Below are positions 1 to 64,000 of a stretch of DNA of 64,000 nt, one piece after another. Positions within the stretch are counted from its first letter, which is position 1; the number at the start of each line of letters is the position of its first letter. Both the position numbers and the translations under genes were made by a program. Location of the stretch: NCBI GenBank assembly GCA_022729235.1, contig JALDAJ010000001.1:704001-768000 (forward strand), given 5' to 3'. The notes under the pieces were generated by a model, which saw nothing but the letters and a program-made list of their open reading frames with translations, ran no database searches and had not been told where the DNA came from. Source of the DNA: Candidatus Nanohalarchaeota archaeon. GTDB taxonomy: Archaea; Nanohalarchaeota; Nanosalinia; Nanosalinales; Nanosalinaceae.

Positions 1-318
1 AGCTTACTGGACCCTGAAGGTTACGACGAGAGATATCCTGATGAGTGCAAGTCGTGGGCTGAAGAGTACAGGGTCGGGAGCGGTGAAAGCAACAGCAAGT
101 ACGCCGTGGAAGTTATGAAGTACGCCGGCGATGAGTGGGACGCGGTTATCATGGTGGAGAGAAACGGTGGCGGCGTCCGGTACGCAAACGTCGAGCTGGA
201 CGGTGAAAGTATAGGAGCCACGGATTCACAGGGAATGCTTAAGACAGAACTGCCGGAAGATTTCAGCATCACAGTCAATACTTCTGACGGAGAATTCACG
301 CTGGAAGGTACCAGGTAG
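1..318 (+). CDS. 5'-truncated hypothetical protein (C-terminal beta-rich domain, possibly surface protein)
   Basis: Frame 1 is open from base 1 to the TAG at 318; acidic composition typical of the genome. Confidence 0.6.
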   Translation, partial: SLLDPEGYDERYPDECKSWAEEYRVGSGESNSKYAVEVMKYAGDEWDAVIMVERNGGGVRYANVELDGESIGATDSQGMLKTELPEDFSITVNTSDGEFTLEGTR

Positions 319-377
319 AGTCTTATACCGGTTTAACCGGGGTCAATAAAAGCGTGGATTTAATACATAGTAATATA

Positions 378-1340
378 ATGAAAGCTATCGTTTTAGCCGG
401 TGGACACGCCACACGACTCTGGCCCGTGACGAAGGACCGGGCGAAACCTCTCCTACCTCTAGGCGACAGACCTATAATAGATTTCATCGTGGAGGAGCTG
501 GAGGAAGAGGTTGACGACATAATCGTATCTACTAACGAAAAATTTGCCTCCGACTTCGAGAAGTATATCGAAGACTTCGAACGTGAAGCCCGGGTGGTAG
601 TCGAGAACCAGGGCTCCGAGGAGGAGAAGCCCGGGACAATCGGCGCGATAATCCAGCTGATAGAGAAAGAAGGTATCGACGAGGATCTGCTGATTGTCAA
701 CGGTGACAACTACCTCGGGTTCAGTTTTTCAGAACTCCTTGAGTTCTGCCGACACAAGGAGGCGCCGGTGAACGTGGTATATGATCTTGAACGTCTTGAA
801 ATGGCTTCATCCTTCGGGGTTGTTGACGTTAACGGTGACAGGATAGTTGACTTCGAGGAGAAGCCGGAGGAGCCTCCTTCGACCCTGATATCTACAGGTG
901 TTTACTTCTTCCCGTCGCACCGTGTATCGATGTTCAAACAGTACGAGGAGCACTTCAAGGATTCCGAGGTTCCTGCGGATGAGTATCTCGACGAGCCCGG
1001 AAGACTGCTGGAGTGGGGTAAGGACCAGGCAGAGATATTCGCGTTCTCGTTTGACGGGGACTGGTTCGATGTCGGTACGCCCGAGGGTTACCTTGAGGCG
1101 CTTGACGCGGTGATGGACGGGAATATTGTCCATGGCGAGACAGACGGGTGTGATATCGGTGAGAATGTTTTGGTCCTGCAGAATGCGGAGCTTGAGAATG
1201 TTGTGATAGAGAACAGTATCGTTTTCCCTGAGACCAGGATCAAGGATTCCGAGGTCAGGAACTCGCTAGTCGACAGCCACTCCGAAGTGGTTGACGCGGA
1301 TATAAACGATGCTATCCTCGGGAAGCATACCTCGATGTAG
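378..1340 (+). CDS. Sugar-phosphate nucleotidyltransferase (NDP-sugar synthase)
   Basis: MKAIVLAGGHATRLWP..KPLLP signature, EKP motif, WFDVGT, C-terminal beta-helix-like repeats. Confidence 0.93.
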   Translation: MKAIVLAGGHATRLWPVTKDRAKPLLPLGDRPIIDFIVEELEEEVDDIIVSTNEKFASDFEKYIEDFEREARVVVENQGSEEEKPGTIGAIIQLIEKEGIDEDLLIVNGDNYLGFSFSELLEFCRHKEAPVNVVYDLERLEMASSFGVVDVNGDRIVDFEEKPEEPPSTLISTGVYFFPSHRVSMFKQYEEHFKDSEVPADEYLDEPGRLLEWGKDQAEIFAFSFDGDWFDVGTPEGYLEALDAVMDGNIVHGETDGCDIGENVLVLQNAELENVVIENSIVFPETRIKDSEVRNSLVDSHSEVVDADINDAILGKHTSM

Positions 1341-1542
1341 GTTCAGTGTGATATGGGTCGGGAGACACGTATCCTGTGATTGACTGGTAGACTTGCTGAG
1401 CGGAGTTGTAAACACGTTTTACAGCGTTATTCTCTCCGTATAAGACTTCTGAACAGCAACCTGTAGATGACTCCTCGCTATCAGGGACGGCTGCGTCAAG
1501 TCCTTCCTCCTGGAAGCGTTCAAGGTAGTTTTTCAGTGACAT
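1312..1542 (-). CDS. Small hypothetical protein or gene remnant
   Basis: ATG-started 76 aa ORF filling the gap after the 1569 gene; overlaps the convergent gene end. Confidence 0.3.
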   Translation of the reverse strand: MSLKNYLERFQEEGLDAAVPDSEESSTGCCSEVLYGENNAVKRVYNSAQQVYQSITGYVSPDPYHTEPTSRYASRG

Positions 1543-1568
1543 ACACTTTTTCTGGAACTGAACCTTTA

Positions 1569-2285
1569 TCAGAACTGTTTTACTGCGGTGTTATACTGCA
1601 TAGAATTTTCAGCAGTACCGAGATACCCGTCTATCTCTCCCCAGCTTTCTTCGAAGTCAGTAAGGTATCTGTCCTGGAACTGTTGGTAATTGAAGCCGGT
1701 ATCTAGGTATCCCGTCTGGCTGAGTTCCTGCGCCCCGTAGCTGAATTCTCTGCCGCTGGTGTAGGCATCCATGACTTCCTGTTCCATCTTCTCTATATCC
1801 TCCATCAGCTCCGTTTCCGGGTCGATACCTTTCTGCTTCAGCTCCCGTTCCCGCCTTTCTTTTTCATGAGGGTAGGAGCTCGGTAGGTCCTGCGGTAGTA
1901 TCTTGTCGATTATCAGCTCTACCTCGCCCTCCATGTCGCTAACTGTCCGACCGCTCATCTCCTTCACGAACTCTTCGGAGACACCGAACCTCTGTCTCAG
2001 CCAGTCGGAGAGTGTGTTGTTGAACTGCTTGACGTGCAGGAGCTCGTGTAGGACGGTCCTTCTCTTCTCTACTTCAGGTATTCGGGAAAAGCGGTGCCGG
2101 TTGAAGACCAGTTCCGTCCTTGCCCCGTTGAACCGGGTCTGTGCGAGAATATCTTGTGGCAGGTAATCTATCTCAATGCGGTCTATCTCCGATCCTGCTT
2201 CCAGCCCGAACTCTTCCGACACGCGGTTTACTCTGTCCTGTACGCCCGCGGTGGGGTTCTTTGAGTCGGCGGTTACTCCTATCAT
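1569..2285 (-). CDS. Zincin-like metallopeptidase domain protein
   Basis: VLHELLH (HExxH) plus downstream E; directly follows htpX. Confidence 0.65.
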   Translation of the reverse strand: MIGVTADSKNPTAGVQDRVNRVSEEFGLEAGSEIDRIEIDYLPQDILAQTRFNGARTELVFNRHRFSRIPEVEKRRTVLHELLHVKQFNNTLSDWLRQRFGVSEEFVKEMSGRTVSDMEGEVELIIDKILPQDLPSSYPHEKERRERELKQKGIDPETELMEDIEKMEQEVMDAYTSGREFSYGAQELSQTGYLDTGFNYQQFQDRYLTDFEESWGEIDGYLGTAENSMQYNTAVKQF

Positions 2286-2290
2286 CGGGA

Positions 2291-3151
2291 CTAGACAGCT
2301 GTGTTTTCTATATTTTCCAGTCTTTTGTCAAGTGATGGGTGTGTTGAGAAGAACCTTGTCATCTTGTCGCCGGAGAACGGGTTCTCTATGAAAAGGTTGG
2401 AACCGGTCTCCTGGACCTGTGATGCCTTGTACTGGGAATTCTTGTTGGCGGAGCTTATCTTCCTGAGTGCGTCCTGGAGCCCGTTTTTCTGTCCGTGAAT
2501 CCTGACTGCGTGCGAGTCGGCGCGGAACTCCATGCTCCTGGAGATTGCGAACCTGATGACCATGGCGATTATAGGTACGAGGATGAAGAACGCAAGTGAT
2601 GCGACGGCTTCACCTCTCCTCCGGTCGCCCGAAAACATGGCGCCCCAGAAAGCCAATCTTGCGAGCACCGCTACCGCTCCTGCGATTGTAGCGACCGACG
2701 CATTGATGAGTGTGTCGCGGTTCTTGATGTGCGCGAGCTCGTGTGCAACTACGCCCGCGATTTCGTCTCTGTCGAGATGCTGCATCAGTCCTTCTGTCAG
2801 GCAGACCACACCTTTCTCGGGCGACCTGCCTGTTGCGAATGCGTTCGGTACCTGCATGTCGTTCTTATAGAGCCGGGGTTTCGGTATGTCCGCGTTCTCC
2901 GCCAGCTCCTCAAGCATTTCGTGATACTCAGGGTAGTCCTCCTCCGACATCTCTTCTGCGCCGTACATTTTCAGGACGATGCGGTCGGAGAACCAGTAGC
3001 TCCCAAAGTTCATCAGTCCTGCGAAGAGCAGCGCGATAACCATTCCAGCTTCTCCTCCTAGAGTGTATCCTGCGCCTAGAAAGACGGCTGTAAGTACTGT
3101 TAGAAGCCCGAATACTTTGAAGTTAGCTTTTACACCCTGTGCTGTTACCAT
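2291..3151 (-). CDS. htpX: Zinc metalloprotease HtpX (M48)
   Basis: PNAFATGR, AHELAH, SRSMEFRAD, FSTHP motifs with TM helices. Confidence 0.95.
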   Translation of the reverse strand: MVTAQGVKANFKVFGLLTVLTAVFLGAGYTLGGEAGMVIALLFAGLMNFGSYWFSDRIVLKMYGAEEMSEEDYPEYHEMLEELAENADIPKPRLYKNDMQVPNAFATGRSPEKGVVCLTEGLMQHLDRDEIAGVVAHELAHIKNRDTLINASVATIAGAVAVLARLAFWGAMFSGDRRRGEAVASLAFFILVPIIAMVIRFAISRSMEFRADSHAVRIHGQKNGLQDALRKISSANKNSQYKASQVQETGSNLFIENPFSGDKMTRFFSTHPSLDKRLENIENTAV

Positions 3152-3174
3152 GGTTTATCATTAACTTACGTGGT

Positions 3175-3669
3175 TCAAGTATTAAATTCGCTTTCAATGG
3201 TGTCGATTACAGGTTTCATATCCCTGTCAAACCTCCAGTTTTCCTGGGTTATCCTGTCAATCGGCAGGAATTCTGGTTCTCCTTCTGTGGAGCCTGATTT
3301 TTCTCCTCCAACAATTTCTGCCTTAAATAATGCTACAGAGCCCCGGCCTTCTTGTCTTATGCTTCCGAGGTACTCTTCTATTTCGACTTCAAAACCGGTT
3401 TCTTCCCCGGTCTCCCTGGCAGCTGTCTCCTCCAGTTTTTCACCGGGTTCGGGTGTACCTCCCGGGAGCATGTAGAAGTCGTTTTTCCTGACTACAAGTA
3501 GTTCGTTGTCTTTAACTACCAGGGTGCTGGCGCCTGTGAATGGGTAAAATATCCTTGCTACAAGTTTTTCCATTAACTCCTGTGGTTTCCCTCTTTCCAG
3601 GAATCGGAACCAGTCTCTGCATCTTATCCACAGCTTGAGAGGCATAAAGAAACCGTGGTTTCTATCCAT
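3175..3669 (-). CDS. NUDIX hydrolase
   Basis: LPGGTPEPGEKLEETAARETGEETG Nudix box; start uncertain. Confidence 0.85.
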   Translation of the reverse strand: MDRNHGFFMPLKLWIRCRDWFRFLERGKPQELMEKLVARIFYPFTGASTLVVKDNELLVVRKNDFYMLPGGTPEPGEKLEETAARETGEETGFEVEIEEYLGSIRQEGRGSVALFKAEIVGGEKSGSTEGEPEFLPIDRITQENWRFDRDMKPVIDTIESEFNT

Positions 3670-3713
3670 TTCAATGTTTCAGAGGGTGGAAAAAAGAAGG
3701 GCTTATATGAGAT

Positions 3714-4457
3714 TTACTGCAGTGGGAACTGCTCTTCTTCGTCTTCCATCTCGTTCTCTTCTTCCATCTCTGGTTCTTCTTCATCGAGGTACTGGTGTTC
3801 TCCCTGTTCTATCCTGTCCTGGAGTTCATCGTAGCTGTAGCATTCCTCCTGTGGTTCCAGATCGACAAGGAAGTACTCACATGCCACTAACGTGTCCTGG
3901 TCAAGCTGTTCTATGCTGTCAGCTCCGACAGACATGGTTATCTGCCCGTCGTCCAGTACAAGTGCCATGTAGTTTCCTTCGTCATCGCTGGCGTAGAAGA
4001 AGTCAGGATTCTCCTGCTGTTGCTCTTCATCAGGTTGCTGTTGGGGTTCCTGCTGCTCCTGCATCGGTTCCTGGTTCTCCTCGTTCATCTCATTGTTCTC
4101 CATCTCGTCTCCCGGGATTTCTTCGGGTAGCTCAGGTTCTCCAGGAGGTTCTGCTAGTGCCATGTCCTGGCATTCTGAGCTCGTTATCACTCTCTCATCT
4201 CCGAGACCCCACCATTCGGACTCTACTTCGACGAACTGCTGGCAGATCTGTGCTGTTTCATCGTCAAGCTCTGCGAAGCTTTCTACGGTGCCGTAGATGT
4301 ACGTCGCGTCCTCACCGAAGAGGACGACATACATGTCTCCTTCATCGTCAAACCCGTAGATAGAGTTCAGGTTTCCGTCTGCCTGCTGTGCTGCGACTGC
4401 TCCGGACATTCCTATAGCTACTAGAGCTGCAAGTACTGTGAGTAGTGCTTTGTTCAT
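3714..4457 (-). CDS. Secreted acidic protein with internal duplication
   Basis: Signal peptide MNKALLTVLAALVAIGMSGAVAA; two similar DDEG(D/N)..C..C units; GGTGG SD upstream. Confidence 0.75.
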   Translation of the reverse strand: MNKALLTVLAALVAIGMSGAVAAQQADGNLNSIYGFDDEGDMYVVLFGEDATYIYGTVESFAELDDETAQICQQFVEVESEWWGLGDERVITSSECQDMALAEPPGEPELPEEIPGDEMENNEMNEENQEPMQEQQEPQQQPDEEQQQENPDFFYASDDEGNYMALVLDDGQITMSVGADSIEQLDQDTLVACEYFLVDLEPQEECYSYDELQDRIEQGEHQYLDEEEPEMEEENEMEDEEEQFPLQ

Positions 4458-4573
4458 GTTTGCCACCTGTGAAGAGAACCCCGCTTAAATAAAATATGGG
4501 TTATTGCAGTCTAACACAGTTGATTTGAGGCAATGATGGGTTTAGAACAGTGTAAAAGGAAAAGTAAAAGTAG

Positions 4574-4688
4574 TCTGGCAGCGTCCCGAGCCTTCCGCCG
4601 GTAAGGCAGTACTACTCGGATCGCTTGGGGACTTTACTTCCGTGTTCGGAATGGGTACGGGTGTTGCCCCCCCGCTATGGCCGCCAGT
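4574..4688 (-). rRNA. rrf: 5S ribosomal RNA (unlinked from 16S/23S in this window)
   Basis: Reverse complement reads CTGGCGGCCATAGCGG..CACCCGTACCCATTCCGAACACGGAAGTAAAG..AGTAC..CGCTGCCAG; TATA-like TTTAAA about 25 bp upstream. Confidence 0.96.
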
Positions 4689-4861
4689 ATTCCAAGTCAT
4701 CGGGTCAAATTCTTTTAAACCCTACTTTGCTCCAGACTTAACTGCGCAGGTTCTTGACTGTTCTACTGCATCAGCTCTTCCTCGCTGTGTGCAAAAGAGG
4801 TATCCTGCTGTATTGATTACGGAGAAGGAAGAGTGATGAGTTATTTATTCGGCTGTTATAC

Positions 4862-5125
4862 ATGCTAGTTATGGCTCGCGGCAGAAGTAATTCGTTCATC
4901 GGCAAGATAGAGAAATCGACTGTCGTTGACGCGGCGACGATAGGCGTCCTTGTGTTCAATGCCTACGTGATATACGGGTCGCTGGGTCACAGAGTTGATT
5001 TAACTGATTTTGCGGCGAGCACCGAGGTGCTTGCTATCCAGCTCACAGGAGCGGCTGTTGTTCTCTATGCGCTGGAGTTCATGTACGACCGGGTTAAAGG
5101 CAGGAACAGTAGTCCTCTAGGCTAG
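4862..5125 (+). CDS. Small membrane protein
   Basis: Two hydrophobic segments. Confidence 0.6.
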   Translation: MLVMARGRSNSFIGKIEKSTVVDAATIGVLVFNAYVIYGSLGHRVDLTDFAASTEVLAIQLTGAAVVLYALEFMYDRVKGRNSSPLG

Positions 5126-5554
5126 TATTTTTGCGAGTTCCTTTCCACGTCCTTTCGGCACTCTTGACGAAACCGTACCGTTCCTGTAGAAACCGCAACC
5201 GATGATGTGGTCCTGGAACTTCAGTGCGACGTAACCCTCTTCACTCATCTGGCGTTCAACCATGTCTTCACGTCTCAGAAGCATGACAAGTTCGTCTCTA
5301 TCAAGTTCAACCGTGTTTTTACCTATATCATCGCCAAGGAGCTGGAGCGCGTAGGTGGTCGGCTTCATGCCTATATCCATGATACGGATGAATCTGATGC
5401 CGTGGGTCTCGACTTCCAGTCCAGTCTCCGCGTCACTGGAGACGAGCCAGAGGTCGCCTGATTTCTCCCGGAGTTCGTAGTCTTCTAGCTCTTCTCTGTT
5501 GATCCCGAACCTGTTCTCCAGGTATCTCCAGCCGTCACTTGCGGAACTTTGCAA
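5117..5554 (-). CDS. PUA/NIP7-like partner of RsmF/NOP2 methyltransferase
   Basis: KPTTYALQLLG and C-terminal SRVPK motifs; overlaps the upstream methyltransferase. Confidence 0.7.
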   Translation of the reverse strand: MQSSASDGWRYLENRFGINREELEDYELREKSGDLWLVSSDAETGLEVETHGIRFIRIMDIGMKPTTYALQLLGDDIGKNTVELDRDELVMLLRREDMVERQMSEEGYVALKFQDHIIGCGFYRNGTVSSRVPKGRGKELAKILA

Positions 5555-6410
5555 CGTATATCACCCCGGAGTCCAGGTGGTGGGGGTAAACCCTGACGGT
5601 TTTGTTCATCTCTTCACTATATGATCTATCTTCGAATCTTTCTACGCCCCTGGTGTGTGGCGCCTCTGTATCTATTCTTTCCAGCTCTAGATCTGTATTC
5701 TCAAGGATGTGTTCCACCACTCCCTCGTTCTCCTCGGGCGCGATTGTGCAGGTAGAGTAGACCAGTGTGCCCTCCTCTTTCAGTAGTCTAGCTCCTTTCT
5801 CAACCAGCTGTTTCTGTAGCTCCGCCAGCCCCTCGATTTCGTCCTCTGGAGCAGGGTCGAAGTCTCTCCTGCATTGGTCGCCCTCTCCACTACACGGTGC
5901 ATCGACGAGTATGCGGTCGTAATTCTCGTCCTCCGGCAGCTGTCGCCCGTCGTAGTTGGTCACTGTTATACTTGCTGATCCGGTTCTGTAAACGTTGGCG
6001 TGAAGACTCTGAAGCCTCTTACCCGAGGAGTCGTTCGCGATAACACTTCCGCAGTTCTCGATTTCCGATGCAATCTGGGTTGCTTTTCCGCCCGGCGCCG
6101 CTGCCATATCAAGTATATTCTCATCTTTCTGTGGATTCATGATTTTTACGGGTAGCGCCGCGGACTCTTCCTGGACGTAGTACTCGCCGAGCCAGTGAAG
6201 CATCGACTTCCCTGGTAGGTCTGTCCCGGGGAGCCTGTAGACGTCAGGGTTCCAACTGGACTGTTCAACAGAGTCGAACTCTCGTCTCAGCCTTTCTTCA
6301 AAATCGTCGCCTGCCTTGATACAGTTCCTCCTGACGGTCTTGACCGCAGTTCTTCCGCACGCTTCCCGGAATGCTTCCCAGTCATCGATTATCGGTTTGT
6401 AGCGGTGCAT
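5535..6410 (-). CDS. RsmB/NOP2-family RNA (cytosine-C5) methyltransferase
   Basis: DMAAAPGGKAT, ILVDAPCSGEG, YSTCTIAPEENEGVV motifs. Confidence 0.95.
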   Translation of the reverse strand: MHRYKPIIDDWEAFREACGRTAVKTVRRNCIKAGDDFEERLRREFDSVEQSSWNPDVYRLPGTDLPGKSMLHWLGEYYVQEESAALPVKIMNPQKDENILDMAAAPGGKATQIASEIENCGSVIANDSSGKRLQSLHANVYRTGSASITVTNYDGRQLPEDENYDRILVDAPCSGEGDQCRRDFDPAPEDEIEGLAELQKQLVEKGARLLKEEGTLVYSTCTIAPEENEGVVEHILENTDLELERIDTEAPHTRGVERFEDRSYSEEMNKTVRVYPHHLDSGVIYVAKFRK

Positions 6411-6441
6411 AATTCGGGATAAAGGAGGAGAGTTTTATGTT

Positions 6442-7008
6442 TCAAAGATCGCCCAGTGTCTGCTGACCTGTTTCTTCTCTCCCGAACGCATTTCTCAGGT
6501 CTTCCTCGAGCATCGGCTCCTTGGAGCGGTCGTAGAGGGCTGCTGCCGGGTGAAAAGTCGGCATTATCTTCTGTCCTTCACGCGTGAATATCCTGCCGTG
6601 TAGAGAGGTTATCCCTTTCTTGGTGTCAAGAAGCTCGCGTGAGGCGAAGTTACCGAGCGTGATTATCAGTTCTGGGTCGACGTTTTCGATTTCTTTCTCC
6701 AGTAGAGGGTTCCAGGCGCTGATTTCATTCTTTTTTGGGTCGCGGTTGTCGGGCGGTCTTATCTTGACGAGGTTCGTGATGTAGAGTTCTTCTCTTTCCA
6801 TATCCATCTTATGCAGGATTTCGTCCAGTTTCTTTCCGGCGCGACCGACAAAGGGTTCGCCTTCCTCGACCTCGTTTGCCCCGGGAGCTTCGCCTACCAG
6901 CATGTAATCCGCGTCTTCAGAACCTACCGCGGGCACGAACCTTTCCTCGTCAAAGTGTTCTGAATCGAGCTGTGAGAAGAATTCCTGGTAACGCTCTCGG
7001 AAGTTCAT
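6442..7008 (-). CDS. udg: Uracil-DNA glycosylase family 4 (no cysteines)
   Basis: VGEAPG..E...GEPFVGRAG, FHPAAAL; PIP-like QQTLGDL tail. Confidence 0.9.
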   Translation of the reverse strand: MNFRERYQEFFSQLDSEHFDEERFVPAVGSEDADYMLVGEAPGANEVEEGEPFVGRAGKKLDEILHKMDMEREELYITNLVKIRPPDNRDPKKNEISAWNPLLEKEIENVDPELIITLGNFASRELLDTKKGITSLHGRIFTREGQKIMPTFHPAAALYDRSKEPMLEEDLRNAFGREETGQQTLGDL

Positions 7009-7060
7009 GGGCGGGGTTTGAGACCTGAGTTTTTTAGGTTGTACTGTCAACAGGTTATCT

Positions 7061-7243
7061 ATGGATTTATCGGAGCTTGATAGAGAACAGAGACTGACAC
7101 TTGTTGGAGTCGTAGCTGTGATACTGGGTATCGTGGCGGTACCGCCTTTGATGCAGCACTTCTACGATGTGAGCGCCATACGTGTTGCATTCGTTGTAAT
7201 AGTTATCTATGCCGCGTTCAGCTGGTACCTGAAGAGTCGTTGA
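7061..7243 (+). CDS. Small two-TM membrane protein
   Basis: ATG start, two hydrophobic helices. Confidence 0.65.
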   Translation: MDLSELDREQRLTLVGVVAVILGIVAVPPLMQHFYDVSAIRVAFVVIVIYAAFSWYLKSR

Positions 7244-7328
7244 ATGGAATAAGATGGTTTTGGTGTGAAAAAATCTCTGTTCCGAATAAGTGCACTTAAA
7301 CACTCGCAGTTACTCGAATCTGTGGTCT

Positions 7329-8087
7329 ATGAAACCGAGATACATACTTTTGGCTGTATTTTTGATGCTTGTAATAGGTGCTGTACTCGCTATTTCACAT
7401 ACCCAGGATGAGGGACAGGAAGAAACCTCGCAGGTCCGTGTTGTTCACATGTCGCCGGGTTTACAGGACGTAAGTGTCTTCATAGATGGTGAACGCAAGG
7501 CAGACGGTGTAGGCTTCGGGCAGGCTTCGGTTTACCAGGAGGTTGATACTGGTGACAGAGAGATTCAGGTAGCGCCGGCAGGGGCAGGTGTTGACCAGGA
7601 GTTAGCCGCCACCCGTTTCACTTTTGAGGAGGGAGAGTCCTATACCGTGGTCGTCACCGATAGAGGGTTCTCCCCTGGTGTAGAAGTTATCCAGGATGAT
7701 CCTCAACCGCAGCCCGGTCAGTCCCAGTTCAGGGTGGCGCAGTTCTCGCCTGACTTGCTTGAAGTGGATGTGGTTATTGAGGACGGTCCTTTGAGAAGAA
7801 TAGATGGTATACCTTACAGGTCATCTAGCGGTTACCAGTCGATTGAGCCAGGAAGTTACAGTCTGAGAGTTGAGGATGCGCCGGGTAGAGAGGTCTTTAC
7901 AGGGGATGTATCGCTGGAAGAGGATGCTACTTACACACTGTTCGTTGCGGGCGCGAGAGGTGCACCGCAGGGTTTACAGGTGGTGCCTGTAATCGATTCC
8001 CCGGAACCTGTAGAGCCAGAACCTGATAATGATGTACATGTAGATGATAGAGAATTTCTGATTGAATGCAGAATCGTGGAGCAGTGA
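7329..8087 (+). CDS. DUF4397-like secreted protein
   Basis: Signal/anchor helix; repeated VRVVHMSP / FRVAQFSPD units. Confidence 0.75.
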   Translation: MKPRYILLAVFLMLVIGAVLAISHTQDEGQEETSQVRVVHMSPGLQDVSVFIDGERKADGVGFGQASVYQEVDTGDREIQVAPAGAGVDQELAATRFTFEEGESYTVVVTDRGFSPGVEVIQDDPQPQPGQSQFRVAQFSPDLLEVDVVIEDGPLRRIDGIPYRSSSGYQSIEPGSYSLRVEDAPGREVFTGDVSLEEDATYTLFVAGARGAPQGLQVVPVIDSPEPVEPEPDNDVHVDDREFLIECRIVEQ

Positions 8088-8090
8088 CAG

Positions 8091-10334
8091 TCAGAGCTCG
8101 ATTTTTCTTAGCCTGTTAGAGTTCGTGACCACCGAGATACTTGAAGTAGCCATAGCTATCTCCGCGATTACAGGGTGGAGAAGTCCTGCGAACGCAACTG
8201 GTATCGCCAGGACGTTGTAGACGAACGCCCAGAACAGGTTCTCCTTTATCTTCGTGAAAATTGCGTCTGAAAGTTTGAACGCCTTCACGACAGCGGTCAG
8301 GTCGCCCTTTACAAGCGTCACATCAGCGGTTTCAATCGCGATGTCTGTCCCGGTCCCGATAGCGATGCCGACATTCGCCTGCTTGAGAGCGGGCGCATCG
8401 TTTATCCCGTCGCCGACCATCGCCACGTTCCTGCCCTCGCCCTGTAACTCCCTGACTTTCTCGATCTTGTCCTCGGGAAGCACTTCCGCCATCACGTTCT
8501 CGATACCTACTCTATCTGCTATCGCCTCCGCGGTCTTCTCGTTGTCCCCGGTTATCATCCAGACCTCGAAGCCCTCATCACTGAGGTATTCAACTGCCTC
8601 AGCAGAGTCTTCTTTCAACGTGTCCGCGACAGCGATGACTCCGAGAACGTTTTCCTCGTCAGCGACAAACATCGCGGTCTTGCCCTCCGCTTCCAGTTCC
8701 TCCGCGATTTCCCCAAATGCGGACTCGGTTCCGAACTTGTCCATCAGCTTCCTGTTCCCGATGAGGTACGTTTCGCCGCCGATGTCTGCCTTCACGCCTT
8801 TCCCGGTAAAGCTCTCGAACTCCGAAATCTCTCTGAGTTCTAGTTCTTTTTCTTCCGCTCTCTCGACTATCGCCTGCCCGAGCGGGTGCTCACTTCCTTT
8901 CTCCACGGACGCGGCGATTTCCAGGAGTTTTTCTTTCTCCATATCGGTCTCGATGTCGGTGACCTCGGGCTCGCCATGGGTTATAGTCCCGGTTTTGTCG
9001 AGTATGACTGCGTCGAGTTTTCTCATGGTCTGGATGGCTTCACCGTCTCTGAATATGACTCCGTTCTCCGCCGCCTTACCGGTACCCACCATCAACGCCG
9101 TTGGAGTCGCCAGCCCGAGGGCGCATGGGCACGCGATTACGAGCACTGCTACGAGCACGAAAATCGCCTGCGTTAAAGGATCCGCGGCGGGACTTACCCA
9201 GGGGAGCCACCCGCCGATATTCACCGCGAGCTGTGAGAAGAACTCGGGGAAAAAGTACCAGAGAGTGGCTGCAGTAAATGCTGTAAGTATAACTACCGGG
9301 ACGAAGTAGGAGGTCACGCGGTCGGCGAACGCCTGGATAGGGACCTTGGTTCCCTGAGCCTCCTCTACGAGGTCGACGACCTGCGAGAAGAAGGTGTCCT
9401 CCCCGACTTTTGTTGCCTCCATCTTGATGCGCCCGGTCTGGTTGACGGTCGACCCTATCACCTCGTCACCTTCCTGTTTCGACACGGGCTCGCTTTCACC
9501 TGTCGCCATCGACTCGTCCACGCTGGACTCGCCCTCTACTATCTCGCCGTCAACAGGGATTTTCTCGCCGGGTTTCACGACCAGGGTGTCGCCAACTTCT
9601 ACTTTTTCGACAGGCACCTCTTTTTCTTCCCCATCGACTATTTTCCGGGCGGTCTCCGCCTGTACGGACATCAGTTTCTCTATTGCCTCTGACGCCCGAC
9701 CTTTTGCCTTATTTTCAACGTATTTTCCGGTCAGGTGGAACGCCATTATCATCGCGCCTATCGCGGCGTAGTTCTGCAACGGCATGAAGAACACGAGCAC
9801 GCCTGTAATAAACGCGACGGATGTACCCATGGTTATCAGGGTGTCCATGTTCGCGTTGAGGTGTCTTGCAGCATTTATCGATGCTCTGTGAACAGGTTTT
9901 CCGAGCCAGAAAACGACGGGTATCGATGCGAGAAGCATCAGGAGGTCCATCTGCGTGTGCGTCATACCGATGTCAATAAGGTCCCACATCGCTACAATCA
10001 TGAAGACTGCGAGCGGGACCGTGATTATCCATGCATAGAGCATCCGGCTGTAGCTGTAGTCGGTCTCAACTGCCGAGTGACTGCTGTGTTCATGACTTTC
10101 GTGTCCTTCCTCTTCCCTGACGCTGTAGCCGGCGCTCTCAACTGCTTCAACCAAATCGCTGTACCCTGTTTCTTCAGAATGTTCTATATGCGCCTTCCCG
10201 CTTGCGTAGTTGACACTGACTTCTTCCACGCCTTCAACGCTGGAAAGGCTTTTCTCGATGCTGGATACGCAGGACGCGCAGTGCATCCCTTCTATGTTGA
10301 GTTTGGTTTTCTCAGTCGCTTCAGAGTCTTTCAT
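8091..10334 (-). CDS. copA: Cu(I)-translocating P1B ATPase
   Basis: GMHCASC HMA domain, [29 protein letters not shown] and MxxSS motifs. Confidence 0.95.
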
Positions 10335-10795
10335 CGTGTCGTGAACTCGCCTTTGACATTTCCCTCAGATATCTTGAAAAACTGCCATTCTTCGGACTTT
10401 GATCCCGGCATACCTGGGCTGCCAGAAGGCATCCCTGGGAGCACTACTGCGTCCGCGTCAGGTTCTTCTTCAACGACCTCGTTGAACACGTCAACTGGGA
10501 CGTGACCCTTGATTACGTAATCATCCATTTCTGTCAGATGACAGGACCAGTAGTTCTCGGGTATCCCGTGCCTCTTGTAGATTTGCTGGAGTTCATGATT
10601 ACTGTGTTCGACTACTTTGATATCGGCTCCTGCTCTCTCAAGATGCTGAACGTGCCCGGTACAACAGTTGCAGTTAGGTGACAGATGAACTGTAGCTTCG
10701 TCGAACTCTGCGTCCTCTGCCGAGCCGCTTGATGCGATGAGTATGCCCGCGACCAGCAGTACTCCGAGCGCTACAATGCCGTGTTTCCAGTTCAT
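10331..10795 (-). CDS. DUF411 (CopG-like) exported metal-binding protein
   Basis: Signal peptide, [21 protein letters not shown] motifs; overlaps copA start. Confidence 0.85.
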
Positions 10796-10850
10796 AATAT
10801 GTCTTATTGTGATACACTGTTTTTATATCATATGCTGATACATCTTCTGT

Positions 10851-11255
10851 ATGTCGGAGCAAAAGGAACTGGATGTCTCAAACACTATCCGGCTCTACAC
10901 TTTACTACTTCTAGAAACTGAGCCTAAGCACGGCTATCGGATAATCAAGGACCTGAAAAAGATCACTGGCAAGGAGCCGACCACTTCGCATATCTACCCG
11001 TTTCTACAGGATCTGGCGGAGGAAGGGTATGTTGACACCAGGAAGGAGGGTAGAAAAAAGATTTATCGGCTGACTGATGACGGTGAAGACTTTGTGCAGG
11101 AGCAGATAGATTCTTTCGCGACAATCCTTGACGCGGCTCTCCAGGACAGGATCGAGGAGTGCGCGCACTGCGACTGCAAGATTTACGACGGTGGCTACGA
11201 GGAGAACGGGAATGTCTACTGCTGTAGTCACTGTGCTGAGGCGGACCAGGGATAG
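10851..11255 (+). CDS. PadR-family regulator with Cys-rich C-terminal metal-binding domain
   Basis: HGYRI..IYPFL..RKKIYRLT wHTH; CAHCDC..YCCSHC tail; divergent from the cop genes. Confidence 0.85.
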   Translation: MSEQKELDVSNTIRLYTLLLLETEPKHGYRIIKDLKKITGKEPTTSHIYPFLQDLAEEGYVDTRKEGRKKIYRLTDDGEDFVQEQIDSFATILDAALQDRIEECAHCDCKIYDGGYEENGNVYCCSHCAEADQG

Positions 11256-11302
11256 CCTGTTCTACAGGGGAGGATTTAATTCTGCAACGGTATGTTAGAG
11301 GC

Positions 11303-11563
11303 ATGCCTGATGAGACAGTTTTCAAGATGGAGGAGCGCATGGAGCCTTTCGAGATAGCCGAGTACCTCCGGGAGATAGCGGACAGGCTCGAGAGAGAAGA
11401 ACCTATAGACCTGAGCTCGGGGGCGCAGTCTGTGAACCTGGAGACGTCGGGGGAAACAGTTTTCGAAGTGGAAGTCGAGAGAGACCGTGAAGACAGCGAG
11501 GAGAAGCTGGAACTGGAGATTGAGTGGAAACGGCGAGAGAGCTCGGGGCTGGAGATAGGTTGA
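11303..11563 (+). CDS. Amphi-Trp domain protein
   Basis: IAEYLREIAD..FEVEVE..LELEIEW. Confidence 0.85.
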   Translation: MPDETVFKMEERMEPFEIAEYLREIADRLEREEPIDLSSGAQSVNLETSGETVFEVEVERDREDSEEKLELEIEWKRRESSGLEIG

Positions 11564-11611
11564 ACCTGTTTCTACAGCTCTAGAAAAAAGAAAAACAAAA
11601 TCTGTTCCTAT

Positions 11612-11923
11612 CTAGTTCTGCTGTTGTTCTTCCTCCATTTCATCGTCTTCTGTTTCTTCATCTTCCATCTCTTCCATCATCTCTTCCATTCTGTCCATCA
11701 TTTCCTCCATCTCCTGCATCATCTCTTCCATCATCTGCTGGTGTTCTTGCATGTGTTCTTGATGTTCCTGCATCTGTTGATGCATCTGCTGTCTCTGCTG
11801 GTCTTCAGGCATCTCTTCTTCGTCTTCTTCCATCTCTCCGTTGTGCATCATCGCTGTCGCGGAAGAGGCTAGACCGATAGCCAGGATAGCGATAAGCGCT
11901 GTCGAGAATAGTTTTTTGTTCAT
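11612..11923 (-). CDS. Secreted Met/Glu/Gln/His-rich low-complexity protein
   Basis: Signal peptide MNKKLFSTALIAILAIGLASSATA; GGTGA SD upstream. Confidence 0.75.
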   Translation of the reverse strand: MNKKLFSTALIAILAIGLASSATAMMHNGEMEEDEEEMPEDQQRQQMHQQMQEHQEHMQEHQQMMEEMMQEMEEMMDRMEEMMEEMEDEETEDDEMEEEQQQN

Positions 11924-12070
11924 CTTGGTCACCCGTGATGTGGCTGTCTGCCGCATTAAATAGGCATTACTGTGGTACAGTGTTACTGTCAAAGTCGGAA
12001 AATCTAGAAATTTATTTGGAAACTCGGAACGTTTTCTGGGCATATCAAATCTGTGGAGAGGAAACTTCGT

Positions 12071-12144
12071 TCCCGACCCCCCGATTTGAACGGGGGACAA
12101 GTCGCTCTACAGGCGACCGCTCTGCCAGACTGAGCTAGGTCGGG
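12071..12144 (-). tRNA. tRNA-Tyr (GTA), no intron
   Basis: CCCGACC/GGTCGGG acceptor with C1:G72, GTCGC-CTGTAGA-GCGAC anticodon arm, TTCAAAT T-loop. Confidence 0.96.
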
Positions 12145-12220
12145 AAATGGCTTTCAGGCGTGATCGACCGGTCAGACCAGAAACCTGTATGGTTTCGACC
12201 TGAGCTAGGTCGGGAAATGG
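12130..12220 (-). repeat. 21 bp direct repeat of tRNA-Tyr 5' end and leader with hairpin insert
   Basis: ctgagctaggtcgggaaatgg at 12130-12150 and 12200-12220. Confidence 0.9.
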
Positions 12221-12253
12221 TTTCCGACAATGTCAAGGTAGAAGGTCAAGTTT

Positions 12254-13615
12254 TTAAGTGTCGCGCGGGTTGAAGCCGACTTCGACCTCACTGCTCTCTT
12301 TTGGTTCTCTTTCCTCGGATTTCAGCTCTGCTTCTGGCAGTGTCACGTCACCTTCCACCTCGAACAGAGGGTTGATTGTGTACTCGAACACTCTCTGGTC
12401 GCCAGGTTCAAGTTCTTCTATATCCCAGGTGAGTCTTGTCCCGTTCGGGGTTTTCCGGATCACGGGGCGTGCCATGGCGAACTTGTCGTTTACAGAGGCG
12501 ATGTCAGGTACGAAGTCGGTGAGTTCTACGTTTTTCAGTGTCTCGTTTGACCTGTTCTCTACCTCTATATGGATTTTGACGCCGTCCTCTGTTTCTCGCC
12601 CTGTTTTCACTAGTTTCACAGGATTTCTTAACCTCTTCAGGAGAACCAGTCCTCCGAGCAGGGCTGCCAGGATTGTCAGCGGTATCCAGTACTGGATGGT
12701 GTAGCTTACCGAATCGCTGCTTCCAGGTTCAAGTTCGAGGTTCCATGTGTATACGTAAGAGTCTTCGTGTATCTCGGTCTGGTCAGGTTCCTGGTCAAAA
12801 CTTGTTATCGGTGATAGGTATCTTGGCAGGGTTTCCTGGAGTTCTACAGGATTCTCAGTGTTTCCCTGGTTTTCCGCTCCGATTGTTTTAAAGTAGAAAA
12901 GTATCCTATTGTCAACGTCGACGGTTCTTTCGATTTTCTCAAGTCGCTCTACTTCAACGCGGTGTCCTGTGACCTCCCCCTGTGTTTCTCCACGTTCGAT
13001 GTAGAATGTTACGTCTTGATCTCCTGGAGGGGTGTTTTCAGGTATTTCCAGGGAAAGAGTCATCATGACCTGTGAACTTGGATCCAGTGGTAGCCCGGAT
13101 TTATTGACCTGGTGGCCCCCTAACTCTGCTCTGATGGAGTAGTCTTCAACTGTTTCTCGTGCTGTGTTTGCTAATTCTATCGTGTACTCTGCTTCTTCAC
13201 CGGGTTCGTAGCTTGCCTTGTTGCTGGATAAACGGGTTATCGAAATATCGTATGGGCTTTTAACTGCGAACTGTGATTCCAGTTTTTGTGTCTGATCTCC
13301 TGCGTTTATGAAGACGTTGAACATGTAGTTCTGCTGCAGTATATCATCAGGAGGTGTCACCTGTATTTCGAGCGTCTTTGTTTCTCCAGGGTCCAGAAAA
13401 GTATTGGATTTTTCAACATTGAACCACTGTGAGTGAGGATTGACGCTTGTTGAGAAGAGTTCTCTCTCGCCGAGAGTGTTTTCGACTGTTAGCTCGAATT
13501 GACCGGGGTTATCGGTGCTTGCGGTCCTGTCAATGGTTTCTATCGAGGCGGAGAAGGCTGCTGCCGTTCCTGCCAGCAGGATCAAGAAGGCTGCTGTGAC
13601 GGCACTTTTACGCAT
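12254..13615 (-). CDS. Membrane-anchored surface protein with Ig-like (NEW3/COG1470-type) domains
   Basis: Signal peptide, repeated beta-sandwich motifs (V.N.G..L.PG), TM helix near residue 315. Confidence 0.7.
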   Translation of the reverse strand: MRKSAVTAAFLILLAGTAAAFSASIETIDRTASTDNPGQFELTVENTLGERELFSTSVNPHSQWFNVEKSNTFLDPGETKTLEIQVTPPDDILQQNYMFNVFINAGDQTQKLESQFAVKSPYDISITRLSSNKASYEPGEEAEYTIELANTARETVEDYSIRAELGGHQVNKSGLPLDPSSQVMMTLSLEIPENTPPGDQDVTFYIERGETQGEVTGHRVEVERLEKIERTVDVDNRILFYFKTIGAENQGNTENPVELQETLPRYLSPITSFDQEPDQTEIHEDSYVYTWNLELEPGSSDSVSYTIQYWIPLTILAALLGGLVLLKRLRNPVKLVKTGRETEDGVKIHIEVENRSNETLKNVELTDFVPDIASVNDKFAMARPVIRKTPNGTRLTWDIEELEPGDQRVFEYTINPLFEVEGDVTLPEAELKSEEREPKESSEVEVGFNPRDT

Positions 13616-13697
13616 GGTGTAGCTTTGTCCTCTGAATATTTAAAACCGCGATACCCATGGATAGACCTTTTTAAACAGCAGAGCACCGATTTCTTTT

Positions 13698-14759
13698 ATG
13701 GAGGAAGATGTTCTAGTACTCGGGGCAGGATTCGCAGGGATAAACACTTCTCTAAGACTTTCGAGAAAAGGATTCGAGGTTACTCTGGTGGATATGAATA
13801 GTTCCCACGAGTTCACGCCGGGTATAATAGACCTGTTCGGGGATAGGATTACAGAGAAAAGTCTAAGTCTTGATATGGAAGAGTTCCTGGACGGGACAGG
13901 CATACAGTTTGAGCAGGAGCTTGTCGAAGGTATAAACCCTGATAAAGAAGTTGTTCATACAGGTAGCGGGGATTATCACTATGATTATCTCGTAGTTGCG
14001 CTAGGTGGAGACGTAAAGACAAACGGCGTCGACATCTCGGAGGCGGTAACCGTATACAGTATTGAAGATGCAAAGAGGATACGTGAGCAGATCGGAGATG
14101 TGGACGAGGTTTTGGTGGTAGGGGCAGGCTACACAGGTATAGAAGCTGCCACAGAACTCCGGTTACAGGGTCTGGGTGTCACTGTTGTAGATAAGTCTAC
14201 TCGCCCTATGCCGTGCTCGACTGAGGAGGTCTCGCATACTGTCCTTGACTACATGAACGAGAAGGGGATAAAATTCAGGGGAGGTAAGAAAGTAGTTGAT
14301 GTCACGGAGAACGGGGTTGAGACAGAAGAAGATGAGATAAACGCGGATATGGTGGTCTGGGCAGGAGGCATCAGGTCCTCGAAAGTGGTGAGAGATTCAT
14401 TTGACACTGATAGCGGTCTGCCGGTGAATGCCGGGCTTTCATCAGAAGAGTACTCGAACGTCTTCGCCGCGGGAGACTGTGCTGATACGGATGCCCTGAA
14501 CACGGCGCAGAATGCCGAGAAACAGGGTAGGCTTATAGCCGAGAACATGCTGAAGAGAGAGGATGAAAGCCTGGAGGGTTATGAGCCTGGAAAGGAGCTT
14601 CTCGTGGTTTCTATGGGTGACACAGGGATGCTGGTACACGGCGATCGTGTTTTCAAGAACAGGTCTTTCCGGTTCCTGAAGAAGTTGATACGGAGGATGT
14701 ATTTCCTGAGACTGAGCTATGAGAAGATGAGAATCAGGGTTTCTCGCATCTTCGGATAG
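13698..14759 (+). CDS. NAD(P)/FAD-dependent oxidoreductase (NDH-2/SQR-like)
   Basis: GAGFAG, YDYLVVALG, GAGYTGIE, VFAAGD motifs. Confidence 0.88.
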   Translation: MEEDVLVLGAGFAGINTSLRLSRKGFEVTLVDMNSSHEFTPGIIDLFGDRITEKSLSLDMEEFLDGTGIQFEQELVEGINPDKEVVHTGSGDYHYDYLVVALGGDVKTNGVDISEAVTVYSIEDAKRIREQIGDVDEVLVVGAGYTGIEAATELRLQGLGVTVVDKSTRPMPCSTEEVSHTVLDYMNEKGIKFRGGKKVVDVTENGVETEEDEINADMVVWAGGIRSSKVVRDSFDTDSGLPVNAGLSSEEYSNVFAAGDCADTDALNTAQNAEKQGRLIAENMLKREDESLEGYEPGKELLVVSMGDTGMLVHGDRVFKNRSFRFLKKLIRRMYFLRLSYEKMRIRVSRIFG

Positions 14760-14887
14760 TTGTAATACATAATTCTGTATAAAGCGTTATTAGGCATTTT
14801 TGTAATGCGATGGTATTACAATTGCTGGTTTTTGGGCGGAGGATATAGGTTCTCAAATTAATAAGCGAGCTGTGAGATTTTGTGTTT

Positions 14888-15706
14888 ATGCAGATCGTAA
14901 ATGAGGAAGATGTTTCCGGCGAGAGGTGGCTGGGGTTTGAATGGTCTGACTGGTCTCTGCTCAAGCCACGCACAAAGAAGATTTCGCAGGTCCCTGAGAC
15001 ACCAGGTTTTTTCCGTATAAAGAAAGTAGGCGGTCGGGGACTGGATTATGTTGGACAGACTGGGCGAAATCTCAAGGAGCGTCTTATCCACCTTGCCAAC
15101 CAGGTGAATGCTGATAAGAGACCGGACGACTCGAAGTCGTCTGCGAAGCATCTATGGGAGTTAAAGGATTTTGGTGGTGGCAGGTTCGAGTTCTCTTATA
15201 TCAACCCGAATATCGCGCGTTCAGAGATTGATAGGCTGGGTCTGGAGAACGTTATGTTCGCGATGCATGTCCGGTACAGGGGTAAGAGTCCTACCGTAAA
15301 TCTTGACCGCAAACTGAATACGCGGGAGAGTGAGTCGGTCCTGGATAGGCTGGAATGGGGTATGGGGGAGATGACTTCCCGGGACTGGATGGGTCTGGAC
15401 TGGACGGAGCCCCGGAGGATGAAGGATCGGATGGAAATCGACTGCTCTCACGTAGTCTACCGCATCTGGTTCCCGGATTTTACACCGCCCCTGGCCTACA
15501 TCGGTAAGAGTACGAACGTCGCCAACCGCCTGATAAAACATGAGAAAAAGTTTGGTTCGAGCGCTCTCTTTTCAGTAGCTCCTATCAAATCCAATCTGAA
15601 GGATGTTGAGGCTTCACTGATAGCGAACCACTACATAACTACCAATACTTTGCCCAAGGGACAGGATGGTAGAAGAAACAAGTTCAGGTGGAGACACAAC
15701 AAATAA
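14888..15706 (+). CDS. Tandem GIY-YIG nuclease-domain protein
   Basis: PGFFRI..YVGQTGRNLKERL and VVYRI..YIGKSTNVANRL, each preceded by a W(L/M)GxxW(S/T) motif. Confidence 0.75.
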   Translation: MQIVNEEDVSGERWLGFEWSDWSLLKPRTKKISQVPETPGFFRIKKVGGRGLDYVGQTGRNLKERLIHLANQVNADKRPDDSKSSAKHLWELKDFGGGRFEFSYINPNIARSEIDRLGLENVMFAMHVRYRGKSPTVNLDRKLNTRESESVLDRLEWGMGEMTSRDWMGLDWTEPRRMKDRMEIDCSHVVYRIWFPDFTPPLAYIGKSTNVANRLIKHEKKFGSSALFSVAPIKSNLKDVEASLIANHYITTNTLPKGQDGRRNKFRWRHNK

Positions 15707-15879
15707 ACGCTTTATAATCGTCCATTTTGTGTTTGGAGATATTAAAATATTTTTATCCGGGTTTGATGACTTATCCTATATTTTATCCTTATTTTGACCT
15801 TATTATAGAGTTTTAAGCTCTCTAGGCGTTGTTTAAAAGACCCTAAGTTTAAATAACGAATTTTACGCGTTTCTATAAT

Positions 15880-16302
15880 ATGGTGAAACATGCGTCCAAG
15901 ACGACGATTCTAACGTTTCTCATAACCTCTTTGATTCTAATACCTTCTGTAAGCGCCCAGGAGGAAGATAGCGGTCCCGAGATAGAGATGGTGGAGCCCT
16001 GGCCCTCAGATGTAGGGCACAACGACTACCTGTACACTGATGCTCGTATAGAAAGTACAGGGGATGAAGTTGATGCCTGGTACGAAGTAAAAGATGAGGC
16101 TGGTAACTTAGAGGGAGAAAGAGAGATTGTGGACACAGTGGGTGACGGGTACTACGTCAGCCCCAGGGCGATACAGGTTGAAGGCGGTGAGACTTATGAT
16201 GTTGAAGTTACTGCCTGTGAAGCCGGTGGAGAGTGCAGCTCGAAACAGGTTACGGTCATGACGGAGTGCATGATAGACTTACTCGGGGACTGCATGTACT
16301 GA
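15880..16302 (+). CDS. Secreted protein (Ig-like)
   Basis: Signal peptide ending VSA; acidic, four Cys. Confidence 0.7.
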   Translation: MVKHASKTTILTFLITSLILIPSVSAQEEDSGPEIEMVEPWPSDVGHNDYLYTDARIESTGDEVDAWYEVKDEAGNLEGEREIVDTVGDGYYVSPRAIQVEGGETYDVEVTACEAGGECSSKQVTVMTECMIDLLGDCMY

Positions 16303-16386
16303 TACCCTCTATTTTTCTCTATTTTTATCTAAGATATTTCGCTGTGAAGCCAAGGCATATACAGCAGGATGTCAAGTAATCATATT

Positions 16387-16497
16387 ATGTCCGAGCTACT
16401 GCAGTTTTTACCCACTAGCAAAGGGGAAGGAGTCCTGTTCTTCGCATTTCTCTACCTGGTTTACATGGCAGGAAAGAAGATAAGAGACAGGTTCTAG
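16387..16497 (+). CDS. 36 aa single-TM microprotein (not in ORF track)
   Basis: MSELLQFLPTSKGEGVLFFAFLYLVYMAGKKIRDRF; hydrophobic core plus basic tail. Confidence 0.5.
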   Translation: MSELLQFLPTSKGEGVLFFAFLYLVYMAGKKIRDRF

Positions 16498-16508
16498 GAC
16501 CATGATTA

Positions 16509-17135
16509 TCAAGTCTCACGCTCCGGCTTCCCGTCTTCATCATCTTCTTCTCCAAAGCCCGCACTGAACGTCCTCTTCAGTATTTTCTCCCGCGGTTCAT
16601 CGGGTTCGAAGAACTTCTCGTCTTCCACCTCTATTACGTGACCTGACGCGACATTAGGCGAGGTCGGTAGGAAGAGGACTTCACGACCGTCCTCCGCGGT
16701 GTTGCCTGTCCTGTACGCGGTAAGTCTTGTACCATCAAAGTCCAGTTTCACAGGGTCTGTCAACCTGTCACTGCCGTGGAAGAGAGTGTCTGAAGCTGCT
16801 TTCGTGAGGCTGTAAACCCTGCCCAGCAACGGAACCCTGTCCATCGACCGGTCCAGCGCCTTCTCCGCCCTCAAACCCGGCGAGGTACCGGTCAGAAAGC
16901 CCGTTAAAGCCACCAGCAGAGCTCCCCCGAAAAGGAATACCGCGAGCTGTAAAGCTCTGTTAACAGGGTCGTACGCGGTGACTTCAAGGAGAGCCATCCC
17001 CGGTATCGCCTCTATACGCTGCACCAGCCAGAATATGACGTAGAGCGTTACCAGGATCGGCGCCAGAACGACAGCTCCGCGGGTAACGAAACGCCTGTCT
17101 AACCAGCCTCCGTTTCCAGAGTCGCCTTCAGCCAT
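16509..17135 (-). CDS. DUF502 membrane protein
   Basis: RVPLLGRVY and FLPTSPNVASG motifs. Confidence 0.85.
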   Translation of the reverse strand: MAEGDSGNGGWLDRRFVTRGAVVLAPILVTLYVIFWLVQRIEAIPGMALLEVTAYDPVNRALQLAVFLFGGALLVALTGFLTGTSPGLRAEKALDRSMDRVPLLGRVYSLTKAASDTLFHGSDRLTDPVKLDFDGTRLTAYRTGNTAEDGREVLFLPTSPNVASGHVIEVEDEKFFEPDEPREKILKRTFSAGFGEEDDEDGKPERET

Positions 17136-17239
17136 ATGTGCTTCTATAGCTGAAAAACAGTGAGTATTACGGTGGCGAAGCATAACTGTCCGTGACTATC
17201 AACCAAACTCTACTAAATGATTGCGGAGAAAACGGTGTT

Positions 17240-17329
17240 ATGGTAGAATTCGAGACACGCATATTCGAAAGGAATATGCTTCGATTGAATTCTATCGAAC
17301 AACGTGATAAAAATGGTAGAATTCGAGAC
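17240..17329 (+). repeat. 17 bp direct repeat of a gene start with hairpin insert
   Basis: atggtagaattcgagac at 17240-17256 and 17313-17329. Confidence 0.85.
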
Positions 17330-17588
17330 TATTGAGAAGGAAAGACAGGACTACGGAAACTTCCCTGGAGAAAAATTCATCGAGGTGTCCCGGAACAAAG
17401 CTATACAGGATGACGGCACTGAAAACTCGTTCATACAGATCTCCACCGGGTATTACGATGAGGTGGGAGACGCCGGGTACAAGAAAAGGTTCACCGTACC
17501 GACCGACGAAAAAGCAGTCGAACACATAGTGGAAAAACTACCGGAAATCTTCGAAAAAGAACAGGAAGCACGGGAAGAAGCAGAATAG
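17313..17588 (+). CDS. Conserved-looking hypothetical protein (possible PC4/Whirly-like fold)
   Basis: FIEVSR..FIQISTGYY..YKKRFTVP beta-beta-alpha pattern. Confidence 0.7.
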   Translation: MVEFETIEKERQDYGNFPGEKFIEVSRNKAIQDDGTENSFIQISTGYYDEVGDAGYKKRFTVPTDEKAVEHIVEKLPEIFEKEQEAREEAE

Positions 17589-17784
17589 GGCTTGAAGACA
17601 GGAAAAATAGGCTCATAAAGAGCCGGGATCAACAAGTCCCGGAACTCCTAGAAAGCTTCAGAGAAGCTTTCCTGAGCAGGGTCTCGGATACATCTCACAA
17701 ATGCATCGACGACCTTACCATAAACAACCGACTACAACCTTAAATAACAAGCCAGGGACTAGGTCCGTACACAGATAATAGGCT

Positions 17785-17952
17785 AGCCCCCGGTGGGATT
17801 TGAACCCACGGCTTATCCCTAGCTTGCTTCGCGCTTTTTATCCGGCATCCTGTTGGAAGCCGGACTCGAAACTCTGCGAGTTTCTGCGCCTCGCAACTTG
17901 TGAGTTGCTCGGTTACAAGGGGATCGCTCTAGCCAGACTGAGCCACGGAGGC
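17785..17952 (-). tRNA. tRNA-Thr (TGT) with 93 nt intron at 37/38 (17821-17913)
   Basis: GCCTCCG/CGGGGGC acceptor; ATCCC-CTTGTA|intron|A-GGGAT; BHB central helix CTTG/CAAG. Confidence 0.92.
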
Positions 17953-18186
17953 GTCGATGTCTGATAGAGAATCTGGTTCTGTTAACAGTTAAATACTTGG
18001 TTGGCTGCTATGTCTCATAGAATTATTGCTCAGTCTTCTCTTTCCTTTTCTACAAGGTCTTTTATCTTCATGAGGAGGTAGAAGATGAGGAGGTATCTCC
18101 AGTATTTCCTAAGTGTTCTCCTTACGCCCATGCCGGTTAAAGAACCGTCACAGTTTATCAGGACTGCTTCATTCCTGTGAAGAGAT

Positions 18187-18483
18187 TTATTCTGTCACGT
18201 CGCTTGGATCGGGCGCCCTGTTCTTGACCTCTTTCTTCGCTGCATCCTTGATTCTTTTGATATTGCTGCTTCTTTCGCATTCCGGGCATTCGATCCACCA
18301 TGGCCGAGAACCTAGTTCTTCGCTTCTTTCGAATTCGTGTCCGCAGAACGGGCAGGTCATCTGGTAGTGGAATGTCTCGTTGTCGTATGAGAACATCTTG
18401 ATCTGCCCTGTTTCCTCGCCGTCATCGTTTTCCAGTTTGCGGTTGGTAACGTACTCGGCTTTATCGTAGTCGATCTCTTTCAT
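18187..18483 (-). CDS. Zinc-ribbon protein
   Basis: CPFC..CPEC. Confidence 0.75.
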   Translation of the reverse strand: MKEIDYDKAEYVTNRKLENDDGEETGQIKMFSYDNETFHYQMTCPFCGHEFERSEELGSRPWWIECPECERSSNIKRIKDAAKKEVKNRAPDPSDVTE

Positions 18484-18528
18484 CTTTCTATCAATACCTT
18501 GACAACTGTAAGTTTTAAGTTTTTGATT

Positions 18529-19008
18529 TCAGCCCACCATTTTACGGTATACGGGTTCTACGTCTTCCTCATCCAGGTCTATCTCTGTCTTTTCAAGTCC
18601 TTCCGCATCAAACAGGGCTTTCCCTATCTCCAGAAAGTCTTTTGGTTCATCGAACTTGAGATGCTTGATGTCCGGGTTGTACCGTTTCAGATTCCTGTAA
18701 TCCCATTCTCGTTCCGTGTTCAGGATGCGCAGGTCGTACCCCATGACTGTTGCGAGAAACGCCCGAGCCGCGTCCTCCTTCGATTCAATCCGCGCGTAAG
18801 CCTGCTCGTCCACAGGGCTTCCGTTCAACCCCTCTCGTTCTTCTCCATTGACTTTGTAGATCTCCACCCCAGGAGTTCTGCCCAGGATTTCGGGGTCGTC
18901 TGTCTCCACCACGAGTTTTCCCGAGTCTTCCCGGATATCCTCGACTTTCTTTTCAAGGTTCTCTTTGAGTTTCTCGATTTTCTCTGTAGGCGTAACCTCG
19001 ATTTCCAT
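18529..19008 (-). CDS. Hypothetical protein, possibly a degenerate ThiI-like fold
   Basis: Acidic ORF; see findings. Confidence 0.7.
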   Translation of the reverse strand: MEIEVTPTEKIEKLKENLEKKVEDIREDSGKLVVETDDPEILGRTPGVEIYKVNGEEREGLNGSPVDEQAYARIESKEDAARAFLATVMGYDLRILNTEREWDYRNLKRYNPDIKHLKFDEPKDFLEIGKALFDAEGLEKTEIDLDEEDVEPVYRKMVG

Positions 19009-19062
19009 ATGATTTGTTACTTGCAAGGAAAGCTTTTATGTAACGGCTCTAAACGCGTTAAC

Positions 19063-19473
19063 ATGAAGCTGTTCGACAGGATATCCGAGGACGGGGAGGA
19101 GGTAGAAATTGAATCCTCTGCGGCGATAGAGGAAAGCAGTAGTTCACAGGAGGAAAGTCGTTTGAGGAGAGAGGTCGAGGACGAAGTCGTGGACGGGTCA
19201 GGTTCTACCGGTACAGGTTCTTCCAGCTCTTCAGACTCCAGTTTGCCGGGTGTGAGTTACGGTGATTCAGGTTCTTCAAGCAGTTCGTCTTCCCGTTCTA
19301 CTAAGTCTAGCTCCTCATCAACTTCCAGCTCGCTTCCAGGGATGTCGAGCGGAGGCTCAACTACGTCTTCCCACAGTATTGACCTGGAGGATGTACATGA
19401 ACAGAATAAGGAGATAATAGAACTACTTAAAGACATAAAGTCCGAGGTAGGTGGTAACGATAAGCTACTTTGA
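19063..19473 (+). CDS. Ser-rich low-complexity protein with C-terminal EQN helix
   Basis: ATG at 19063; LEDVHEQNKEIIELLKDI. Confidence 0.7.
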   Translation: MKLFDRISEDGEEVEIESSAAIEESSSSQEESRLRREVEDEVVDGSGSTGTGSSSSSDSSLPGVSYGDSGSSSSSSSRSTKSSSSSTSSSLPGMSSGGSTTSSHSIDLEDVHEQNKEIIELLKDIKSEVGGNDKLL

Positions 19474-20005
19474 TAACGTGAAGGATTCTGTGAAGGACAA
19501 GGATTCACGAGACAAGGCCAACTTCGAGACCCTGAGGAAGGCGGCTGAAGAATCATCGGAGAGCCCTGAAAACAAGGAAGGTGATGATACCGGTATAGAA
19601 GTCCTGGAGGAAGGGCTTTCCAAGGAAGCGCCTGGGAAAACGCAGAAGGAGAAAAAGCGGGAGCAGAGGAATCAGCAGGGTGATGGGGAGGAAGATGTCA
19701 ACGATTCCGGGAACCTGTTACCTTCCAGCTCAAGCGGTAGCTCTTCCACGGCTTCGAAAACAGGTAGTTCAGAAGCGGGTTCGATGTCCGGTTCCGGTGG
19801 TTCTTCCAGCTCAGGCATCGGTTCTTCAGGCAGTTCTCCTGGAGGTTCTGCAGTCGACCAGATGTCCGGTAACAAGCCGGGTAAAAGTTCTGGAACCAGC
19901 AATGACTCTTCTAGTGAGAACAGTTCCTCTCTAGAGGAGAAGCTTGACACCATCATCGAGCAGAACGAAAGGATGATAAGGATACTTGAGAGCTTCGGGA
20001 GCTAG
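19451..20005 (+). CDS. Ser/Gly-rich low-complexity protein with C-terminal EQN helix
   Basis: LDTIIEQNERMIRILES; overlaps the upstream gene. Confidence 0.7.
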   Translation: MVTISYFDNVKDSVKDKDSRDKANFETLRKAAEESSESPENKEGDDTGIEVLEEGLSKEAPGKTQKEKKREQRNQQGDGEEDVNDSGNLLPSSSSGSSSTASKTGSSEAGSMSGSGGSSSSGIGSSGSSPGGSAVDQMSGNKPGKSSGTSNDSSSENSSSLEEKLDTIIEQNERMIRILESFGS

Positions 20006-20015
20006 CCTAAGTTTT

Positions 20016-20291
20016 CTAGACTACCTTGACAGGTATCTTTCTGCGTCCTTCGTCGGTGCTCTCCATTTCTTCGAGTAAGCTGATTTCAAGTTCGAGCTGT
20101 TTCCGTGTGTTGGATTCGAAGAACTCCATCTCCAGCTGGTTGTCCTTGTTTGGTTCGATTTCGACTTCTTCTCTTCCTTTAAAGGAGAGTCCTACCTCGC
20201 CTTCTCTTATCTTTTCTGCAAAGTTTTCAAGGAAGTTAGCAAGTTCTTCATTGTTGAATTCGAAGTCGAGTTCTACTTCTTCGGTTGACAT
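20016..20291 (-). CDS. Amphi-Trp-like protein (terminal Trp absent)
   Basis: LANFLENFAEKI..LELEISL. Confidence 0.7.
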   Translation of the reverse strand: MSTEEVELDFEFNNEELANFLENFAEKIREGEVGLSFKGREEVEIEPNKDNQLEMEFFESNTRKQLELEISLLEEMESTDEGRRKIPVKVV

Positions 20292-20333
20292 ATATTGAAT
20301 CTTCTCGTGGGAACTGTTTTATTTTTTAAGGTC

Positions 20334-20612
20334 TTATTCTCCGTCTTCACCGGTTTTCTGTTCCAGCTTCCTTGCGAGGAAGTGGTCTTTCTCTTCGAGT
20401 TCTCTTATCGACTCGATTGCGAACAGGTAACCTGTACCTATCATCACCAGTCCGAGAACTGCGGGAGCCAGGTCAATCAGACCTACTAGCGGTAGTATGT
20501 TGGATATAACGAGTAGTACTCCCAGCGTGAACAGGGCGAAAGATACTGCTATCTCCTGGTTTATGCTCATCTTTTTGAGTCCGAATCGGTCTTTTTCTGT
20601 CATTCGAATCAC
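20334..20612 (-). CDS. Two-TM membrane protein in the oap operon
   Basis: Two hydrophobic helices, tightly spaced after oapC. Confidence 0.7.
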   Translation of the reverse strand: MIRMTEKDRFGLKKMSINQEIAVSFALFTLGVLLVISNILPLVGLIDLAPAVLGLVMIGTGYLFAIESIRELEEKDHFLARKLEQKTGEDGE

Positions 20613-20620
20613 CGAGAGCG

Positions 20621-21004
20621 TTATTCTAGCTCCTCTAGGTCGAGATTAGCATCTTCCGGGTTGAATGCGGAAGGTAGCTGTATGTAGTAGTTTCCTTCTT
20701 CCCTCCTTATAACTAATGGTATTTCTTTGAGTAGGCGGGAGATGTTTATCTGGTATACGCCTTCTTCCTTGATGCTTATCGAGTCAAGGTCGAACTCGAA
20801 CTTGATATTGGCTCTTTCTTCTACTCCTTCCTTCGCCATCTCCCTGATTTCGGAAGTGACCTCTTCTTTTTCTTCCTGCGACATCTCTTCTGTCTCCCCA
20901 TCTTTCTCGTACATAAAGAGCGAGGAGCCGCAGTCGCAGCCGCTTATCAGTTCATCGCTCCCGTCATCATACATCTCTCCGCAGTTCATACATCTATGGG
21001 GCAT
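20621..21004 (-). CDS. oapC: Zn-ribbon protein OapC (DUF2072)
   Basis: MPHRCMNCG..GCDCGSSLFMY; GVYQINI. Confidence 0.85.
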   Translation of the reverse strand: MPHRCMNCGEMYDDGSDELISGCDCGSSLFMYEKDGETEEMSQEEKEEVTSEIREMAKEGVEERANIKFEFDLDSISIKEEGVYQINISRLLKEIPLVIRREEGNYYIQLPSAFNPEDANLDLEELE

Positions 21005-21008
21005 GATT

Positions 21009-21392
21009 TCACTCCTCCATCTTTGCCAGGAATGAAACGGTATCTGGTTCTTCCTTGATTTTTTCCATGACGCGGGAGTTGCCTACTATCGTTAATCCCT
21101 GTCGGTACTGCTCGTTGAGAACTCTCTTGTAGAGGATGCTTTTTGCCTTTTCAATCCTGGAATCGCCTCCATCGAACCCCATGAATTCCACGCCCGGGAA
21201 ATCCTCGTCTGCCTTTTCTACAGAGTTCTCGATAAGTTTTCGTTTTTCTTCCGGAGTCCATCCTTCTTCGAGTACCAGCACGGAGTTGTCTTTAACCTTC
21301 TCAAGAACAAATTCCAGCTTGTCTGTGAAGGCTTTCTCGTCTGAAAGCCTCTCCTTCGAGAGAAATTCTATTGTGACCCCGTCATCTGTCAT
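21009..21392 (-). CDS. oapB: OapB (DUF2073)
   Basis: VLEEGWTPEE..L, FPGVE, GLTIVG motifs. Confidence 0.85.
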   Translation of the reverse strand: MTDDGVTIEFLSKERLSDEKAFTDKLEFVLEKVKDNSVLVLEEGWTPEEKRKLIENSVEKADEDFPGVEFMGFDGGDSRIEKAKSILYKRVLNEQYRQGLTIVGNSRVMEKIKEEPDTVSFLAKMEE

Positions 21393-22019
21393 CTAACTCA
21401 ACCTTTCGACTATTTCCTCATAAAGTTTGTCAATATTATTGCCTTCTTTCGCAGATATCTCTATTACAGGGTGCTGCGGGAAAGCATCGCGCACTCTTTG
21501 TGCATCTGCTTCTTCGAGGTCTATCTTGTTCGCTACCACCAGTATAGGTATGTCCTTTGCCTCCAGGTTACCGATAATTGTGACGTTAACCTGGGTGTAC
21601 GGATCCTCTGTAGCATCAAAAATCACCAGGCACGCGTCCACGTTGTCAAGGTACTTTATCGCCTCAACGATTCCTTTCGTTGCCTCTTTGGCGCGACCCT
21701 TCGCATCGTCCTCCTCTATACCGTGTTCAGTGAAATCCTTGAAGTCTACATTCGTTGAAATACCAGGCATGTCAAGCAGGTTCATCTCCACCGATTGACC
21801 ATCTGCCTCTATCTCGACTTTTTCTTTTTTCTCTACGATACGGGTCTCGTGAGGTACCTCGGAAACATTACTCATCTCTTCCCCGGTTATATCAAGAGAT
21901 ATCTGGTTCGCGAGAGTAGACTTTCCGGCGTTAGGAGGGCCATATATGCCTATAGAGAGGTCATCTTTTTCCGAATCACTGAAGAGACTGTTGAGAAGTT
22001 CCCTGAGCCTTTTGATCAT
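21393..22019 (-). CDS. oapA: Era-like GTP-binding protein OapA
   Basis: IGIYGPPNAGKSTLAN, PHETR, DMPG, NKID, ISA. Confidence 0.9.
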   Translation of the reverse strand: MIKRLRELLNSLFSDSEKDDLSIGIYGPPNAGKSTLANQISLDITGEEMSNVSEVPHETRIVEKKEKVEIEADGQSVEMNLLDMPGISTNVDFKDFTEHGIEEDDAKGRAKEATKGIVEAIKYLDNVDACLVIFDATEDPYTQVNVTIIGNLEAKDIPILVVANKIDLEEADAQRVRDAFPQHPVIEISAKEGNNIDKLYEEIVERLS

Positions 22020-22118
22020 TTTGACACCAGCTAATGGTAAATCAGGTCTTTAAGTATAAAAACTATTTCCTCTCTTTCACCCGGGAATAATAAAGAAATG
22101 ACACCTAAAAATGGCAAC

Positions 22119-22556
22119 ATGAAGACTGAAAAAGGCGTGATAATTGTCGCGTACAAGCGGAAGAACGCTCCCCGCTACGTTGTCCTTAAGAGGAAGAAGA
22201 ACTGGGAAGGCTGGGAAACTCCTAAAGGACACCTGGAGGATGAGGGCTACGAGGAAACGGTTAAGGAGGAGATGCAGGAGGAGGCAGGCATCTCTGGGGA
22301 CGAGATACTCGCTATAGAGGATATGGAGGAGACAGTCTTGTGGGAGTACAGTCAGGATGGTGAAGATTTCCGGAAAGAGTACCGTGCATTTCTAGTAGAA
22401 GTAGATGAGGGCGCACATGTTGATGTGTCGAGAAATCCCTGCGATGAGCACGAACACGGCTACTTCTTCAGTTTCCGTGACGCCAGCGAGATGGTGACTC
22501 ATGATAACAACCGCGAGCTACTGGAGAAGGCTCATGAGATGGTAACTGGAGAGTGA
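22119..22556 (+). CDS. NUDIX hydrolase
   Basis: WETPKGHLE..EEMQEEAG. Confidence 0.8.
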   Translation: MKTEKGVIIVAYKRKNAPRYVVLKRKKNWEGWETPKGHLEDEGYEETVKEEMQEEAGISGDEILAIEDMEETVLWEYSQDGEDFRKEYRAFLVEVDEGAHVDVSRNPCDEHEHGYFFSFRDASEMVTHDNNRELLEKAHEMVTGE

Positions 22557-22594
22557 GCTGAACCGATTTAAACATGGCGTGTATTCTAACAGGT

Positions 22595-22846
22595 ATGACA
22601 CAGCCAGACGAGATGCTGGAAATTTACCAGTTTGAAGGATGTCCTTACTGCTCAAAAGTCAGACAGAAGATGACCGAACTAGGTCTCGACTTCATCGCGA
22701 AGAGTGTTGATCCTCACGGTGACAGGCAGCGTGTAAAAGAGGTCAGTGATCAGACAGGTGTCCCTGTCCTCGTAGACCCGAACACCGATACAGTCATGCC
22801 AGAGAGCGACGACATCGTGGAGTATCTGGAAAAACAGTACGAATAA
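22595..22846 (+). CDS. Glutaredoxin/GST N-terminal domain protein
   Basis: CPYC, VPVLVD, ESDDIVEYL. Confidence 0.88.
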   Translation: MTQPDEMLEIYQFEGCPYCSKVRQKMTELGLDFIAKSVDPHGDRQRVKEVSDQTGVPVLVDPNTDTVMPESDDIVEYLEKQYE

Positions 22847-22877
22847 CTTTTAATTTCTTATTCCGCAGTAGCAACGT

Positions 22878-23324
22878 ATGCCTGATAGTAGACTCTTGAA
22901 AGAACTCGATATCTCTCCGGCTGAACTGGCTGAGATGACAGAAAGCGAATATCGGAACACTCTTCTTAGACATGATTATCCTTTAACCGAGCCTGTAATA
23001 GTATCTGTTGAGGACTCTATAGCAAGGGAAAGAGAGAAGCTTGAAAGTTTTTGTGCGCCGTATTCAGGTGCGGAAAAATGGCTTTGGATAGGTGAAGAGA
23101 TACTTCCTCGCTGGGCAGAAGTTCTCTCCGAACTCGATGAAAGAGTAAATTACGCGGATTCAAGTGGACTAGAGACAGAATACAAAGGAGTATTGTCCCC
23201 GCGGCTCAAGAAGGCTACAGGACTGATGAAGCGTCTGGAGGCAAATCCGGTAGACTATGATATATCGGAGTTTGTGGATAGACTCCGTGGAATGGAAAAC
23301 ACATATGAAAGGAAATTAAAGTAG
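22878..23324 (+). CDS. Hypothetical protein
   Basis: 148 aa ORF, ATG start, acidic. Confidence 0.6.
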   Translation: MPDSRLLKELDISPAELAEMTESEYRNTLLRHDYPLTEPVIVSVEDSIAREREKLESFCAPYSGAEKWLWIGEEILPRWAEVLSELDERVNYADSSGLETEYKGVLSPRLKKATGLMKRLEANPVDYDISEFVDRLRGMENTYERKLK

Positions 23325-23351
23325 TTCTGTCTCTACTGAAGGACTTGGAAA

Positions 23352-23487
23352 TGGACCGGCCCAGATTTGAACTGGGGATCTCCACCTGTCTGAATTCCTC
23401 CGCATAGCGGAGATTTCAGATAATAGAAGCTGGTTAAGGCTTCGAGTCTATCAGGGTGGTGCTATAACCAAGCTAAGCCACCGGTCC
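23352..23487 (-). tRNA. tRNA-Ile (GAT) with 61 nt intron at 37/38 (23388-23448)
   Basis: GGACCGG/CCGGTCC acceptor; CCACC-CTGATA|intron|A-GGTGG; BHB helix CTGA/TCAG. Confidence 0.92.
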
Positions 23488-23582
23488 GTGCTAGCTAGTA
23501 ATAGTTGAATGCTTGGAAAGTATTTTTAATGCATTGGCAGAGAGTCCGTGATTTTTATTTGAGGATTTAAAATACTGTTTCT

Positions 23583-24053
23583 GTGGGACTTGAAGAATTA
23601 GAAGAAGATATCAGGCAACTTGAGCAGGATCTTGAAAGTCTTGTTCCCCAGAAGAAGGCAGCTTCGGCTAAACTGTTTCTAGATCAGTTCATGCCTCTCG
23701 CTATACTGATGCTAACTTTGATGATTGCCTTCCATATTTTCATCCCAGTAAGCGATAGCATGGCTGTCGCTGTCAGCTACATGAACGTGGCTATCCTGTT
23801 CTTCTTCAGCGCCCGGTTCACGCTTGCTTTCATGCTGGCGGATTCGCATAAAGGATTCCTCCGTGAACACTGGTTTGACGCGCTGCTTGTTCTACCAGCT
23901 TTTGCATTAGTCAAGGATATACGTCTGCTGCTTGCCCTAGAGTCCAGGACAGAGGAACGCGCTGTTATAGGCACTATTTTCGCGAGGAATACGACGGTTG
24001 CCAGCCAGTTAACCAAGATAATTACCTGGATCAGAAGAATTCTCAGGTTCTAA
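23583..24053 (+). CDS. Membrane protein resembling an ion-channel S1-S4 module
   Basis: Several TM helices; FLREHWFDALLVLP S3-like motif. Confidence 0.6.
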   Translation: MGLEELEEDIRQLEQDLESLVPQKKAASAKLFLDQFMPLAILMLTLMIAFHIFIPVSDSMAVAVSYMNVAILFFFSARFTLAFMLADSHKGFLREHWFDALLVLPAFALVKDIRLLLALESRTEERAVIGTIFARNTTVASQLTKIITWIRRILRF

Positions 24054-24064
24054 AAACATATCTC

Positions 24065-24234
24065 TGATATGGGTCCAACGGGATTTGAGACGAAAACAAG
24101 TTTTCTTAGTCAAATCACGTTTAACCAGCACGAAGTGATGGGCCCAACGGGATTTGAATTCGAAGAAGCAAGTTCTTCTGCAATCAAATCCCGGGAGAAA
24201 GCATATCTTTGATATGGGCCCAACGGGATTTGAA
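24065..24234. repeat. Tandem array of tRNA-Lys 3'-end copies (two extra units) with hairpin inserts
   Basis: tgat(at)ggg(t/c)ccaacgggatttga at about 24065, 24136 and 24210. Confidence 0.9.
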
Positions 24235-24349
24235 CCCGCGACGCCCGGCTTTCTTTGAAGCTTGGCTGACGCCTTGCTTCTAGGTCCTCGTCCCTTGCGG
24301 GACTTGAGGCTTAAAAGGCCGGTGCTCTGCCAGACTGAGCTATGGGCCC
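24215..24349 (-). tRNA. tRNA-Lys (TTT) with 61 nt intron at 37/38 (24251-24311)
   Basis: GGGCCCA/TGGGCCC acceptor; CCGGC-CTTTTA|intron|A-GCCGG; BHB helix CTTT/AAAG. Confidence 0.92.
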
Positions 24350-24402
24350 ATGCGTATGGGTAATTGTTGTAGAATACCTGAGGTTTTTATACTGTCCGCC
24401 GA

Positions 24403-24618
24403 TTACACGGTTTCCTGTTCGAAGTCGCCGTACTGGATGTTCTGTATCGCGTGGTACGGGATGAACATGTGTTCGGACTGCACTTCCTGTACAAGTTCTT
24501 CTTCGTTGAATATCCAGGGGTTTTCGATTTCCACTCCGTTATCTACTCTATCTACCTGGTCTTCGTCTTCCAGGAGGAAGTCTCCGGCATCTGTTAGAAC
24601 TATGGCTGAGAATTTCAT
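24403..24618 (-). CDS. Small hypothetical protein (Sm-like fold possible)
   Basis: 71 aa, co-oriented after rpl37e; FIPYHAIQNI. Confidence 0.65.
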   Translation of the reverse strand: MKFSAIVLTDAGDFLLEDEDQVDRVDNGVEIENPWIFNEEELVQEVQSEHMFIPYHAIQNIQYGDFEQETV

Positions 24619-24627
24619 GTCGGATAT

Positions 24628-24780
24628 TTACGGCGATGCTTCGTCGAAGTCCTCACGTTTGGAGGTCTTCCCGAATCCGCAGGATGCGCACACTTTCTTT
24701 GTGAGGTGGTATGCTTTCTTTCCGCAGCGTCTGCATTTGCCGTGGGTTTTCTTGTTTCCGACTCCAAGTTCTGATGCCAT
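24628..24780 (-). CDS. rpl37e: 50S ribosomal protein L37e (not in ORF track)
   Basis: [28 protein letters not shown]; follows lsm as usual in archaea. Confidence 0.95.
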
Positions 24781-24799
24781 TGTTAGTCACCTGTGAGGT

Positions 24800-25033
24800 T
24801 TATTCCGGGCTGACCACGATGACATTGTCTCCACGTACAAGCAGCTTACCGTAGTCTGTTCTGCCGTCATCGTTGTTCCTTGAGGCGTTTTCAAGCCACA
24901 TGTTGAGGTGGAGGTCGAAAGCTCTGAGTTTTCCTGTAACTGTTGAACCGTCCTTGAGTTCTGCTATTACTTGGTCGCCTTTCGCCCTGTCTAGGACGTC
25001 TAGTGGTCTTGTACCGTCATCGTTGTTTCCCAT
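24800..25033 (-). CDS. lsm: Sm-like archaeal protein
   Basis: RPLDVL, GKLRAFDLHLN, VRGDNV. Confidence 0.95.
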   Translation of the reverse strand: MGNNDDGTRPLDVLDRAKGDQVIAELKDGSTVTGKLRAFDLHLNMWLENASRNNDDGRTDYGKLLVRGDNVIVVSPE

Positions 25034-25150
25034 AGAAAATACACCTGTATCCTCGGTTTCCGGAACAACTTATATAAACCTACTGAGAGTCCTCGAGAGA
25101 GGAGGGTGGGCGAGCGACTTTTTATAAAGTTTAGAGGTGATTCACGGTTT

Positions 25151-25528
25151 ATGGCAATCTGGCACAGACGCTCATACATGAAGAAGACTGGTGGAAGTAC
25201 TAGACCTTATAGAAAGTCTCGTAAATACGATCTCGGGTCTGAGTTCTCGGAACCTGAGGTAGGCGAGAAACGTGTAGAGCAGAGACGTGTCCGTGGTGGA
25301 AACCAGAAGAATGTTGTCAGGCGTTCGGAGACTGTGAATCTTGCTGTTGATGGAGAAGTAGAGCAGGTTGAAATCGAGTCTGTGGAAGACAATCCTGCGA
25401 ACCCGAACTATGTGAGACGTTCGCTTTTGACTAAAGGAACGATAGTTGAGACAGAGGAAGGTCGCGCAGAAATTACTTCTAGACCGGGTCAGGACGGAGT
25501 TGTAAATGCGAGACTGACTGACGAATAG
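25151..25528 (+). CDS. rps8e: 30S ribosomal protein S8e
   Basis: RVRGGN, NPANPNYVRR..TKG, TSRPGQDGVVNA. Confidence 0.97.
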   Translation: MAIWHRRSYMKKTGGSTRPYRKSRKYDLGSEFSEPEVGEKRVEQRRVRGGNQKNVVRRSETVNLAVDGEVEQVEIESVEDNPANPNYVRRSLLTKGTIVETEEGRAEITSRPGQDGVVNARLTDE

Positions 25529-25681
25529 CCTGTGTTTATATCTTGTCTCGCATTTAGTCAAACGCAAAGCTCGTTGAATAAGGGCTTCTTAGTCAACTGT
25601 GTTGGAATACTGGTTGCTCGAACGGTATCTCGTGAGCCATACAGATTTATACAGTAAATAATAAAGAGAGAGGATAGGTTA

Positions 25682-25804
25682 CTAGCCCTTCACCATTTCA
25701 CGTACCCGGTGGAAGGGTCTGGCTAGTGTGGAAATCACTGAACTCTGTTCGAAGTTGACCGGAATCTGTCGGCCGGCCTCATCCGCAAAATCCGTTGCCA
25801 TCAT
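25682..25804 (-). CDS. 40 aa microprotein (not in ORF track)
   Basis: Strong GGAGGTG SD; MMATDFADEAGRQIPVNFEQSSVISTLARPFHRVREMVKG. Confidence 0.5.
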   Translation of the reverse strand: MMATDFADEAGRQIPVNFEQSSVISTLARPFHRVREMVKG

Positions 25805-25828
25805 GCTGTTTTCCACCTCCCAACCCTT

Positions 25829-25978
25829 TTATACCATTCCCTTTGAGGCGTTTATCCGCCGAATAATAGCGTTAGCAACGCTGTCGACCTCTTTTTCCGC
25901 TATCCTTAGTTCTTCCAGAGCTTCTCGTTCCTTTTTAGGCAGGTAATAGAGGTTGTTCTCGTACTTTGCGAGTTTCAT
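25829..25978 (-). CDS. 49 aa small protein downstream of cdc6
   Basis: ATG at 25978 about 25 bp below a TTTATAAA box. Confidence 0.5.
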   Translation of the reverse strand: MKLAKYENNLYYLPKKEREALEELRIAEKEVDSVANAIIRRINASKGMV

Positions 25979-26037
25979 CAACCAGTTATTCGCGATGCGT
26001 GGTTTATAAAGAAACGAATAGTTCTCCGTTAGTTCCG

Positions 26038-27051
26038 CTATTCCGGTAGAGTGTATTTCCGCCACCGTCCTTCTCCCTCGGTCTCTATCAGCCTGTAGTG
26101 GTCCATCTTGTTGAGATATTTCCGTAAGGTTCTTTCCACCTTAGGGTCATCAATTTCTTCACTATAGCGTTCGTATAACTCGCCGGGCTGTATCTCACCC
26201 TCATCCTGGATGATGTCGTAAAGAGCTTTCTGGTGCCGGTTGAGCATGTCCAGTGACTTTGACTTGTTCTGTTTCTCCGCCTTGGGTAGTGACTTCTCGA
26301 CTATTCCCTCGGTGATTTCCTCTTTATCACCTGACTCGGCGTCTTCCGCTGCTATCCGTAGAGAGTTGATCGCCACCCTTGCGTCTCCATCCGCCCGGTT
26401 TGCTATCCGGTGAAGAAGTGAGGTGTCGATAACACCATCGTATAACCCCCAGTCCCGCCGATCTTTCAAGATATCAACCAGTTCCTCAGTCGAGTAGGAG
26501 GGAAAGTGTACCTCTCTCGTACCTTCAAGCGAGGAGCGTATTCTATCATCTACATCGTACAGCGCGGTCTCTTTGTTCGCTATCATTATCAGCGCCACAT
26601 TCTCACGTGCGAAGTCGTAGAGAATCCTTTCCTGCTCTATCTGGTCGACCTCGTCCAGGACGACAACCGTCTTTCTCTTAATCGCTTTTTCCCTGAACTT
26701 ATCCACGAGTTCATCGGTAGGGGTGCCGGTCCTGTGTATCAGGTTGACACCGAGGTCCTGCAGCAGGTTGTAGTAGACCTTGAAACGGGAAGGATATCTC
26801 CAGCAGTTGACACTCCCCATCACGACCTCGGAGGAATGTTTCTGCATCTCGTCTATCACGTACTCTGCCATGGTCGTCTTCCCGGTCCCGGGCGGTCCGT
26901 AGAGAAGCATGTTTCTCGGAGAATCGTTCTCAAGTAGCGGCTCTAGGTTCCTCTTGATCTCATGTATCTGGTTATCTCTGTGCACCATCCTCTTCGGGAT
27001 GAATCCTTCCCGGAGTACTCTTGCGTCCTCTATAACCGATCGCCGTCTCAC
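26038..27051 (-). CDS. cdc6: Orc1/Cdc6 family AAA+ protein
   Basis: HRDNQI, GPPGTGKT, VLDEVD, GDARVAI, C-terminal wH. Confidence 0.93.
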   Translation of the reverse strand: MRRRSVIEDARVLREGFIPKRMVHRDNQIHEIKRNLEPLLENDSPRNMLLYGPPGTGKTTMAEYVIDEMQKHSSEVVMGSVNCWRYPSRFKVYYNLLQDLGVNLIHRTGTPTDELVDKFREKAIKRKTVVVLDEVDQIEQERILYDFARENVALIMIANKETALYDVDDRIRSSLEGTREVHFPSYSTEELVDILKDRRDWGLYDGVIDTSLLHRIANRADGDARVAINSLRIAAEDAESGDKEEITEGIVEKSLPKAEKQNKSKSLDMLNRHQKALYDIIQDEGEIQPGELYERYSEEIDDPKVERTLRKYLNKMDHYRLIETEGEGRWRKYTLPE

Positions 27052-27225
27052 GGAAACACTATTCTTCCGCTAGTTTAAAAGAAGAATTATGGCGGCGTTC
27101 CGGTAGTTCCGCGACTGGTTACCGCACGAACAGATGTTCGTGCTTTGAGCAGGTCAACTATTACGAGTAGACTGCGACGCTCGGTCGACACGCAATATAA
27201 GACTCCGGCGGGTGCCAAAGAGAGA

Positions 27226-28311
27226 TTAAACATGCCGCAGGTTGAGCTCAAGAATGTCCTCGTCCATAAGTTCGTGGTCGGTTCCGACCTTCTGCTCGGG
27301 GAACTTGGAGCTGTCTCCTGTGACTTTGGCAGCCTTGAACCTGTCTCTCATGTCGCCCGGTAGCTCGTCAAGAGCGTCCCCGACTGTATCACCTTCTCTC
27401 AGTATCAAGGGCTCGTCTCTGTCCGGGTCTTCTCCTTTCTTCTTCATGTAGATGCGGATAAGGCTAAGTCCTTCGAACATCAGGTCCTTGAGTTCGTCGA
27501 GGTTTTCCCCTGTCTCTGCGGATATCAAGAGGTCATGCTCTTCCTTAAACTCTTTTCGTATCCCTGCATCTATCTGGTCGATTTTGTTGACCGCGCTTAT
27601 CATCGGTACGTACTTCCTGTTGTCCATTAGCCCGTCGATAAACCTGTCCAGACCGACTTTTTCTCTGATAACTGCGTTCGCGTTCACGTATCCGCGCTGG
27701 TGCATTATGTCTCGTATTGTCTCCTCGTTGATGTCAAGGTCGACAGTTGACGAGATATTGATTCCGCCCTTTCCTTTCTTCTCGATTTTCATGTCGGGGG
27801 AGGACTTATTCAGTCTGATATCTGCGTTGTAGAGCTCCTGTGTGATTTCTTCGTAGCGCATTTCTTCCGGGTCGAGCAGTATCAGTACGAGGTCGGCGTT
27901 TCTCACGACAGATAATACCTGTGTGCCGTCACCTTTCCCTTCTGCTGCACCTCCTATCAGTCCTGGCACGTCAAGTATCTGGATGTTCGCGCCCTTGTGC
28001 TTCATCATGCCGGGCTCAACGTCGAGCGTCGTAAACTCGTATTCTCCAGTCTCTGACTCTGCGTTCGTCAAGGCGTTTAGAAGAGTGGACTTTCCTACGC
28101 TTGGAAATCCTACGAGAGCGACTGTCGCATCTCCTCTCTTCTTGACCGCGTAACCTGAGGTGTCTCCGGTACCTTTCTGCTTCTGCTGTTTCTCCTCCTT
28201 CAGCTCCGCGATTCTAGCCTTTAATCTGCCGCGTTCAGTCTCCGTGGACTTGTTGACTGGTGTCTCATGGAGTTTCTCTTCCAGTTCCTGTATGCGGTCG
28301 TCTATTCCCAT
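27226..28311 (-). CDS. drg: DRG/Obg-family GTPase with TGS domain
   Basis: GFPSVGKST, YEFTTL, DVPGLI, NKID, VGTDHELMDED. Confidence 0.93.
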   Translation of the reverse strand: MGIDDRIQELEEKLHETPVNKSTETERGRLKARIAELKEEKQQKQKGTGDTSGYAVKKRGDATVALVGFPSVGKSTLLNALTNAESETGEYEFTTLDVEPGMMKHKGANIQILDVPGLIGGAAEGKGDGTQVLSVVRNADLVLILLDPEEMRYEEITQELYNADIRLNKSSPDMKIEKKGKGGINISSTVDLDINEETIRDIMHQRGYVNANAVIREKVGLDRFIDGLMDNRKYVPMISAVNKIDQIDAGIRKEFKEEHDLLISAETGENLDELKDLMFEGLSLIRIYMKKKGEDPDRDEPLILREGDTVGDALDELPGDMRDRFKAAKVTGDSSKFPEQKVGTDHELMDEDILELNLRHV

Positions 28312-28373
28312 CTTTGGATAGAAAAAGCTCTAGGGAAAGTTAAAATAGTTCAGTTTGAGAGAATGCTTTTCCT

Positions 28374-28670
28374 CTACTCGACCATCTCTATGTTACCGTC
28401 CCGGCCGATGTTGAGCTGGATGTCGTCAGCCCATTCCCTGACGTATGCTCCTGTGATCTCGACTTCTGCTCCTTCTTCAATCGCGTCGATTTCTTCCTCC
28501 CAGAGCGTGAGGTCGATTTCTCCAGTGTCGTCTTCAAAGACGCATGTAACGATTTTTTTCTGCCCGTACTGTGTCGAGACAGCACGTGGAGTTGGGAGCT
28601 CCTTGATTGTTCCTGTGATTTCAACGCCGTCGTCTTCAGGACCTAGTTCCTCAACAGTCTTCTCAGTCAT
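28374..28670 (-). CDS. ssb: Single OB-fold ssDNA-binding protein
   Basis: DDTGEIDLTLW, GAYVREW..QLNIG. Confidence 0.88.
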   Translation of the reverse strand: MTEKTVEELGPEDDGVEITGTIKELPTPRAVSTQYGQKKIVTCVFEDDTGEIDLTLWEEEIDAIEEGAEVEITGAYVREWADDIQLNIGRDGNIEMVE

Positions 28671-28793
28671 GTGTAACCACTGGGTCAGAATAGCCTTACC
28701 ACTTTTAAAAGACTTCCGTTTTTCGAGGGCGAGATAGTGGTTTTGTCTCCAGTTTCCGTGGCTGTTAAAACTCTCAGAGACTTATTCTAGAAC

Positions 28794-29669
28794 ATGAAAC
28801 TACCCTGGAACAACCAGGAAAAACAGGAGAAGATAGAAGAACTGGAGGAAAGTATTGAAGAGCTGGAGGAGGAACGCGACAGGTACGAGAAGCGTTTCGA
28901 GGCGGAGAAGGAGCGCCGATCCGGGCTTGCGAGGAAGAAGCAGGAGGCGGAGGAAGAACTTAACCGTTTGAAGGATAAGGTAGAGAGTTTGAAGGATGCT
29001 AACGGTGAGGAAGAGGATAAAAGAGCTGGTAGGGACATAGCCCGGCTCAGTTTCAGGGAAGGATACCGTCTTCTGGAGAAACTGGATTCTGTCAAGTCTT
29101 CCAGGAGAGACATGGTAACCGTTTTCTCGCCGGGAGAGATCAGCGAGGTCGAGGATCTGAAAGGGTTGAAGAACACGTTGAACCTGGAGCAGGTACAGAG
29201 ACTCCAGGCCACCAGTTCCTTCGTTGCTTTCATGGACCCGGATATGTCTGACCTGGTGCTGAAAACCCTGCCATTCTTAGATGCGAAGTGGACCCTCTCG
29301 GACGGTTTCGAGGTAGAGCCTCTACTGGATTTCATAGACTCTGAAAAAACATGGGTGCTGGTCTCCGCAGGTGAGACAGAGATATACAGGGAACAGTCAG
29401 GGGAGTATGAGGAAGTCGACAGGGTTAAATCCCGCGTTGATCGACAGCACGGGAAAGGCGGTTTCTCACAGGACCGTTTCGAGCGGAAGCGCGAAGGGCA
29501 GATAAAACAACACCTGGGAGAGGTTGAAGAAGCACTGGCGGGTATGGAAAAGGTCTATCTCCTGGGTGACAGAAAACTATGTAAGGAGTTACCGGGCGAG
29601 TATCTTGGTGGGTTCGACCCCAATTCATCGCCACCGGAAGTATTTTACAGTTTCCAAAGGGTCAGGTAA
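28794..29669 (+). CDS. Archaeal Vms1-like release factor (aVLRF1)
   Basis: N-terminal coiled coil; HGKGGFSQDRFERKR. Confidence 0.85.
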   Translation: MKLPWNNQEKQEKIEELEESIEELEEERDRYEKRFEAEKERRSGLARKKQEAEEELNRLKDKVESLKDANGEEEDKRAGRDIARLSFREGYRLLEKLDSVKSSRRDMVTVFSPGEISEVEDLKGLKNTLNLEQVQRLQATSSFVAFMDPDMSDLVLKTLPFLDAKWTLSDGFEVEPLLDFIDSEKTWVLVSAGETEIYREQSGEYEEVDRVKSRVDRQHGKGGFSQDRFERKREGQIKQHLGEVEEALAGMEKVYLLGDRKLCKELPGEYLGGFDPNSSPPEVFYSFQRVR

Positions 29670-29672
29670 ACC

Positions 29673-30320
29673 ATGGACGACAAGCAGAAGATAAGGGAGA
29701 TGTATGAATGGCTTCTTGACAGGTACGGTGAGCCGGGAGAGCCGTTTGAGATAAACGGTGTCGACTACGTTATAGAAACGATTCTCTCACAGAACACGAA
29801 CGATGTGAACCGGGATAAGGCTTACAGGAACCTCGTGGATAAATACGGTCACGACTACGAGGCTATAGAGAACGCCGATATCAACGAGTTAATTGATACG
29901 ATCCGTATCGCGGGTCTAGGTCCGACAAAGGCTGAAAGGATACAGGGTGCGCTAGAGATTATCCGTGAAGATACGGGTGGCGAGTACAGCATCGAGTTCT
30001 TAGAGGATAAGAGTGTTGAAGATGCAAAGGCGTGGTTGACTGATATACCTGGTATCGGTCCGAAGACAGCCTCGGTGATACTCTGCTTCCATTTCCGGAT
30101 GCCGACCTTCCCTGTCGACACGCATGTCCATCGCCTGTGTAAAAGGTACGGTCTGGTCCCGGAAAACGCTTCGCGGAAAAAGACGCATGAGATTATGGAA
30201 GAAAAGGTTCCTGATGACATCAAGTATCCGTTCCACCGGCTGCTTATCGAGCACGGACGGGCAGAATGTACTGCTAGAAAGGATAACTGTGAATGTGAGT
30301 TATGTGAACGGTACGGTTAA
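29673..30320 (+). CDS. nth: Endonuclease III (HhH-GPD glycosylase)
   Basis: ILSQNT, IPGIGPKTA, VDTHVHR. Confidence 0.92.
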   Translation: MDDKQKIREMYEWLLDRYGEPGEPFEINGVDYVIETILSQNTNDVNRDKAYRNLVDKYGHDYEAIENADINELIDTIRIAGLGPTKAERIQGALEIIREDTGGEYSIEFLEDKSVEDAKAWLTDIPGIGPKTASVILCFHFRMPTFPVDTHVHRLCKRYGLVPENASRKKTHEIMEEKVPDDIKYPFHRLLIEHGRAECTARKDNCECELCERYG

Positions 30321-30364
30321 GGCCTCCGCCATGAATTTAAGTTTTGCAAATCTATTGTAGGCAT

Positions 30365-30661
30365 ATGGTAGATTGGCCTGGTAAAGACGAACTAGTTGAG
30401 ACTATGTCCGATATCCCGAGAGCAGCATCGGAAAACGTTGAATACTACAAAGAAAACATAGACTCTCTTCAAGAAAATTATCCCGGAGAGTGGATAGCCA
30501 TCATCGACGGTGGAGATGGGGTAGAGGTTCTTGAAGGCGCGGCTGATACAGATATATCTGTAGATCAAGTAAGTTCAGAGATAGAAGCTGTAAGGGAAGA
30601 ATACGGACAAGAAGCTTACTTCGGATTTGTTCCTGACCCGGAGACCATATACATTCTTTAG
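30365..30661 (+). CDS. DUF5678-like hypothetical protein
   Basis: LQENYPGEWIAI motif. Confidence 0.6.
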   Translation: MVDWPGKDELVETMSDIPRAASENVEYYKENIDSLQENYPGEWIAIIDGGDGVEVLEGAADTDISVDQVSSEIEAVREEYGQEAYFGFVPDPETIYIL

Positions 30662-30689
30662 TAAAAGAAAAATATTGGCGGGAGCGAAA

Positions 30690-30923
30690 TCACTCCTCGT
30701 TGTCTTCTAGTTCGTCTGTCAGGTCTTCAGCTGCTCCTTGTGCTGCCTGTTGCTGTTGCTGCATCTCTTCTACGATTTCTTGCGCCTTCTCGTTGATTGT
30801 GTCCTGGTCAATCATGTCTTCTTCTTCGAGTACGGCTAGAAGAGCGTGTACCGTCAGTTCCAGGTTGCCGAGTTTCTGCTGGAACATCTGCATGACCTGC
30901 TGAGAATTCATCTGGTCGTTCAT
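30690..30923 (-). CDS. Hypothetical helical protein
   Basis: Acidic/Gln-rich 77 aa ORF with GGTG SD. Confidence 0.7.
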   Translation of the reverse strand: MNDQMNSQQVMQMFQQKLGNLELTVHALLAVLEEEDMIDQDTINEKAQEIVEEMQQQQQAAQGAAEDLTDELEDNEE

Positions 30924-31020
30924 TGTGTAAACACCTTGAAAGAGTGCAACAGGTGTTTAACCTGCCACCTCTACACCTGTCCAAGGGTATGGGCAGTAAC
31001 TCTTTTAAGGGGGCTGGATT

Positions 31021-31632
31021 TTATTCTTCCGGATCAGGGTTTACATCGGGTTCGAGGATGTTGTTTGTGAAGATTTTCAGGTGTTCCTCTGCGTCCTGGA
31101 GGAAGTTTTCCAGTATACGTGATGATTCGTCGATGTTGTCTGTAACGTCCCCGGATACTATTCCAACCAGGTCGGTGGATTTGTATAGCGGATCAGTCAT
31201 GTCTTTTCCACGGAGGGATAGGTCGGGCGGGGCTGAGTCTACGAGCAGTATATTGACTTCAGGGTGTTCTCTGCGGTATATGTCCTGGAACTCGCTTATG
31301 TAGTCGTTGACGTATACCTGGTCAAGTATTTTTTCTTGTTTAGATTTGGAGAAGAGACCTCCGGGAGGAATGTTTTCTGCACATATAGTTTCGCGGGCGA
31401 TGGCTGTTCCGGGAATAGTTGCAGGCGCCAGGGCAAGGGCGGTTTCGTTAGTCATTATAGGGAGGTTAAGATTGTAGAAGTAACCCTTGCTACAGGGTAT
31501 CTCATGTACCTCCGGACTGTAGTCTTCCAGGTGGGCTCCTGTCTGTTCTGCGACGGTTACATCATATTTTTGACCCTTGTCGTACTCGAGAAAGTAAAAT
31601 CTTTTCCGGTCAGATAATCCTACATCTACCAC
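31021..31632 (-). CDS. Hypothetical protein
   Basis: 203 aa acidic ORF, GTG start. Confidence 0.6.
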   Translation of the reverse strand: MVDVGLSDRKRFYFLEYDKGQKYDVTVAEQTGAHLEDYSPEVHEIPCSKGYFYNLNLPIMTNETALALAPATIPGTAIARETICAENIPPGGLFSKSKQEKILDQVYVNDYISEFQDIYRREHPEVNILLVDSAPPDLSLRGKDMTDPLYKSTDLVGIVSGDVTDNIDESSRILENFLQDAEEHLKIFTNNILEPDVNPDPEE

Positions 31633-31793
31633 TGAAATCCCCTCTTGAGAGTTGGAGGGTCGAGTGCATATCAGCTTATTTTCAGAACAACAGGTGTATT
31701 TGAGCGATTACAAGTCTTTAAATGGATTAGAAAGCGGGAACACTGTTTCTAGAATCCTGCACTCGCTATAGTAGACTCAAGAGATTTTTCTGC

Positions 31794-32198
31794 CTAGCCT
31801 TCCAGTGGCGTCCGGGCGCCACATGCCTGGCACTTCATAATCTCCACGCCTTTCTCCTTGACTATTTCGGTATCAGGGCGTTCACATTTCGGACAGAAAA
31901 CGTACTCATCCGCGTACTGCTGGACTTTCGCCTGTACGCTCCCGCGCCGGAATTCGCCGTTCAGCACCAGGTCTCCGCCGTCAACATGTCCTGCTGTACC
32001 GAGTTCGTTCTGGATGTACTTGGAAACGTGCTTCTGCTCCCGTCCGAATGCTTCCACAATCTCCTTGAAGTTCTCGATAACAGTATTTGAACCGGACTTC
32101 TTCGTCTCCGCGACAGGAACCTCAAAACGCTCGCCCTGCTCCTCTACCTCCGGTACCTCTTCCATACCTTTTTCCAGCAAATCTTCGTAGTCAGTCAT
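31794..32198 (-). CDS. eif2b: Translation initiation factor 2 beta
   Basis: ERFEVP, ELGTAG, CPKCERPDT..CQACG. Confidence 0.95.
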   Translation of the reverse strand: MTDYEDLLEKGMEEVPEVEEQGERFEVPVAETKKSGSNTVIENFKEIVEAFGREQKHVSKYIQNELGTAGHVDGGDLVLNGEFRRGSVQAKVQQYADEYVFCPKCERPDTEIVKEKGVEIMKCQACGARTPLEG

Positions 32199-32260
32199 AT
32201 CCCTGTCTTGTAAGCGAAGTTTCTTAACTGCTTTTCCAGTCGGGTATCTGTTTTTATACA

Positions 32261-32737
32261 TTGGGCTTGCGATGCAGGCAGGCGATAAACGTGACTTACG
32301 ACGAACTTTTCCACGGTACTAGAAGAGATGAACGGGATGAAAAACAGTATATCAAGAGCCGAACCGAATACGTGTTGCCCTGGCAGGATTCTCTGGAAGA
32401 CTTTGTGCAGGATGCTATAGATGAGGGTGCTACTGATTTCGAGGTGTTTCTTGAGCCTGAAGACTGCATAGATGGCGGAGGAGGTTATGAATCCCCGGAT
32501 ACGTGGCTGTTCAACGTAGGTGTGAGAACGGAGACCGAGGATGCGAATATGGAGTACATCCACTCACGGAGTGAGAGGTCTGATTTCGCGAACTTCCACG
32601 AGGTCCATAATGAGGCTGAACAGGTGTTCGGAGGGGACCTGAAATATCTTAGAGGTGAAGTTGCCAAGAAAGCCTGTACCTATGCAGATGAGAGTGAAGA
32701 GGTCGGGGTTACAGTGAAAGGTCTGGCTTACAAGTAA
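32261..32737 (+). CDS. Hypothetical protein
   Basis: Acidic ORF; start uncertain. Confidence 0.6.
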   Translation: MGLRCRQAINVTYDELFHGTRRDERDEKQYIKSRTEYVLPWQDSLEDFVQDAIDEGATDFEVFLEPEDCIDGGGGYESPDTWLFNVGVRTETEDANMEYIHSRSERSDFANFHEVHNEAEQVFGGDLKYLRGEVAKKACTYADESEEVGVTVKGLAYK

Positions 32738-32745
32738 ACCGGTTT

Positions 32746-33489
32746 CTAAAGCTTCTTAATCTTCCCTGGGTTGGGTTCGTAGAACGTCCCTTCGCTAAGT
32801 AGGGAGTTGATTGTGTCTTCAAGCTGGTCTTCATCCGTGTCGATTTCATCCGCGATGTCGCTGTAATCCGCTCCGTCACCCTCGTCGAGTCTTTCCACGG
32901 CGTCGATGACTTTGCGTTCTAGGTTCTCCCGGTTTTCGTTGTTCCCTGTGTCGAACTGTTCTCCAAACGATTGCAGTAGTGCATCGACTTCATCTTCTTC
33001 AAGTTTACCTGCCATCTCTTTCTCGATTTCGTCCTGGCTTTTTCCTGACTCCTTGAGCTGTTTCACGGTACTTCTTATCTGCTGCCACTCCTCCCTTGTT
33101 TTCCTTTTCCTTAACTGGTGGAGTAGCTCGTGCTCTACATCCTGTTTTACAAGTATCTCTGCGTTCATGTAGACCTGACCCTGGTACTCCCGTACCTTGC
33201 CGACTGCTTCAACTATGTCGCCTACTTCGAAGTCTTCCATCGGTTCGAGTTCGTTGAAGAATTTAAGCTGTGTGGTATCGGTTCCATCATCCACTGTTAT
33301 CGCGCCGTAGGTCTCATCTTCGTTGATGAATGTGTCGACAACAGTCCCGACTATCCTTGCTCTTGAAAGTCTCTTACCTCCGGGTGTTAGAAGGTAGTTG
33401 GGTGTGAAACCTTCTTTCTGGAAATATTTTCCGGAGTTAAGTTCTTCCGCATCTGTCAGCTTCGCTGTCTGTCTCTTCTGCTGTGGCAT
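32746..33489 (-). CDS. RPA32-like subunit (OB fold plus winged helix)
   Basis: RARIVGTVV, VDDGT, VGKVREY; C-terminal LLSEGTFYEPNPG. Confidence 0.85.
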   Translation of the reverse strand: MPQQKRQTAKLTDAEELNSGKYFQKEGFTPNYLLTPGGKRLSRARIVGTVVDTFINEDETYGAITVDDGTDTTQLKFFNELEPMEDFEVGDIVEAVGKVREYQGQVYMNAEILVKQDVEHELLHQLRKRKTREEWQQIRSTVKQLKESGKSQDEIEKEMAGKLEEDEVDALLQSFGEQFDTGNNENRENLERKVIDAVERLDEGDGADYSDIADEIDTDEDQLEDTINSLLSEGTFYEPNPGKIKKL

Positions 33490-33583
33490 ACTTTTCTTCT
33501 TGGACTAAAATGTTAAGAATCCAATGTATGTAGCGAATATCTGGCTCGAGTTATTTAACATTTTGATCTCTAAGAGCTGACTA

Positions 33584-33967
33584 ATGAGACTTTGGAGGGA
33601 TGAAGAGGTTCCTGAGGGATTAGAGACTCTTTTAGAGGAAACAAGGGGGTCTGATCCTGTAGCTGACCATCGTAACGAAGTACATAACGCTTTGCAGGAA
33701 AATTCGAGATATGTTCTCTATGTCGATTCTCATGATAGAGAAAGGGTTTCTATAGGAACTGTTGAGGATGGAGAGTTTGATGTAGAACTTGCTTTCTACA
33801 GAGGACGTGACTACGGGGATAAAGAGGTTTACAGTCGTCTTCCTAGAGGGATTATCTCTGAGCTGAGTTACTCTCTTGAAGAACTGTCTGATGGTCAGGA
33901 AGGAAGTCATCCGCTGGGAAGTTTCAAATCCTATAAATTCGTTGAGATGCCTGATTTGGAGAAGTAA
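33584..33967 (+). CDS. Hypothetical protein
   Basis: 127 aa acidic ORF. Confidence 0.6.
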   Translation: MRLWRDEEVPEGLETLLEETRGSDPVADHRNEVHNALQENSRYVLYVDSHDRERVSIGTVEDGEFDVELAFYRGRDYGDKEVYSRLPRGIISELSYSLEELSDGQEGSHPLGSFKSYKFVEMPDLEK

Positions 33968-33970
33968 TGA

Positions 33971-35959
33971 TCAGACCTGCTGGATGTGTCCGGGTTGTGG
34001 TTCCCAGAGGTCACCCTCTCGTTTGAGTCGGTTTATGATTTCTTCTGCAGTGTCCTGGTCAAGACCCTGTTCTTTTGCGGTTTCGATGATTTCTTCGACT
34101 TCTACTGGGCTGTCGTCTCCTCCTTGGCTGCGGATGATTTGTTTCACTGTCTGTAGCCTGTTGCGCTGTGAGCTTGAGACACCGCTTTCTATCATGTCGA
34201 TGTCGTAGTCACCTGTCTCAGGGTCGACTCCTATCTGTTGCAGGCAGTAAGTCAGTATGTCGATGGCGCGTTGAGCATCTTTCTCGATAACTTCTTCCCG
34301 TAGTTCTGTTCTTGCGGAGGCTTCTGCGACACGCACGAGCGCCTCTAACTGGCGGGCGGTGATTGGTACGCTGTCGCCTTCTTCCTGTCCGCTTTCACGC
34401 ATATTTACGTAGAACTCCTGTATCTGGTCCGCTGCCTCCTGGGTCAGGTCGGGGCGCAGGTTCTTTGCGTGAGCCACGTATTTTCTCAGTATCTCGGCAT
34501 CGATTTCCGCGTCAGTTTCCTCCGGATCCATATGGTTCTGGAGTACTTTGCGCGAGAGCTCCTTGTCTTTTTCCTGGTCGGGTTCGTCTTTCACGGGAAA
34601 TATGAAGTCGAACCTGGAGAGCAGTGTGTCGCCCAGATCTATCTGCTGTGGTATAGGCTCGTAAGGATCGAACCGCCCGAGCTTGGGGTTACCTGCCGCG
34701 AGGATGGAGGTCTGTGCGTTAAGTGTTGCCTGGATGTTTGCCTTTGCAACAGATATCTGCTGCTGTTCCATCGCCTCGTGGAGTGAGCTCCTATCTTCGG
34801 TTCCCATCTTGTCGATTTCGTCGATGGATGCTAAACCTTTGTGCGCGAGGACAACTGCTCCCGCCTCAAGTTCGAATTCGCCTGTCTGCTCGTTCCTTAC
34901 CGCCGCGGCGGTTAGACCGGCTCCGGTTGATGACTTACCGACCACGTATCTTCCTTTCGGTGCGAGTTCTCCCGTGAACTTGAGTATCTGTGACTTACCT
35001 GTTCCCGGCTCTCCGATGAGTAGTATGTGTAGGTCGCCCCTGGACACGACTCCGTCTTCCCGCGTCTTCTGGACGCCGCCAAATAGCTGGAGTGCGACTG
35101 CTTCCTTGACCTTTTCGTGACCGTAGATGCTTGGTGCGATGGAGTCGGCTATCCTCTGGAATATCTTCGGGTCGTCGCCAAGTTCTTCTATCTCTTCGAT
35201 TTCCTCTTCGCTCAGTTCAAGTTCCTCGAATTCCTGTTCGGTGGGGTCGAGGTAGTTCGCGTCCATGTAGATGTCGTATTTCTTTGAGTTCTTCTGGAAG
35301 GGTTGTTCTCTGAGAATCCCGGTGATGTGGGCGACGTTACCCGGCACCACTTTTTTCTGGAAATCCGGGTCGACCAGGTCACCCTCCAATCGCACATTTA
35401 TGGTCGCGGGCTGTTCCGAGCCCTCTCTCGATTCCGGGTTTTCTTCTAGTACAATGTTCTGCGTGTCGGTCATGACCTTTTCCACGACCTCGAACTTTCG
35501 GGAGCCGCACTCGCACTTGTAAGGCGACTTTAACTCGCTCGAATCCTGTTCCTTCTCGTACTGGTCTCCGCATTGGGTGCACTCGAAGATACCCATCTTG
35601 ATCTCCGGTTTGACCTGCGAGGCGCGTTTTATCATTCCTTCCAGTGGGACGAACTTCCCGATGTGCTCGGAGCGCAGGTTCTTTAGCTTGACAAAGTCCT
35701 CCTCCGGCATGTTCTCGAACCGGACCTGGAGTTCCTCATCCGATATTATGTCAACTCCTTTCACTCCTTCTTCCGCCGCATCCACGGCGCTGTCAGGGTT
35801 TTCTCTCAGGTAGTCCGAGAGCCGGGGTTCAAATATGTCGAGTTCCTGGAAGTCTACAACAACGGAGTCTTCTCCGTCTTGGACAGCTTCAGCTACCTGT
35901 CTGTACCATTTCTGTGAGAAGAATTCTTCGAACTCTCTCACCGCCTCCCCGTAATCCAT
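33971..35959 (-). CDS. mcm: MCM replicative helicase (no intein)
   Basis: Zn finger, GEPGTGKSQ, IDEIDKM, LLSRFD, ITARQLE. Confidence 0.97.
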   Translation of the reverse strand: MDYGEAVREFEEFFSQKWYRQVAEAVQDGEDSVVVDFQELDIFEPRLSDYLRENPDSAVDAAEEGVKGVDIISDEELQVRFENMPEEDFVKLKNLRSEHIGKFVPLEGMIKRASQVKPEIKMGIFECTQCGDQYEKEQDSSELKSPYKCECGSRKFEVVEKVMTDTQNIVLEENPESREGSEQPATINVRLEGDLVDPDFQKKVVPGNVAHITGILREQPFQKNSKKYDIYMDANYLDPTEQEFEELELSEEEIEEIEELGDDPKIFQRIADSIAPSIYGHEKVKEAVALQLFGGVQKTREDGVVSRGDLHILLIGEPGTGKSQILKFTGELAPKGRYVVGKSSTGAGLTAAAVRNEQTGEFELEAGAVVLAHKGLASIDEIDKMGTEDRSSLHEAMEQQQISVAKANIQATLNAQTSILAAGNPKLGRFDPYEPIPQQIDLGDTLLSRFDFIFPVKDEPDQEKDKELSRKVLQNHMDPEETDAEIDAEILRKYVAHAKNLRPDLTQEAADQIQEFYVNMRESGQEEGDSVPITARQLEALVRVAEASARTELREEVIEKDAQRAIDILTYCLQQIGVDPETGDYDIDMIESGVSSSQRNRLQTVKQIIRSQGGDDSPVEVEEIIETAKEQGLDQDTAEEIINRLKREGDLWEPQPGHIQQV

Positions 35960-36013
35960 AGCATTACAGTGTTGGGTGGAAAGAGTGAAAAACCTTCAAG
36001 CACTCTAGTAACT

Positions 36014-36319
36014 ATGGCAGAAGACAAGGTGCTTTCCGAGGAAGAGATACAGGAACAACTGGAAGATATGAGTATATGGGGTTTGCAGTTTGAAAGACTT
36101 ACAACTAGAGTTGAGTTCGAGAACTACAAAGAGGCAGTTTTCTTCGCAAACACAGTGTTCTCACTTGCAGAAGAGGCGTTCCACCATCCAGAGGTCAAGG
36201 TGGAGTACGGTGCCGTCGAGATCGATCTCTTCACGCACGAGGTCGAAGGTGTTACCGAGGCAGACATAGAGATGGCGAGGAAGATAGAGGAAAAGGCTCA
36301 CGAGATAGACTGGGAGTAA
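36014..36319 (+). CDS. Pterin-4a-carbinolamine dehydratase
   Basis: AEEAFHHPEV, THEVEGVTEADIEMA. Confidence 0.88.
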   Translation: MAEDKVLSEEEIQEQLEDMSIWGLQFERLTTRVEFENYKEAVFFANTVFSLAEEAFHHPEVKVEYGAVEIDLFTHEVEGVTEADIEMARKIEEKAHEIDWE

Positions 36320-36371
36320 TATTCGGTGTTTCTAGGAAAGAGTCAAAAACGTGCTTTCTAAAGGACTATCT

Positions 36372-36668
36372 ATGACGGAGAAACTCTCTGAGGAAGAGGT
36401 ATCGGAAGCTGTAGACGGACTGAGCATATGGGGTTTTGAGTCAGGCAGGTTTGCTACACGTGTAGAGTTCGAGAATTATGACGAAGTCGTCCTTTTCGCG
36501 AACACAGTGTTCAACATCGCCGATGAAGAAGGTAAGTATCCCGAGGTGCAGGCGAATGAGGATGCAGTCCTTATCGATTTATGGACTCCTGACGTAGGGA
36601 TTACGAAAGCAGATGTTGAACTAGCGCGTAAGATCGAGGAGAAGCTGAGGAGTATGGACTGGGAATGA
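36372..36668 (+). CDS. Pterin-4a-carbinolamine dehydratase paralog lacking catalytic His
   Basis: Aligns end to end with the upstream gene; HHP replaced by KYP. Confidence 0.82.
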   Translation: MTEKLSEEEVSEAVDGLSIWGFESGRFATRVEFENYDEVVLFANTVFNIADEEGKYPEVQANEDAVLIDLWTPDVGITKADVELARKIEEKLRSMDWE

Positions 36669-36703
36669 ATGTTTTTTTAAGGTGGAGACCTCTATAGTTT
36701 CCT

Positions 36704-37108
36704 ATGGCTGCGTCTACACAAGAAAGACAGTTATTTGAGAGGCTTGAGAGCTTTGACCCTGACGCCATGATTGAAAACGCTCTGATAGCCAAGGAGGGGC
36801 TGGAAAGACTGGAAGAGATCATAACCGTCGAGGTTCAGGAAATCGAAGTCATTCAGAATGAGATAAGGGATTTATCTAGTAAGGCGATGAACGGAGGCCT
36901 TGAACCCGAAGAGCTTCAGGAATTAAAGGACTTGATGAGTCACGAGGAGAAGTTCAAGTACGTCATGGAGAGTATCGAAGACTTTGCGGATTCTGAACAA
37001 GGCCAGGCTCTACGGGATTTACTGAATAATGCGGATAAGATGGAGGAGCGCATGGACCGGTTAGAACGCGTGACTGCAGAGATAAGAGAGATGGAAACAC
37101 AGGGTTAA
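36704..37108 (+). CDS. Coiled-coil hypothetical protein
   Basis: Heptad-rich acidic ORF. Confidence 0.65.
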   Translation: MAASTQERQLFERLESFDPDAMIENALIAKEGLERLEEIITVEVQEIEVIQNEIRDLSSKAMNGGLEPEELQELKDLMSHEEKFKYVMESIEDFADSEQGQALRDLLNNADKMEERMDRLERVTAEIREMETQG

Positions 37109-37563
37109 TCTAGAAGTTTGAGCTGGTTCCAGAGTAAGTCAAGAGAGTAACTCTCTCCTTCTTGATACTTTTCTAAGACCTTTTTTCTATTTTCATGTCT
37201 TAAATCGAGTTCCGGAATTTTCTCCTTCGGTATGAATTTAACATCCAGTATCTCTCCTTTCCCAGGAGGTTCTTCAAATTTTTTCTCTACAGGTTCTGCA
37301 GTGAATCTAAAAGAAATGTTCTCAGTTCCGTCTCTCTGATTAAGCTCCTTGTAAACTCCAAGGAATCCTGTGATTTCGATTTTATAGCCGGTTTCTTCCA
37401 GTACCTCTCTTTTTACGCACTCAATAATTGACTCTCTATCCTCCCATCCTCCACCTGGAAAGTCCCATGTCTCGTGAACATGGTCTTTCCCTTCTTGAAC
37501 CATCAGAATCTCTCCTTTATCGTTTTCAACAATTGCTCCTGCACTGGCGTAGAAAGATGACAT
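37105..37563 (-). CDS. NUDIX hydrolase
   Basis: FPGGGWEDRESIIECVKREVLEETG. Confidence 0.88.
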   Translation of the reverse strand: MSSFYASAGAIVENDKGEILMVQEGKDHVHETWDFPGGGWEDRESIIECVKREVLEETGYKIEITGFLGVYKELNQRDGTENISFRFTAEPVEKKFEEPPGKGEILDVKFIPKEKIPELDLRHENRKKVLEKYQEGESYSLDLLWNQLKLLD

Positions 37564-37974
37564 TTATTTCTCCTTGATTATGTGTTTCCGCGCTAGTTTT
37601 ATGATTTCTTCTGCTCTTTCTTTTTGGGTTGTTTCGCCTCTGTATCTTATATCGTTCCTAAGTTTTCTGAATTGGTTTATTTTGTTAGCTTCTGCTTCTG
37701 TCAGTATGTTGTTTTCTTTTGCGTATGCGATTATTGCTTCGTGGTTGTATGGTTTGTAGCCTTGCTCTGCCATGAACGATTGTAGGCGCTGTCTCAGGGC
37801 TTCGTAGGCGTCTTCAAACTTGAATGTTGCGTTTTCTTCTGTTAGTTCTGACTTTCCTATCTGTTGTTTGAACCGGTTTTCGGCCTGTTTCTTCAGTGAT
37901 TTTGCCTCTGATTTTGATGACGATCCGGTTCTTACCTTTCCTTCTTTTAGGTATTCTTCGAAGCTTTTCATCAT
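37564..37974 (-). CDS. HEPN-domain protein
   Basis: AYEAL..GYKPYNHEA..RKLRNDIRY; overlaps the MNT gene. Confidence 0.78.
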   Translation of the reverse strand: MMKSFEEYLKEGKVRTGSSSKSEAKSLKKQAENRFKQQIGKSELTEENATFKFEDAYEALRQRLQSFMAEQGYKPYNHEAIIAYAKENNILTEAEANKINQFRKLRNDIRYRGETTQKERAEEIIKLARKHIIKEK

Positions 37975-38492
37975 TCCATTTCCAGATAGCCATACAGTGT
38001 TATTCCATTGGCAAGTGTTTCGAGCATGTTCCTTGGTATTTCTTCTTTTTTGAACTCTGTTACTGATACTTCTCTATCCATTATCTCCTCTTCTGTGTCT
38101 GCAGTTTCTGTGGTTATGACTGCTATGTCTATATCGCTATCCTCCACATCCTCTCCCTTTGCGAAGCTCCCGAAAAGCACAATTGCTTCAGGATATGAGT
38201 ATTTTTCTACTATTTGATCTATTAAAGAGCTTTGATAAAGTTTTTCCAGATTTATAACTTGTTTTAGTCTTAAAGCGTCTATATTATCTCTTTTAAAGGT
38301 TGTTAGTCTCTGATTTCCTCTCTTTCTTGTCTTGACTATGCCTTCTTCTTCGAACTTCCTGATTTTCTCCGAGATCCAGGGCTTTGACAGTCCGGTCTCT
38401 CTTGCGACCTCAGATATACTGAATTCTGTAGTTGGATGAGTACAGAAGAATTTCAGCAGCTCGGTTTCAGCATCGTTAATTAAACTTAACAT
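37971..38492 (-). CDS. HTH-fused minimal nucleotidyltransferase (MNT antitoxin-like)
   Basis: N-terminal wHTH; LFGSFAKGEDVEDSDIDI. Confidence 0.88.
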   Translation of the reverse strand: MLSLINDAETELLKFFCTHPTTEFSISEVARETGLSKPWISEKIRKFEEEGIVKTRKRGNQRLTTFKRDNIDALRLKQVINLEKLYQSSLIDQIVEKYSYPEAIVLFGSFAKGEDVEDSDIDIAVITTETADTEEEIMDREVSVTEFKKEEIPRNMLETLANGITLYGYLEME

Positions 38493-38662
38493 ATGTTAAC
38501 TAATATTAATGAATGTTAATAAAAGTTTAGACGTGGATGGTAGAGAGGAGCATTTGTGAATTCAGATAATTATACTGGCTTTTCCTCTAGAACGCTTTTG
38601 GTTGTATCTCAGGATCTGTCAGCCAACATCTTTGTCTTAAGAAAAGAAAGGATGTAAAAAAC

Positions 38663-39232
38663 TTACTCGAGAGCCCCGATTTCCTGGAGGTTCTCTTTCA
38701 GTCTTGAGATTCCTTCCTGTACGTCGTCGTAGGTTCTGCCTCCTGTGCAGACTATGCGTCCTGAGGAGAACAGCAGGAACACTACTTTAGGATCGTCGAG
38801 CCTGTATACGAGTCCTGGGAACTGTTCCGGTTCGTACTCTGTACCGACGAGTTCGAAAGCTATCCTGTTCAGGTTAAGAGTCTGCCCTAGTTCCGACGAA
38901 GCTACCATGTTCTGGACAGTTATGTCCGGCTTGGTCTCGATATCTACTTCTGCTTCCCGCAGTTCGTCGATGATCTTGTGTACTGCGTCCTTTGCCATCT
39001 CCGGGCTCTGTGTTCCGGTACAGACGACCTTTCCGGAGCCGAAAATCAGTGCTGCGGCTTTCGGTTCTTTCAGTCTGTATACGAGTCCTGGGAACTGCTC
39101 TGGTTCGTATTCTGTGTTTTCGAGGTAGATTGCGATTCTGTCGAGAGGCATCCTCCGGTCGAGTGTTGTGGAGGCAACGACGTTCTCAATTTTGATGTTT
39201 TCATCTTTTTTGATCTCGTGTTCTTGGGCCAT
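38663..39232 (-). CDS. tbp: TATA-binding protein
   Basis: Two YEPEQFPGLVYRL repeats. Confidence 0.98.
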   Translation of the reverse strand: MAQEHEIKKDENIKIENVVASTTLDRRMPLDRIAIYLENTEYEPEQFPGLVYRLKEPKAAALIFGSGKVVCTGTQSPEMAKDAVHKIIDELREAEVDIETKPDITVQNMVASSELGQTLNLNRIAFELVGTEYEPEQFPGLVYRLDDPKVVFLLFSSGRIVCTGGRTYDDVQEGISRLKENLQEIGALE

Positions 39233-39441
39233 TGATAATCACCTGGGAATCCGGGAGAAAGACTTCCCGCTTTTATATAGTTTATAACCTGTTTAAAAAG
39301 GAACTCTTTTAAAAAGGAGGGTGTTTTCAGAATACGGGTTACTTCAAAACGTTTTATGCAGGAAGACCTATTCGTTTGATTTACTAGCGTTCTAAGACGT
39401 GAAAGGTTTGTTTCAAAAGCGTGGAGTGACACTTTGAATCT

Positions 39442-39663
39442 ATGGAGACATATCAAAGACAGCTGGTACTTCTTATAGGGTTCATGTCGCTGTTGGCGGC
39501 GGTAGTGCTTTTTCTGTTCGTCTATGCGCCTGAACCTCTTGATGTTCCATCGGTCAGTGTTGCCCTGCCCGAACCTGTTTATGAAGGGTTAAATGCGAGT
39601 CTAGAGGGGTGGAGGTCGCTCATGTCTGATGTTGGAACGGGTGTCAACGCTACTACTTCCTGA
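39442..39663 (+). CDS. Small membrane-anchored protein
   Basis: N-terminal TM helix. Confidence 0.55.
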   Translation: METYQRQLVLLIGFMSLLAAVVLFLFVYAPEPLDVPSVSVALPEPVYEGLNASLEGWRSLMSDVGTGVNATTS

Positions 39664-39665
39664 TT

Positions 39666-39995
39666 TTACTCTTCAAGAGACGTGATAGTGCCCGAGACCT
39701 TTTTTACCTCAAGAAAGCCTTTTTCTCCTCCTAACTCATTAATCAGCGCCAGGGCTGCCCGGAGGTCGCTTTCCCGGGCGGTGTTAACTCTCATTACTCC
39801 TTTCTGGGTATCTTCATCGAACTTGTTTCCGATTATCCAGAAATCTGCCTCACTGCATCCTTTTGAACCGAGGAAACCGAGTGCTGAATCCCAGACAGCG
39901 TTTACTACGTCGCCGAGTTCTACCGGTGTCTCCGAGTGTATTTTGAAGCATAGGTAACGCTGTTTTTCCCTGAGAGAGGGAGGTAACCTATTCAT
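39666..39995 (-). CDS. rnp2: RNase P protein Pop5
   Basis: LPPSLREKQRY, VSGTI. Confidence 0.92.
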   Translation of the reverse strand: MNRLPPSLREKQRYLCFKIHSETPVELGDVVNAVWDSALGFLGSKGCSEADFWIIGNKFDEDTQKGVMRVNTARESDLRAALALINELGGEKGFLEVKKVSGTITSLEE

Positions 39996-40609
39996 CCTTC
40001 TTCAACCTCCACGCCTGGTCGGACGACGCCACCGTCCTTAGCTTTCTTGGCTCGCTCCAGTATGTTTTTTGGGTGTTTGGAGACTGCTTTGCTGCCTTTG
40101 TGTCCGAGAGAGTCGATAATCGATTTCAGGTCGCGTGGCGCCCTCAGCTCGTACCTGTCGCTGGCTCCAGTTGTTATTACGTAGGGCGTACCGTACTTTT
40201 CGCACAGCTTCAGGTTGCGGCGCCAGTGTTTCAGGATATGTGATTTTTGCTTGCTCCCTGTCACTAACTGCTGGAGGTCGAAACCTATCGCAACCTTGTT
40301 TTCAGCAGCTTCCTCCGCGACTACATGGTCGATTCCTGAATCTTTTCTTCCATGTTCCGGGTGCAGGAGAATATCTACTCTTGTATCTGAGACAGCCTTC
40401 CTGTTAAGTTCTTCATCCCCGCCCTTGAATACCAGGACGTCAGCGTCTTCGCGCTTGTCGCCTATCTTCCGCTTCAACTCGCCCCAGTCATCTGCCTCCA
40501 GGAAAACGGTTGTGAACTCGCAGTTAGTCTTGCTCCATCCCAGTTCTTCCGCGAACTCCTTCATCTTGTCAGAAGTGTTGCGGAGACAGAGGTCGTAGAA
40601 GTTGGTCAT
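39992..40609 (-). CDS. rnp3: RNase P protein Rpp30
   Basis: NRKAV..VDIL, IDHV, ELRAPRDL. Confidence 0.9.
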   Translation of the reverse strand: MTNFYDLCLRNTSDKMKEFAEELGWSKTNCEFTTVFLEADDWGELKRKIGDKREDADVLVFKGGDEELNRKAVSDTRVDILLHPEHGRKDSGIDHVVAEEAAENKVAIGFDLQQLVTGSKQKSHILKHWRRNLKLCEKYGTPYVITTGASDRYELRAPRDLKSIIDSLGHKGSKAVSKHPKNILERAKKAKDGGVVRPGVEVEEG

Positions 40610-40653
40610 GGGAAAATATTGTATTAAATAGTTAAGAATCGGAGGGAAAGATT

Positions 40654-41229
40654 CTACTTCCCGCGTCCTTCGTTAGATGCCTGGCTTGGTCTTACCTTTT
40701 CGGCGCCCTTACCTTTGTTCCCTAGTCCGCGGCTTTCCTTCGAGGCAGGAGTCTTGCCCCGCTCAACGCGGTCGCGCTGTTCACAGATCCAGTTCACGTC
40801 ATCGTCGCTTTCGATCTGCGGGTGATCGGGGTCGACCATGATAATTTCGTACCATTTGTAGTTACCGTCTTCTGCAACCCAGTAAGAGTTGAGCACTTCC
40901 AGGTTGTCGTACCTGTCAGATGCACGCTGCTCCGCGATGACACGTTTCGACTTCTTCGGTGAGAAACGGGTCTGTCCTGTCCTCTTAGGTCTCCTGCCTG
41001 CGGTCAGTCTTTCTCTCTTGCTGTGTCCCTTGGTAACTCTTGAACGTACTACTGTGAATCCTTCCTTTGCTTTGTACCCGAGCTGTCGCGCCTTCGGGAT
41101 GCGAGTTGGATTATCGACTTTTACTATTGCATCCTGGTCTCTCCATTCCACGAGACGTTCCTGCCAGAGTTCGTCTAGGTTCTCCTTCGGTTGCTCGTAC
41201 TGTTCACGGGCGTATTTGTAGTAGCTCAT
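40654..41229 (-). CDS. rpl15e: 50S ribosomal protein L15e
   Basis: ARQLGYKAK, LEVLNSYWVAEDG.YKWYE. Confidence 0.97.
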   Translation of the reverse strand: MSYYKYAREQYEQPKENLDELWQERLVEWRDQDAIVKVDNPTRIPKARQLGYKAKEGFTVVRSRVTKGHSKRERLTAGRRPKRTGQTRFSPKKSKRVIAEQRASDRYDNLEVLNSYWVAEDGNYKWYEIIMVDPDHPQIESDDDVNWICEQRDRVERGKTPASKESRGLGNKGKGAEKVRPSQASNEGRGK

Positions 41230-41350
41230 ACCTTGGAAAGAGTAGGAAAATATTATAAACCTCTTGCCAAGTGTTGTGATTTGGAGATTCTAGCCTAGCT
41301 GACGGCGAAACCTATAAAACACATGTATGTTATCATTCTCGTGTGATACT

Positions 41351-41695
41351 ATGCATCCGGCATTAAAGATTCTGATCGGAGCGCTGATGGTGGTCGTAGG
41401 AGTTTACTCCTCAGTCACTTTCTGGGACGAACTCCTGATTGCGTTTAAGGCAGGGATCGGTCCACTGCTAGTTCTCATCGGCGCATTCATCGTATGGCTT
41501 GAAAGCGATGAGTGGAAGATGAGGCGTGAGCAGAGAGATACAGGGATTCAGCAGAGATTTGAGACAGAGACTGAAGAGGAGGCTGACGAAGAAGCTGTTG
41601 AGGAAGAAGAGGAAGGCTTCACCTGCGGAGAATGTGGAAAGACTTTCGACACACAGAGAGGGCGCAGCATCCACCAGGCGCAGAAGCACGAGTAA
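41351..41695 (+). CDS. Membrane protein with C-terminal C2H2 zinc finger
   Basis: Two TM helices; CGECGKTFDTQRGRSIHQAQKH. Confidence 0.8.
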   Translation: MHPALKILIGALMVVVGVYSSVTFWDELLIAFKAGIGPLLVLIGAFIVWLESDEWKMRREQRDTGIQQRFETETEEEADEEAVEEEEEGFTCGECGKTFDTQRGRSIHQAQKHE

Positions 41696-41757
41696 GAAGC
41701 CGCGGAAAGCGGTCTACTTCATTTCTTATCTTTATTCCGTCGAGTGTAATGATATGG

Positions 41758-43425
41758 TTACTGCTGCTTGTAAAGGTTCTCGACTTTCTCTACTGAGTCG
41801 GCTTCTTCTTTGTCTTCACGGAACTGTTTCATTCTTGGGAAGCGGAGGGCGTATCCTGAGGTATAGGTGGGTGATTCCTGTATCTCCTCGTACTCGACCT
41901 CTACTATAACTTCGGGCTGGACTTCTATGTCGCGGCCCTCTTCCTTTACGATTAGCGGCTCCAGTTTTTCGGTTATCTCTTCGAGCTGTTCATCAGTCAG
42001 TCCGGTAGCCATCTTTCCAACTTCCTTGTACCTGTCTGTTTCCGGGTCGTAGGTTCCAAGTTTCAGGCTTCCTATCCATCCTGAGCGCCGACCTTCTCCC
42101 CATTCCCCGCCTATTATCGCGAGGTCAAGTGTCTCCATCACAGGTTTCAGCTTGACCATGTATCCTACGCGGGAACCGGGTTTGTACTTTGCTTCCAGCG
42201 CTTTCATTATGATGCCTTCTTGCCCGTCCGCAAGGGCGCGTTGCTGCATCTCCTGCGCAACCTCCGCCTCTCCGGTCTCTATGTGGTCAACCAGTCTCAG
42301 TTCTCGCTCCTTTTCATCCACGATTTCTTCAAGTTTCTCCCAGCGATCTCTGTACTTCTCTTCTATCATTGATTCTCCGAGGTATATCAGGTCGAAAGGC
42401 CTGACTTCTACGGGTATCTGTTTCTTCAGTTTCTGGATGTCGTACTTTCTCTTGATGCGTTTGGACAGCTGCTGGAACGGTATCATCGAGTGGTCGTCAG
42501 GGTCGTAAGCCACTATCTCGGTGTCTATTATGGCTTCTTCCGCGCTGAGGTTCTGCTTAACTGCTTTCGCGACATCCGGGAACTGCTTTGTGACATCTTC
42601 GAGTCGACGGGTGAACACCTTAACCTCGCCGTCTTTCACGTGTACCTGGGCACGCATCCCGTCGTACTTGTAATCTATGGCTGCGGGTCTACCGACTGTT
42701 TCGAACCCTTCTTCGATTGTATCGACCTTCCTGGCGAGCATCGAATTGACTGGCTGGAGTATTTCCATGTCGAGAGATCTTACCTCTTCTATACTCTCTC
42801 TGCACGCTTCCGCTACCTGCGTGAAATCGTTTGTGAAATTGTACGCGCGCTGGATGTCTTCGGCGTGTTCTCCGTTGAAGAACGCCTCGGACAGCGCATC
42901 TCTTACTATACCCTCTCCGACACCTAGTCTCATGTTCTGGAGGAACGTCCTCGTGACGTACCGTGCTTCTTCCGGTTCCGCGGAGGAGATCATGTCCGCA
43001 ACTTCTTTTCTCTTGGTGTCCATACTGACTGATTCTCCGTCACCCTCTCCCATCAGGGCGACTTTCTCCAGTTTGTCCATTATCATTTCCGCGGTCAGTT
43101 TCTTTTCCATGAGTCTTTGCTGGGTCTTCTCCTCGACCATCTCTTCCGCTACCTCTCCAAGATCTCCTTTTTCTCTCCAGAGATCTTCGACCTCACTTCC
43201 ACTTATACCTGTCGCCTCCGAGATGATGTCTACCATCGTCTTACTTGAGATGCCGAGGTCGAGGTCTTTCCATGAAGGGAATGGTCGCCCCATTGATAGA
43301 AGTACTACCTGCGGGAGATCATCTTCTGCTTCCTTGAAAAGTCCTGCCAGTATGGATGTTTTCTCCAGTGTTGACTGTGTTGACTCCAGTTCTTGATAGG
43401 TCTCTACGAGTCGGGAGTATTCCAT
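41758..43425 (-). CDS. lig: ATP-dependent DNA ligase
   Basis: KYDGMRAQVH, EGIIMK, ALRFPR. Confidence 0.97.
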   Translation of the reverse strand: MEYSRLVETYQELESTQSTLEKTSILAGLFKEAEDDLPQVVLLSMGRPFPSWKDLDLGISSKTMVDIISEATGISGSEVEDLWREKGDLGEVAEEMVEEKTQQRLMEKKLTAEMIMDKLEKVALMGEGDGESVSMDTKRKEVADMISSAEPEEARYVTRTFLQNMRLGVGEGIVRDALSEAFFNGEHAEDIQRAYNFTNDFTQVAEACRESIEEVRSLDMEILQPVNSMLARKVDTIEEGFETVGRPAAIDYKYDGMRAQVHVKDGEVKVFTRRLEDVTKQFPDVAKAVKQNLSAEEAIIDTEIVAYDPDDHSMIPFQQLSKRIKRKYDIQKLKKQIPVEVRPFDLIYLGESMIEEKYRDRWEKLEEIVDEKERELRLVDHIETGEAEVAQEMQQRALADGQEGIIMKALEAKYKPGSRVGYMVKLKPVMETLDLAIIGGEWGEGRRSGWIGSLKLGTYDPETDRYKEVGKMATGLTDEQLEEITEKLEPLIVKEEGRDIEVQPEVIVEVEYEEIQESPTYTSGYALRFPRMKQFREDKEEADSVEKVENLYKQQ

Positions 43426-43482
43426 ATTACATAGATTTTTCCTGAAAGGTTTAAAATTGGCTTTTAACCAGTTTAAATAGAG

Positions 43483-44124
43483 ATGTCCGCTTTCGAAGAT
43501 ATACGGGAACTACCTTCATTCCGCAGGGCGAGAGAAGAGGTTATACCGCGCGAAGTGATGGGAAAGATACTCGAGGCGGGTAGACACGCTCCTTCTCCTG
43601 GAAACGTACAGAGCCTGGAGTTCATAGTAGTTGAGGATGACACCAAGAAAGAGAAGCTCTACCGCGCTACGGATGACGAGAGGGTGGAGCAGGCTCCTAC
43701 AGCGGTTATAGTAGTTTCCGATATTGAGAGGCTGGGACGGCGACTGGGTGAGGGTGCCGAGAGACAGGCTTACTCTGAGTCAGCAACTGCTGTCCAGAAT
43801 ATGAGAGTGGTCGCTGCAGAGGAGGAGGTGGCTTCTGTGTGGATAGGAGGTTTTGATGAAAACGTGGTTAATGAACAGTTCTCTGTTCCGAACGGCAAGA
43901 AGTCGTTATCAATCGTTTTATTTGCCTATACTGACGATCCTGTTTACGTGGAACAGAGGTTTGGTATGAATGAGGTTTGCTTCTATGATGAGTATAGCAA
44001 CCAGATAAACAGTTTCTGGGATGAGCCCGGCTGGCGGGGTGTTAGGGAGGAGTCTCGTATCCAGAAGAAAAGAGCCCGGAGCGTCATGGGTTTATTCAGG
44101 AGGAAACTGAAACAGCTTTTATAA
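43483..44124 (+). CDS. Nitroreductase family protein
   Basis: ILEAGRHAPSPGNVQ, AVQNM, SVWIGGFD. Confidence 0.85.
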   Translation: MSAFEDIRELPSFRRAREEVIPREVMGKILEAGRHAPSPGNVQSLEFIVVEDDTKKEKLYRATDDERVEQAPTAVIVVSDIERLGRRLGEGAERQAYSESATAVQNMRVVAAEEEVASVWIGGFDENVVNEQFSVPNGKKSLSIVLFAYTDDPVYVEQRFGMNEVCFYDEYSNQINSFWDEPGWRGVREESRIQKKRARSVMGLFRRKLKQLL

Positions 44125-44242
44125 ATATCAGGGGATAATGATTGTTTACCGGGCGATGATAAAAATTTCCTAGAGGTGTAGAAAAGCTCTGGAAAAAGGT
44201 TTATAACTGCCCGGACGATACAAATTCATAGAGTGGTTGCAA

Positions 44243-45061
44243 ATGGTAGCTAGCCAAGAAACACTGGATAAACTCGAGGACATCGGACTAAACATGTATG
44301 AAAGGAAAATTTACGCTGCTCTACTGGGCAGAGGTACTTCTACTGCCGGTGAACTGTCCGAAATGACTAATGTTCCTCGCTCCCGGGCTTACGATGTCCT
44401 GGAATCTCTGGCTGAAAAAGGATTTTCTGTAATAAAGTCTTCTCAACCGATGGAGTACGTTGCAATCCCGCCTGAACAGGCTATCGAGAATATTAAGAAA
44501 CAGCACCAGAAAGATCTCCAGGAGAAACTTGATAGACTTGAATCGTTCAAGGATTCTGAAGCTGTAGGCGAGCTTGAAGGTCTCTACGACCAAGGCGTTG
44601 AACTGGTCGATCCTGCAGAGATGTCAGGGTCACTGCAGGGACGCCACCAGATCCACCAGCACATGGGTACGATGTTCCAGCAGGCACAGAAGAGTATTAA
44701 GGTAGCTACCTCGGAACAGGGGCTAAATGATATCTACGAGAATCACTCTGACCTTCTTGAGGAAGCTAGAGAACAGGGAGTTAACGTGAGGATTCTAGCT
44801 CCGGTAACTGATAACAACCGTAACGCATACGAGAACCTCAGCAATGTAGCCGAGGTCAGACACCTGGACGAAGGAAACGAGTTCGACATGCCTAATGGGC
44901 GTTTCGCGATAGTTGATAACGACGGTCTAACGGTTTCCATGACTGGTGAAGATGTTCACTCGACCCAGGACACGGCGTTCTGGACGAGGAGCGATCACCT
45001 CGCCGAGTCGACTATGGAGCCTGTCTTTGACATGCTCTGGCATCACTCTGAGGAGCCTTAA
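44243..45061 (+). CDS. TrmB-family transcriptional regulator
   Basis: GLNMYE..Y, VPRSRAYDVLESLAEKG. Confidence 0.92.
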   Translation: MVASQETLDKLEDIGLNMYERKIYAALLGRGTSTAGELSEMTNVPRSRAYDVLESLAEKGFSVIKSSQPMEYVAIPPEQAIENIKKQHQKDLQEKLDRLESFKDSEAVGELEGLYDQGVELVDPAEMSGSLQGRHQIHQHMGTMFQQAQKSIKVATSEQGLNDIYENHSDLLEEAREQGVNVRILAPVTDNNRNAYENLSNVAEVRHLDEGNEFDMPNGRFAIVDNDGLTVSMTGEDVHSTQDTAFWTRSDHLAESTMEPVFDMLWHHSEEP

Positions 45062-45108
45062 GACGACCTACTCTTTTTGATACCTTGCTTATTTCAGGTA
45101 TTCTTCGA

Positions 45109-45987
45109 TTACAGGACTGACCTGAGAGGTGCGTTTATTGAGTTAATGTTTAGAATGTCGGGGAGAGATACGCTGGGGAAGAAGAGTTCCAGTAGACCAA
45201 ACTCCGGTCTGTCCTCTACCCTGAAGACCCTGAGTTCCTTGTCAGTCATGTTCTCGGCAACTTTTACAGATGTCTCGCGACCACCGAGCTCGTCGACAAG
45301 TCCCAGCTCCTCTGCTTCTTCACCGAGGAATATCCGTCCTGTGGTAGCTTCTTCAAGCTCTTCGTCTGTAAGATTGCGGTTATCATCGACCAGTTCGATA
45401 AAATCTTCGTGAACCGTGTCAGTCATCTGTTGCAGTATCTCAAGCTCCTCTTCAGTTGCCTCGTCGAAAGGCGAACCGAGTTCTTTGTACTCTCCCGAGG
45501 TGATGTTCACGTACTCTATTCCCAGTTCATCCATAAGTTCCGAGAACTCGGGATAAGATGCAGTAACTCCTATACTACCGGTCACAGAAACTTCATCCAC
45601 CACTATCTGATCACATCCCAGGGAAGCCAGGTAAGCTCCTGAGGCACCTACATCTCTGACCCGGCAAACGGTAGGTACATCGGCTGCATCTATAGCTCTC
45701 ATGACTTCTTTCGAGGCGACTACTGCTCCTCCGCCAGAATTGATTTCGTAGATTATGGCGTCTGCACCTTCATTTTTTGCCTGTCCTGTGAGAGACCTGA
45801 CCTGTTCTGGTGTTATGTCTCCCGAGGTGAAAGACTGAGATGATGGAACTATGTTACCGGAGAGATCGATTACCGCGGCATCGCCTCTTTCATCGAATAA
45901 ATCTGTCCAGAAAGCTGACCCGGATACGCTCATTAAAACAAATAGTGCTGTAACAAAAAGAGTCTTTGTCTTGAGTTGCATACACAT
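45109..45987 (-). CDS. sppA: Signal peptide peptidase SppA (S49)
   Basis: INSGGG, ASGAY, TGSIGV, SGEYK, GLVDELG. Confidence 0.92.
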   Translation of the reverse strand: MCMQLKTKTLFVTALFVLMSVSGSAFWTDLFDERGDAAVIDLSGNIVPSSQSFTSGDITPEQVRSLTGQAKNEGADAIIYEINSGGGAVVASKEVMRAIDAADVPTVCRVRDVGASGAYLASLGCDQIVVDEVSVTGSIGVTASYPEFSELMDELGIEYVNITSGEYKELGSPFDEATEEELEILQQMTDTVHEDFIELVDDNRNLTDEELEEATTGRIFLGEEAEELGLVDELGGRETSVKVAENMTDKELRVFRVEDRPEFGLLELFFPSVSLPDILNINSINAPLRSVL

Positions 45988-46142
45988 TGCACTGAATTTG
46001 TTTCTTTTTAACTTTTCATATATCGAGATTATGGTATCGCTAGAGGAGGAGATTATTGCCGGCTACTTGAAATCACCGGAAGGTTTGATGTATACGCTGC
46101 TTATTTAACTTTAATCAGGGTCAAGTCCAGTAGTTGACGAGT

Positions 46143-46469
46143 ATGGGCATTGAATACAACGAGCAAGATGCTGAGATCCTTGTAGAATCCTGTTCTCAGG
46201 TAGGAGAGGTTTTCCGTAGTTACGAGCTTAGAATGGCAATGACCGCGAAATCTCCTGATGGCGGTTATTCAACCGAAGAGGTCAATTATGCTTTGGAAAT
46301 GTTAGAAGACCGAGAGAGGGTAGATGTTGAGGGAGTCAAAAGAGATGCGCTTGGTAATCATACTTGGGTCAGAAATGAAGATCTGGACGAAGAACACGTG
46401 AAGGAGTTGCTAGTTGAACCTGAATCTGAGATAGAGGAAGGGGGTTCGTTTCTGGATGCTCTTGTTTGA
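46143..46469 (+). CDS. Hypothetical protein (wHTH-like)
   Basis: Acidic ORF. Confidence 0.55.
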   Translation: MGIEYNEQDAEILVESCSQVGEVFRSYELRMAMTAKSPDGGYSTEEVNYALEMLEDRERVDVEGVKRDALGNHTWVRNEDLDEEHVKELLVEPESEIEEGGSFLDALV

Positions 46470-46524
46470 TTCCGGATAGCTTGGCTGAAGGAGTTTTTAA
46501 CTTTTCATCTTGAGTATTGGACAT

Positions 46525-48099
46525 ATGACTCTCAAACAGCTTTCACGTGAAATAATAGAAGAAATCGAGTCCGGTGAGATTGAGTCCAAGGACGAGATAG
46601 AGTCCCGGAAGAAACGGTTGTGCAGCGAGCTTGAATTTGAAGGACTGCCGAAGAACTCTGACATACTGGAGTTCGTTGAGGATGAGGAAGAACGGGCACA
46701 GAAGTTGCTGAAGACAAAACCGATGCGAACAATCTCAGGTATCGCGAATATCGCTATCATGGCACGACCCGCTCCATGTGGGGGTGGGTGCATATACTGC
46801 CCGAAAGGAGAGAACGCCCCGCAGAGCTATACCGGTAAGGAGCCTGCCACGCGTAGAGCGATAAGAAACCAATACGACCCGTTTGATCAGGTGCATGACC
46901 GTCTGGGACAGTACGAGAAGAACGGTCACGCCATCGACAAGTCCAAACTGATTGTTATGGGCGGGACATTCCCGTTCCAGGACCCGGAGTACCAGGAAGA
47001 ATTCATGCTCGGCGCATGGAACGGTTTCAACACTTACACAGGAAACGAGGAGAAGGTTGACAACCTGGAAGACGCGGTGGAGATCAATGAGACTGCGGAT
47101 GTCCGGTGTGTCGGAGTTACTTTCGAGACCCGCCCTGATATCTGTGAGACCGCGCACATCGACCGTATCCTCGAGTTCGGCGGGACACGTACTGAGATGG
47201 GTGTCCAGACCGTCTTTGATGAGACACATGAACTGACAAACCGAGGTCACGGCATGGATAAAGTGATAGAAGCTACCCGCAGGTTAAAGAACGCGGGTTT
47301 CAAGGTTTGCTACCACCTGATGCTTGGTCTCCCCGGTGAGGACTACGAGGATGATATAAGGAAGTTCAAGGAGGTTTTCTCCAACCAGGACTACCAGCCG
47401 GACGAAGTCAAAATTTACCCGTGCGAGGTCATCCAGGGCACCGAGCTCTACAGGCGGTACGAGGAAGGCGACTTCGAACCCATCACCAGCGAGGAGGCCA
47501 AGGAGAGGTTGAAGGAGATACAGAAAGAAGTGATTCCTCCGCGCGTCCGAATCAAGAGGGTGATGCGTGATATACCTTCAACAGAAGTCGATGCAGGACC
47601 GCAGCTCACCAACATGCGCCAGATGGCTCTCCAGGAACTTGACAAGGAGGGAGAACGGTGCCGCTGTATAAGGTGCAGGGAGGCCGGTCACGTCCGGCAG
47701 AAACGCGGTGAAGAGCCGGAAGATGTGGAGTTCTTGGAACGCGTATACGATGCTTCAGGCGGTAAGGAGTTCTTCCTCAGCTACGAGGATGTGGACAAGG
47801 ATATTATCCTCGGCTTTCTCAGGGCGAGGGCGCCGCCGGAAAGCTTCCGGCCGGAAATTGACGACGATACCCTTATAGTCAGGCAGCTCAAGGTCCTCGG
47901 CTCCTCGACAGAGATCGGTGAAGAAGAGGGAGAGGTACAGCACCGCGGGTTCGGAAAGCGACTGATGGAGAAGGCCGAGGAGAAAGCCCGTGAACTCGGC
48001 CGTGACAGGGTCGCGGTGATCTCGGGAGTCGGCGTCCGAGAATACTATAGAAAGCTCGGCTACGAGAAAGAAGGAGTTTACATGGTTAAAGAGCTTTGA
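46525..48099 (+). CDS. elp3: tRNA U34 acetyltransferase Elp3 (radical SAM plus KAT)
   Basis: KPMRTISG, CGGGCIYC, QSYTGKEP, ETRPD, QHRGFG, GVREYYRKLGY. Confidence 0.96.
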   Translation: MTLKQLSREIIEEIESGEIESKDEIESRKKRLCSELEFEGLPKNSDILEFVEDEEERAQKLLKTKPMRTISGIANIAIMARPAPCGGGCIYCPKGENAPQSYTGKEPATRRAIRNQYDPFDQVHDRLGQYEKNGHAIDKSKLIVMGGTFPFQDPEYQEEFMLGAWNGFNTYTGNEEKVDNLEDAVEINETADVRCVGVTFETRPDICETAHIDRILEFGGTRTEMGVQTVFDETHELTNRGHGMDKVIEATRRLKNAGFKVCYHLMLGLPGEDYEDDIRKFKEVFSNQDYQPDEVKIYPCEVIQGTELYRRYEEGDFEPITSEEAKERLKEIQKEVIPPRVRIKRVMRDIPSTEVDAGPQLTNMRQMALQELDKEGERCRCIRCREAGHVRQKRGEEPEDVEFLERVYDASGGKEFFLSYEDVDKDIILGFLRARAPPESFRPEIDDDTLIVRQLKVLGSSTEIGEEEGEVQHRGFGKRLMEKAEEKARELGRDRVAVISGVGVREYYRKLGYEKEGVYMVKEL

Positions 48100-48158
48100 G
48101 TATCTTCTCTTGATTTAACGTAATTTTTATCAATTTTAGGCTTGGAATAGAGTTTATA

Positions 48159-48590
48159 ATGGCTGAGAATGTTTTTGTGGATTCCTCGGTTTTTCTTTCT
48201 CACGTATTGAATGATAGAGACTCTGAGTGGTCTAGAAAGAAGCTGGCTAGGATTAAGAATGATTCTAGAGGTAATTTTGAGCCTTTCACTAGTCATGTTG
48301 TTTTGGGAGAGGTTAAGATCTCGATAGTAGAGGCTTCTGAGAATAGGTATGTCCAGGATCTTTATGAGAGGTTTCTCACTTATTTTGATGTCGATAAGTA
48401 TTACCTTACAACTGTGGGGAAAGAGGATTACATTGATATGTTGGAAGAAGTTCGGAGTATTGATGAAAGGATTTCTTACAATGATTGCAGAATAGTTGCG
48501 GAGGCATTAGCAGAGAATTGTAACAAGCTCTACACCACTGATAGGGATTGGAGCAAGAGATTTGGTATAGAAGTAGTTGGTCCTGAATAA
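48159..48590 (+). CDS. PIN-domain protein (VapC-like)
   Basis: VFVDSSVF, VLGE, NDCRIVA, LYTTDRD. Confidence 0.85.
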   Translation: MAENVFVDSSVFLSHVLNDRDSEWSRKKLARIKNDSRGNFEPFTSHVVLGEVKISIVEASENRYVQDLYERFLTYFDVDKYYLTTVGKEDYIDMLEEVRSIDERISYNDCRIVAEALAENCNKLYTTDRDWSKRFGIEVVGPE

Positions 48591-48795
48591 GCTATTTCTC
48601 GTGTTTCTTGTTTACTTCTTCGATTACTTCTGCCGCCGACTTATCCCTGTACTCTGGCTTTATCATCTTCTTTACATTTTTCCCGTTGCTCATAGTATTT
48701 CCTCCCCGCTCTAATCTTAAATAATCTTTTGCACTCGAGTTGCGAATCAGAAAATAAAAACGGTGTTCCCCTCCCCAGAGGCTCACCGATCGGGT

Positions 48796-49077
48796 TCAGT
48801 TGGAGTGCGTGTTTTTGAGTGTCTGCCACTGGTCCGCGAACTCGTCTTTCATGTGTTCAAGTGCTATCCTTTCCTCGTCGCTCAGTTCTTTTGATTCGAC
48901 TATGTTCCTGTAAATCTTGTACGGATGTGTCGGTACTTCTTCGTCCATGTTGTTCCTGAACTTGTCTTCAAACTTGTCGCGGTGTTTCTCCACTTTTTCC
49001 TCGAGGACTCCTTTTTCCTCCCATTGATCGGCGAGCTTTTCTTTGGAACTTTTTCCGATATCCCACATGCTCGCCAT
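48796..49077 (-). CDS. Hypothetical protein
   Basis: 93 aa ATG ORF. Confidence 0.65.
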   Translation of the reverse strand: MASMWDIGKSSKEKLADQWEEKGVLEEKVEKHRDKFEDKFRNNMDEEVPTHPYKIYRNIVESKELSDEERIALEHMKDEFADQWQTLKNTHSN

Positions 49078-49263
49078 ACCGAATATTATTGCAGGGAGCC
49101 TTATTAACCTTGTCCTTGTCTTAGAACGTCGCTAGCGCACTAGATAGTGATTTCTGTATCCGATAAGTGATGACAATATCTTAAACCTTTTCACAGGATC
49201 ATAACTTTCTTTATATAGAGACGGGACCAGATTTAACAGTCTGGTCAAGTATCTTGAGAAGTA

Positions 49264-49971
49264 ATGACGAGTATTATCAATGTTTTGGCGGAGAGTTTCC
49301 AGCTTTTGATGGATAGACCGGTGCTTTTCGTCCCCAAGATAGTCTCTGCGCTGATAGGTGCCTTCTGGATTGTTGGACTTGTTGAATTCTTTTTCTCAGG
49401 TCAGGGCTCGCTCTACTTTTACGCGGTTACAGCCCCGTTTATATCGGTTTCAGGGCTCTTTGCAGCGGTGATGCTGGCTGTTATGGTTAAGAAGGAAGAT
49501 TCGGGGAATATACTGAAGGAAGGATTTCTTGGAGCCCTGTCAAAGTGGAAAGGTATAGCCGTCTCTACAGCTTTCCTGGTGCTTATGAGCTTCCTGGTTT
49601 TCATCCCTGTGTCTATCGGACTGGCATATTTCTTGCTGGTTGGTTCGATATCGTGGCTTGTTGCAGGGTTTTTCCTGACTATGGCTCTGCTGGTGATAAT
49701 GACGTTTCTAGTCTATTTCTTTCCTATCAGCTTAGTGGAGAAGGAATCAGTTATCAGGGGATTCCGGGATTCGGCGCAGACTTCTGTGGGTAACTCAAAG
49801 GAGGTTATGGCGCTCACATTCTTTTCCTTTGTTGTTCTTATCCTCGCATCTCTAGCGAGCAACCAGGAGTTCAGGGCTCTAGGGTTCGCGAGTTTTATCA
49901 TTATGCGAGTTATATCCGGTATTATCACGACTTACGTCTTCGTTGTGAGTCCGAAATATTACTTATCGTAA
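49264..49971 (+). CDS. Polytopic membrane protein
   Basis: About six TM helices. Confidence 0.75.
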   Translation: MTSIINVLAESFQLLMDRPVLFVPKIVSALIGAFWIVGLVEFFFSGQGSLYFYAVTAPFISVSGLFAAVMLAVMVKKEDSGNILKEGFLGALSKWKGIAVSTAFLVLMSFLVFIPVSIGLAYFLLVGSISWLVAGFFLTMALLVIMTFLVYFFPISLVEKESVIRGFRDSAQTSVGNSKEVMALTFFSFVVLILASLASNQEFRALGFASFIIMRVISGIITTYVFVVSPKYYLS

Positions 49972-49978
49972 TCTAGAA

Positions 49979-50548
49979 CTAACCTCTCAGCGTTTCAACA
50001 AGCTTCTTTGCTGCTTCTTGGGCATGTCCTTCCCTGTTCTCGATGACCTTGAGGTACGCCCCGGTCAGGACCGCGTCTGTTGACGCCATCTCTCTCGCGA
50101 CTTTTTGGTACTGCCTGATGTCAGCTGGCGAGTCGTGCTCCCTGTCCCGGTCCTCGTCTCCCTGAGTCCGTGACCAGATCGCCTCTGCGTCTGCATGTAG
50201 AAGTATTATCTTCGACGGGTCTAGGTTCTCGACAGTCCACTTTGGAAGGCCAGGCAAGTATCCGTAAGGTGTTTTTATCGCGGCGTGTGTATCGACTATG
50301 ATATCGTTTTCTCGGGAGTCTTCAACTATCGACTTCGCCGCTTCCTTCTGCACCTTCTTGCTGGTCTCGGTGTCGAGCTCTTTCAGTTCGTCTCTGCTAT
50401 CTACCAGTCCTTCTTCCCGTGCTGTTTCCAGCATCCGGTCGCCGTAGTTGATGACCTCGTAGTCTCTGTCCGATAGAAGCATCGCTTCCTCAAGAACTGT
50501 AGATTTTCCGACTCCTGAAAGTCCGACAAGTATATTGACTTCTCCCAT
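49979..50548 (-). CDS. adkA: Archaeal adenylate kinase
   Basis: GLSGVGKST, NYGD.M, DTHAAIKTP.GYLPGLP. Confidence 0.94.
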   Translation of the reverse strand: MGEVNILVGLSGVGKSTVLEEAMLLSDRDYEVINYGDRMLETAREEGLVDSRDELKELDTETSKKVQKEAAKSIVEDSRENDIIVDTHAAIKTPYGYLPGLPKWTVENLDPSKIILLHADAEAIWSRTQGDEDRDREHDSPADIRQYQKVAREMASTDAVLTGAYLKVIENREGHAQEAAKKLVETLRG

Positions 50549-50550
50549 AG

Positions 50551-51897
50551 TTAGTTACCTACCTGTAGTTTCCGGGCAAGATAATTTAACCATTTCTCCT
50601 CGGATTCCAGCGGATCCGCAAAACCGAAGTCGACTATTTTCTCTGCGACGTTGCCCGGTATTCCTTTCTGTTCGAGCTCTCCTGAAAGAAAGTCCTTGAG
50701 GAAGTCTTTCGCGTCTGTGTACTCACGTCCGGTCTTCGCGTAAAGCCTGTCTCCTTTCACGTAAGCGTTTTCGTACTTCGACGTGAACTGTTCCAGGTGG
50801 TCGTGACCGTGGAAAACTTTCGGACCTTTCTGCTCCTGTATCTCTGGTAGTTCGCGCTTCAGCTCGAAGAAGATACGCGTCTTTTCATCTCCGGCGTGGA
50901 AACCAGATTCAAAGATTCTGAAGTCGTGTTTCTCAAGTTCGTCCTCAAGCCTCCGGAGGGTTTTCCTCATCTGCGGGTAGACCACGTCCTCCACGTCCTC
51001 CGGCGTCTCAAACCTTATGACGAGGAAGTCACCCCGTTTCTCCATCTCCTGTTTCAACTCGAACTCGGTATAGTCAGGCTCCTGCTTCTCGAAGAAGTTG
51101 ATGCCTGGGTTTTCGAGAAACTGCCAGCACCTGTAGATGAACTCCGAGTAATTTTTCATGGAAAGTACCGAGGCGACGTTTCTCTCCGGGTCAACAGGAT
51201 CGATAACCACTAGTCTGTCGCTCTCGAATTTTTCCTCCAGCTCTTCCGGCAGTTCCCCGCCGTGGTGGTCTTCCGGGTCGATAACTTCCCGCTCACCCCA
51301 CTGCGAGACGCTTTCCACAAGTTCCTCGAAGCTTCCGTAGTGGTTGACCAGTACCTCGCATAGGTAGCCGGAGAAACCTCTGACCTTTAATGAGGAGCCG
51401 TAGAGACATCCTGACCGCAGGAAGACTTTCAGCACGACGACGTCTTTCCTCTGTTCCTCCGTCAGGTTCTCCTTCAGCCACCGCGAGTGGTGAGGAGTCC
51501 TGTCAACGGCGCTCTTGATATCGTCAGGTGAGACGTCGTGGCACGGCACTATCTCGACCTCGTGACCGTTGATTTCGCCTTTCGTGTACGGGTGCTCCGC
51601 ATATTCTATCTCAAAATCACCTGAGAACTCGTTAAAAACTGCTTTCCCGACGTCCAGTCCGCGGTCTTCCAGTTCTGTTCTTTTGATGTTCTCCGGGAAT
51701 AGGACGAAAATGTCGATGTCGCGGTCGCCCTTCATCGCGGTGCCTCTTGCGCTGGAGCCGGCGAAATGCGTCTCAAGCCCGAACTCTTCCTCGATAAAAT
51801 CCGCGATTTCCTGGTACTTCTCCTGTGTCTCTTCCAGCTCTTCTTCCTCAGGGTAATGCTGTTCCAGCACTTTCTCTCTCAGGCGTTCTATGTTCAT
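50551..51897 (-). CDS. cca: CCA-adding enzyme (class I)
   Basis: GSSARGT..DRDIDIF, YAEHPY, SAVDRTP, GFSGYLCE, DPVDPERNVA. Confidence 0.96.
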   Translation of the reverse strand: MNIERLREKVLEQHYPEEEELEETQEKYQEIADFIEEEFGLETHFAGSSARGTAMKGDRDIDIFVLFPENIKRTELEDRGLDVGKAVFNEFSGDFEIEYAEHPYTKGEINGHEVEIVPCHDVSPDDIKSAVDRTPHHSRWLKENLTEEQRKDVVVLKVFLRSGCLYGSSLKVRGFSGYLCEVLVNHYGSFEELVESVSQWGEREVIDPEDHHGGELPEELEEKFESDRLVVIDPVDPERNVASVLSMKNYSEFIYRCWQFLENPGINFFEKQEPDYTEFELKQEMEKRGDFLVIRFETPEDVEDVVYPQMRKTLRRLEDELEKHDFRIFESGFHAGDEKTRIFFELKRELPEIQEQKGPKVFHGHDHLEQFTSKYENAYVKGDRLYAKTGREYTDAKDFLKDFLSGELEQKGIPGNVAEKIVDFGFADPLESEEKWLNYLARKLQVGN

Positions 51898-51938
51898 ATA
51901 GAAGGAGTTACCGATCAACAGGTTTTAATCTTTCCAAG

Positions 51939-52697
51939 TTACCTATCTCGACTGATTGTCGCCTTGACGGGTAGGTGGTCGGATACCTGGCTTGAGATAG
52001 TTTTACTGCTCCGGTATTCTAAGTCTCCGGAGATGAAGAGGTTATCCAGCCGATATTCCAGTTCATCTACGCTCCAGCCCCTGTAATCGAAAGGTTTGAC
52101 TGTCCAGGTCGGTTTATCGCTTCCCACGCGTTCCAGCTTCTCTTCCACCATCTGGAGCTCCTCGTTTTCCAGGGGTGCGTTGAAGTCTCCCGCGAGAACC
52201 ACCGGTTCTTCAAAACTGTCAACTACTGAGAGCAGATTCTGGACCTCCGCCGTCCGTATCTCGGTGGTATTGAACCTGTGAGAGTACTGTAGGTGGGTGG
52301 TCAGGAATCGTATAGAGGCACCTTCTACGTCGATTTCGGTGTTAATCAGTATCCGCGGTTCTTTCTCCGGTGTTCCATCATACGAAATGTTCTCGGGGTT
52401 AAGCGAATGAGGTTCGCTGTCTTTAATCGGGTAGCGTGAGATAACTGCGTTCCCCATCTCGTGCTGTCTGTCTGAGTCGTACTTCCGGAAGTCAAGTGCA
52501 GGATAGAAAACGTAATTATACCCGAGTTCTTCCGCCACGTCTTCGATGATGTTCAGAGGAGAGTCTTCATCGTAGTAAATTGCGGCCTCCTGGATGCCGA
52601 TGACATCTATATCGTTTTCACGGATGACCTTCGCTATTCCCTCTACGTCTCTGTCACCGAAAACCCAGATGTTCCACGAGGCAACGGTTATCTCCAT
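51939..52697 (-). CDS. Endonuclease/exonuclease/phosphatase family protein
   Basis: SWNI, GIQE, THL, GDFN, SDHLPV. Confidence 0.92.
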   Translation of the reverse strand: MEITVASWNIWVFGDRDVEGIAKVIRENDIDVIGIQEAAIYYDEDSPLNIIEDVAEELGYNYVFYPALDFRKYDSDRQHEMGNAVISRYPIKDSEPHSLNPENISYDGTPEKEPRILINTEIDVEGASIRFLTTHLQYSHRFNTTEIRTAEVQNLLSVVDSFEEPVVLAGDFNAPLENEELQMVEEKLERVGSDKPTWTVKPFDYRGWSVDELEYRLDNLFISGDLEYRSSKTISSQVSDHLPVKATISRDR

Positions 52698-52713
52698 GGT
52701 GAGAAATATAGCT

Positions 52714-53097
52714 CTAGTCTTTCAGTCCTTTAACGAGTTTCCGGTCTTCGATGACCCAGTATTTAATCTCGTCGCCTTCTCCTGCGTCGAGGTCGTCTGG
52801 TAGTTCCATTTCCTCTGTCTCGTAGGTGTCCATGTCCATGACCTGTGCGATGTTTCCGTCGCGTGAGACGACTTGACCGACTTTCTTGTCGATGTCGGGC
52901 GACATCATCATAGTGTCACCGGGCTTAGTTATGTGCCTGTCCTTGTCGTCGAAGACTCCGCGTGCCTTAATCTTGACTTTTGCACTTCCGTGTTTTCCTG
53001 GACTGGATTTAGAGGTTCCTCTTACTTCGCACGGTTCGTCGTCGATGATTACGTACCGTCCGCGTTTTAGACTTGATGCTTCTACCTGTTTTGCCAT
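52714..53097 (-). CDS. eif5a: Translation factor aIF5A
   Basis: SSPGKHGSAK hypusine loop. Confidence 0.96.
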   Translation of the reverse strand: MAKQVEASSLKRGRYVIIDDEPCEVRGTSKSSPGKHGSAKVKIKARGVFDDKDRHITKPGDTMMMSPDIDKKVGQVVSRDGNIAQVMDMDTYETEEMELPDDLDAGEGDEIKYWVIEDRKLVKGLKD

Positions 53098-53104
53098 TAT
53101 TCTT

Positions 53105-53302
53105 TCACTGTGTCGCCATTTCTACATCTTCTTTTTTAACTGTGTTCCTCTCTGCGTGGTCAGCCATCCTGATCGCTTCCTGTGCGATGTCCTGTCCTGC
53201 GTCTTCCACTGCTTTTCGGAGTTCTTCTACGGCGTCTTCAGAAACGCGGTCGGCACCAGCCTGCCGGATGATTCTTTCGATTGGAGCTTTTGGGAGGCTC
53301 AT
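53105..53302 (-). CDS. Archaeal histone
   Basis: LPKAPIERII..GADRVSEDA..HAERNTVKKEDV. Confidence 0.95.
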   Translation of the reverse strand: MSLPKAPIERIIRQAGADRVSEDAVEELRKAVEDAGQDIAQEAIRMADHAERNTVKKEDVEMATQ

Positions 53303-53389
53303 GGATATCACAAGAAAATTGCTTCGGACAGACTTTAATATGAAACGGTTGTCATCAGTCTTATAGAGTTTGAAACGTGTTCTTTTACT

Positions 53390-53839
53390 ATGAATGCGGT
53401 AGTTGACTCGAATGTTTTTATGAGGGGTAGAGCGAATCTAGAATTTGAACGGTTTTACACAGTTCCCTCGGTGATGGATGAGCTGGAGAGCCCGGGTGCG
53501 AGGCTGAGTTTTGACGCTGCCGATGTTAGGGTGGAGGAGCCTTCCGATGAGAGTCTTGAGAAGGTTCGCCAGAAGTCTGATGAAATCAATTCACCGACTT
53601 CCGGGGTTGATGAGGAGTTATTGGCGCTCGCTCTCGATATGGGTGAGGTCCTCGTGACGGATGATCTGGCTCTACAGAATCTTGCTTCACACACCGGTGT
53701 TAGGTTCCGGGCGTATATGGGTGATGAGATAGAGGAGGAGCGTATATGGGTGCGTGTCTGCGGTAACTGCGGTGAAGAAGTTGAAGGTGAGAGATGTCCG
53801 CGTTGCGGACAGAGAGACATCAAGAGGAAACCAGGTTAG
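53390..53839 (+). CDS. nob1: Nob1-like endonuclease (PIN plus Zn ribbon)
   Basis: VVDSN, TDDLALQN, CGNC..CPRCG. Confidence 0.88.
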   Translation: MNAVVDSNVFMRGRANLEFERFYTVPSVMDELESPGARLSFDAADVRVEEPSDESLEKVRQKSDEINSPTSGVDEELLALALDMGEVLVTDDLALQNLASHTGVRFRAYMGDEIEEERIWVRVCGNCGEEVEGERCPRCGQRDIKRKPG

Positions 53840-54848
53840 TGTAGTTCAGGATAAACTCCTTGGTTAGTATCAGGAGTAGCGGTCCAAGTATTATGCCCTT
53901 CAGTCCGAGTGTAAGCGGTCCTGCAAGGAAGCCTATGAAGATTATCAGCGGATGTTCATTCATCTTTTTCGCGCCGATATAGGGTCTGAAGAAGATTTCT
54001 GGCAGGATATTGATCACTACTACGCCGAATCCGATGATAAGCGAGCCTTTGAGGGGTTCGCCGGCGAATAGGTAGTAAGCGCCCAGTGGCGCGTACAGCA
54101 TGAACCCTGCTACTATAGGTAGTAGTGCCGCTACCGCGATAATCACTGCCCAGAGAGGTATCAATGGGATGGAGGAGGTGATGTTTGCTATCACGTAGAA
54201 CCCTAGCGCGGTGAGAACACCTATAACTGCCGCGACCAGGAGCTGTGTGATGAAGACTCCTCTAAAGATAGAGTCTATAGATCTTATCAGTGAACGGATG
54301 ATTTTTTCCTCATTTTCTGGTAAGTTATCTATTATGTCGAAGATTTTTTCCTTAATCCGGTCCCCGTCCTTGTAGAGATAGATAAGGGTGACGAGGTAGA
54401 TGCCGAGGTCTATCATTATCCGCGGTATAGAGGCTAGCGTAGATCTCAGGTAATTCTCAAGACCTATGAGTAGGGTGTTGGTGAATTCGACGACCTGTGC
54501 CCGGAACTCTTCGGGCAGGTTCAGGAAGTCTATTACGGCGTTGATGTTCCTCTGGAGATCTAGCGCGAATACCTGTAAAGATATGAGGATGTCGTGGAAG
54601 TTATTGATGAAAAAGAACAACCCCAGGCTTATCGCTCCTATAACGGATGAGATGACTATTATTGAGGACAGGAAATCATTTTCCAGTCGCTGGTTCAGTC
54701 CGCGATGGGCGAATCTTAAAAGATAAGCTGTCGCTGCCGCCAGTATCAGTGCGTCAAGGAAGGGATACAAAACAAATATGCTTCCCAGGGCTAGCAGTAC
54801 CGCCGCCCCGAGTATCTCTCTCTTGAAACGGGTATTATCTGGCGACAT
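53820..54848 (-). CDS. AI-2E family transporter
   Basis: Multiple TMs; RPYI..HPLIIFIG..G..GIILGP. Confidence 0.88.
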   Translation of the reverse strand: MSPDNTRFKREILGAAVLLALGSIFVLYPFLDALILAAATAYLLRFAHRGLNQRLENDFLSSIIVISSVIGAISLGLFFFINNFHDILISLQVFALDLQRNINAVIDFLNLPEEFRAQVVEFTNTLLIGLENYLRSTLASIPRIMIDLGIYLVTLIYLYKDGDRIKEKIFDIIDNLPENEEKIIRSLIRSIDSIFRGVFITQLLVAAVIGVLTALGFYVIANITSSIPLIPLWAVIIAVAALLPIVAGFMLYAPLGAYYLFAGEPLKGSLIIGFGVVVINILPEIFFRPYIGAKKMNEHPLIIFIGFLAGPLTLGLKGIILGPLLLILTKEFILNYTNLVSS

Positions 54849-54988
54849 TAGACTATATTGGGTATATCTACGTTTTATTATCTGTGACAGTGAACATGTT
54901 GTCACCGAAGAGTCAGGCAACCTTTGGAAAGATATTTAAATGTGGGGGGTAAACTTGTAGGATATTGCAGGGGGAGGGACAAGTTTCT

Positions 54989-56110
54989 ATGTCCAAAAAT
55001 GATACTATGTCAGAACAGGAGCACGTACCGCGTCGCGATTTCGACTCATACCAGGTTCCCGAAGACTGGGAAACTGAAGAAGATGAAGACGAAAACCTAG
55101 AGGAAGAAGCAGCACCAGAGGCTGAAGAGTCTGGAGAAGAGAAAACTGTCGCTGAAGGCGAAGGATATACTGTAGTCCAGGAAGAAGCCGAAGAAGGCGA
55201 CATGGTTCTAACATGTCCCGAATGTGAATCACAGAGATTCGAGGAAGATTCCGCAGAAGGACAGCTTGTCTGTGTAGATTGTGGGGTAGTTGTCGATGAG
55301 AACCGGATCGATGAATCCGCAGAGTGGAGGGCGTTCAACGAGGAAGAGCGTGAGAAGAAGGCTCGCGCCGGACAGCCTCTTACATACACGAAACACGACA
55401 TGGGAGTATCGACCGAGATCGGTAAAGGTTCTGGAGAGCTTTACAAGGTTTCTGGTAATAAAAGAGCCCAGTACTACAGGCTGAGGAAATGGCACAAGCG
55501 CCTGACAAAGTCCAAGGACCGCAACCTCGGGTTCGCTCTATCCGAACTCAACTCGATGGTGTCCAACCTCAACCTTCCCGAATCAGTCCACGAAGAAGTC
55601 GCCCGACTATACGAGAAAGCGGTCGACAAGGGACTGGTGAGAGGACGTTCCATGGAGTCCATCATCTCCGCGCTACTCTACATCGTCGCGAGAAAACAGG
55701 GGACTCCAAGGACTCTTGACGAGATCTCCGAGGCTTCAGGCATCGAGAAGAGAGAGATCGGTAGAGCATACCGTTACGTTGCGCGTGAACTCGGACTCAG
55801 AATCCTACCGGCGAAGCCGCAGGACTACGTACCGCGTTTCGCTGGAAAACTCCAGCTATCAGGAGAAGTCCAGGCAAGAGCGCGTCAAATTCTCAAGGAA
55901 GCAAGAGAAAAAGACCTTCTGTCCGGTAAAGGACCGACAGGTCTCGCAGCCGCCGCGCTCTACATCGCCGCAGTACTCGAAGGCGAGAAGAGAACGCAGA
56001 GAGAAGTAGCAGACGTAGTCGGAGTCACCGAGGTCACGATCAGGAACCGCTACAAAGAACTTGCGGAGAAACTCGGCCTCGAAGAAGAGCTGGAAGAGAA
56101 GTCGAATTGA
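54989..56110 (+). CDS. tfb: Transcription initiation factor B with acidic N-terminal extension
   Basis: CPEC..CVDCG ribbon, EWRAF, two cyclin repeats, VTEVTIRNRYKEL; alternative start 55007. Confidence 0.97.
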   Translation: MSKNDTMSEQEHVPRRDFDSYQVPEDWETEEDEDENLEEEAAPEAEESGEEKTVAEGEGYTVVQEEAEEGDMVLTCPECESQRFEEDSAEGQLVCVDCGVVVDENRIDESAEWRAFNEEEREKKARAGQPLTYTKHDMGVSTEIGKGSGELYKVSGNKRAQYYRLRKWHKRLTKSKDRNLGFALSELNSMVSNLNLPESVHEEVARLYEKAVDKGLVRGRSMESIISALLYIVARKQGTPRTLDEISEASGIEKREIGRAYRYVARELGLRILPAKPQDYVPRFAGKLQLSGEVQARARQILKEAREKDLLSGKGPTGLAAAALYIAAVLEGEKRTQREVADVVGVTEVTIRNRYKELAEKLGLEEELEEKSN

Positions 56111-56449
56111 TCGGCTTTTCATATTTCCTTCTATTTATTTTTCTTCTACCTTCAGATTTTGACGTCAAGCAAGTTTTTTGACCGGTGATTAAAGCCGGTA
56201 AACGGTTACAGTTTAGCGACTTAGATTGGCAGGCGTAATCAGGAAGTCTGGCGTTCGTGAAGAAGACGTAAACGCTGGAGCAGAGTTCTATGAAAGACTC
56301 GTGAAAGGGTACAGGAGCTGTTTGCAGAGATGTAGAAAGAGCTGAAGGCAACGGACGAAAGACAGCGATGTTTATGTCTTAAACGTCTCTCGCTTTGACT
56401 GGCAGTTTTCCCAATTTATTTCTTTTCTTTTTCTATTCTCTCAAGAGTC

Positions 56450-57619
56450 CTATGTCAATTGCGATAGGCGCCATAATTGAGCTAAAATGATTAAAATACT
56501 TGATATGATGAATAATGCCTTTAAAGACTTGATGACAAAGTTTTTCGACCTTATAATTTTATCCTCGGAGCTTGGTAGTTCTATCTTGTATTTTGGATAG
56601 ACTTCTTCCGATCCAGAAAGTTTGAAGTTGTAAGATGGATTCACTTTTTCTCCGTTAACGATTATGGCTGAATTCTGTAATTTGTATATTTTTGGCCATT
56701 TTTGGGCTCTATTGATATAGCTTATTCTATCTTTTGTCTTATCACTTATTCTAAAGTCCTCATCTAAGCAGTCTAAGGCCTCTATCAGTGCGGTTTCTTC
56801 TATTCTACACAAATGACTCTCTTCATCAAGCTCAATTATTAATTTTTTAGGCTTTTCTTCAGAAAGGTCGCTAGCTTTGTTGGGATATACTCTGTCAGGA
56901 TAAAGATGTTCATGTCCTCTGAAGTAGGGTGCGGAGTCTTCGTACCCACAGTTTTCGCAGGTAAAATCCCATCCTTTTGTGATTATTTCGTTGCTGTTGC
57001 ATACTGGACAGGTGTATTCTTCATCAGGATTGTCTTCAGGGTTGTACAGATTCTCATAATCAATCTCCTGCGAGGGTTTTTTATCAAACATTTTAAAATC
57101 GTGTTTGTGGTAAAAGTATGCGGGTAAATACGAGTAACCCTGATATGGTGATCTCAATTCCTCCAGATTATCAGATGAGAAAAGATGCGGTCTCTTTATT
57201 TCCTCATCTTTACTCCAGAAAAATAGATTAGAACGTTCTTCGTCCACTTTATCAAGTCCTGTTTCCGTTATATTGTACAGTCTGGCGCTTACAGATTCGT
57301 CGCTCCGGCTTACTTCTAAAAGTCTAGAAGCGGCATCTGCGAGTATTGAGAAGTCTTTAGGATTTTTCTGAGGGCAGGGCATCTTTTCTACATATTTATT
57401 TCCAATGAATACTCTGTTGTCGCCGATAAACTCGCCTACAAGCTTATCTTTATCTACTTCTATATCGTCCTCTTGGACATCAAAAAGTTTAGCTACTCTT
57501 TCCAGACGTTTATCTTCTTTTTCTTGGTTTTCATCTCTTAAAATGATAATTTCTTTGTTTATTTGTTTCAGGGCAGCTTCTGGATTTTCTGATTCGATAA
57601 GGTAATACTCTATTGCCAC
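56450..57619 (-). CDS. Hypothetical protein with Zn ribbon and C-terminal TM helix (islet cargo)
   Basis: CPVC-x11-CENC; hydrophobic C-terminus; AT-rich codons. Confidence 0.75.
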   Translation of the reverse strand: MAIEYYLIESENPEAALKQINKEIIILRDENQEKEDKRLERVAKLFDVQEDDIEVDKDKLVGEFIGDNRVFIGNKYVEKMPCPQKNPKDFSILADAASRLLEVSRSDESVSARLYNITETGLDKVDEERSNLFFWSKDEEIKRPHLFSSDNLEELRSPYQGYSYLPAYFYHKHDFKMFDKKPSQEIDYENLYNPEDNPDEEYTCPVCNSNEIITKGWDFTCENCGYEDSAPYFRGHEHLYPDRVYPNKASDLSEEKPKKLIIELDEESHLCRIEETALIEALDCLDEDFRISDKTKDRISYINRAQKWPKIYKLQNSAIIVNGEKVNPSYNFKLSGSEEVYPKYKIELPSSEDKIIRSKNFVIKSLKALFIISSILIILAQLWRLSQLT

Positions 57620-57675
57620 AATAGCAATTTGAAGGTGCTTAAATGTTAAATTTATTCAGCGTTTATAGCTGAGGA

Positions 57676-57756
57676 GAGGTCACAATCAGGAACCGCTACA
57701 AAGAACTTGCGGAGAAACTCGGCCTCGAAGAAGAGCTGGAAGAGAAATCCAACTAA
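57676..57756 (+). repeat. Duplicated tfb 3' end (att-like)
   Basis: Encodes EVTIRNRYKELAEKLGLEEELEEKSN*, identical in protein to the tfb end. Confidence 0.93.
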
Positions 57757-57999
57757 CGCGTGGTTACGCTCGAGCGGGACGCAAGAAGCCATTCAACTGA
57801 ATGGCTTTCGCCGCTAACGCGGCGCACTTATTTCTCTATTTTTATATTGTTTATCTGAGAATGTCTCTAGATTTCGGTTCAAAGCTCGAGTCCTGCCGAT
57901 TTTATGTTTCCACATTTCTAAGGAGTTTGGGAGATGCCAAAGAAGTGCGAATTATTCTTTACCAGAGCGTAATAAAATTTTATTTTTAGATTTGACTCT

Positions 58000-59097
58000 A
58001 TGGGTTCGGCAAAAACAGAATCACAAAAAGAAATTTCGGCTGAAGAAATAGCCGATATAGACAGTTTGGGAGATTTAAGAGATTTGACAAATGAAGAATG
58101 TATTGAGGCTGCTTATTCTAAAGCCAAAGAGGTTTGGTGGGAAGATAAATTTAGTCCTCCAGACACTGAAACTGAGAGTCTGCCAGGAGAATCTGTTGAG
58201 ATCGAGGGAACTAATTATGAAATACATCCTGTTGACCATGGTCTGAATGCGCCATTAATGAAGCCAGGAAGTGAAATTGTAGAATCGGTTCAAGGAGAAG
58301 TAGAGGATGTTCTGAGTGATAATGGCGAAGTATACATTGAACAAGACTTGAAGGGACAATTTGACTTGGAAAGCTTTGATGTCACAGAAATCGATGATAG
58401 GTCTTGGGCCGATAACCAGTTTGACGAATATAAGGAGATAGATGGGCTAATTGGGCAATCTAAAACGCTGGGTAAAGTGTGCTTAGCCGTACCTCTTATA
58501 GCAGGAATCAAAGGTTATGAGGCGCTAACAGGAAACCGAGTGTTTGATGAAGAAGGTTATAACGGCATCTATGCCAGAGAAGATATTGGCGAACTGGAAG
58601 TTTTGAAAGCAGATATGGAGGCAAGATTCCTGCCAACTGATTTAGAAGAAGAATACCTTTGGGAAACAGACTCTGAGAAAGCTATTAACTTAATTGAACG
58701 CTCTAATAGAATGGCAGATTACATATTTAATGTATCGGACTCCGAAGAGGTACGTGCTATTGTAGGAGGAGCTCACTATCCCTTTGTCATGGATAGACTT
58801 CAGGAATACAAGGAGGGAGAAAGAAATCAAGAGATTGAGTTCGATATTTACACAGTGAATTTGGAGCCGGAAAGACCTGCAGCAATAAGCTTGGCTTCAG
58901 GCCTAATATCAGCTTACTTTTTATCACAGGGAGAGATGAGAGCTGCCAAGGCTTTTGGAGGAATTTCGGCTCTTTCAGGTACGATGGCCGGAGTCTCATA
59001 CTGGGCTTCCTCAACGCTGAAGACCGTGACAAATGATATGCAGAACTCTCAAGTACCGGATTCACATTTATACGCCGAAGGTTATATCGAGGAGTAA
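58000..59097 (+). CDS. Hypothetical protein, TraB/GumN-like motifs
   Basis: IERSNRMADYI..AIVGGAHY, with C-terminal hydrophobic helices. Confidence 0.6.
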   Translation: MGSAKTESQKEISAEEIADIDSLGDLRDLTNEECIEAAYSKAKEVWWEDKFSPPDTETESLPGESVEIEGTNYEIHPVDHGLNAPLMKPGSEIVESVQGEVEDVLSDNGEVYIEQDLKGQFDLESFDVTEIDDRSWADNQFDEYKEIDGLIGQSKTLGKVCLAVPLIAGIKGYEALTGNRVFDEEGYNGIYAREDIGELEVLKADMEARFLPTDLEEEYLWETDSEKAINLIERSNRMADYIFNVSDSEEVRAIVGGAHYPFVMDRLQEYKEGERNQEIEFDIYTVNLEPERPAAISLASGLISAYFLSQGEMRAAKAFGGISALSGTMAGVSYWASSTLKTVTNDMQNSQVPDSHLYAEGYIEE

Positions 59098-59156
59098 AAG
59101 GGATTCCGAAATATCTGATTGCGTATCTTTTGATTCTCAAATCTTGGCTCTGCAAC

Positions 59157-59465
59157 TCATTCTTCTCCGTGCAGCCTATGTTTCTGCGGGTCGTAGATGT
59201 AGTGTTCCCAGAGTTTCTGGAGCTGTGGTAGTGTCATGGTTGCGAGTACGAAGGCGACCGCGGGGACTACAGAGTTGATGAACGGGTCTGGTAGATCGGC
59301 GGCGAAGAAGTAGATTACGATCACAATGTATGTCAGGACTGTTATAGCTATTCTTCGTTCCCAGCTGATTTCCCATGCCTTGTCTTTCTCCGCTTTCTTG
59401 TTTCTGTCCTTTATCTGTTCTATTTCTTCTTCAAGTCCGTCAACGCGTTTTTCTAAATCGGCCAT
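59157..59465 (-). CDS. Small membrane protein
   Basis: Coiled coil, DKAWEISWERR, two TMs. Confidence 0.75.
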   Translation of the reverse strand: MADLEKRVDGLEEEIEQIKDRNKKAEKDKAWEISWERRIAITVLTYIVIVIYFFAADLPDPFINSVVPAVAFVLATMTLPQLQKLWEHYIYDPQKHRLHGEE

Positions 59466-59525
59466 ATTAATTTCTGTTGAACTTCTCTCTAATAATATTT
59501 TTTAGTGGTTTGTCCTGTTACGGGG

Positions 59526-60044
59526 TCATTCTGTGTTTTTCGTGTATGTAGTGAAGCTGGTATCTTCGCGCAGGTAGAAGTCTATGGTTCTCTTGAGTTC
59601 GTGGTAGGAGATGTTTCTCTGTGAGACATATGTCTCGGTTCTGTCCTGGATCAGGTGGTTCTGTTTCAGGAAGTCCCAGTGGTCGATCCTGTCTGAGAGG
59701 TAGTTGTCTCCTATTTCTTCTAGTTTATCCTTGACTGGTCTCTCCAAGTATCTCTCTATAAGGTCAGGTTCTTCCTCGATATCGACTTCTATGAAAAGTC
59801 TTTGCTCGCAGTACGAACCGCCTACCTGGACAAGGTGTTTGATCCTGACTTCTTCCAGATTTTCGTATTCCGGGAGGTCTTGCAGATTGAATCGTCCCTC
59901 CAACCTTTCAAGAAGCTCTCTGTAATCTACGTCCTCTGCTTCATAGCTGCCAGGAAATACTTCCTCTAGGTCGGTCTCTAGATTTGCTGCCGGGTTACGT
60001 ATGTATATATCTGAGTCTTTGCGAAAACCTCGTGAATGCTTCAT
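59526..60044 (-). CDS. Hypothetical protein
   Basis: 172 aa acidic ORF. Confidence 0.6.
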   Translation of the reverse strand: MKHSRGFRKDSDIYIRNPAANLETDLEEVFPGSYEAEDVDYRELLERLEGRFNLQDLPEYENLEEVRIKHLVQVGGSYCEQRLFIEVDIEEEPDLIERYLERPVKDKLEEIGDNYLSDRIDHWDFLKQNHLIQDRTETYVSQRNISYHELKRTIDFYLREDTSFTTYTKNTE

Positions 60045-60103
60045 TTTGCCGGGTAAGAAGTTCTATCGCTTGGTTTCTATCCTGTCTGAACTGCCGCGTT
60101 ACC

Positions 60104-60500
60104 TTTAAATAGAGAAATTACGTAGGAGTGAATTCAGCCATGATGAATCATCCAGAGCGCTCTTAAGCTCATTGATTGTCTCTTCTTCGTAAGGACCGAG
60201 AGATATTGTTCCCGTGTATTCTCTATTCTGTCCGTTGTCCTGTACATGTAGTTTGTCGTGTCGATCAGGGTCATCGGTTTCTCTGACCTCTGCATAGAGC
60301 CAGCCATCTCTAGGTGAATAGTCGAGGAATAGAGAAGAAGGGATTTCGCCGGTCCGATCTGGGACTAGGATACTATGTAGTGTAGGGAAGTCTATAGTTC
60401 CTTCTGCTTCAGTTTTATAGGTTTCAGTTGTATGGTCTTGGGTATAGTCTTGGGATATTTCGATCTCCTTTCTGCTCCCTCTCCCCTGGGAAAAAGTACT
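60104..60500 (-). pseudogene. Probable degraded gene (no start codon, apparent frameshift)
   Basis: About 105 codon start-less open frame of acidic composition; an overlapping frame continues ..YLGPYEEETINELKSALDD.. Confidence 0.35.
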
Positions 60501-60510
60501 TTACATTTGT

Positions 60511-61602
60511 TTATGTATGTTTGCGTATAATCTCTTTCACATCTTCTATCGGTGCGTCAGTTCGGAAACCAGTCGGCGAGAAGTGAGTCCTAGACACAGG
60601 ATAGCCTTTCCCATCTATAGCTTCTATTACGAGGTCCCGTTTCGGCACTTCGATGTCCATGACTGAGGCGAGCTCGTGGAGGTCGTAGAACGGCGTGACT
60701 ATCTCCGCCTCGCTGTCAATATGCTCCAGGAGTTCCAGCGAGTCTTCCCAGTCCTCTGGCATCTCCTCCAGCATTCTGGAAGTGAAGCGCTGGTCTGCGA
60801 TTTTTCCCGTCCAGAGAGGTCCGGCGACCCGTGTTTCTGAGTCGCATTCAGGACAGTTTCCGGCACGCTCCAGTTTCCGCCACCTACATTTCGGGCAGAA
60901 TGAGAGATAACCGATTTTATCCAGCGCGTTATTGGTGCGCTGTTTCGACTCGGTGACCCGACCCATAACTCGGGAGTAGTGCTGTTCGTGCCAGCAAACT
61001 TTTGGGTCGAACTCCTTGTCGAACCGGGCGAAGTTTTCGAAGACGGCCTTGATGTATATCCTGAGACCTGTCTCGTGCATGAAACTGTTCTTCAATGGCA
61101 TGGAGGCGTACCGTCTCCTGCAAACCTTTGAGTATGTTCCGGCTGGCGCCGCGTTATCTGTCGCGGTCAAACCAACGAAGCTTGAATGGGATGCGGCTCT
61201 AGCGGTGGAGTCGAGGAAAGATGTGAACGGTCCGAAGGGGTCGATGTCTATTATGTGCAGATAGTTCCGGTGCTGTGACAGGAAGACATTCGCGTCCTCA
61301 TTGTAGACCTCTGCCTTGATACCGTTTACTTCGAGACCTTTCTCTATGCTTTCAATCGCTTCCGGGTTAGTGTCATTCAGGTATACGTTCCCGAGTTCCG
61401 AGTACCTGAAACCTCGTATTCCTGATGCTGCGAGGGCATCACATATCCTTGGCTCCTCTATATCGACTTCTTCAAGGAAAACCCTGGCGGCGATTATAGA
61501 CAGGTCGCGGTTGGTCTTCATGTCCTCGTTGTAGAAGACACTGGAAGACTTGTCGGGTTCGTCTTCTTCCGGGACGGATATCTCGTATCCTCTTTCTTCC
61601 AT
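60511..61602 (-). CDS. trm1: tRNA (G26-N2,N2)-dimethyltransferase
   Basis: VFYN..M..NRDLS, DALAASGIRG, IDIDPFG, TATD, GPLW, SRTHF. Confidence 0.96.
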   Translation of the reverse strand: MEERGYEISVPEEDEPDKSSSVFYNEDMKTNRDLSIIAARVFLEEVDIEEPRICDALAASGIRGFRYSELGNVYLNDTNPEAIESIEKGLEVNGIKAEVYNEDANVFLSQHRNYLHIIDIDPFGPFTSFLDSTARAASHSSFVGLTATDNAAPAGTYSKVCRRRYASMPLKNSFMHETGLRIYIKAVFENFARFDKEFDPKVCWHEQHYSRVMGRVTESKQRTNNALDKIGYLSFCPKCRWRKLERAGNCPECDSETRVAGPLWTGKIADQRFTSRMLEEMPEDWEDSLELLEHIDSEAEIVTPFYDLHELASVMDIEVPKRDLVIEAIDGKGYPVSRTHFSPTGFRTDAPIEDVKEIIRKHT

Positions 61603-61703
61603 GCAACTTTGTTGCGATACAAAAAGTTTTTAAACCAGAGCCAGTCTTCCGCATTTAGCAGGGTTTATAAACCTATCTTCTAATCCTTATCTGGAGATTT
61701 TCC

Positions 61704-62021
61704 ATGTCAAATGTTGTCAGTCAAGTCAGGAAAGCCGAGAAAGACGCGGATTCTATCATCGAAGAGGCGGAGGAAGAAGCCGATAAAATTATAGAAGAAG
61801 CGAGGCAGGAAGCCCAGGAGATTATCTCTGGTGCGGAAAAGAAAGCATCGGAGATGAAGCGAGAAAGAATCGAGCGCTTCAGAGATAAGCTCGAAGAGAA
61901 AAAGGAAGAGATAACAGAGGATGGAGAAGATGAAGCTGATGAGCTCGCGGATAAAGCATCACAGAACAGAGAGGACGCGGTCGAGCTTCTTGTAGCGCAG
62001 TTTGAAGAAGAGTTTCTTTGA
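61704..62021 (+). CDS. atpH: A/V-type ATP synthase subunit H (G-like)
   Basis: AE..A..IIEEA coiled coil directly upstream of subunit I. Confidence 0.85.
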   Translation: MSNVVSQVRKAEKDADSIIEEAEEEADKIIEEARQEAQEIISGAEKKASEMKRERIERFRDKLEEKKEEITEDGEDEADELADKASQNREDAVELLVAQFEEEFL

Positions 62022-62034
62022 GGACTAGGTATAT

Positions 62035-63828
62035 ATGGTAAAACCAGCACAGATGACGAAGGTGTCAGTAACTGGGTCGAAAAACCAGTTACAGAAGGTT
62101 ATAGATACACTTTATGAACTGGAACTCCTGGATATTGAGGACTATGAGGGCGGAGAACTTGAGAAAGGTGAACCGTTTGAAGACGCCGAGGATATCTCAG
62201 AACTTCTAGTCGATGTCAGATCGATACTTTCCAAACTACCTGACAGCGAAGTAGTGGAGGAAAAATCTGTTTCTCTCGGAGATATACAGGAAAACCTTGG
62301 AGAGATAAAGAGCGAGGTCGACCGGCTTGAGGACAGGAGAGATGAGATAGAGAAGGAACGTTCCCGACTTGAGGACCAGGAAGAGTTTTTCTCCAGGCTA
62401 AGAGGCACAGATCTTACTTACGAGGATTTACAGGGGACAGATAGTCTTGAGGTCTTCATAGGACGCATGGATGTTGATAGGTTCAAGAAGGAAACAGGTT
62501 CAAGTCATGAAATCTTACAGGGTGAGGACTCAGAAATCGTGTTCTACAGGAGAGAAGATGCTGGTGAGGTAGAGAAAGTTTTGAGGGAGGTAAGTGATGA
62601 ACAGTATAGTCTTGTTGACACCGATTTCACAGGTACTATAGAAGAGATACTGCAGGCGATTGAGTACAGGAGAGAAGAACTGGAGGAAGAAATCGATGCG
62701 ATTGAAGAAGGATTCAAGAACCTTGCAAAAAAATGGGGTGGCAAACTCGAAAACGCCGAGAGCTTTTTGGCTGAAAAAGTTGAAAAGTCAGAGGCACCTA
62801 TCCGGTTCGCGACTACAAAGCGGACGTTCATCGCGGAGGGATGGGTTCCAACGGACAGTCTTGACCAGTTAAGAAAAAGGCTGAACGAGGAGAATGGAGA
62901 TAAAATCCATATCGAGACCGAGGAGGGTGAGAACCCGCCGGTAAAACAGGAGAATAATCAAGTTGTAGAACCCTTTGAAAGCCTCACAGATCTCGTAGAT
63001 GTTCCAAGGTATAATGAAGTAGATCCTTCTTTCCTGATCTTACTTACGTTCCCGCTGTTCTTCGGAATGATGATCGGTGACGCGGGATACGGCATATCGA
63101 GTGCTATAGTATTCTTTGCAGGTATGAAGATGTTCCCAAAGGCGTCAGAATTATTCAAGGCGTTGCTTTGGACTTCCGCAGCGACGCTTTTGTTCGGACT
63201 GCTTTACGGCGAAATGTTTGGGTTCCGGATTTACGAGTCGCCGTTCTACCGTGCCTACTACTGGACAGAAATCCTTTACCTGACGGTGCTGATAGGGCTG
63301 GCGCACGTTAACCTGGCGCTGCTTATAGGTGCTTATAACGAATACGTCAGGCACGGACTGCTCGCTGCTGTGTATGAAAAAATATCCTGGATACTGCTCC
63401 AGGCAGCCTTAGTTGCAGGATACCTTACAGGTGTACTGTACGGTTCAACGGCGGGCTGGGGAGTGTTGCTCGGTTTAGGAGTTCCCTCGCTGATGATGCT
63501 TTACAAGGGAGAGGGGATTGCAGGCATCGTTGAGATACCTGCCCTGATATCAAATATACTGTCCTACCTGAGGCTTTTCGGGGTCTGCATGGCGGCATAC
63601 ACGCTTGCAGGTACTGCAAACGCGATTGCAAGCCCTGCGTACGCGTCAGGGACTCTTATGGGTATAGTAGCAGGAACACTGATCCTGATGGTAGGGCACA
63701 CGATACTAACGTTCATCAAAATCATGGAAGGCTTCATACAGGGAATCCGTCTCCACTACGTGGAGATGTTCGGATGGTTCTTTGAAGGCGGTGGAAGAAA
63801 ATACGCGCCGTTTGGAGCCGATAGATAA
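62035..63828 (+). CDS. atpI: A/V-type ATP synthase subunit I (a)
   Basis: PRYNEVDP, FFGMMIGDAGYG, LSYLRL, RLHYVEMF. Confidence 0.96.
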   Translation: MVKPAQMTKVSVTGSKNQLQKVIDTLYELELLDIEDYEGGELEKGEPFEDAEDISELLVDVRSILSKLPDSEVVEEKSVSLGDIQENLGEIKSEVDRLEDRRDEIEKERSRLEDQEEFFSRLRGTDLTYEDLQGTDSLEVFIGRMDVDRFKKETGSSHEILQGEDSEIVFYRREDAGEVEKVLREVSDEQYSLVDTDFTGTIEEILQAIEYRREELEEEIDAIEEGFKNLAKKWGGKLENAESFLAEKVEKSEAPIRFATTKRTFIAEGWVPTDSLDQLRKRLNEENGDKIHIETEEGENPPVKQENNQVVEPFESLTDLVDVPRYNEVDPSFLILLTFPLFFGMMIGDAGYGISSAIVFFAGMKMFPKASELFKALLWTSAATLLFGLLYGEMFGFRIYESPFYRAYYWTEILYLTVLIGLAHVNLALLIGAYNEYVRHGLLAAVYEKISWILLQAALVAGYLTGVLYGSTAGWGVLLGLGVPSLMMLYKGEGIAGIVEIPALISNILSYLRLFGVCMAAYTLAGTANAIASPAYASGTLMGIVAGTLILMVGHTILTFIKIMEGFIQGIRLHYVEMFGWFFEGGGRKYAPFGADR

Positions 63829-63856
63829 AAAATATTATCGAGGTGAAAAATCAACA

Positions 63857-64000
63857 ATGGCAGTAGAAGGACTAACCGCGATCGGTGCAGGACTAGCAAT
63901 CGGACTTACAGGATTAGCAACAGCATGGGCTCAGGCAAAGATCGGAAGCGCTGGAGTAGGTGCACTAGCTGAAGACGACAGTATCTTCGGTAAAGTGCTC
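63857..64000 (+). CDS. atpK: A/V-type ATP synthase subunit K (c), 3'-truncated
   Basis: MAVEGLTAIGAGLAIGLTGLATAWAQAKIGSAGVGALAE; GAGGTGA SD. Confidence 0.92.
   Translation, partial: MAVEGLTAIGAGLAIGLTGLATAWAQAKIGSAGVGALAEDDSIFGKVL

Follow-up and report, generated by a model that had tools for sequence, protein, structure and literature searches.

Archaeal integrative elements classically leave direct repeats of the 5' or 3' terminus of a tRNA gene as their footprint (PMC3293823). In the SSV-type and pNOB8-type elements, as that source presents them, a copy of the tRNA end lies beyond the insert, the gene is reconstituted, tandem arrays occur and 3' repeats start from the T loop or before it. 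The same is true of the hairpin cassettes that we describe here from the genome of a tiny halophile, a Candidatus Nanohalarchaeota archaeon. Unlike these elements, however, the cassettes have a geneless insert of only 30–110 nt, are present at the ends of coding genes as well, and hold an inverted partial copy of the gene end and a conserved hairpin between the direct repeats. Nor do their repeats reach the 44 bp given for SSV1.

The second close system is insertion with a target duplication that is long and varies in size (Furuta et al. 2010, PMC2853133, citing Nobusato et al. 2000). There too the insert has neither transposase nor integrase and lies between long direct repeats that differ in length and often overlap the 3' end of a gene. 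The cases presented in that paper are bacterial, with kb-sized cargo and repeats of more than 30 bp, whereas the cassettes are mostly hairpin-only, with repeats of mostly 8–36 nt and an inverted copy. The cargo is restriction-modification genes there and, at a tRNA-Pro gene here, toxin-antitoxin genes. That paper reports that its screen left none from archaea.

Like the cassettes, REP and REPIN sequences, which RAYT transposases mobilise, are described as many short imperfect palindromes with conserved flanks in transcribed intergenic DNA, including operon junctions (PMC3116915, PMC3733652; RepRanger survey PMC12306157). The cassettes lack the GTAG/CGTC tag described for these sequences (PMC3733652), and no RAYT/Y1 gene was found; the cassettes have duplicated gene ends and are found within tRNA introns. 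Archaeal bulge-helix-bulge (BHB) introns of tRNA genes are the fourth system, and genuine introns of this genome share hairpins and a 25-nt block with the cassettes, although the cassettes lie outside the mature tRNA. Transposition of archaeal tRNA introns has been proposed (review PMC4090602), and their route of arrival is described as still open in a preprint (10.64898/2026.10.13.758758). The integron attC site offers an analogy only, as a long bulged hairpin that bounds cassettes.

Are the cassettes insertions, selected structures, or the worn scars of larger elements? Here we investigate their architecture in a 64,000-nt window, the whole stretch of DNA that was analysed, and their distribution in the genome and its relatives. 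The window is positions 704,001–768,000, forward strand, of contig JALDAJ010000001.1 (GCA_022729235.1), and feature coordinates refer to it. The genome (G000) is metagenome-derived, complete and 1.03 Mb in a single contig, with 35 tRNAs called by ARAGORN. The call for the tRNA in the 16S-23S spacer is Cys-GCA; the G3:U70 pair, the loop and the location between 16S and 23S point to Ala-UGC.

Results and discussion

Architecture of the units in the window

The tRNA-Tyr(GTA) gene is at 12069–12145 on the minus strand (ARAGORN; Rfam tRNA 12071–12144, 58 bits). The sequence CTGAGCTAGGTCGGGAAATGG, 21 nt and exact, overlaps its first 15–16 nt and is present at 12130 and 12200, a spacing of 70. The inner copy (12130–12150, minus strand) consists of the 15–16 nt of the tRNA 5' end and 5–6 nt of leader. 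It is followed outward by an inverted partial copy (12165–12175, cgaccggtcag on the plus strand), which pairs with the outer copy, and by the hairpin CA-GAAACC-tgtat-GGTTTC-GA (12178–12198), whose consensus flanks are on the plus strand, antisense to the tRNA. The outer copy (12200–12220, minus strand) has a TATA-like TTAAAAA box upstream. Alignment also identifies a decayed cassette 3' of the gene (11995–12068, minus strand), with no stable fold (z +1.92); its hairpin and inverted copy are recognisable and its outer copy is gone, while the counterpart in the same-genus genome G001 is intact. G001 has in addition a partial tRNA-Tyr copy 0.37 kb from the gene. A weak alignment of the two Tyr leaders hints that the spacer may be the original flank, in which case the inserted block would be the outer copy, the hairpin and the inverted copy.

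The second locus is the beginning of a 91-aa ORF of no Pfam family (17313–17588, plus strand), where ATGGTAGAATTCGAGAC, 17 nt and exact, is found at 17240 and 17313, a spacing of 73. The start of the ORF is the inner copy (17313–17329); the outer copy (17240–17256, plus strand) holds the same first 17 nt and starts an upstream ORF of 31 codons, which terminates at 17335. Folding places the hairpin GCATATTC-gaaag-GAATATGC at 17259–17279 and the inverted partial copy at 17285–17296, both on the plus strand, the latter forming 12 bp with 17242–17253. Close by, the intron of tRNA-Thr(TGT) (tRNA 17785–17952) contains the hairpin CA-GAAACTC-gca-GAGTTTC-GA (17866–17886, minus strand).

At the intron-containing tRNA-Lys(TTT) gene (24215–24349, minus strand; Rfam, ARAGORN) the 3' end is present in three copies, at 24070–24088, 24139–24158 and, within the gene itself, 24215–24234, with spacings of 69 and 76. 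The first cassette (24139–24214, minus strand) is made up of a spacer (24196–24214), inverted copy (24184–24195), hairpin (24162–24178) and outer copy (24139–24158). The second (24058–24138, minus strand) repeats this order with a spacer at 24119–24138, inverted copy at 24110–24118, hairpin at 24092–24105 and outer copy at 24070–24088, beyond which are a small hairpin, CATATCagaGATATG (24058–24072), and then a T5 run.

The last locus holds a copied gene end. The tfb gene proper, with a TFIIB repeat and a Zn ribbon, has its 3' end at 56030–56110 on the plus strand, with the stop codon at 56108–56110. A copy of this end lies 1.65 kb downstream (57676–57756, plus strand), with 74 of 77 aligned nt identical and five differences through the stop codon, all synonymous. 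Between the two is a 389-aa ORF of no clear family (56450–57619, minus strand). The cassette at the tfb copy (57753–57821, plus strand) has CTAACGCG at 57753–57760 and 57814–57821, a spacing of 61, and its interior consists of an intron-like block, TGGTTACGCTCGAGCGGGACGCAAG (57761–57785), and a GAA..TTC-type hairpin (about 57785–57809). A 25-nt block of this insert is common to two tRNA introns, and GGTTACGCTCG-N6-ACGCAAG occurs three times genome-wide, in these two introns and in the insert.

The initial annotation had reported the direct repeats at tRNA-Tyr, the 17313 ORF and tRNA-Lys, and they are present where it placed them. It had counted five like units: the Tyr unit, the coding-sequence unit and the two Lys units stand, and the fifth, at 57753–57821, is the weakest, with a direct repeat of 8 nt only. 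Its extended stem pairs GCGG with CCGC beside the repeat and does not involve the repeat itself. The hairpin C-GAA..TTC-T, said to be in four of the five units, is indeed in four, the exception being CATATTC..GAATATG in the coding-sequence unit. Each unit interior folds into one extended hairpin, formed by pairing of the outer copy with the inverted partial copy, and the small hairpin lies between them; the z-scores of the RNA folds are -1.67 (Tyr), -4.82 (coding-sequence unit), -2.44 and -2.63 (Lys) and -2.60 (tfb). A polarity fixed relative to the gene end and a common hairpin family bear out the idea of one recurring architecture, and the units point, as had been suggested, to a process that copies local gene ends.

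Cassettes and hairpins across the genome

A genome-wide scan reveals that the cassette is far commoner than first seen. Fifteen of the 35 tRNAs have their own 5' or 3' end copied 40–130 nt outside the gene, when about 0.4 would be expected per end. A 12-mer of the tRNA's own 3' end is found again in the 200 nt downstream, with at most two mismatches, for 10 of the 35 tRNAs compared with 13 of 1190 pairs of a tRNA and a foreign flank. For own 5' 12-mers upstream the counts are 6/35 and 14/1190, and for an inverted 11-mer 9/35 and 43/1190. Own-end copies are 15- to 25-fold enriched over controls. The 3' copies begin in the T loop, and most have an inverted partial copy, with a GAA..TTC hairpin adjoining the outer copy. 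Interiors are 30–110 nt without an ORF, and conserved spacers and hairpins are common to different tRNAs and families. In most 3' cassettes a T-run lies 3' of the cassette; at Gly-gcc and Leu-taa, T5–T6 is found between the tRNA and the cassette. Units are in tandem at Lys and Pro-ggg, and G008 has two 5' units. Two cassettes carry the end of another tRNA, that of Gly-gcc in the flank of Gly-tcc and one resembling Ser-tga in the flank of Ser-gga.

Perfect GAA..TTC hairpins number 168, against about 40 in one shuffled genome. In 42 of them, the strict set, the stem is preceded by CA or GA and followed by GA (CA..GA 24, GA..GA 18). Hairpins with GA after the stem give 123 rows, nested and representing about 70 sites, versus 3–12 in five shuffles. 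The family is polar: a copy of the right flank (at least 9 nt) is upstream in 12 of the 42 strict hairpins and in 2 of 42 in a mirrored control, and in nine of these 12 the copy begins 0–3 nt past the hairpin foot. Additional pairing of the flanks is not a general property of the family (z < -2 in 5/42, against 12/200 random controls).

Hairpins of the family are located in seven tRNA introns. The Thr-tgt intron and the Gly-gcc cassette form a near-identical pair, as do the Arg-gcg intron and the site at 236481. Others are at the 16S leader, the 3' flanks of 23S and RNase P RNA, and operon junctions, and there are inverted pairs at 158763/158774 and 626229/626239. A TTCGA hairpin foot directly precedes the GTG start of the L14, L11, L1 and RpoB genes, which suggests a role in expression. 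Several 3' arms contain a GGTGAT-like Shine-Dalgarno sequence.

Duplicated gene ends also bound larger inserts, one of 1.6 kb at tfb and two, of 0.9 and 2.2 kb, at tRNA-Pro. The tRNA-Pro inserts are HEPN/MNT and RHH/ParE toxin-antitoxin cassettes without a recombinase gene; the 3' end of the tRNA is present there in three copies, and partial copies are 0.86 and 3.1 kb from the gene. The duplication is 77–81 nt at tfb, at least 41 nt at tRNA-Pro and 5–36 nt in hairpin-only units. Given these kb-sized inserts and the tRNA-terminus repeats described as classic for integrative elements (PMC3293823), it was too strong to say, as had been done earlier, that the units do not look like att sites.

Cassettes in related genomes

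Relatives from three families have cassettes, patchily distributed, and those of tRNA-Lys and tRNA-Tyr are patchy across 12 and 17 genomes, respectively. In a same-genus genome 11 of 26 tRNAs have own-end copies, and the set of tRNAs differs from that of G000. The Tyr and 91-aa-ORF cassettes are orthologous across genera, with pairing maintained by compensatory changes; among orthologs of the ORF, the cassette is present in G000 and G007 and absent in G015. The ends of tRNAs vary between genera, and the outer copy equals the tRNA of the same species in 7 of 9 units at 5' ends and in 5 of 7 at 3' ends. The inverted copy often covaries (GAGCTAG/CTAGCTC; GAGCTAA, GCTAAGCC and CTAAG with TTAGCTC; GGTCG versus GGCG). 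In G012 the outer copy has changed and the inverted copy retains the ancestral T stem.

The L14-L24 junction is empty in six genomes and filled in four with 2–4 hairpins, and at each filled site the stop/start junction is repeated on the two sides of the insert (GTGGTGTAAAA, GTAAATG, TAATG). Single-copy empty sites are seen at L14-L24 and at the 91-aa ORF; same-genus tRNA flanks are too diverged for an empty site to be defined. No clean recent insertion was caught, and no polymorphism was seen among the contigs compared.

Origin of the cassettes

The best reading relates the cassettes both to att duplications and to the insertions with long target duplication introduced above. We put at roughly even the chance that the units are explained by small hairpin cassettes whose insertion at gene ends duplicates a long and variable stretch of the target. 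The cassette would be very small and non-coding, of one to four stem-loops, mostly GAA-N-loop-N'-TTC and then GA, and its family is probably widespread among the sampled Nanohaloarchaeota genomes. Its targets would be the termini of heavily used genes: those of tRNAs, the flanks of rRNA and RNase P RNA, the junctions of ribosomal-protein operons and a number of further coding genes. Each event would duplicate 5–36 nt of the target, leaving the complete end on the gene and a spare copy past the insert, presumably through host recombination or repair enzymes. The survivors would be insertions no farther from a gene end than the duplication is long, or those in introns and spacers, and cassettes may be seen at gene ends because only such insertions survive. 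At the hairpin foot the spare copy would pair with the inverted partial copy into a single long stem-loop, maintained through selection or repeated conversion, probably because the spare end is thereby hidden. We infer that the units originated by such insertion rather than by slow local evolution. The insertion model by itself leaves the locus-specific inverted copy unexplained, and a flanking duplication in only 12 of 42 strict hairpins counts against it, as do the lack of general flank pairing, the two cassettes with another tRNA's end, the hairpin feet at four GTG starts and the missing recent insertion.

More tentatively, and at well below even chance, an enzyme-poor recombination or repair route, with long target duplication and directed at the ends of highly transcribed genes, may spread hairpin units that include those of the tRNA introns: a BHB-capable site would yield a spliced intron and a duplicated target a gene-end cassette. 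The genuine introns of Arg-gcg and the spacer (ITS) tRNA do show a bulge-helix-bulge. In a manual check of the Lys, ITS tRNA, tfb and rpoB units none was found joining the two copies, and the cassettes were rejected as BHB introns despite the kinship in sequence.

Could the cassettes instead be selected RNA or DNA structures? Leader, trailer or intercistronic stem-loops of highly expressed genes might serve processing, protection of the 3' end, termination or the start of translation, the spare and inverted copies having to match the gene end. We regard this reading, which the initial annotation had offered as an alternative of selected regulatory folds, as unlikely. Cassettes do persist across genera, the outer copy tracks its own tRNA and the inverted copy covaries; given the orthology and the compensatory changes, a selected structure fits as well as an old insertion. 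The hairpins at rRNA and RNase P RNA flanks, operon junctions and GTG starts, the Shine-Dalgarno-like arms and the T-run after most 3' cassettes are also what it would lead one to expect. However, the conserved flanks read in the sense of the gene at 3' ends but are antisense to it at the 5' ends of Tyr, Ser-tga and Leu-gag, sets of cassettes differ within a genus, some copies have decayed, the G012 copies no longer match, and at Gly-gcc and Leu-taa the T-run comes before the cassette. Rfam matches in the searched region were to tRNAs and 5S and to no other family, which is a further point against it.

We are equally doubtful that the units are the worn scars of integrative elements, that is, att duplications of a tyrosine recombinase from which nearly all cargo was deleted, leaving attL, arm remnants and attR. 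The T-loop start of 3' copies, the tandem arrays and the distant partial tRNA copies (Tyr in G001, tRNA-Pro) favour it, and the tfb-end copy, with synonymous differences only, resembles a displaced gene end. G000 also has two tyrosine recombinases (PF00589 matches above cut-off), one about 0.7 kb from tRNA-Thr-ggt. Yet no att repeat of this tRNA was found within 100 kb of the recombinase, and no cassette-matching sequence in viral contigs. Random deletion would not produce interiors so uniform in length, with spacers and hairpins conserved across tRNAs and families, and the layout is also found at coding starts, stops and operon junctions, with repeats of 5–17 nt.

A REP/RAYT- or IS200/IS605-like HUH enzyme that nicks the hairpin foot, with template switching that copies local sequence, is very improbable. 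Short palindromes are abundant, with conserved asymmetric flanks and some inverted pairs, and strand switching at hairpins can yield a direct-inverted-direct layout. The enzyme of this type that had been proposed is not supported, nor is co-occurrence with Y1 or reverse transcriptase genes: profile searches of the complete genome for Y1_Tnp (PF01797), RVT_1 and Cas1 (PF01867) gave no matches, and there was no TnpB above cut-off. The Y1_Tnp search was positive in 6 of 14 control genomes, Y1 being the HUH family covered. The linkers on either side of the hairpin are also not mirror images, so that simple fold-back copying does not fit.

Two other types of element were considered. MITEs, like the cassettes, are small structured elements that do not code, are present in many copies and have direct repeats at their flanks; they were rejected on the lack of common terminal inverted repeats, a duplication of 5–36 nt that is not fixed, and no partner IS found. 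Casposon or CRISPR-type integration was rejected on the Cas1 result for this genome.

Chance or an assembly artefact, for which the metagenome origin and sequencing runs found in one study only might speak, can practically be dismissed, with own-end copies enriched as above, an independently assembled Logan contig (51,428 nt, probably from the same sample) that spans 12000–24400 with 0 differences over 12.4 kb, and the same architecture in independently assembled relatives.

Conclusions

Nearly half of the tRNA genes of this genome, and a few protein genes, carry a hairpin insert beside a spare copy of their own end, which resembles the scar of a poorly understood kind of DNA insertion that leaves the gene intact. 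The genome offers about twenty dated examples of one process. In reduced archaeal genomes, such spare ends and intron-like hairpins can mislead the annotation of tRNAs, att sites and small ORFs. The hairpins of tRNA introns are linked here to extragenic inserts with target duplications, and the same end duplication is found around toxin-antitoxin cargo; through these two links the arrival of introns becomes testable by close-strain comparison and RNA end mapping. If true, the spread of hairpin units would show for the first time a concrete way in which tRNA introns reach archaeal genes.

Units at four loci

The five units recognised at four loci in the initial annotation hold on recheck, both in their coordinates and in the constant layout ascribed to them. 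Outward from the gene, every unit consists of the gene end (the inner copy), a spacer, an inverted partial copy, a small hairpin, and a spare gene end (the outer copy). At the annotated tRNA-Tyr (12069–12145, minus strand), the first 15–16 nt of the tRNA and 5–6 nt of its leader form an exact 21 nt repeat with a copy 70 nt upstream (12130 and 12200). The first 17 nt of a 91-aa ORF that starts at 17313 and matches no Pfam family are exactly duplicated at 17240. Beyond the annotated tRNA-Lys (24215–24349, minus strand) there are two more copies of its last ~20 nt, at 24139–24158 and 24070–24088. The fifth unit, at tfb (57753–57821), has a repeat of just 8 nt (CTAACGCG) at a spacing of 61.

When folded as RNA, outer copy, hairpin and inverted copy make one long stem-loop, with z-scores of -1.67 (Tyr), -4.82 (91-aa ORF), -2.44 and -2.63 (Lys), and -2.60 (tfb). 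The extended stem of the tfb unit is built from bases adjoining the repeat, not from the repeat itself. At the 91-aa ORF (17240–17335), the duplicated start opens a 31-codon upstream ORF in a different frame, the stop of which overlaps the real ORF's start region. A TATA-like box precedes the outer copy here, so a leaderless mRNA may have turned into a leadered one.

A Logan contig of 51,428 nt, assembled independently but probably from the same sample, has 0 differences to 12000–24400. The three matching runs are soda-lake DNA contigs of a single study, and their contigs showed no variant alleles.

Copies of tRNA ends across the genome

The pattern is genome-wide, and most of it concerns tRNAs. 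A single contig of 1,027,595 bp contains the window; coordinates on this contig are prefixed G000:C1 below, and all sites so given are outside the window. Nine of the exact direct repeats of at least 15 nt at a spacing of 20–300 nt in this genome (G000) are tRNA ends. The tRNA counts are of 35 ARAGORN calls, a set that probably lacks several tRNAs; gene calls beyond the Pfam-checked ORFs are crude longest-ORF calls. For the 3' ends, each tRNA's own 12-mer, made up of the T-stem 3' strand, the acceptor 3' strand and the discriminator, was sought up to 200 nt downstream with at most 2 mismatches. The genome-wide scan against controls bears out the initial annotation: the own 3' 12-mer recurs downstream of 10/35 tRNAs, versus 13/1190 pairings with foreign flanks, and the own first 12 nt recur upstream of 6/35, versus 14/1190. 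Together 15 of the 35 tRNAs have an own-end copy, the Thr-ggt 5' match with its 2 mismatches being doubtful. The reverse complement of the T loop, T stem and two acceptor bases recurs downstream in 9/35 (43/1190 in foreign pairings). As the match exceeds the self-complementary T stem by 1–2 nt in Glu, Leu-taa, Phe and the tRNA of the 16S-23S spacer, this is a true inverted copy.

There are two exceptions to own-end copying. The flank of Ser-gga bears a Ser-tga-like end, and the cassette behind tRNA-Gly(tcc) (G000:C1:822713-822900) bears the 3' end of Gly(gcc), with 0 mismatches in 12 nt, instead of its own. A second unit behind the same tRNA bears a hybrid end.

The hairpin family

The hairpin of the units belongs to a sequence family. 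Perfect hairpins starting with GAA and ending with TTC number 168 in the genome, compared with ~40 in one shuffled genome; the flanks are CA|..|GA in 24 of the 168 and GA|..|GA in 18. Among these 42 flank-consensus hairpins, 12 have a copy of at least 9 nt of the right flank within 170 nt upstream, versus 2 in the mirrored control, and 9 of these 12 copies start 0–3 nt past the hairpin foot. Since the right-flank copies lie upstream, the consensus flanks point away from the gene at both ends; they are sense at 3'-end cassettes and antisense at 5'-end ones (Tyr, Ser-tga, Leu-gag). Extra flank pairing is not in excess across all 42 hairpins (z below -2 in 5/42, versus 12/200 random controls), so the inverted copy belongs to the duplicated units and not to the hairpin family as such.

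Two hairpin patterns gave 2 unrelated matches and 0 matches in viral contigs. A 15-nt spacer motif compared with genome contigs found, among the matches listed, only unrelated bacterial and archaeal records. Readings of the hairpin as a C/D box, K-turn, promoter or mini-tRNA were rejected because, judged by eye against their consensus sequences, the defining motifs are missing.

Duplicated ends at tfb and tRNA-Pro

At tfb, the 61-nt unit sits on the stop of the gene copy, as in the initial annotation, but the locus extends further than was described there. The real tfb gene, with a TFIIB repeat and a Zn ribbon, has its stop at 56108–56110, and its last 77–81 nt are copied at 57676–57756, 1.65 kb downstream. 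Between them, on the opposite strand, is a 389-aa ORF of no family with a weak TFIIB-type Zn-ribbon match (E 0.004). The five differences up to the stop are all synonymous, so the copy diverged while still coding. Judged from its sequence, it is what a displaced gene end would look like.

The 3' end of tRNA-Pro(tgg) is present in three copies (G000:C1:156500-159700). They delimit two stretches, one of 0.9 kb with a HEPN/nucleotidyltransferase pair and one of 2.2 kb that holds an RHH/ParE pair and two unknown ORFs; a PIN-domain ORF lies past the last copy. In the middle copy (41 nt at 98%), the T loop holds two oppositely oriented hairpins.

Hairpins in introns and stable RNAs

Seven tRNA introns contain a family hairpin (Met, Ser-gga, Arg-tct, Arg-gcg, Thr-cgt, Thr-tgt and Arg-tcg). 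That of Thr-tgt is almost identical to the hairpin of the Gly-gcc cassette, and that of Arg-gcg has a 21-nt identity to a copy preceding a coding gene. The sequence GGTTACGCTCG-N6-ACGCAAG has 3 genomic sites, two of them in introns (those of tRNA-Thr-ggt and the tRNA between 16S and 23S) and the third in the insert that follows the tfb copy. A design of CCTCAAGTTCTC..GAGAACGAGGAC followed by a GAA..TTC hairpin is common to at least eight tRNA introns, including that of tRNA-Lys in the window (within 24215–24349), and GGTTACGCTCG..ACGCAAGGACCACACTTCGGTGG is common to two others; thus, unrelated tRNAs have common intron families. Manual checks replaced a bulge-helix-bulge scan script (3+2 flanking pairs required), which was non-discriminating, with dozens of hits per locus.

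Family hairpins are also found in the 16S leader, after the 23S rRNA, and at the 3' end of a candidate RNase P RNA (G000:C1:267694-268099, 406 nt), which covers the whole Rfam archaeal model at 50 bits, short of the gathering score (84). The two-hairpin element at the 3' end of this candidate recurs after the 23S rRNA (263.3 kb). The spacer tRNA (G000:C1:259729-259878) was called Cys-GCA by ARAGORN; the G3:U70 pair, the TTTGCA loop and a location between 16S and 23S all suggest tRNA-Ala(UGC) instead. It has a 73-nt canonical intron and a two-hairpin 3' cassette.

Distribution among relatives

The Lys-type cassette, with the hairpin part covered, was found in 10 of 69 other sampled genomes of the phylum, in 3 of 5 families. 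At tRNA-Lys(TTT) there are two units in G000, one in its relative G007, a degenerate one in the same-genus genome G001, and none in six others; tRNA-Lys(CTT) of another relative, G012, has two. The spacer TCACTTCGTGCTGGTTAA is common to G000, G007 and G012, though the latter two bear their own tRNA end. The 91-aa ORF cassette is present in G007, with a degenerate outer copy, and absent in G015.

Across 17 genomes with usable flanks, 8 have an intact tRNA-Tyr 5' cassette (two units in G008), 2 a degenerate one and 6 none; at the 3' end, 7 genomes have an intact cassette and 2, G000 among them, a decayed one. Tyr tRNA ends vary between genera, yet outer copies mostly track their own tRNA: they match the tRNA of their own species in 7/9 5' units and 5/7 3' units, with 1 difference in each remaining unit. 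The inverted copy covaries at a C/T position of the D-stem region and at the acceptor. The G012 3' inverted copy has retained the ancestral T stem.

In G001, 11/26 tRNAs have own-end copies, a set unlike that of G000: Ala-ggc, Met, Cys 5' and Leu-gag 3' are found only in G001, and Gly-gcc, Tyr 5' and Lys-ttt only in G000. Alignments of the G000 and G001 tRNA flanks are too diverged to define empty sites. At the L14-L24 junction six genomes are empty and four are filled with 2–4 hairpins, each filled junction being flanked by a 5–11 nt repeat of the stop/start junction.

Insertion or selected role

How did these units arise? The REP/HUH-type nicking with template switching suggested in the initial annotation is left without its enzyme, with 0 Y1_Tnp matches in G000. 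Profile searches of this genome also gave no match to RVT_1 or Cas1, and for TnpB a sub-threshold TnpB-like match only. It encodes a splicing endonuclease and two tyrosine recombinases (G000:C1:862694-863212 and 841035-841625, in open frames of 472 and 377 aa). One recombinase lies ~0.7 kb downstream of tRNA-Thr-ggt, of which no att repeat was found within 100 kb of that recombinase.

A serious rival is a selected role of the units in RNA processing or translation start. It is favoured by the long persistence of the cassettes, by compensatory changes, and by hairpins positioned at start codons. In ribosomal-protein operons, the TTCGA of hairpins abuts the GTG start of L14, L11, L1 and RpoB (G000:C1 217406, 487883, 487334 and 605427), and lies 1 nt from the ATG of S19 (583058) and 12 nt from the start of L24; the five sites with coordinates are outside the window. 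A Shine-Dalgarno sequence resembling GGTGAT is present in several of the 3' arms, which would place the ribosome-binding region within a stem.

The reading that fits best is that small hairpin cassettes have been inserted at gene termini with long and variable target duplication, a mechanism that we infer. No relevant publication was found on such cassettes in Nanohaloarchaeota. The closest phenomena in print are the tRNA-end repeats of archaeal integrative elements (PMC3293823) and, described in bacteria for restriction-modification genes, 'insertion with long and variable target duplication' (PMC2853133). What sets the units apart from both is their hairpin-only cargo, their inverted copy, and the sequence they have in common with tRNA introns. 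On the insertion reading, a hairpin cassette would enter at a gene terminus and the target end would be duplicated over a long, variable length. Such an insertion would survive only if the gene is rescued by the duplicated end, or if the insert is removed by splicing or falls in a spacer.

Follow-up and report, generated by a model that had tools for sequence, protein, structure and literature searches.

Hairpin cassettes with target-matched antisense arms between duplicated tRNA 3' ends in Nanohalarchaeota genomes

The window analyzed in this study is a 64,000-nt stretch (C1:704001-768000) of the single-contig 1.03-Mb genome of a Candidatus Nanohalarchaeota archaeon (hereafter G000), and its proteins are acidic and of archaeal type. 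On the minus strand, it contains a tRNA-Lys(UUU) gene that was detected by ARAGORN only with the intron option and was missed without it. The exons alone gave a cloverleaf fold with an acceptor stem probability of 0.97, and the CCA end is not encoded. The intron carries a hairpin module that is likewise present in the introns of the Gln, Leu, Arg, and Thr genes. Genes for the splicing endonuclease and RtcB are present in the genome; RtcB is a 966-aa frame (G000:C1:586267-588984, minus) that was matched in two pieces and probably contains an intein. Behind the tRNA-Lys gene lie two inserts, each followed by a further copy of the tRNA 3' end (Table 1), with start-to-start distances of 76 and 69 nt between the copies. 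A preliminary description of this DNA had reported an array of three copies of a repeat of approximately 24 bp. All three sequences are present, with one mismatch in the last, but the copy placed near 24210 is the gene's own 3' end; the extra copies therefore number two, and the core of the repeat is 19 nt, corresponding to tRNA positions 55-73. On the other side of the array, the stop codon of a 156-aa membrane protein (23583-24053, plus strand) with a weak ion-transport match (E 0.003) adjoins the array end, and a tRNA-Ile gene with an intron but without a copy (echo) of its own end lies at 23352-23487.

Table 1. Features of the tRNA-Lys(UUU) locus. Positions are those of the window; D, tRNA-end copy; T, turn hairpin; I, antisense arm; H, foot hairpin.
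Feature	Position	Strand	Basis
tRNA-Lys(UUU) gene, the target	24349-24215	minus	Rfam RF00005, 55.4 bits; ARAGORN with introns
Intron, 61 nt at 37/38, two hairpins	24251-24311	minus	ARAGORN, Rfam
Second intron hairpin, variant of the AGAA..TTC hairpin family	24256-24281	minus	
D0, positions 55-73 (T55-A73) of the working tRNA; copy 3 of the preliminary description	24215-24233	minus	
Insert 1, 57 nt (T1 + I1 + H1)	24158-24214	minus	
T1, small turn hairpin directly after the discriminator, lengthened by pairing with C72-A73	24202-24214	minus	
I1, antisense arm, pairs with positions 55-64 of D0 or D1	24184-24195	minus	
H1, AGAA..TTCG family hairpin	24161-24179	minus	
D1, exact copy of tRNA positions 55-73	24139-24157	minus	
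Insert 2, 50 nt (T2 + I2 + H2)	24089-24138	minus	
I2, antisense arm, pairs with 55-61, 63-66, and 71-73; unpaired at 62 and opposite 67-70	24110-24127	minus	
H2, shorter AGAA..TTCG family hairpin	24091-24106	minus	
D2, copy of positions 55-73 with one substitution	24070-24088	minus	Orthologue comparisons
T3, same small hairpin as T1, then five T	24052-24069	minus	

The inserts share one anatomy: a turn hairpin follows A73, then an arm antisense to the T-arm, and then a hairpin with an AGAA..TTCG foot. The arms can pair with the preceding or the following tRNA-end copy, and all four antisense/repeat hairpins at the locus beat 196-200 of 200 shuffled sequences (z -2.4 to -4.0). The two spacers had been quoted correctly, letter for letter, in the preliminary description, and its remark that they fold back on the repeat was borne out, each spacer holding an inverted T-loop copy. 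The small palindrome that it had seen overlapping the first and third copies was found to follow them, at 24057-24069 and 24202-24214. It had also argued against a simple tandem duplication and for separate insertion events. In agreement with this, the two inserts are 60% alike, and both have closer relatives at other loci: insert 1 is 82% identical to the insert behind the tRNA-Trp gene of the same genome (63-68% for the best of the shuffled sequences), and insert 2 shares 83% identity with the sole insert behind the tRNA-Lys(UUU) gene of G007 (L009), with related types behind the Lys genes of L002, L010, L011, L014, and L026. The hairpin type of T1 occurs in nine units of at least seven isotypes with six different T-stem strands, most of them with a matching arm, where a unit is a cassette plus one copy of the tRNA end. 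T1-like hairpins followed by further hairpins, with neither arm nor copy, were also seen behind the Lys genes L188, L194, L195, and L197, which lack an echo. D2 is probably the displaced original gene end, and T3 may be the native trailer or terminator or the stump of a third insert. As T1 and T3 are the same hairpin, either insertion may have come first.

A search of window positions 23000-25500 against Rfam gave tRNA matches only, none of them over the trailer, and no bulge-helix-bulge joining D0 and D1 was seen by eye on the predicted folds. One sequencing-run contig, possibly from the source of this DNA, covers the array without differences. No excision joint across the array was found in the sequencing-run contigs of one study; the joints listed in the sequencing runs fall in the intron and originate from tRNA genes of other organisms.

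The layout is not confined to tRNA-Lys; equal units lie behind many other tRNA genes. In G000, an echo of the gene's own positions 63-73 together with an antisense arm was found at 12 of the 34 tRNA genes (38 ARAGORN calls minus four without a T-loop), compared with 0.5% of random sites. The end-arm-copy pattern matched 40 of the 70 genomes of the phylum and its reversed control none, and a variant for tRNAs with G57 matched 15 of 70, again with no control match; a few of the matches were not at tRNAs or were the same unit on the other strand. The matched regions were parsed into 105 units, eight mis-parsed or antisense rows were dropped, and the G57 set was then added. The final collection comprised 123 units in 36 of the 70 genomes, with 83 distinct tRNA ends and 34 ARAGORN isotype labels, all found by patterns requiring both arm and copy and in related genomes that are not independent; p-values calculated from it are overstated because the genomes are kin. 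The inserts have a median length of 57 nt and a near-constant size of 46-62 nt, and arrays reach at most four copies.

Occurrence is patchy. When the regions downstream of tRNA-Lys(UUU) were compared among relatives, as the preliminary description had proposed, 7 of the 24 other loci carried a unit, two of these decayed. Of the 13 loci obtained by scanning metagenomes for close Lys genes, none had an echo, and none was sufficiently close to allow an empty/filled comparison. In the species collection, the cassette pattern with a tRNA echo was found in records titled Nanohaloarchaea, Asbonarchaeaceae, or uncultured archaeon. Very similar arm-plus-hairpin cassettes were also seen in L231, L233, and L248, from records titled Nanoarchaeota, Methanosarcinales, and an archaeon; only that of L248 lies behind a tRNA, with no copy within 45 nt. 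Behind the same Gly or Lys gene, the cassettes of congeners can differ (Gly, L015/L069; L029/L201). The Gly loci are homologous beyond the last copy, an indication that this copy is the original end in displaced form, and the trailer of the Lys gene of G023, which has no echo, resembles the sequence after the copy in G007. Whole tRNA-plus-unit blocks appear to have been copied between paralogues (Ser-GGA/Ser-UGA; L075/L076). In the last 100 bases of one contig (L257, also L102), a unit begins behind tRNA-Pro and ends in a tRNA-Arg 3' end with its own unit, reflecting either a chimeric assembly via the common cassette or a real recombination between tRNA loci. In another (L199:2650-3900, G044:C43), a three-copy Lys(CUU) array is directly followed by a broken tyrosine-integrase gene.

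Within the units, the arm and the duplicated end vary with the local tRNA. The downstream copy was identical to the local tRNA at positions 61-73 in 73 of 97 units and differed in 24, under a unit selection that allowed three mismatches in the copy. Copy identity was 0.95-1.0 up to N73 and 0.30-0.54 from position 74 on, and on the 5' side it was at chance by position 50; the boundary of the copy is sharp at the discriminator base. CCA was not encoded after either copy in any of the 123 units. In the 25 units with differing copies, the gene-proximal copy paired better than the downstream copy with the 5' strand of the tRNA in 18, equally well in seven, and worse in none, and on this ground we regard the proximal copy as the working end and the others as decaying. 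In L059 (G010:C96, minus), the downstream copy keeps an apparently older acceptor strand, the usual Phe end, and the working tRNA has changed both strands; at tRNA-Gly(UCC) of G000 (822641-822712), the downstream copy is closer to the Gly end of relatives, and the working tRNA has again changed both strands. These two echoes look like fossils of tRNA evolution.

The base of the arm opposite N57 covaried with the target: A57:T was found in 79 units, G57:C in 19, A57:C in one, and G57:T in none (n = 99). Both N57 classes occur in 11 genomes, and G57 occurs in 12 isotype labels; a rule that only A57 tRNAs are targeted, seen in G000, was dropped because G57 units with a matching arm exist. The covariation could also reflect maintenance of the hairpin that the arm forms with the downstream copy, or the evolution of orthologous units along with their tRNA, as in the Val units of G031 and G035. 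The copy extends back past N58, N57 being cognate in 87 of 90 units. Arm pairing was above that of shuffled controls at 62-66 and below it at 67 and 69 (n = 81), with a patterned bulge at 61/62 and an avoidance of 67-70. At 63-66, the arms match the target modestly (mean 2.19 of 4 vs 1.74), and nonmatching arms exist: those of L014, L167, and L179 are noncognate, and the arm of insert 1 pairs no further than position 64. For the turn hairpin, cognate pairing with N70-73 did not reach significance (0.40 vs 0.33, p 0.064). The hairpin modules, by contrast with duplicated end and arm, are common to unrelated tRNAs and families: in 61 of 108 units, the H core reached at least 80% similarity to that of a unit with another tRNA end, as against 0 of 108 for shuffled sequences, and near-identical 45-nt cores occur across families whose flanks do not align.

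The spacers had been described as unique; both in fact belong to one hairpin family with at least 59 copies in the genome. In its strict form, the H hairpin was counted 59 times, mostly in intergenic regions, compared with 5-11 in Markov controls. Among the 16 flank combinations, enrichment was confined to AGAA..TTCG and its reverse complement, with a polarity eightfold over chance; a loose hairpin definition was not above chance (170 vs 145-166). H sites include tRNA introns, positions beside rRNA genes, and the starts of ribosomal-protein and RNA-polymerase genes, and H also occurs as inverted doublets that break up downstream copies. In a slightly looser set of 75 family hairpins, 15 were preceded by a duplicate of 10 nt or more of the sequence that follows H (random, 3%). 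These duplications include echoes of tRNA 5' ends with the cassette on the antisense strand (Tyr, Thr-GGU, Ser-UGA, and, by eye, Leu-GAG) and one of the end of a chaperonin-like protein gene. Because echoes also occur antisense and at a protein-gene end, a DNA-level process is favored over a function in the pre-tRNA.

Several further observations are worth recording. At G000:C1:217406, 217859, 487334, 487883, and 605427, hairpin cassettes lie between ATG and GTG at the starts of ribosomal-protein or RNA-polymerase genes, with a ribosome-binding-like GGTGA within the hairpin. Nearly the same two-hairpin module was seen at G000:C1:263230-263310 and 268010-268090, by eye behind an apparent 23S rRNA end and inside an apparent RNase P RNA. 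On the minus strand of G000:C1:158740-159700, a 0.85-kb island separates tRNA-Pro(UGG) from a long displaced copy of its 3' part, which is split in the T-loop by a hairpin doublet; the island has two small ORFs that by eye resemble a nucleotidyltransferase/HEPN toxin-antitoxin pair and no integrase. At the loci L022, L023, L025, L026, L028, L029, and L030, from related families, the Lys(UUU) introns are 70-215 nt long and carry an anticodon-loop antisense beside box C/D-like motifs, which suggests that they are cis guide introns.

We also searched for an enzyme that could move the cassettes and for an outside source. The Y1 transposase (PF01797) was absent from G000 and present in 1 of 41 genomes; the RAYT model NF047646 had no match in G000, and an HUH-motif scan gave no candidate. 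Cas1 was found in 3 of 70 genomes and GIY-YIG in 13 of 70, neither of them in G000; the IS110 DEDD recombinase was found in none of 70, and reverse transcriptase was absent from G000 and found in 7 of 70, all unit-poor. Tyrosine recombinases occur in 43 of 70 genomes, with two in G000, but their count is unrelated to the unit count (rho -0.02). Among these enzyme families, in genomes many of which are incomplete, no mobilizer was found; the candidates were rejected or unsupported, as their absence or distribution does not fit. A 137-aa GIY-YIG-like ORF lies directly behind tRNA-Lys(UUU) in L012/L151 (G011), and G001, G018, and G058 have similar weak GIY-YIG matches of 128-136 aa. The insert ends are not inverted repeats, although the arm/T-loop pair can be read as such (the IS families searched were IS200 and IS110). 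Viral contigs gave no match for the hairpin and one match for the cassette pattern, with neither tRNA nor echo, that was judged to be chance. A search of the spacers against phage and plasmid records, suggested in the preliminary description, likewise gave no match, BLASTN returning only fragments with E values of 0.5-7.

We consider it probable, at roughly 60%, that the array arose when a non-autonomous mobile hairpin cassette of 50-60 nt, which acts at the DNA level and duplicates its target, inserted twice in succession into the T-loop region of the tRNA-Lys gene. Such a cassette would move as folded single-stranded DNA, and its antisense arm would act as a guide by pairing with the T-arm strand of the target. 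This pairing would set the sites of two staggered cuts, or of a cut-and-prime step, at the T-loop and after N73, and fill-in would duplicate the tRNA end from about 55 to 73. Each new tRNA-end copy would be a fresh target, so that arrays could build up, and an insertion would survive only if it restored a tRNA end or a start codon or created an intron that can be spliced. The enzyme may be host-encoded and phylum-wide or supplied by a passing element. No clean empty/filled pair of close strains was found, which counts against a mobile cassette. We also put forward a speculative extension that we regard as doubtful: the unit might be an integrated single-stranded dumbbell circle of 60-85 nt capped by two hairpins, whose arm would serve as an in-cis guide, reading 7-12 bases of the target strand, setting both ends of the duplication, and being rewritten or reselected at a new tRNA, and the same traffic might be the source of the lineage's tRNA introns. 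Circularized units folded as rods in 85 of 89 cases with RNA parameters (shuffles, 73%) and in 80 of 89 with DNA parameters (shuffles, 40%), with a median z of -3.3, in a unit selection that itself favors rods.

The layout could also have arisen without any dedicated mobilizer, by template switching during replication or repair. A nascent 3' end or flap would fold back on the trailer hairpin, copy the tRNA end in reverse, jump via the universal T-loop microhomology to an existing unit, whose hairpin core it would copy, and return to the T-loop; palindrome correction and gene conversion would keep arm and copies matched. Duplications by flap fold-back are known in FEN1-deficient yeast. The direct-inverted-direct layout with hairpin turns, the target-matched arm, the lack of any enzyme that correlates with the units, and the blocks apparently copied between paralogues would all be expected from such events. 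However, the arm is no plain copy, given its patterned bulge and its avoidance of 67-70, the turn hairpins and the near-identical 45-nt cores recur at unrelated tRNAs and in families with non-aligning flanks, and the fixed AGAA..TTCG polarity suggests recognition by a protein; we judge this explanation unlikely. Selection by the host for a trailer RNA appears quite improbable. The arm would then pair with the T-arm first and be captured by the downstream copy afterward, serving as a folding or processing switch, as a cis guide for T-arm modification, or, in line with the small RNA suggested in the preliminary description, as the source of a 70-nt small RNA. The boundary lies exactly at the RNase Z site N73, N57 covaries, pairing with the acceptor strand is avoided, and in the predicted folds the precursor misfolds once transcribed to the end of I1 and regains its T-stem with the full trailer, all of which a trailer function could explain. 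The same predictions, however, indicate a cost rather than a benefit, as the acceptor 5' strand of the full precursor pairs preferentially with the downstream copy. The units are moreover patchy at Lys(UUU) loci (7 of 24 in relatives, 0 of 13 in metagenomes), their downstream copies decay and are broken by further hairpin doublets, the same architecture stands antisense before tRNAs and at protein genes, and Rfam matches the tRNA only.

Two explanations involve known integrases. The copies might be attL/attR scars of tyrosine-integrase elements whose cargo was deleted, since a duplication from the T-loop to the 3' end is the usual mark of such elements in the excerpts of PMC4383910, G000 has two tyrosine recombinases, and an integrase pseudogene follows the Lys(CUU) array in G044. 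Such scars would hardly combine one cassette family with 83 different tRNA ends at near-constant size, att sites lack a target-matched antisense arm, and neither the number of integrases nor phage, plasmid, or viral-contig sequences showed a relation to the units; this very improbable explanation is already largely refuted. To the proposal that a Cas1-type integrase duplicated the tRNA end and captured unique spacers, as in a CRISPR or casposon array, we give almost no credence, despite the repeat-spacer layout and despite a casposase that takes the T-loop of a tRNA gene as its leader and makes a 15-bp duplication (PMC5137440, in part). The spacers are one family, neither unique nor foreign, and Cas1 is missing here, so that CRISPR-like capture of foreign DNA is excluded; the casposase duplication, as given in the same excerpt, overlaps the tRNA by only 5 bp and omits the T-loop, whereas here positions 55-73 are covered. 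A SINE-like, tRNA-primed retroelement was likewise rejected, given the absence of reverse transcriptase from G000, the lack of CCA after the copies, and the extension of the copy past N58.

The tRNA-Lys locus is one ordinary member of the cassette family. If the mobile-cassette explanation is correct, a 57-nt element that restores the gene end has entered one-third of the tRNA genes in this reduced archaeal genome, as well as many others in the phylum. The target-matched arm is a hint of an undescribed mode of target finding by small DNA; were it a true guide, nano-sized archaea would own an insertion enzyme programmable by a few single-stranded bases, and the dumbbell form, if real, would be a minimal base-pair-programmed insertion system. 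Since tRNA introns and gene junctions are built from this hairpin family, it provides a testable path to intron gain in archaea. Intron transposition is known in the Thermoproteales. On a small scale, the arrays also parallel the proposed growth of repeat-spacer arrays out of duplicated targets at the ends of tRNA genes. Even if only template switching is at work, the mutational signature is striking.

The attC sites of integrons and the folded attP of CTX phage are imperfect single-strand hairpins in which one base is extrahelical and the central stretch is unpaired. The duplex of arm and copy resembles them in its bulge at 61/62 and its 4-5-nt loop opposite 67-70, but the cassettes have no attC core motif and no cargo. 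The trailer repeats of E. coli tyrT/tyrV are near-identical 178-bp tandem copies at one locus type, each with a tRNA 3' part. Like these repeats, the cassettes form tandem trailer units with a tRNA end, but they are heterogeneous, dispersed, and equipped with an antisense arm. No description of this cassette appeared among the papers listed by the literature searches, which covered neither subscription journals nor bioRxiv supplements. The five expressed ncRNAs of a cultured nanohaloarchaeon in table S3 of PMC10266531, compared by eye, were not these units.

According to the excerpts of PMC4383910, tRNA islands of tyrosine integrases have a regenerated gene and a displaced 3' fragment, form tandem arrays, and can also involve 5' fragments. 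The cassettes leave this footprint of a regenerated tRNA and a displaced 3' fragment (PMC4383910 and PMC8371274, in part), but the islands are kilobases long, with an integrase and a fixed, tRNA-specific attP, whereas the units have approximately 57 nt, no ORF, and at least 83 tRNA ends. As in casposon and CRISPR arrays, growth would proceed by target duplication beside the tRNA T-loop (PMC5137440, in part); unlike in these, there is no Cas1, the spacers are related, and the duplication includes the T-loop. The cassettes differ from IS110 bridge-RNA elements in the absence of a DEDD recombinase (0 of 70 genomes). REP, BIME, and REPIN sequences are described in the excerpts of PMC3116915 as short extragenic hairpins, single or in inverted doublets, probably handled as single-stranded DNA. 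The cassette family is likewise made up of many short hairpins outside genes, some in inverted doublets, but unlike the REP/RAYT system it has no RAYT/Y1 gene and no fixed GTAG foot, and it duplicates 17-20 nt of the end of an essential gene with a matched arm. MITEs, Yersinia YPAL/RU-2, and Rickettsia RPE are, like the cassettes, gene-less, shorter than 200 bp, hairpin-forming, and dispersed; YPAL makes target duplications of 3-26 bp at or next to dyad symmetry, and RPE enters RNA genes (PMC2229807, in part). The cassettes share target site duplication with MITEs, but unlike all three they have only 50-60 nt, no TA ends, and no fixed terminal repeats in the insert, and part of their sequence is the antisense of the local target and varies with it. 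Compared with small non-autonomous palindromic elements, this target-matched antisense arm is the unusual trait of the cassettes.
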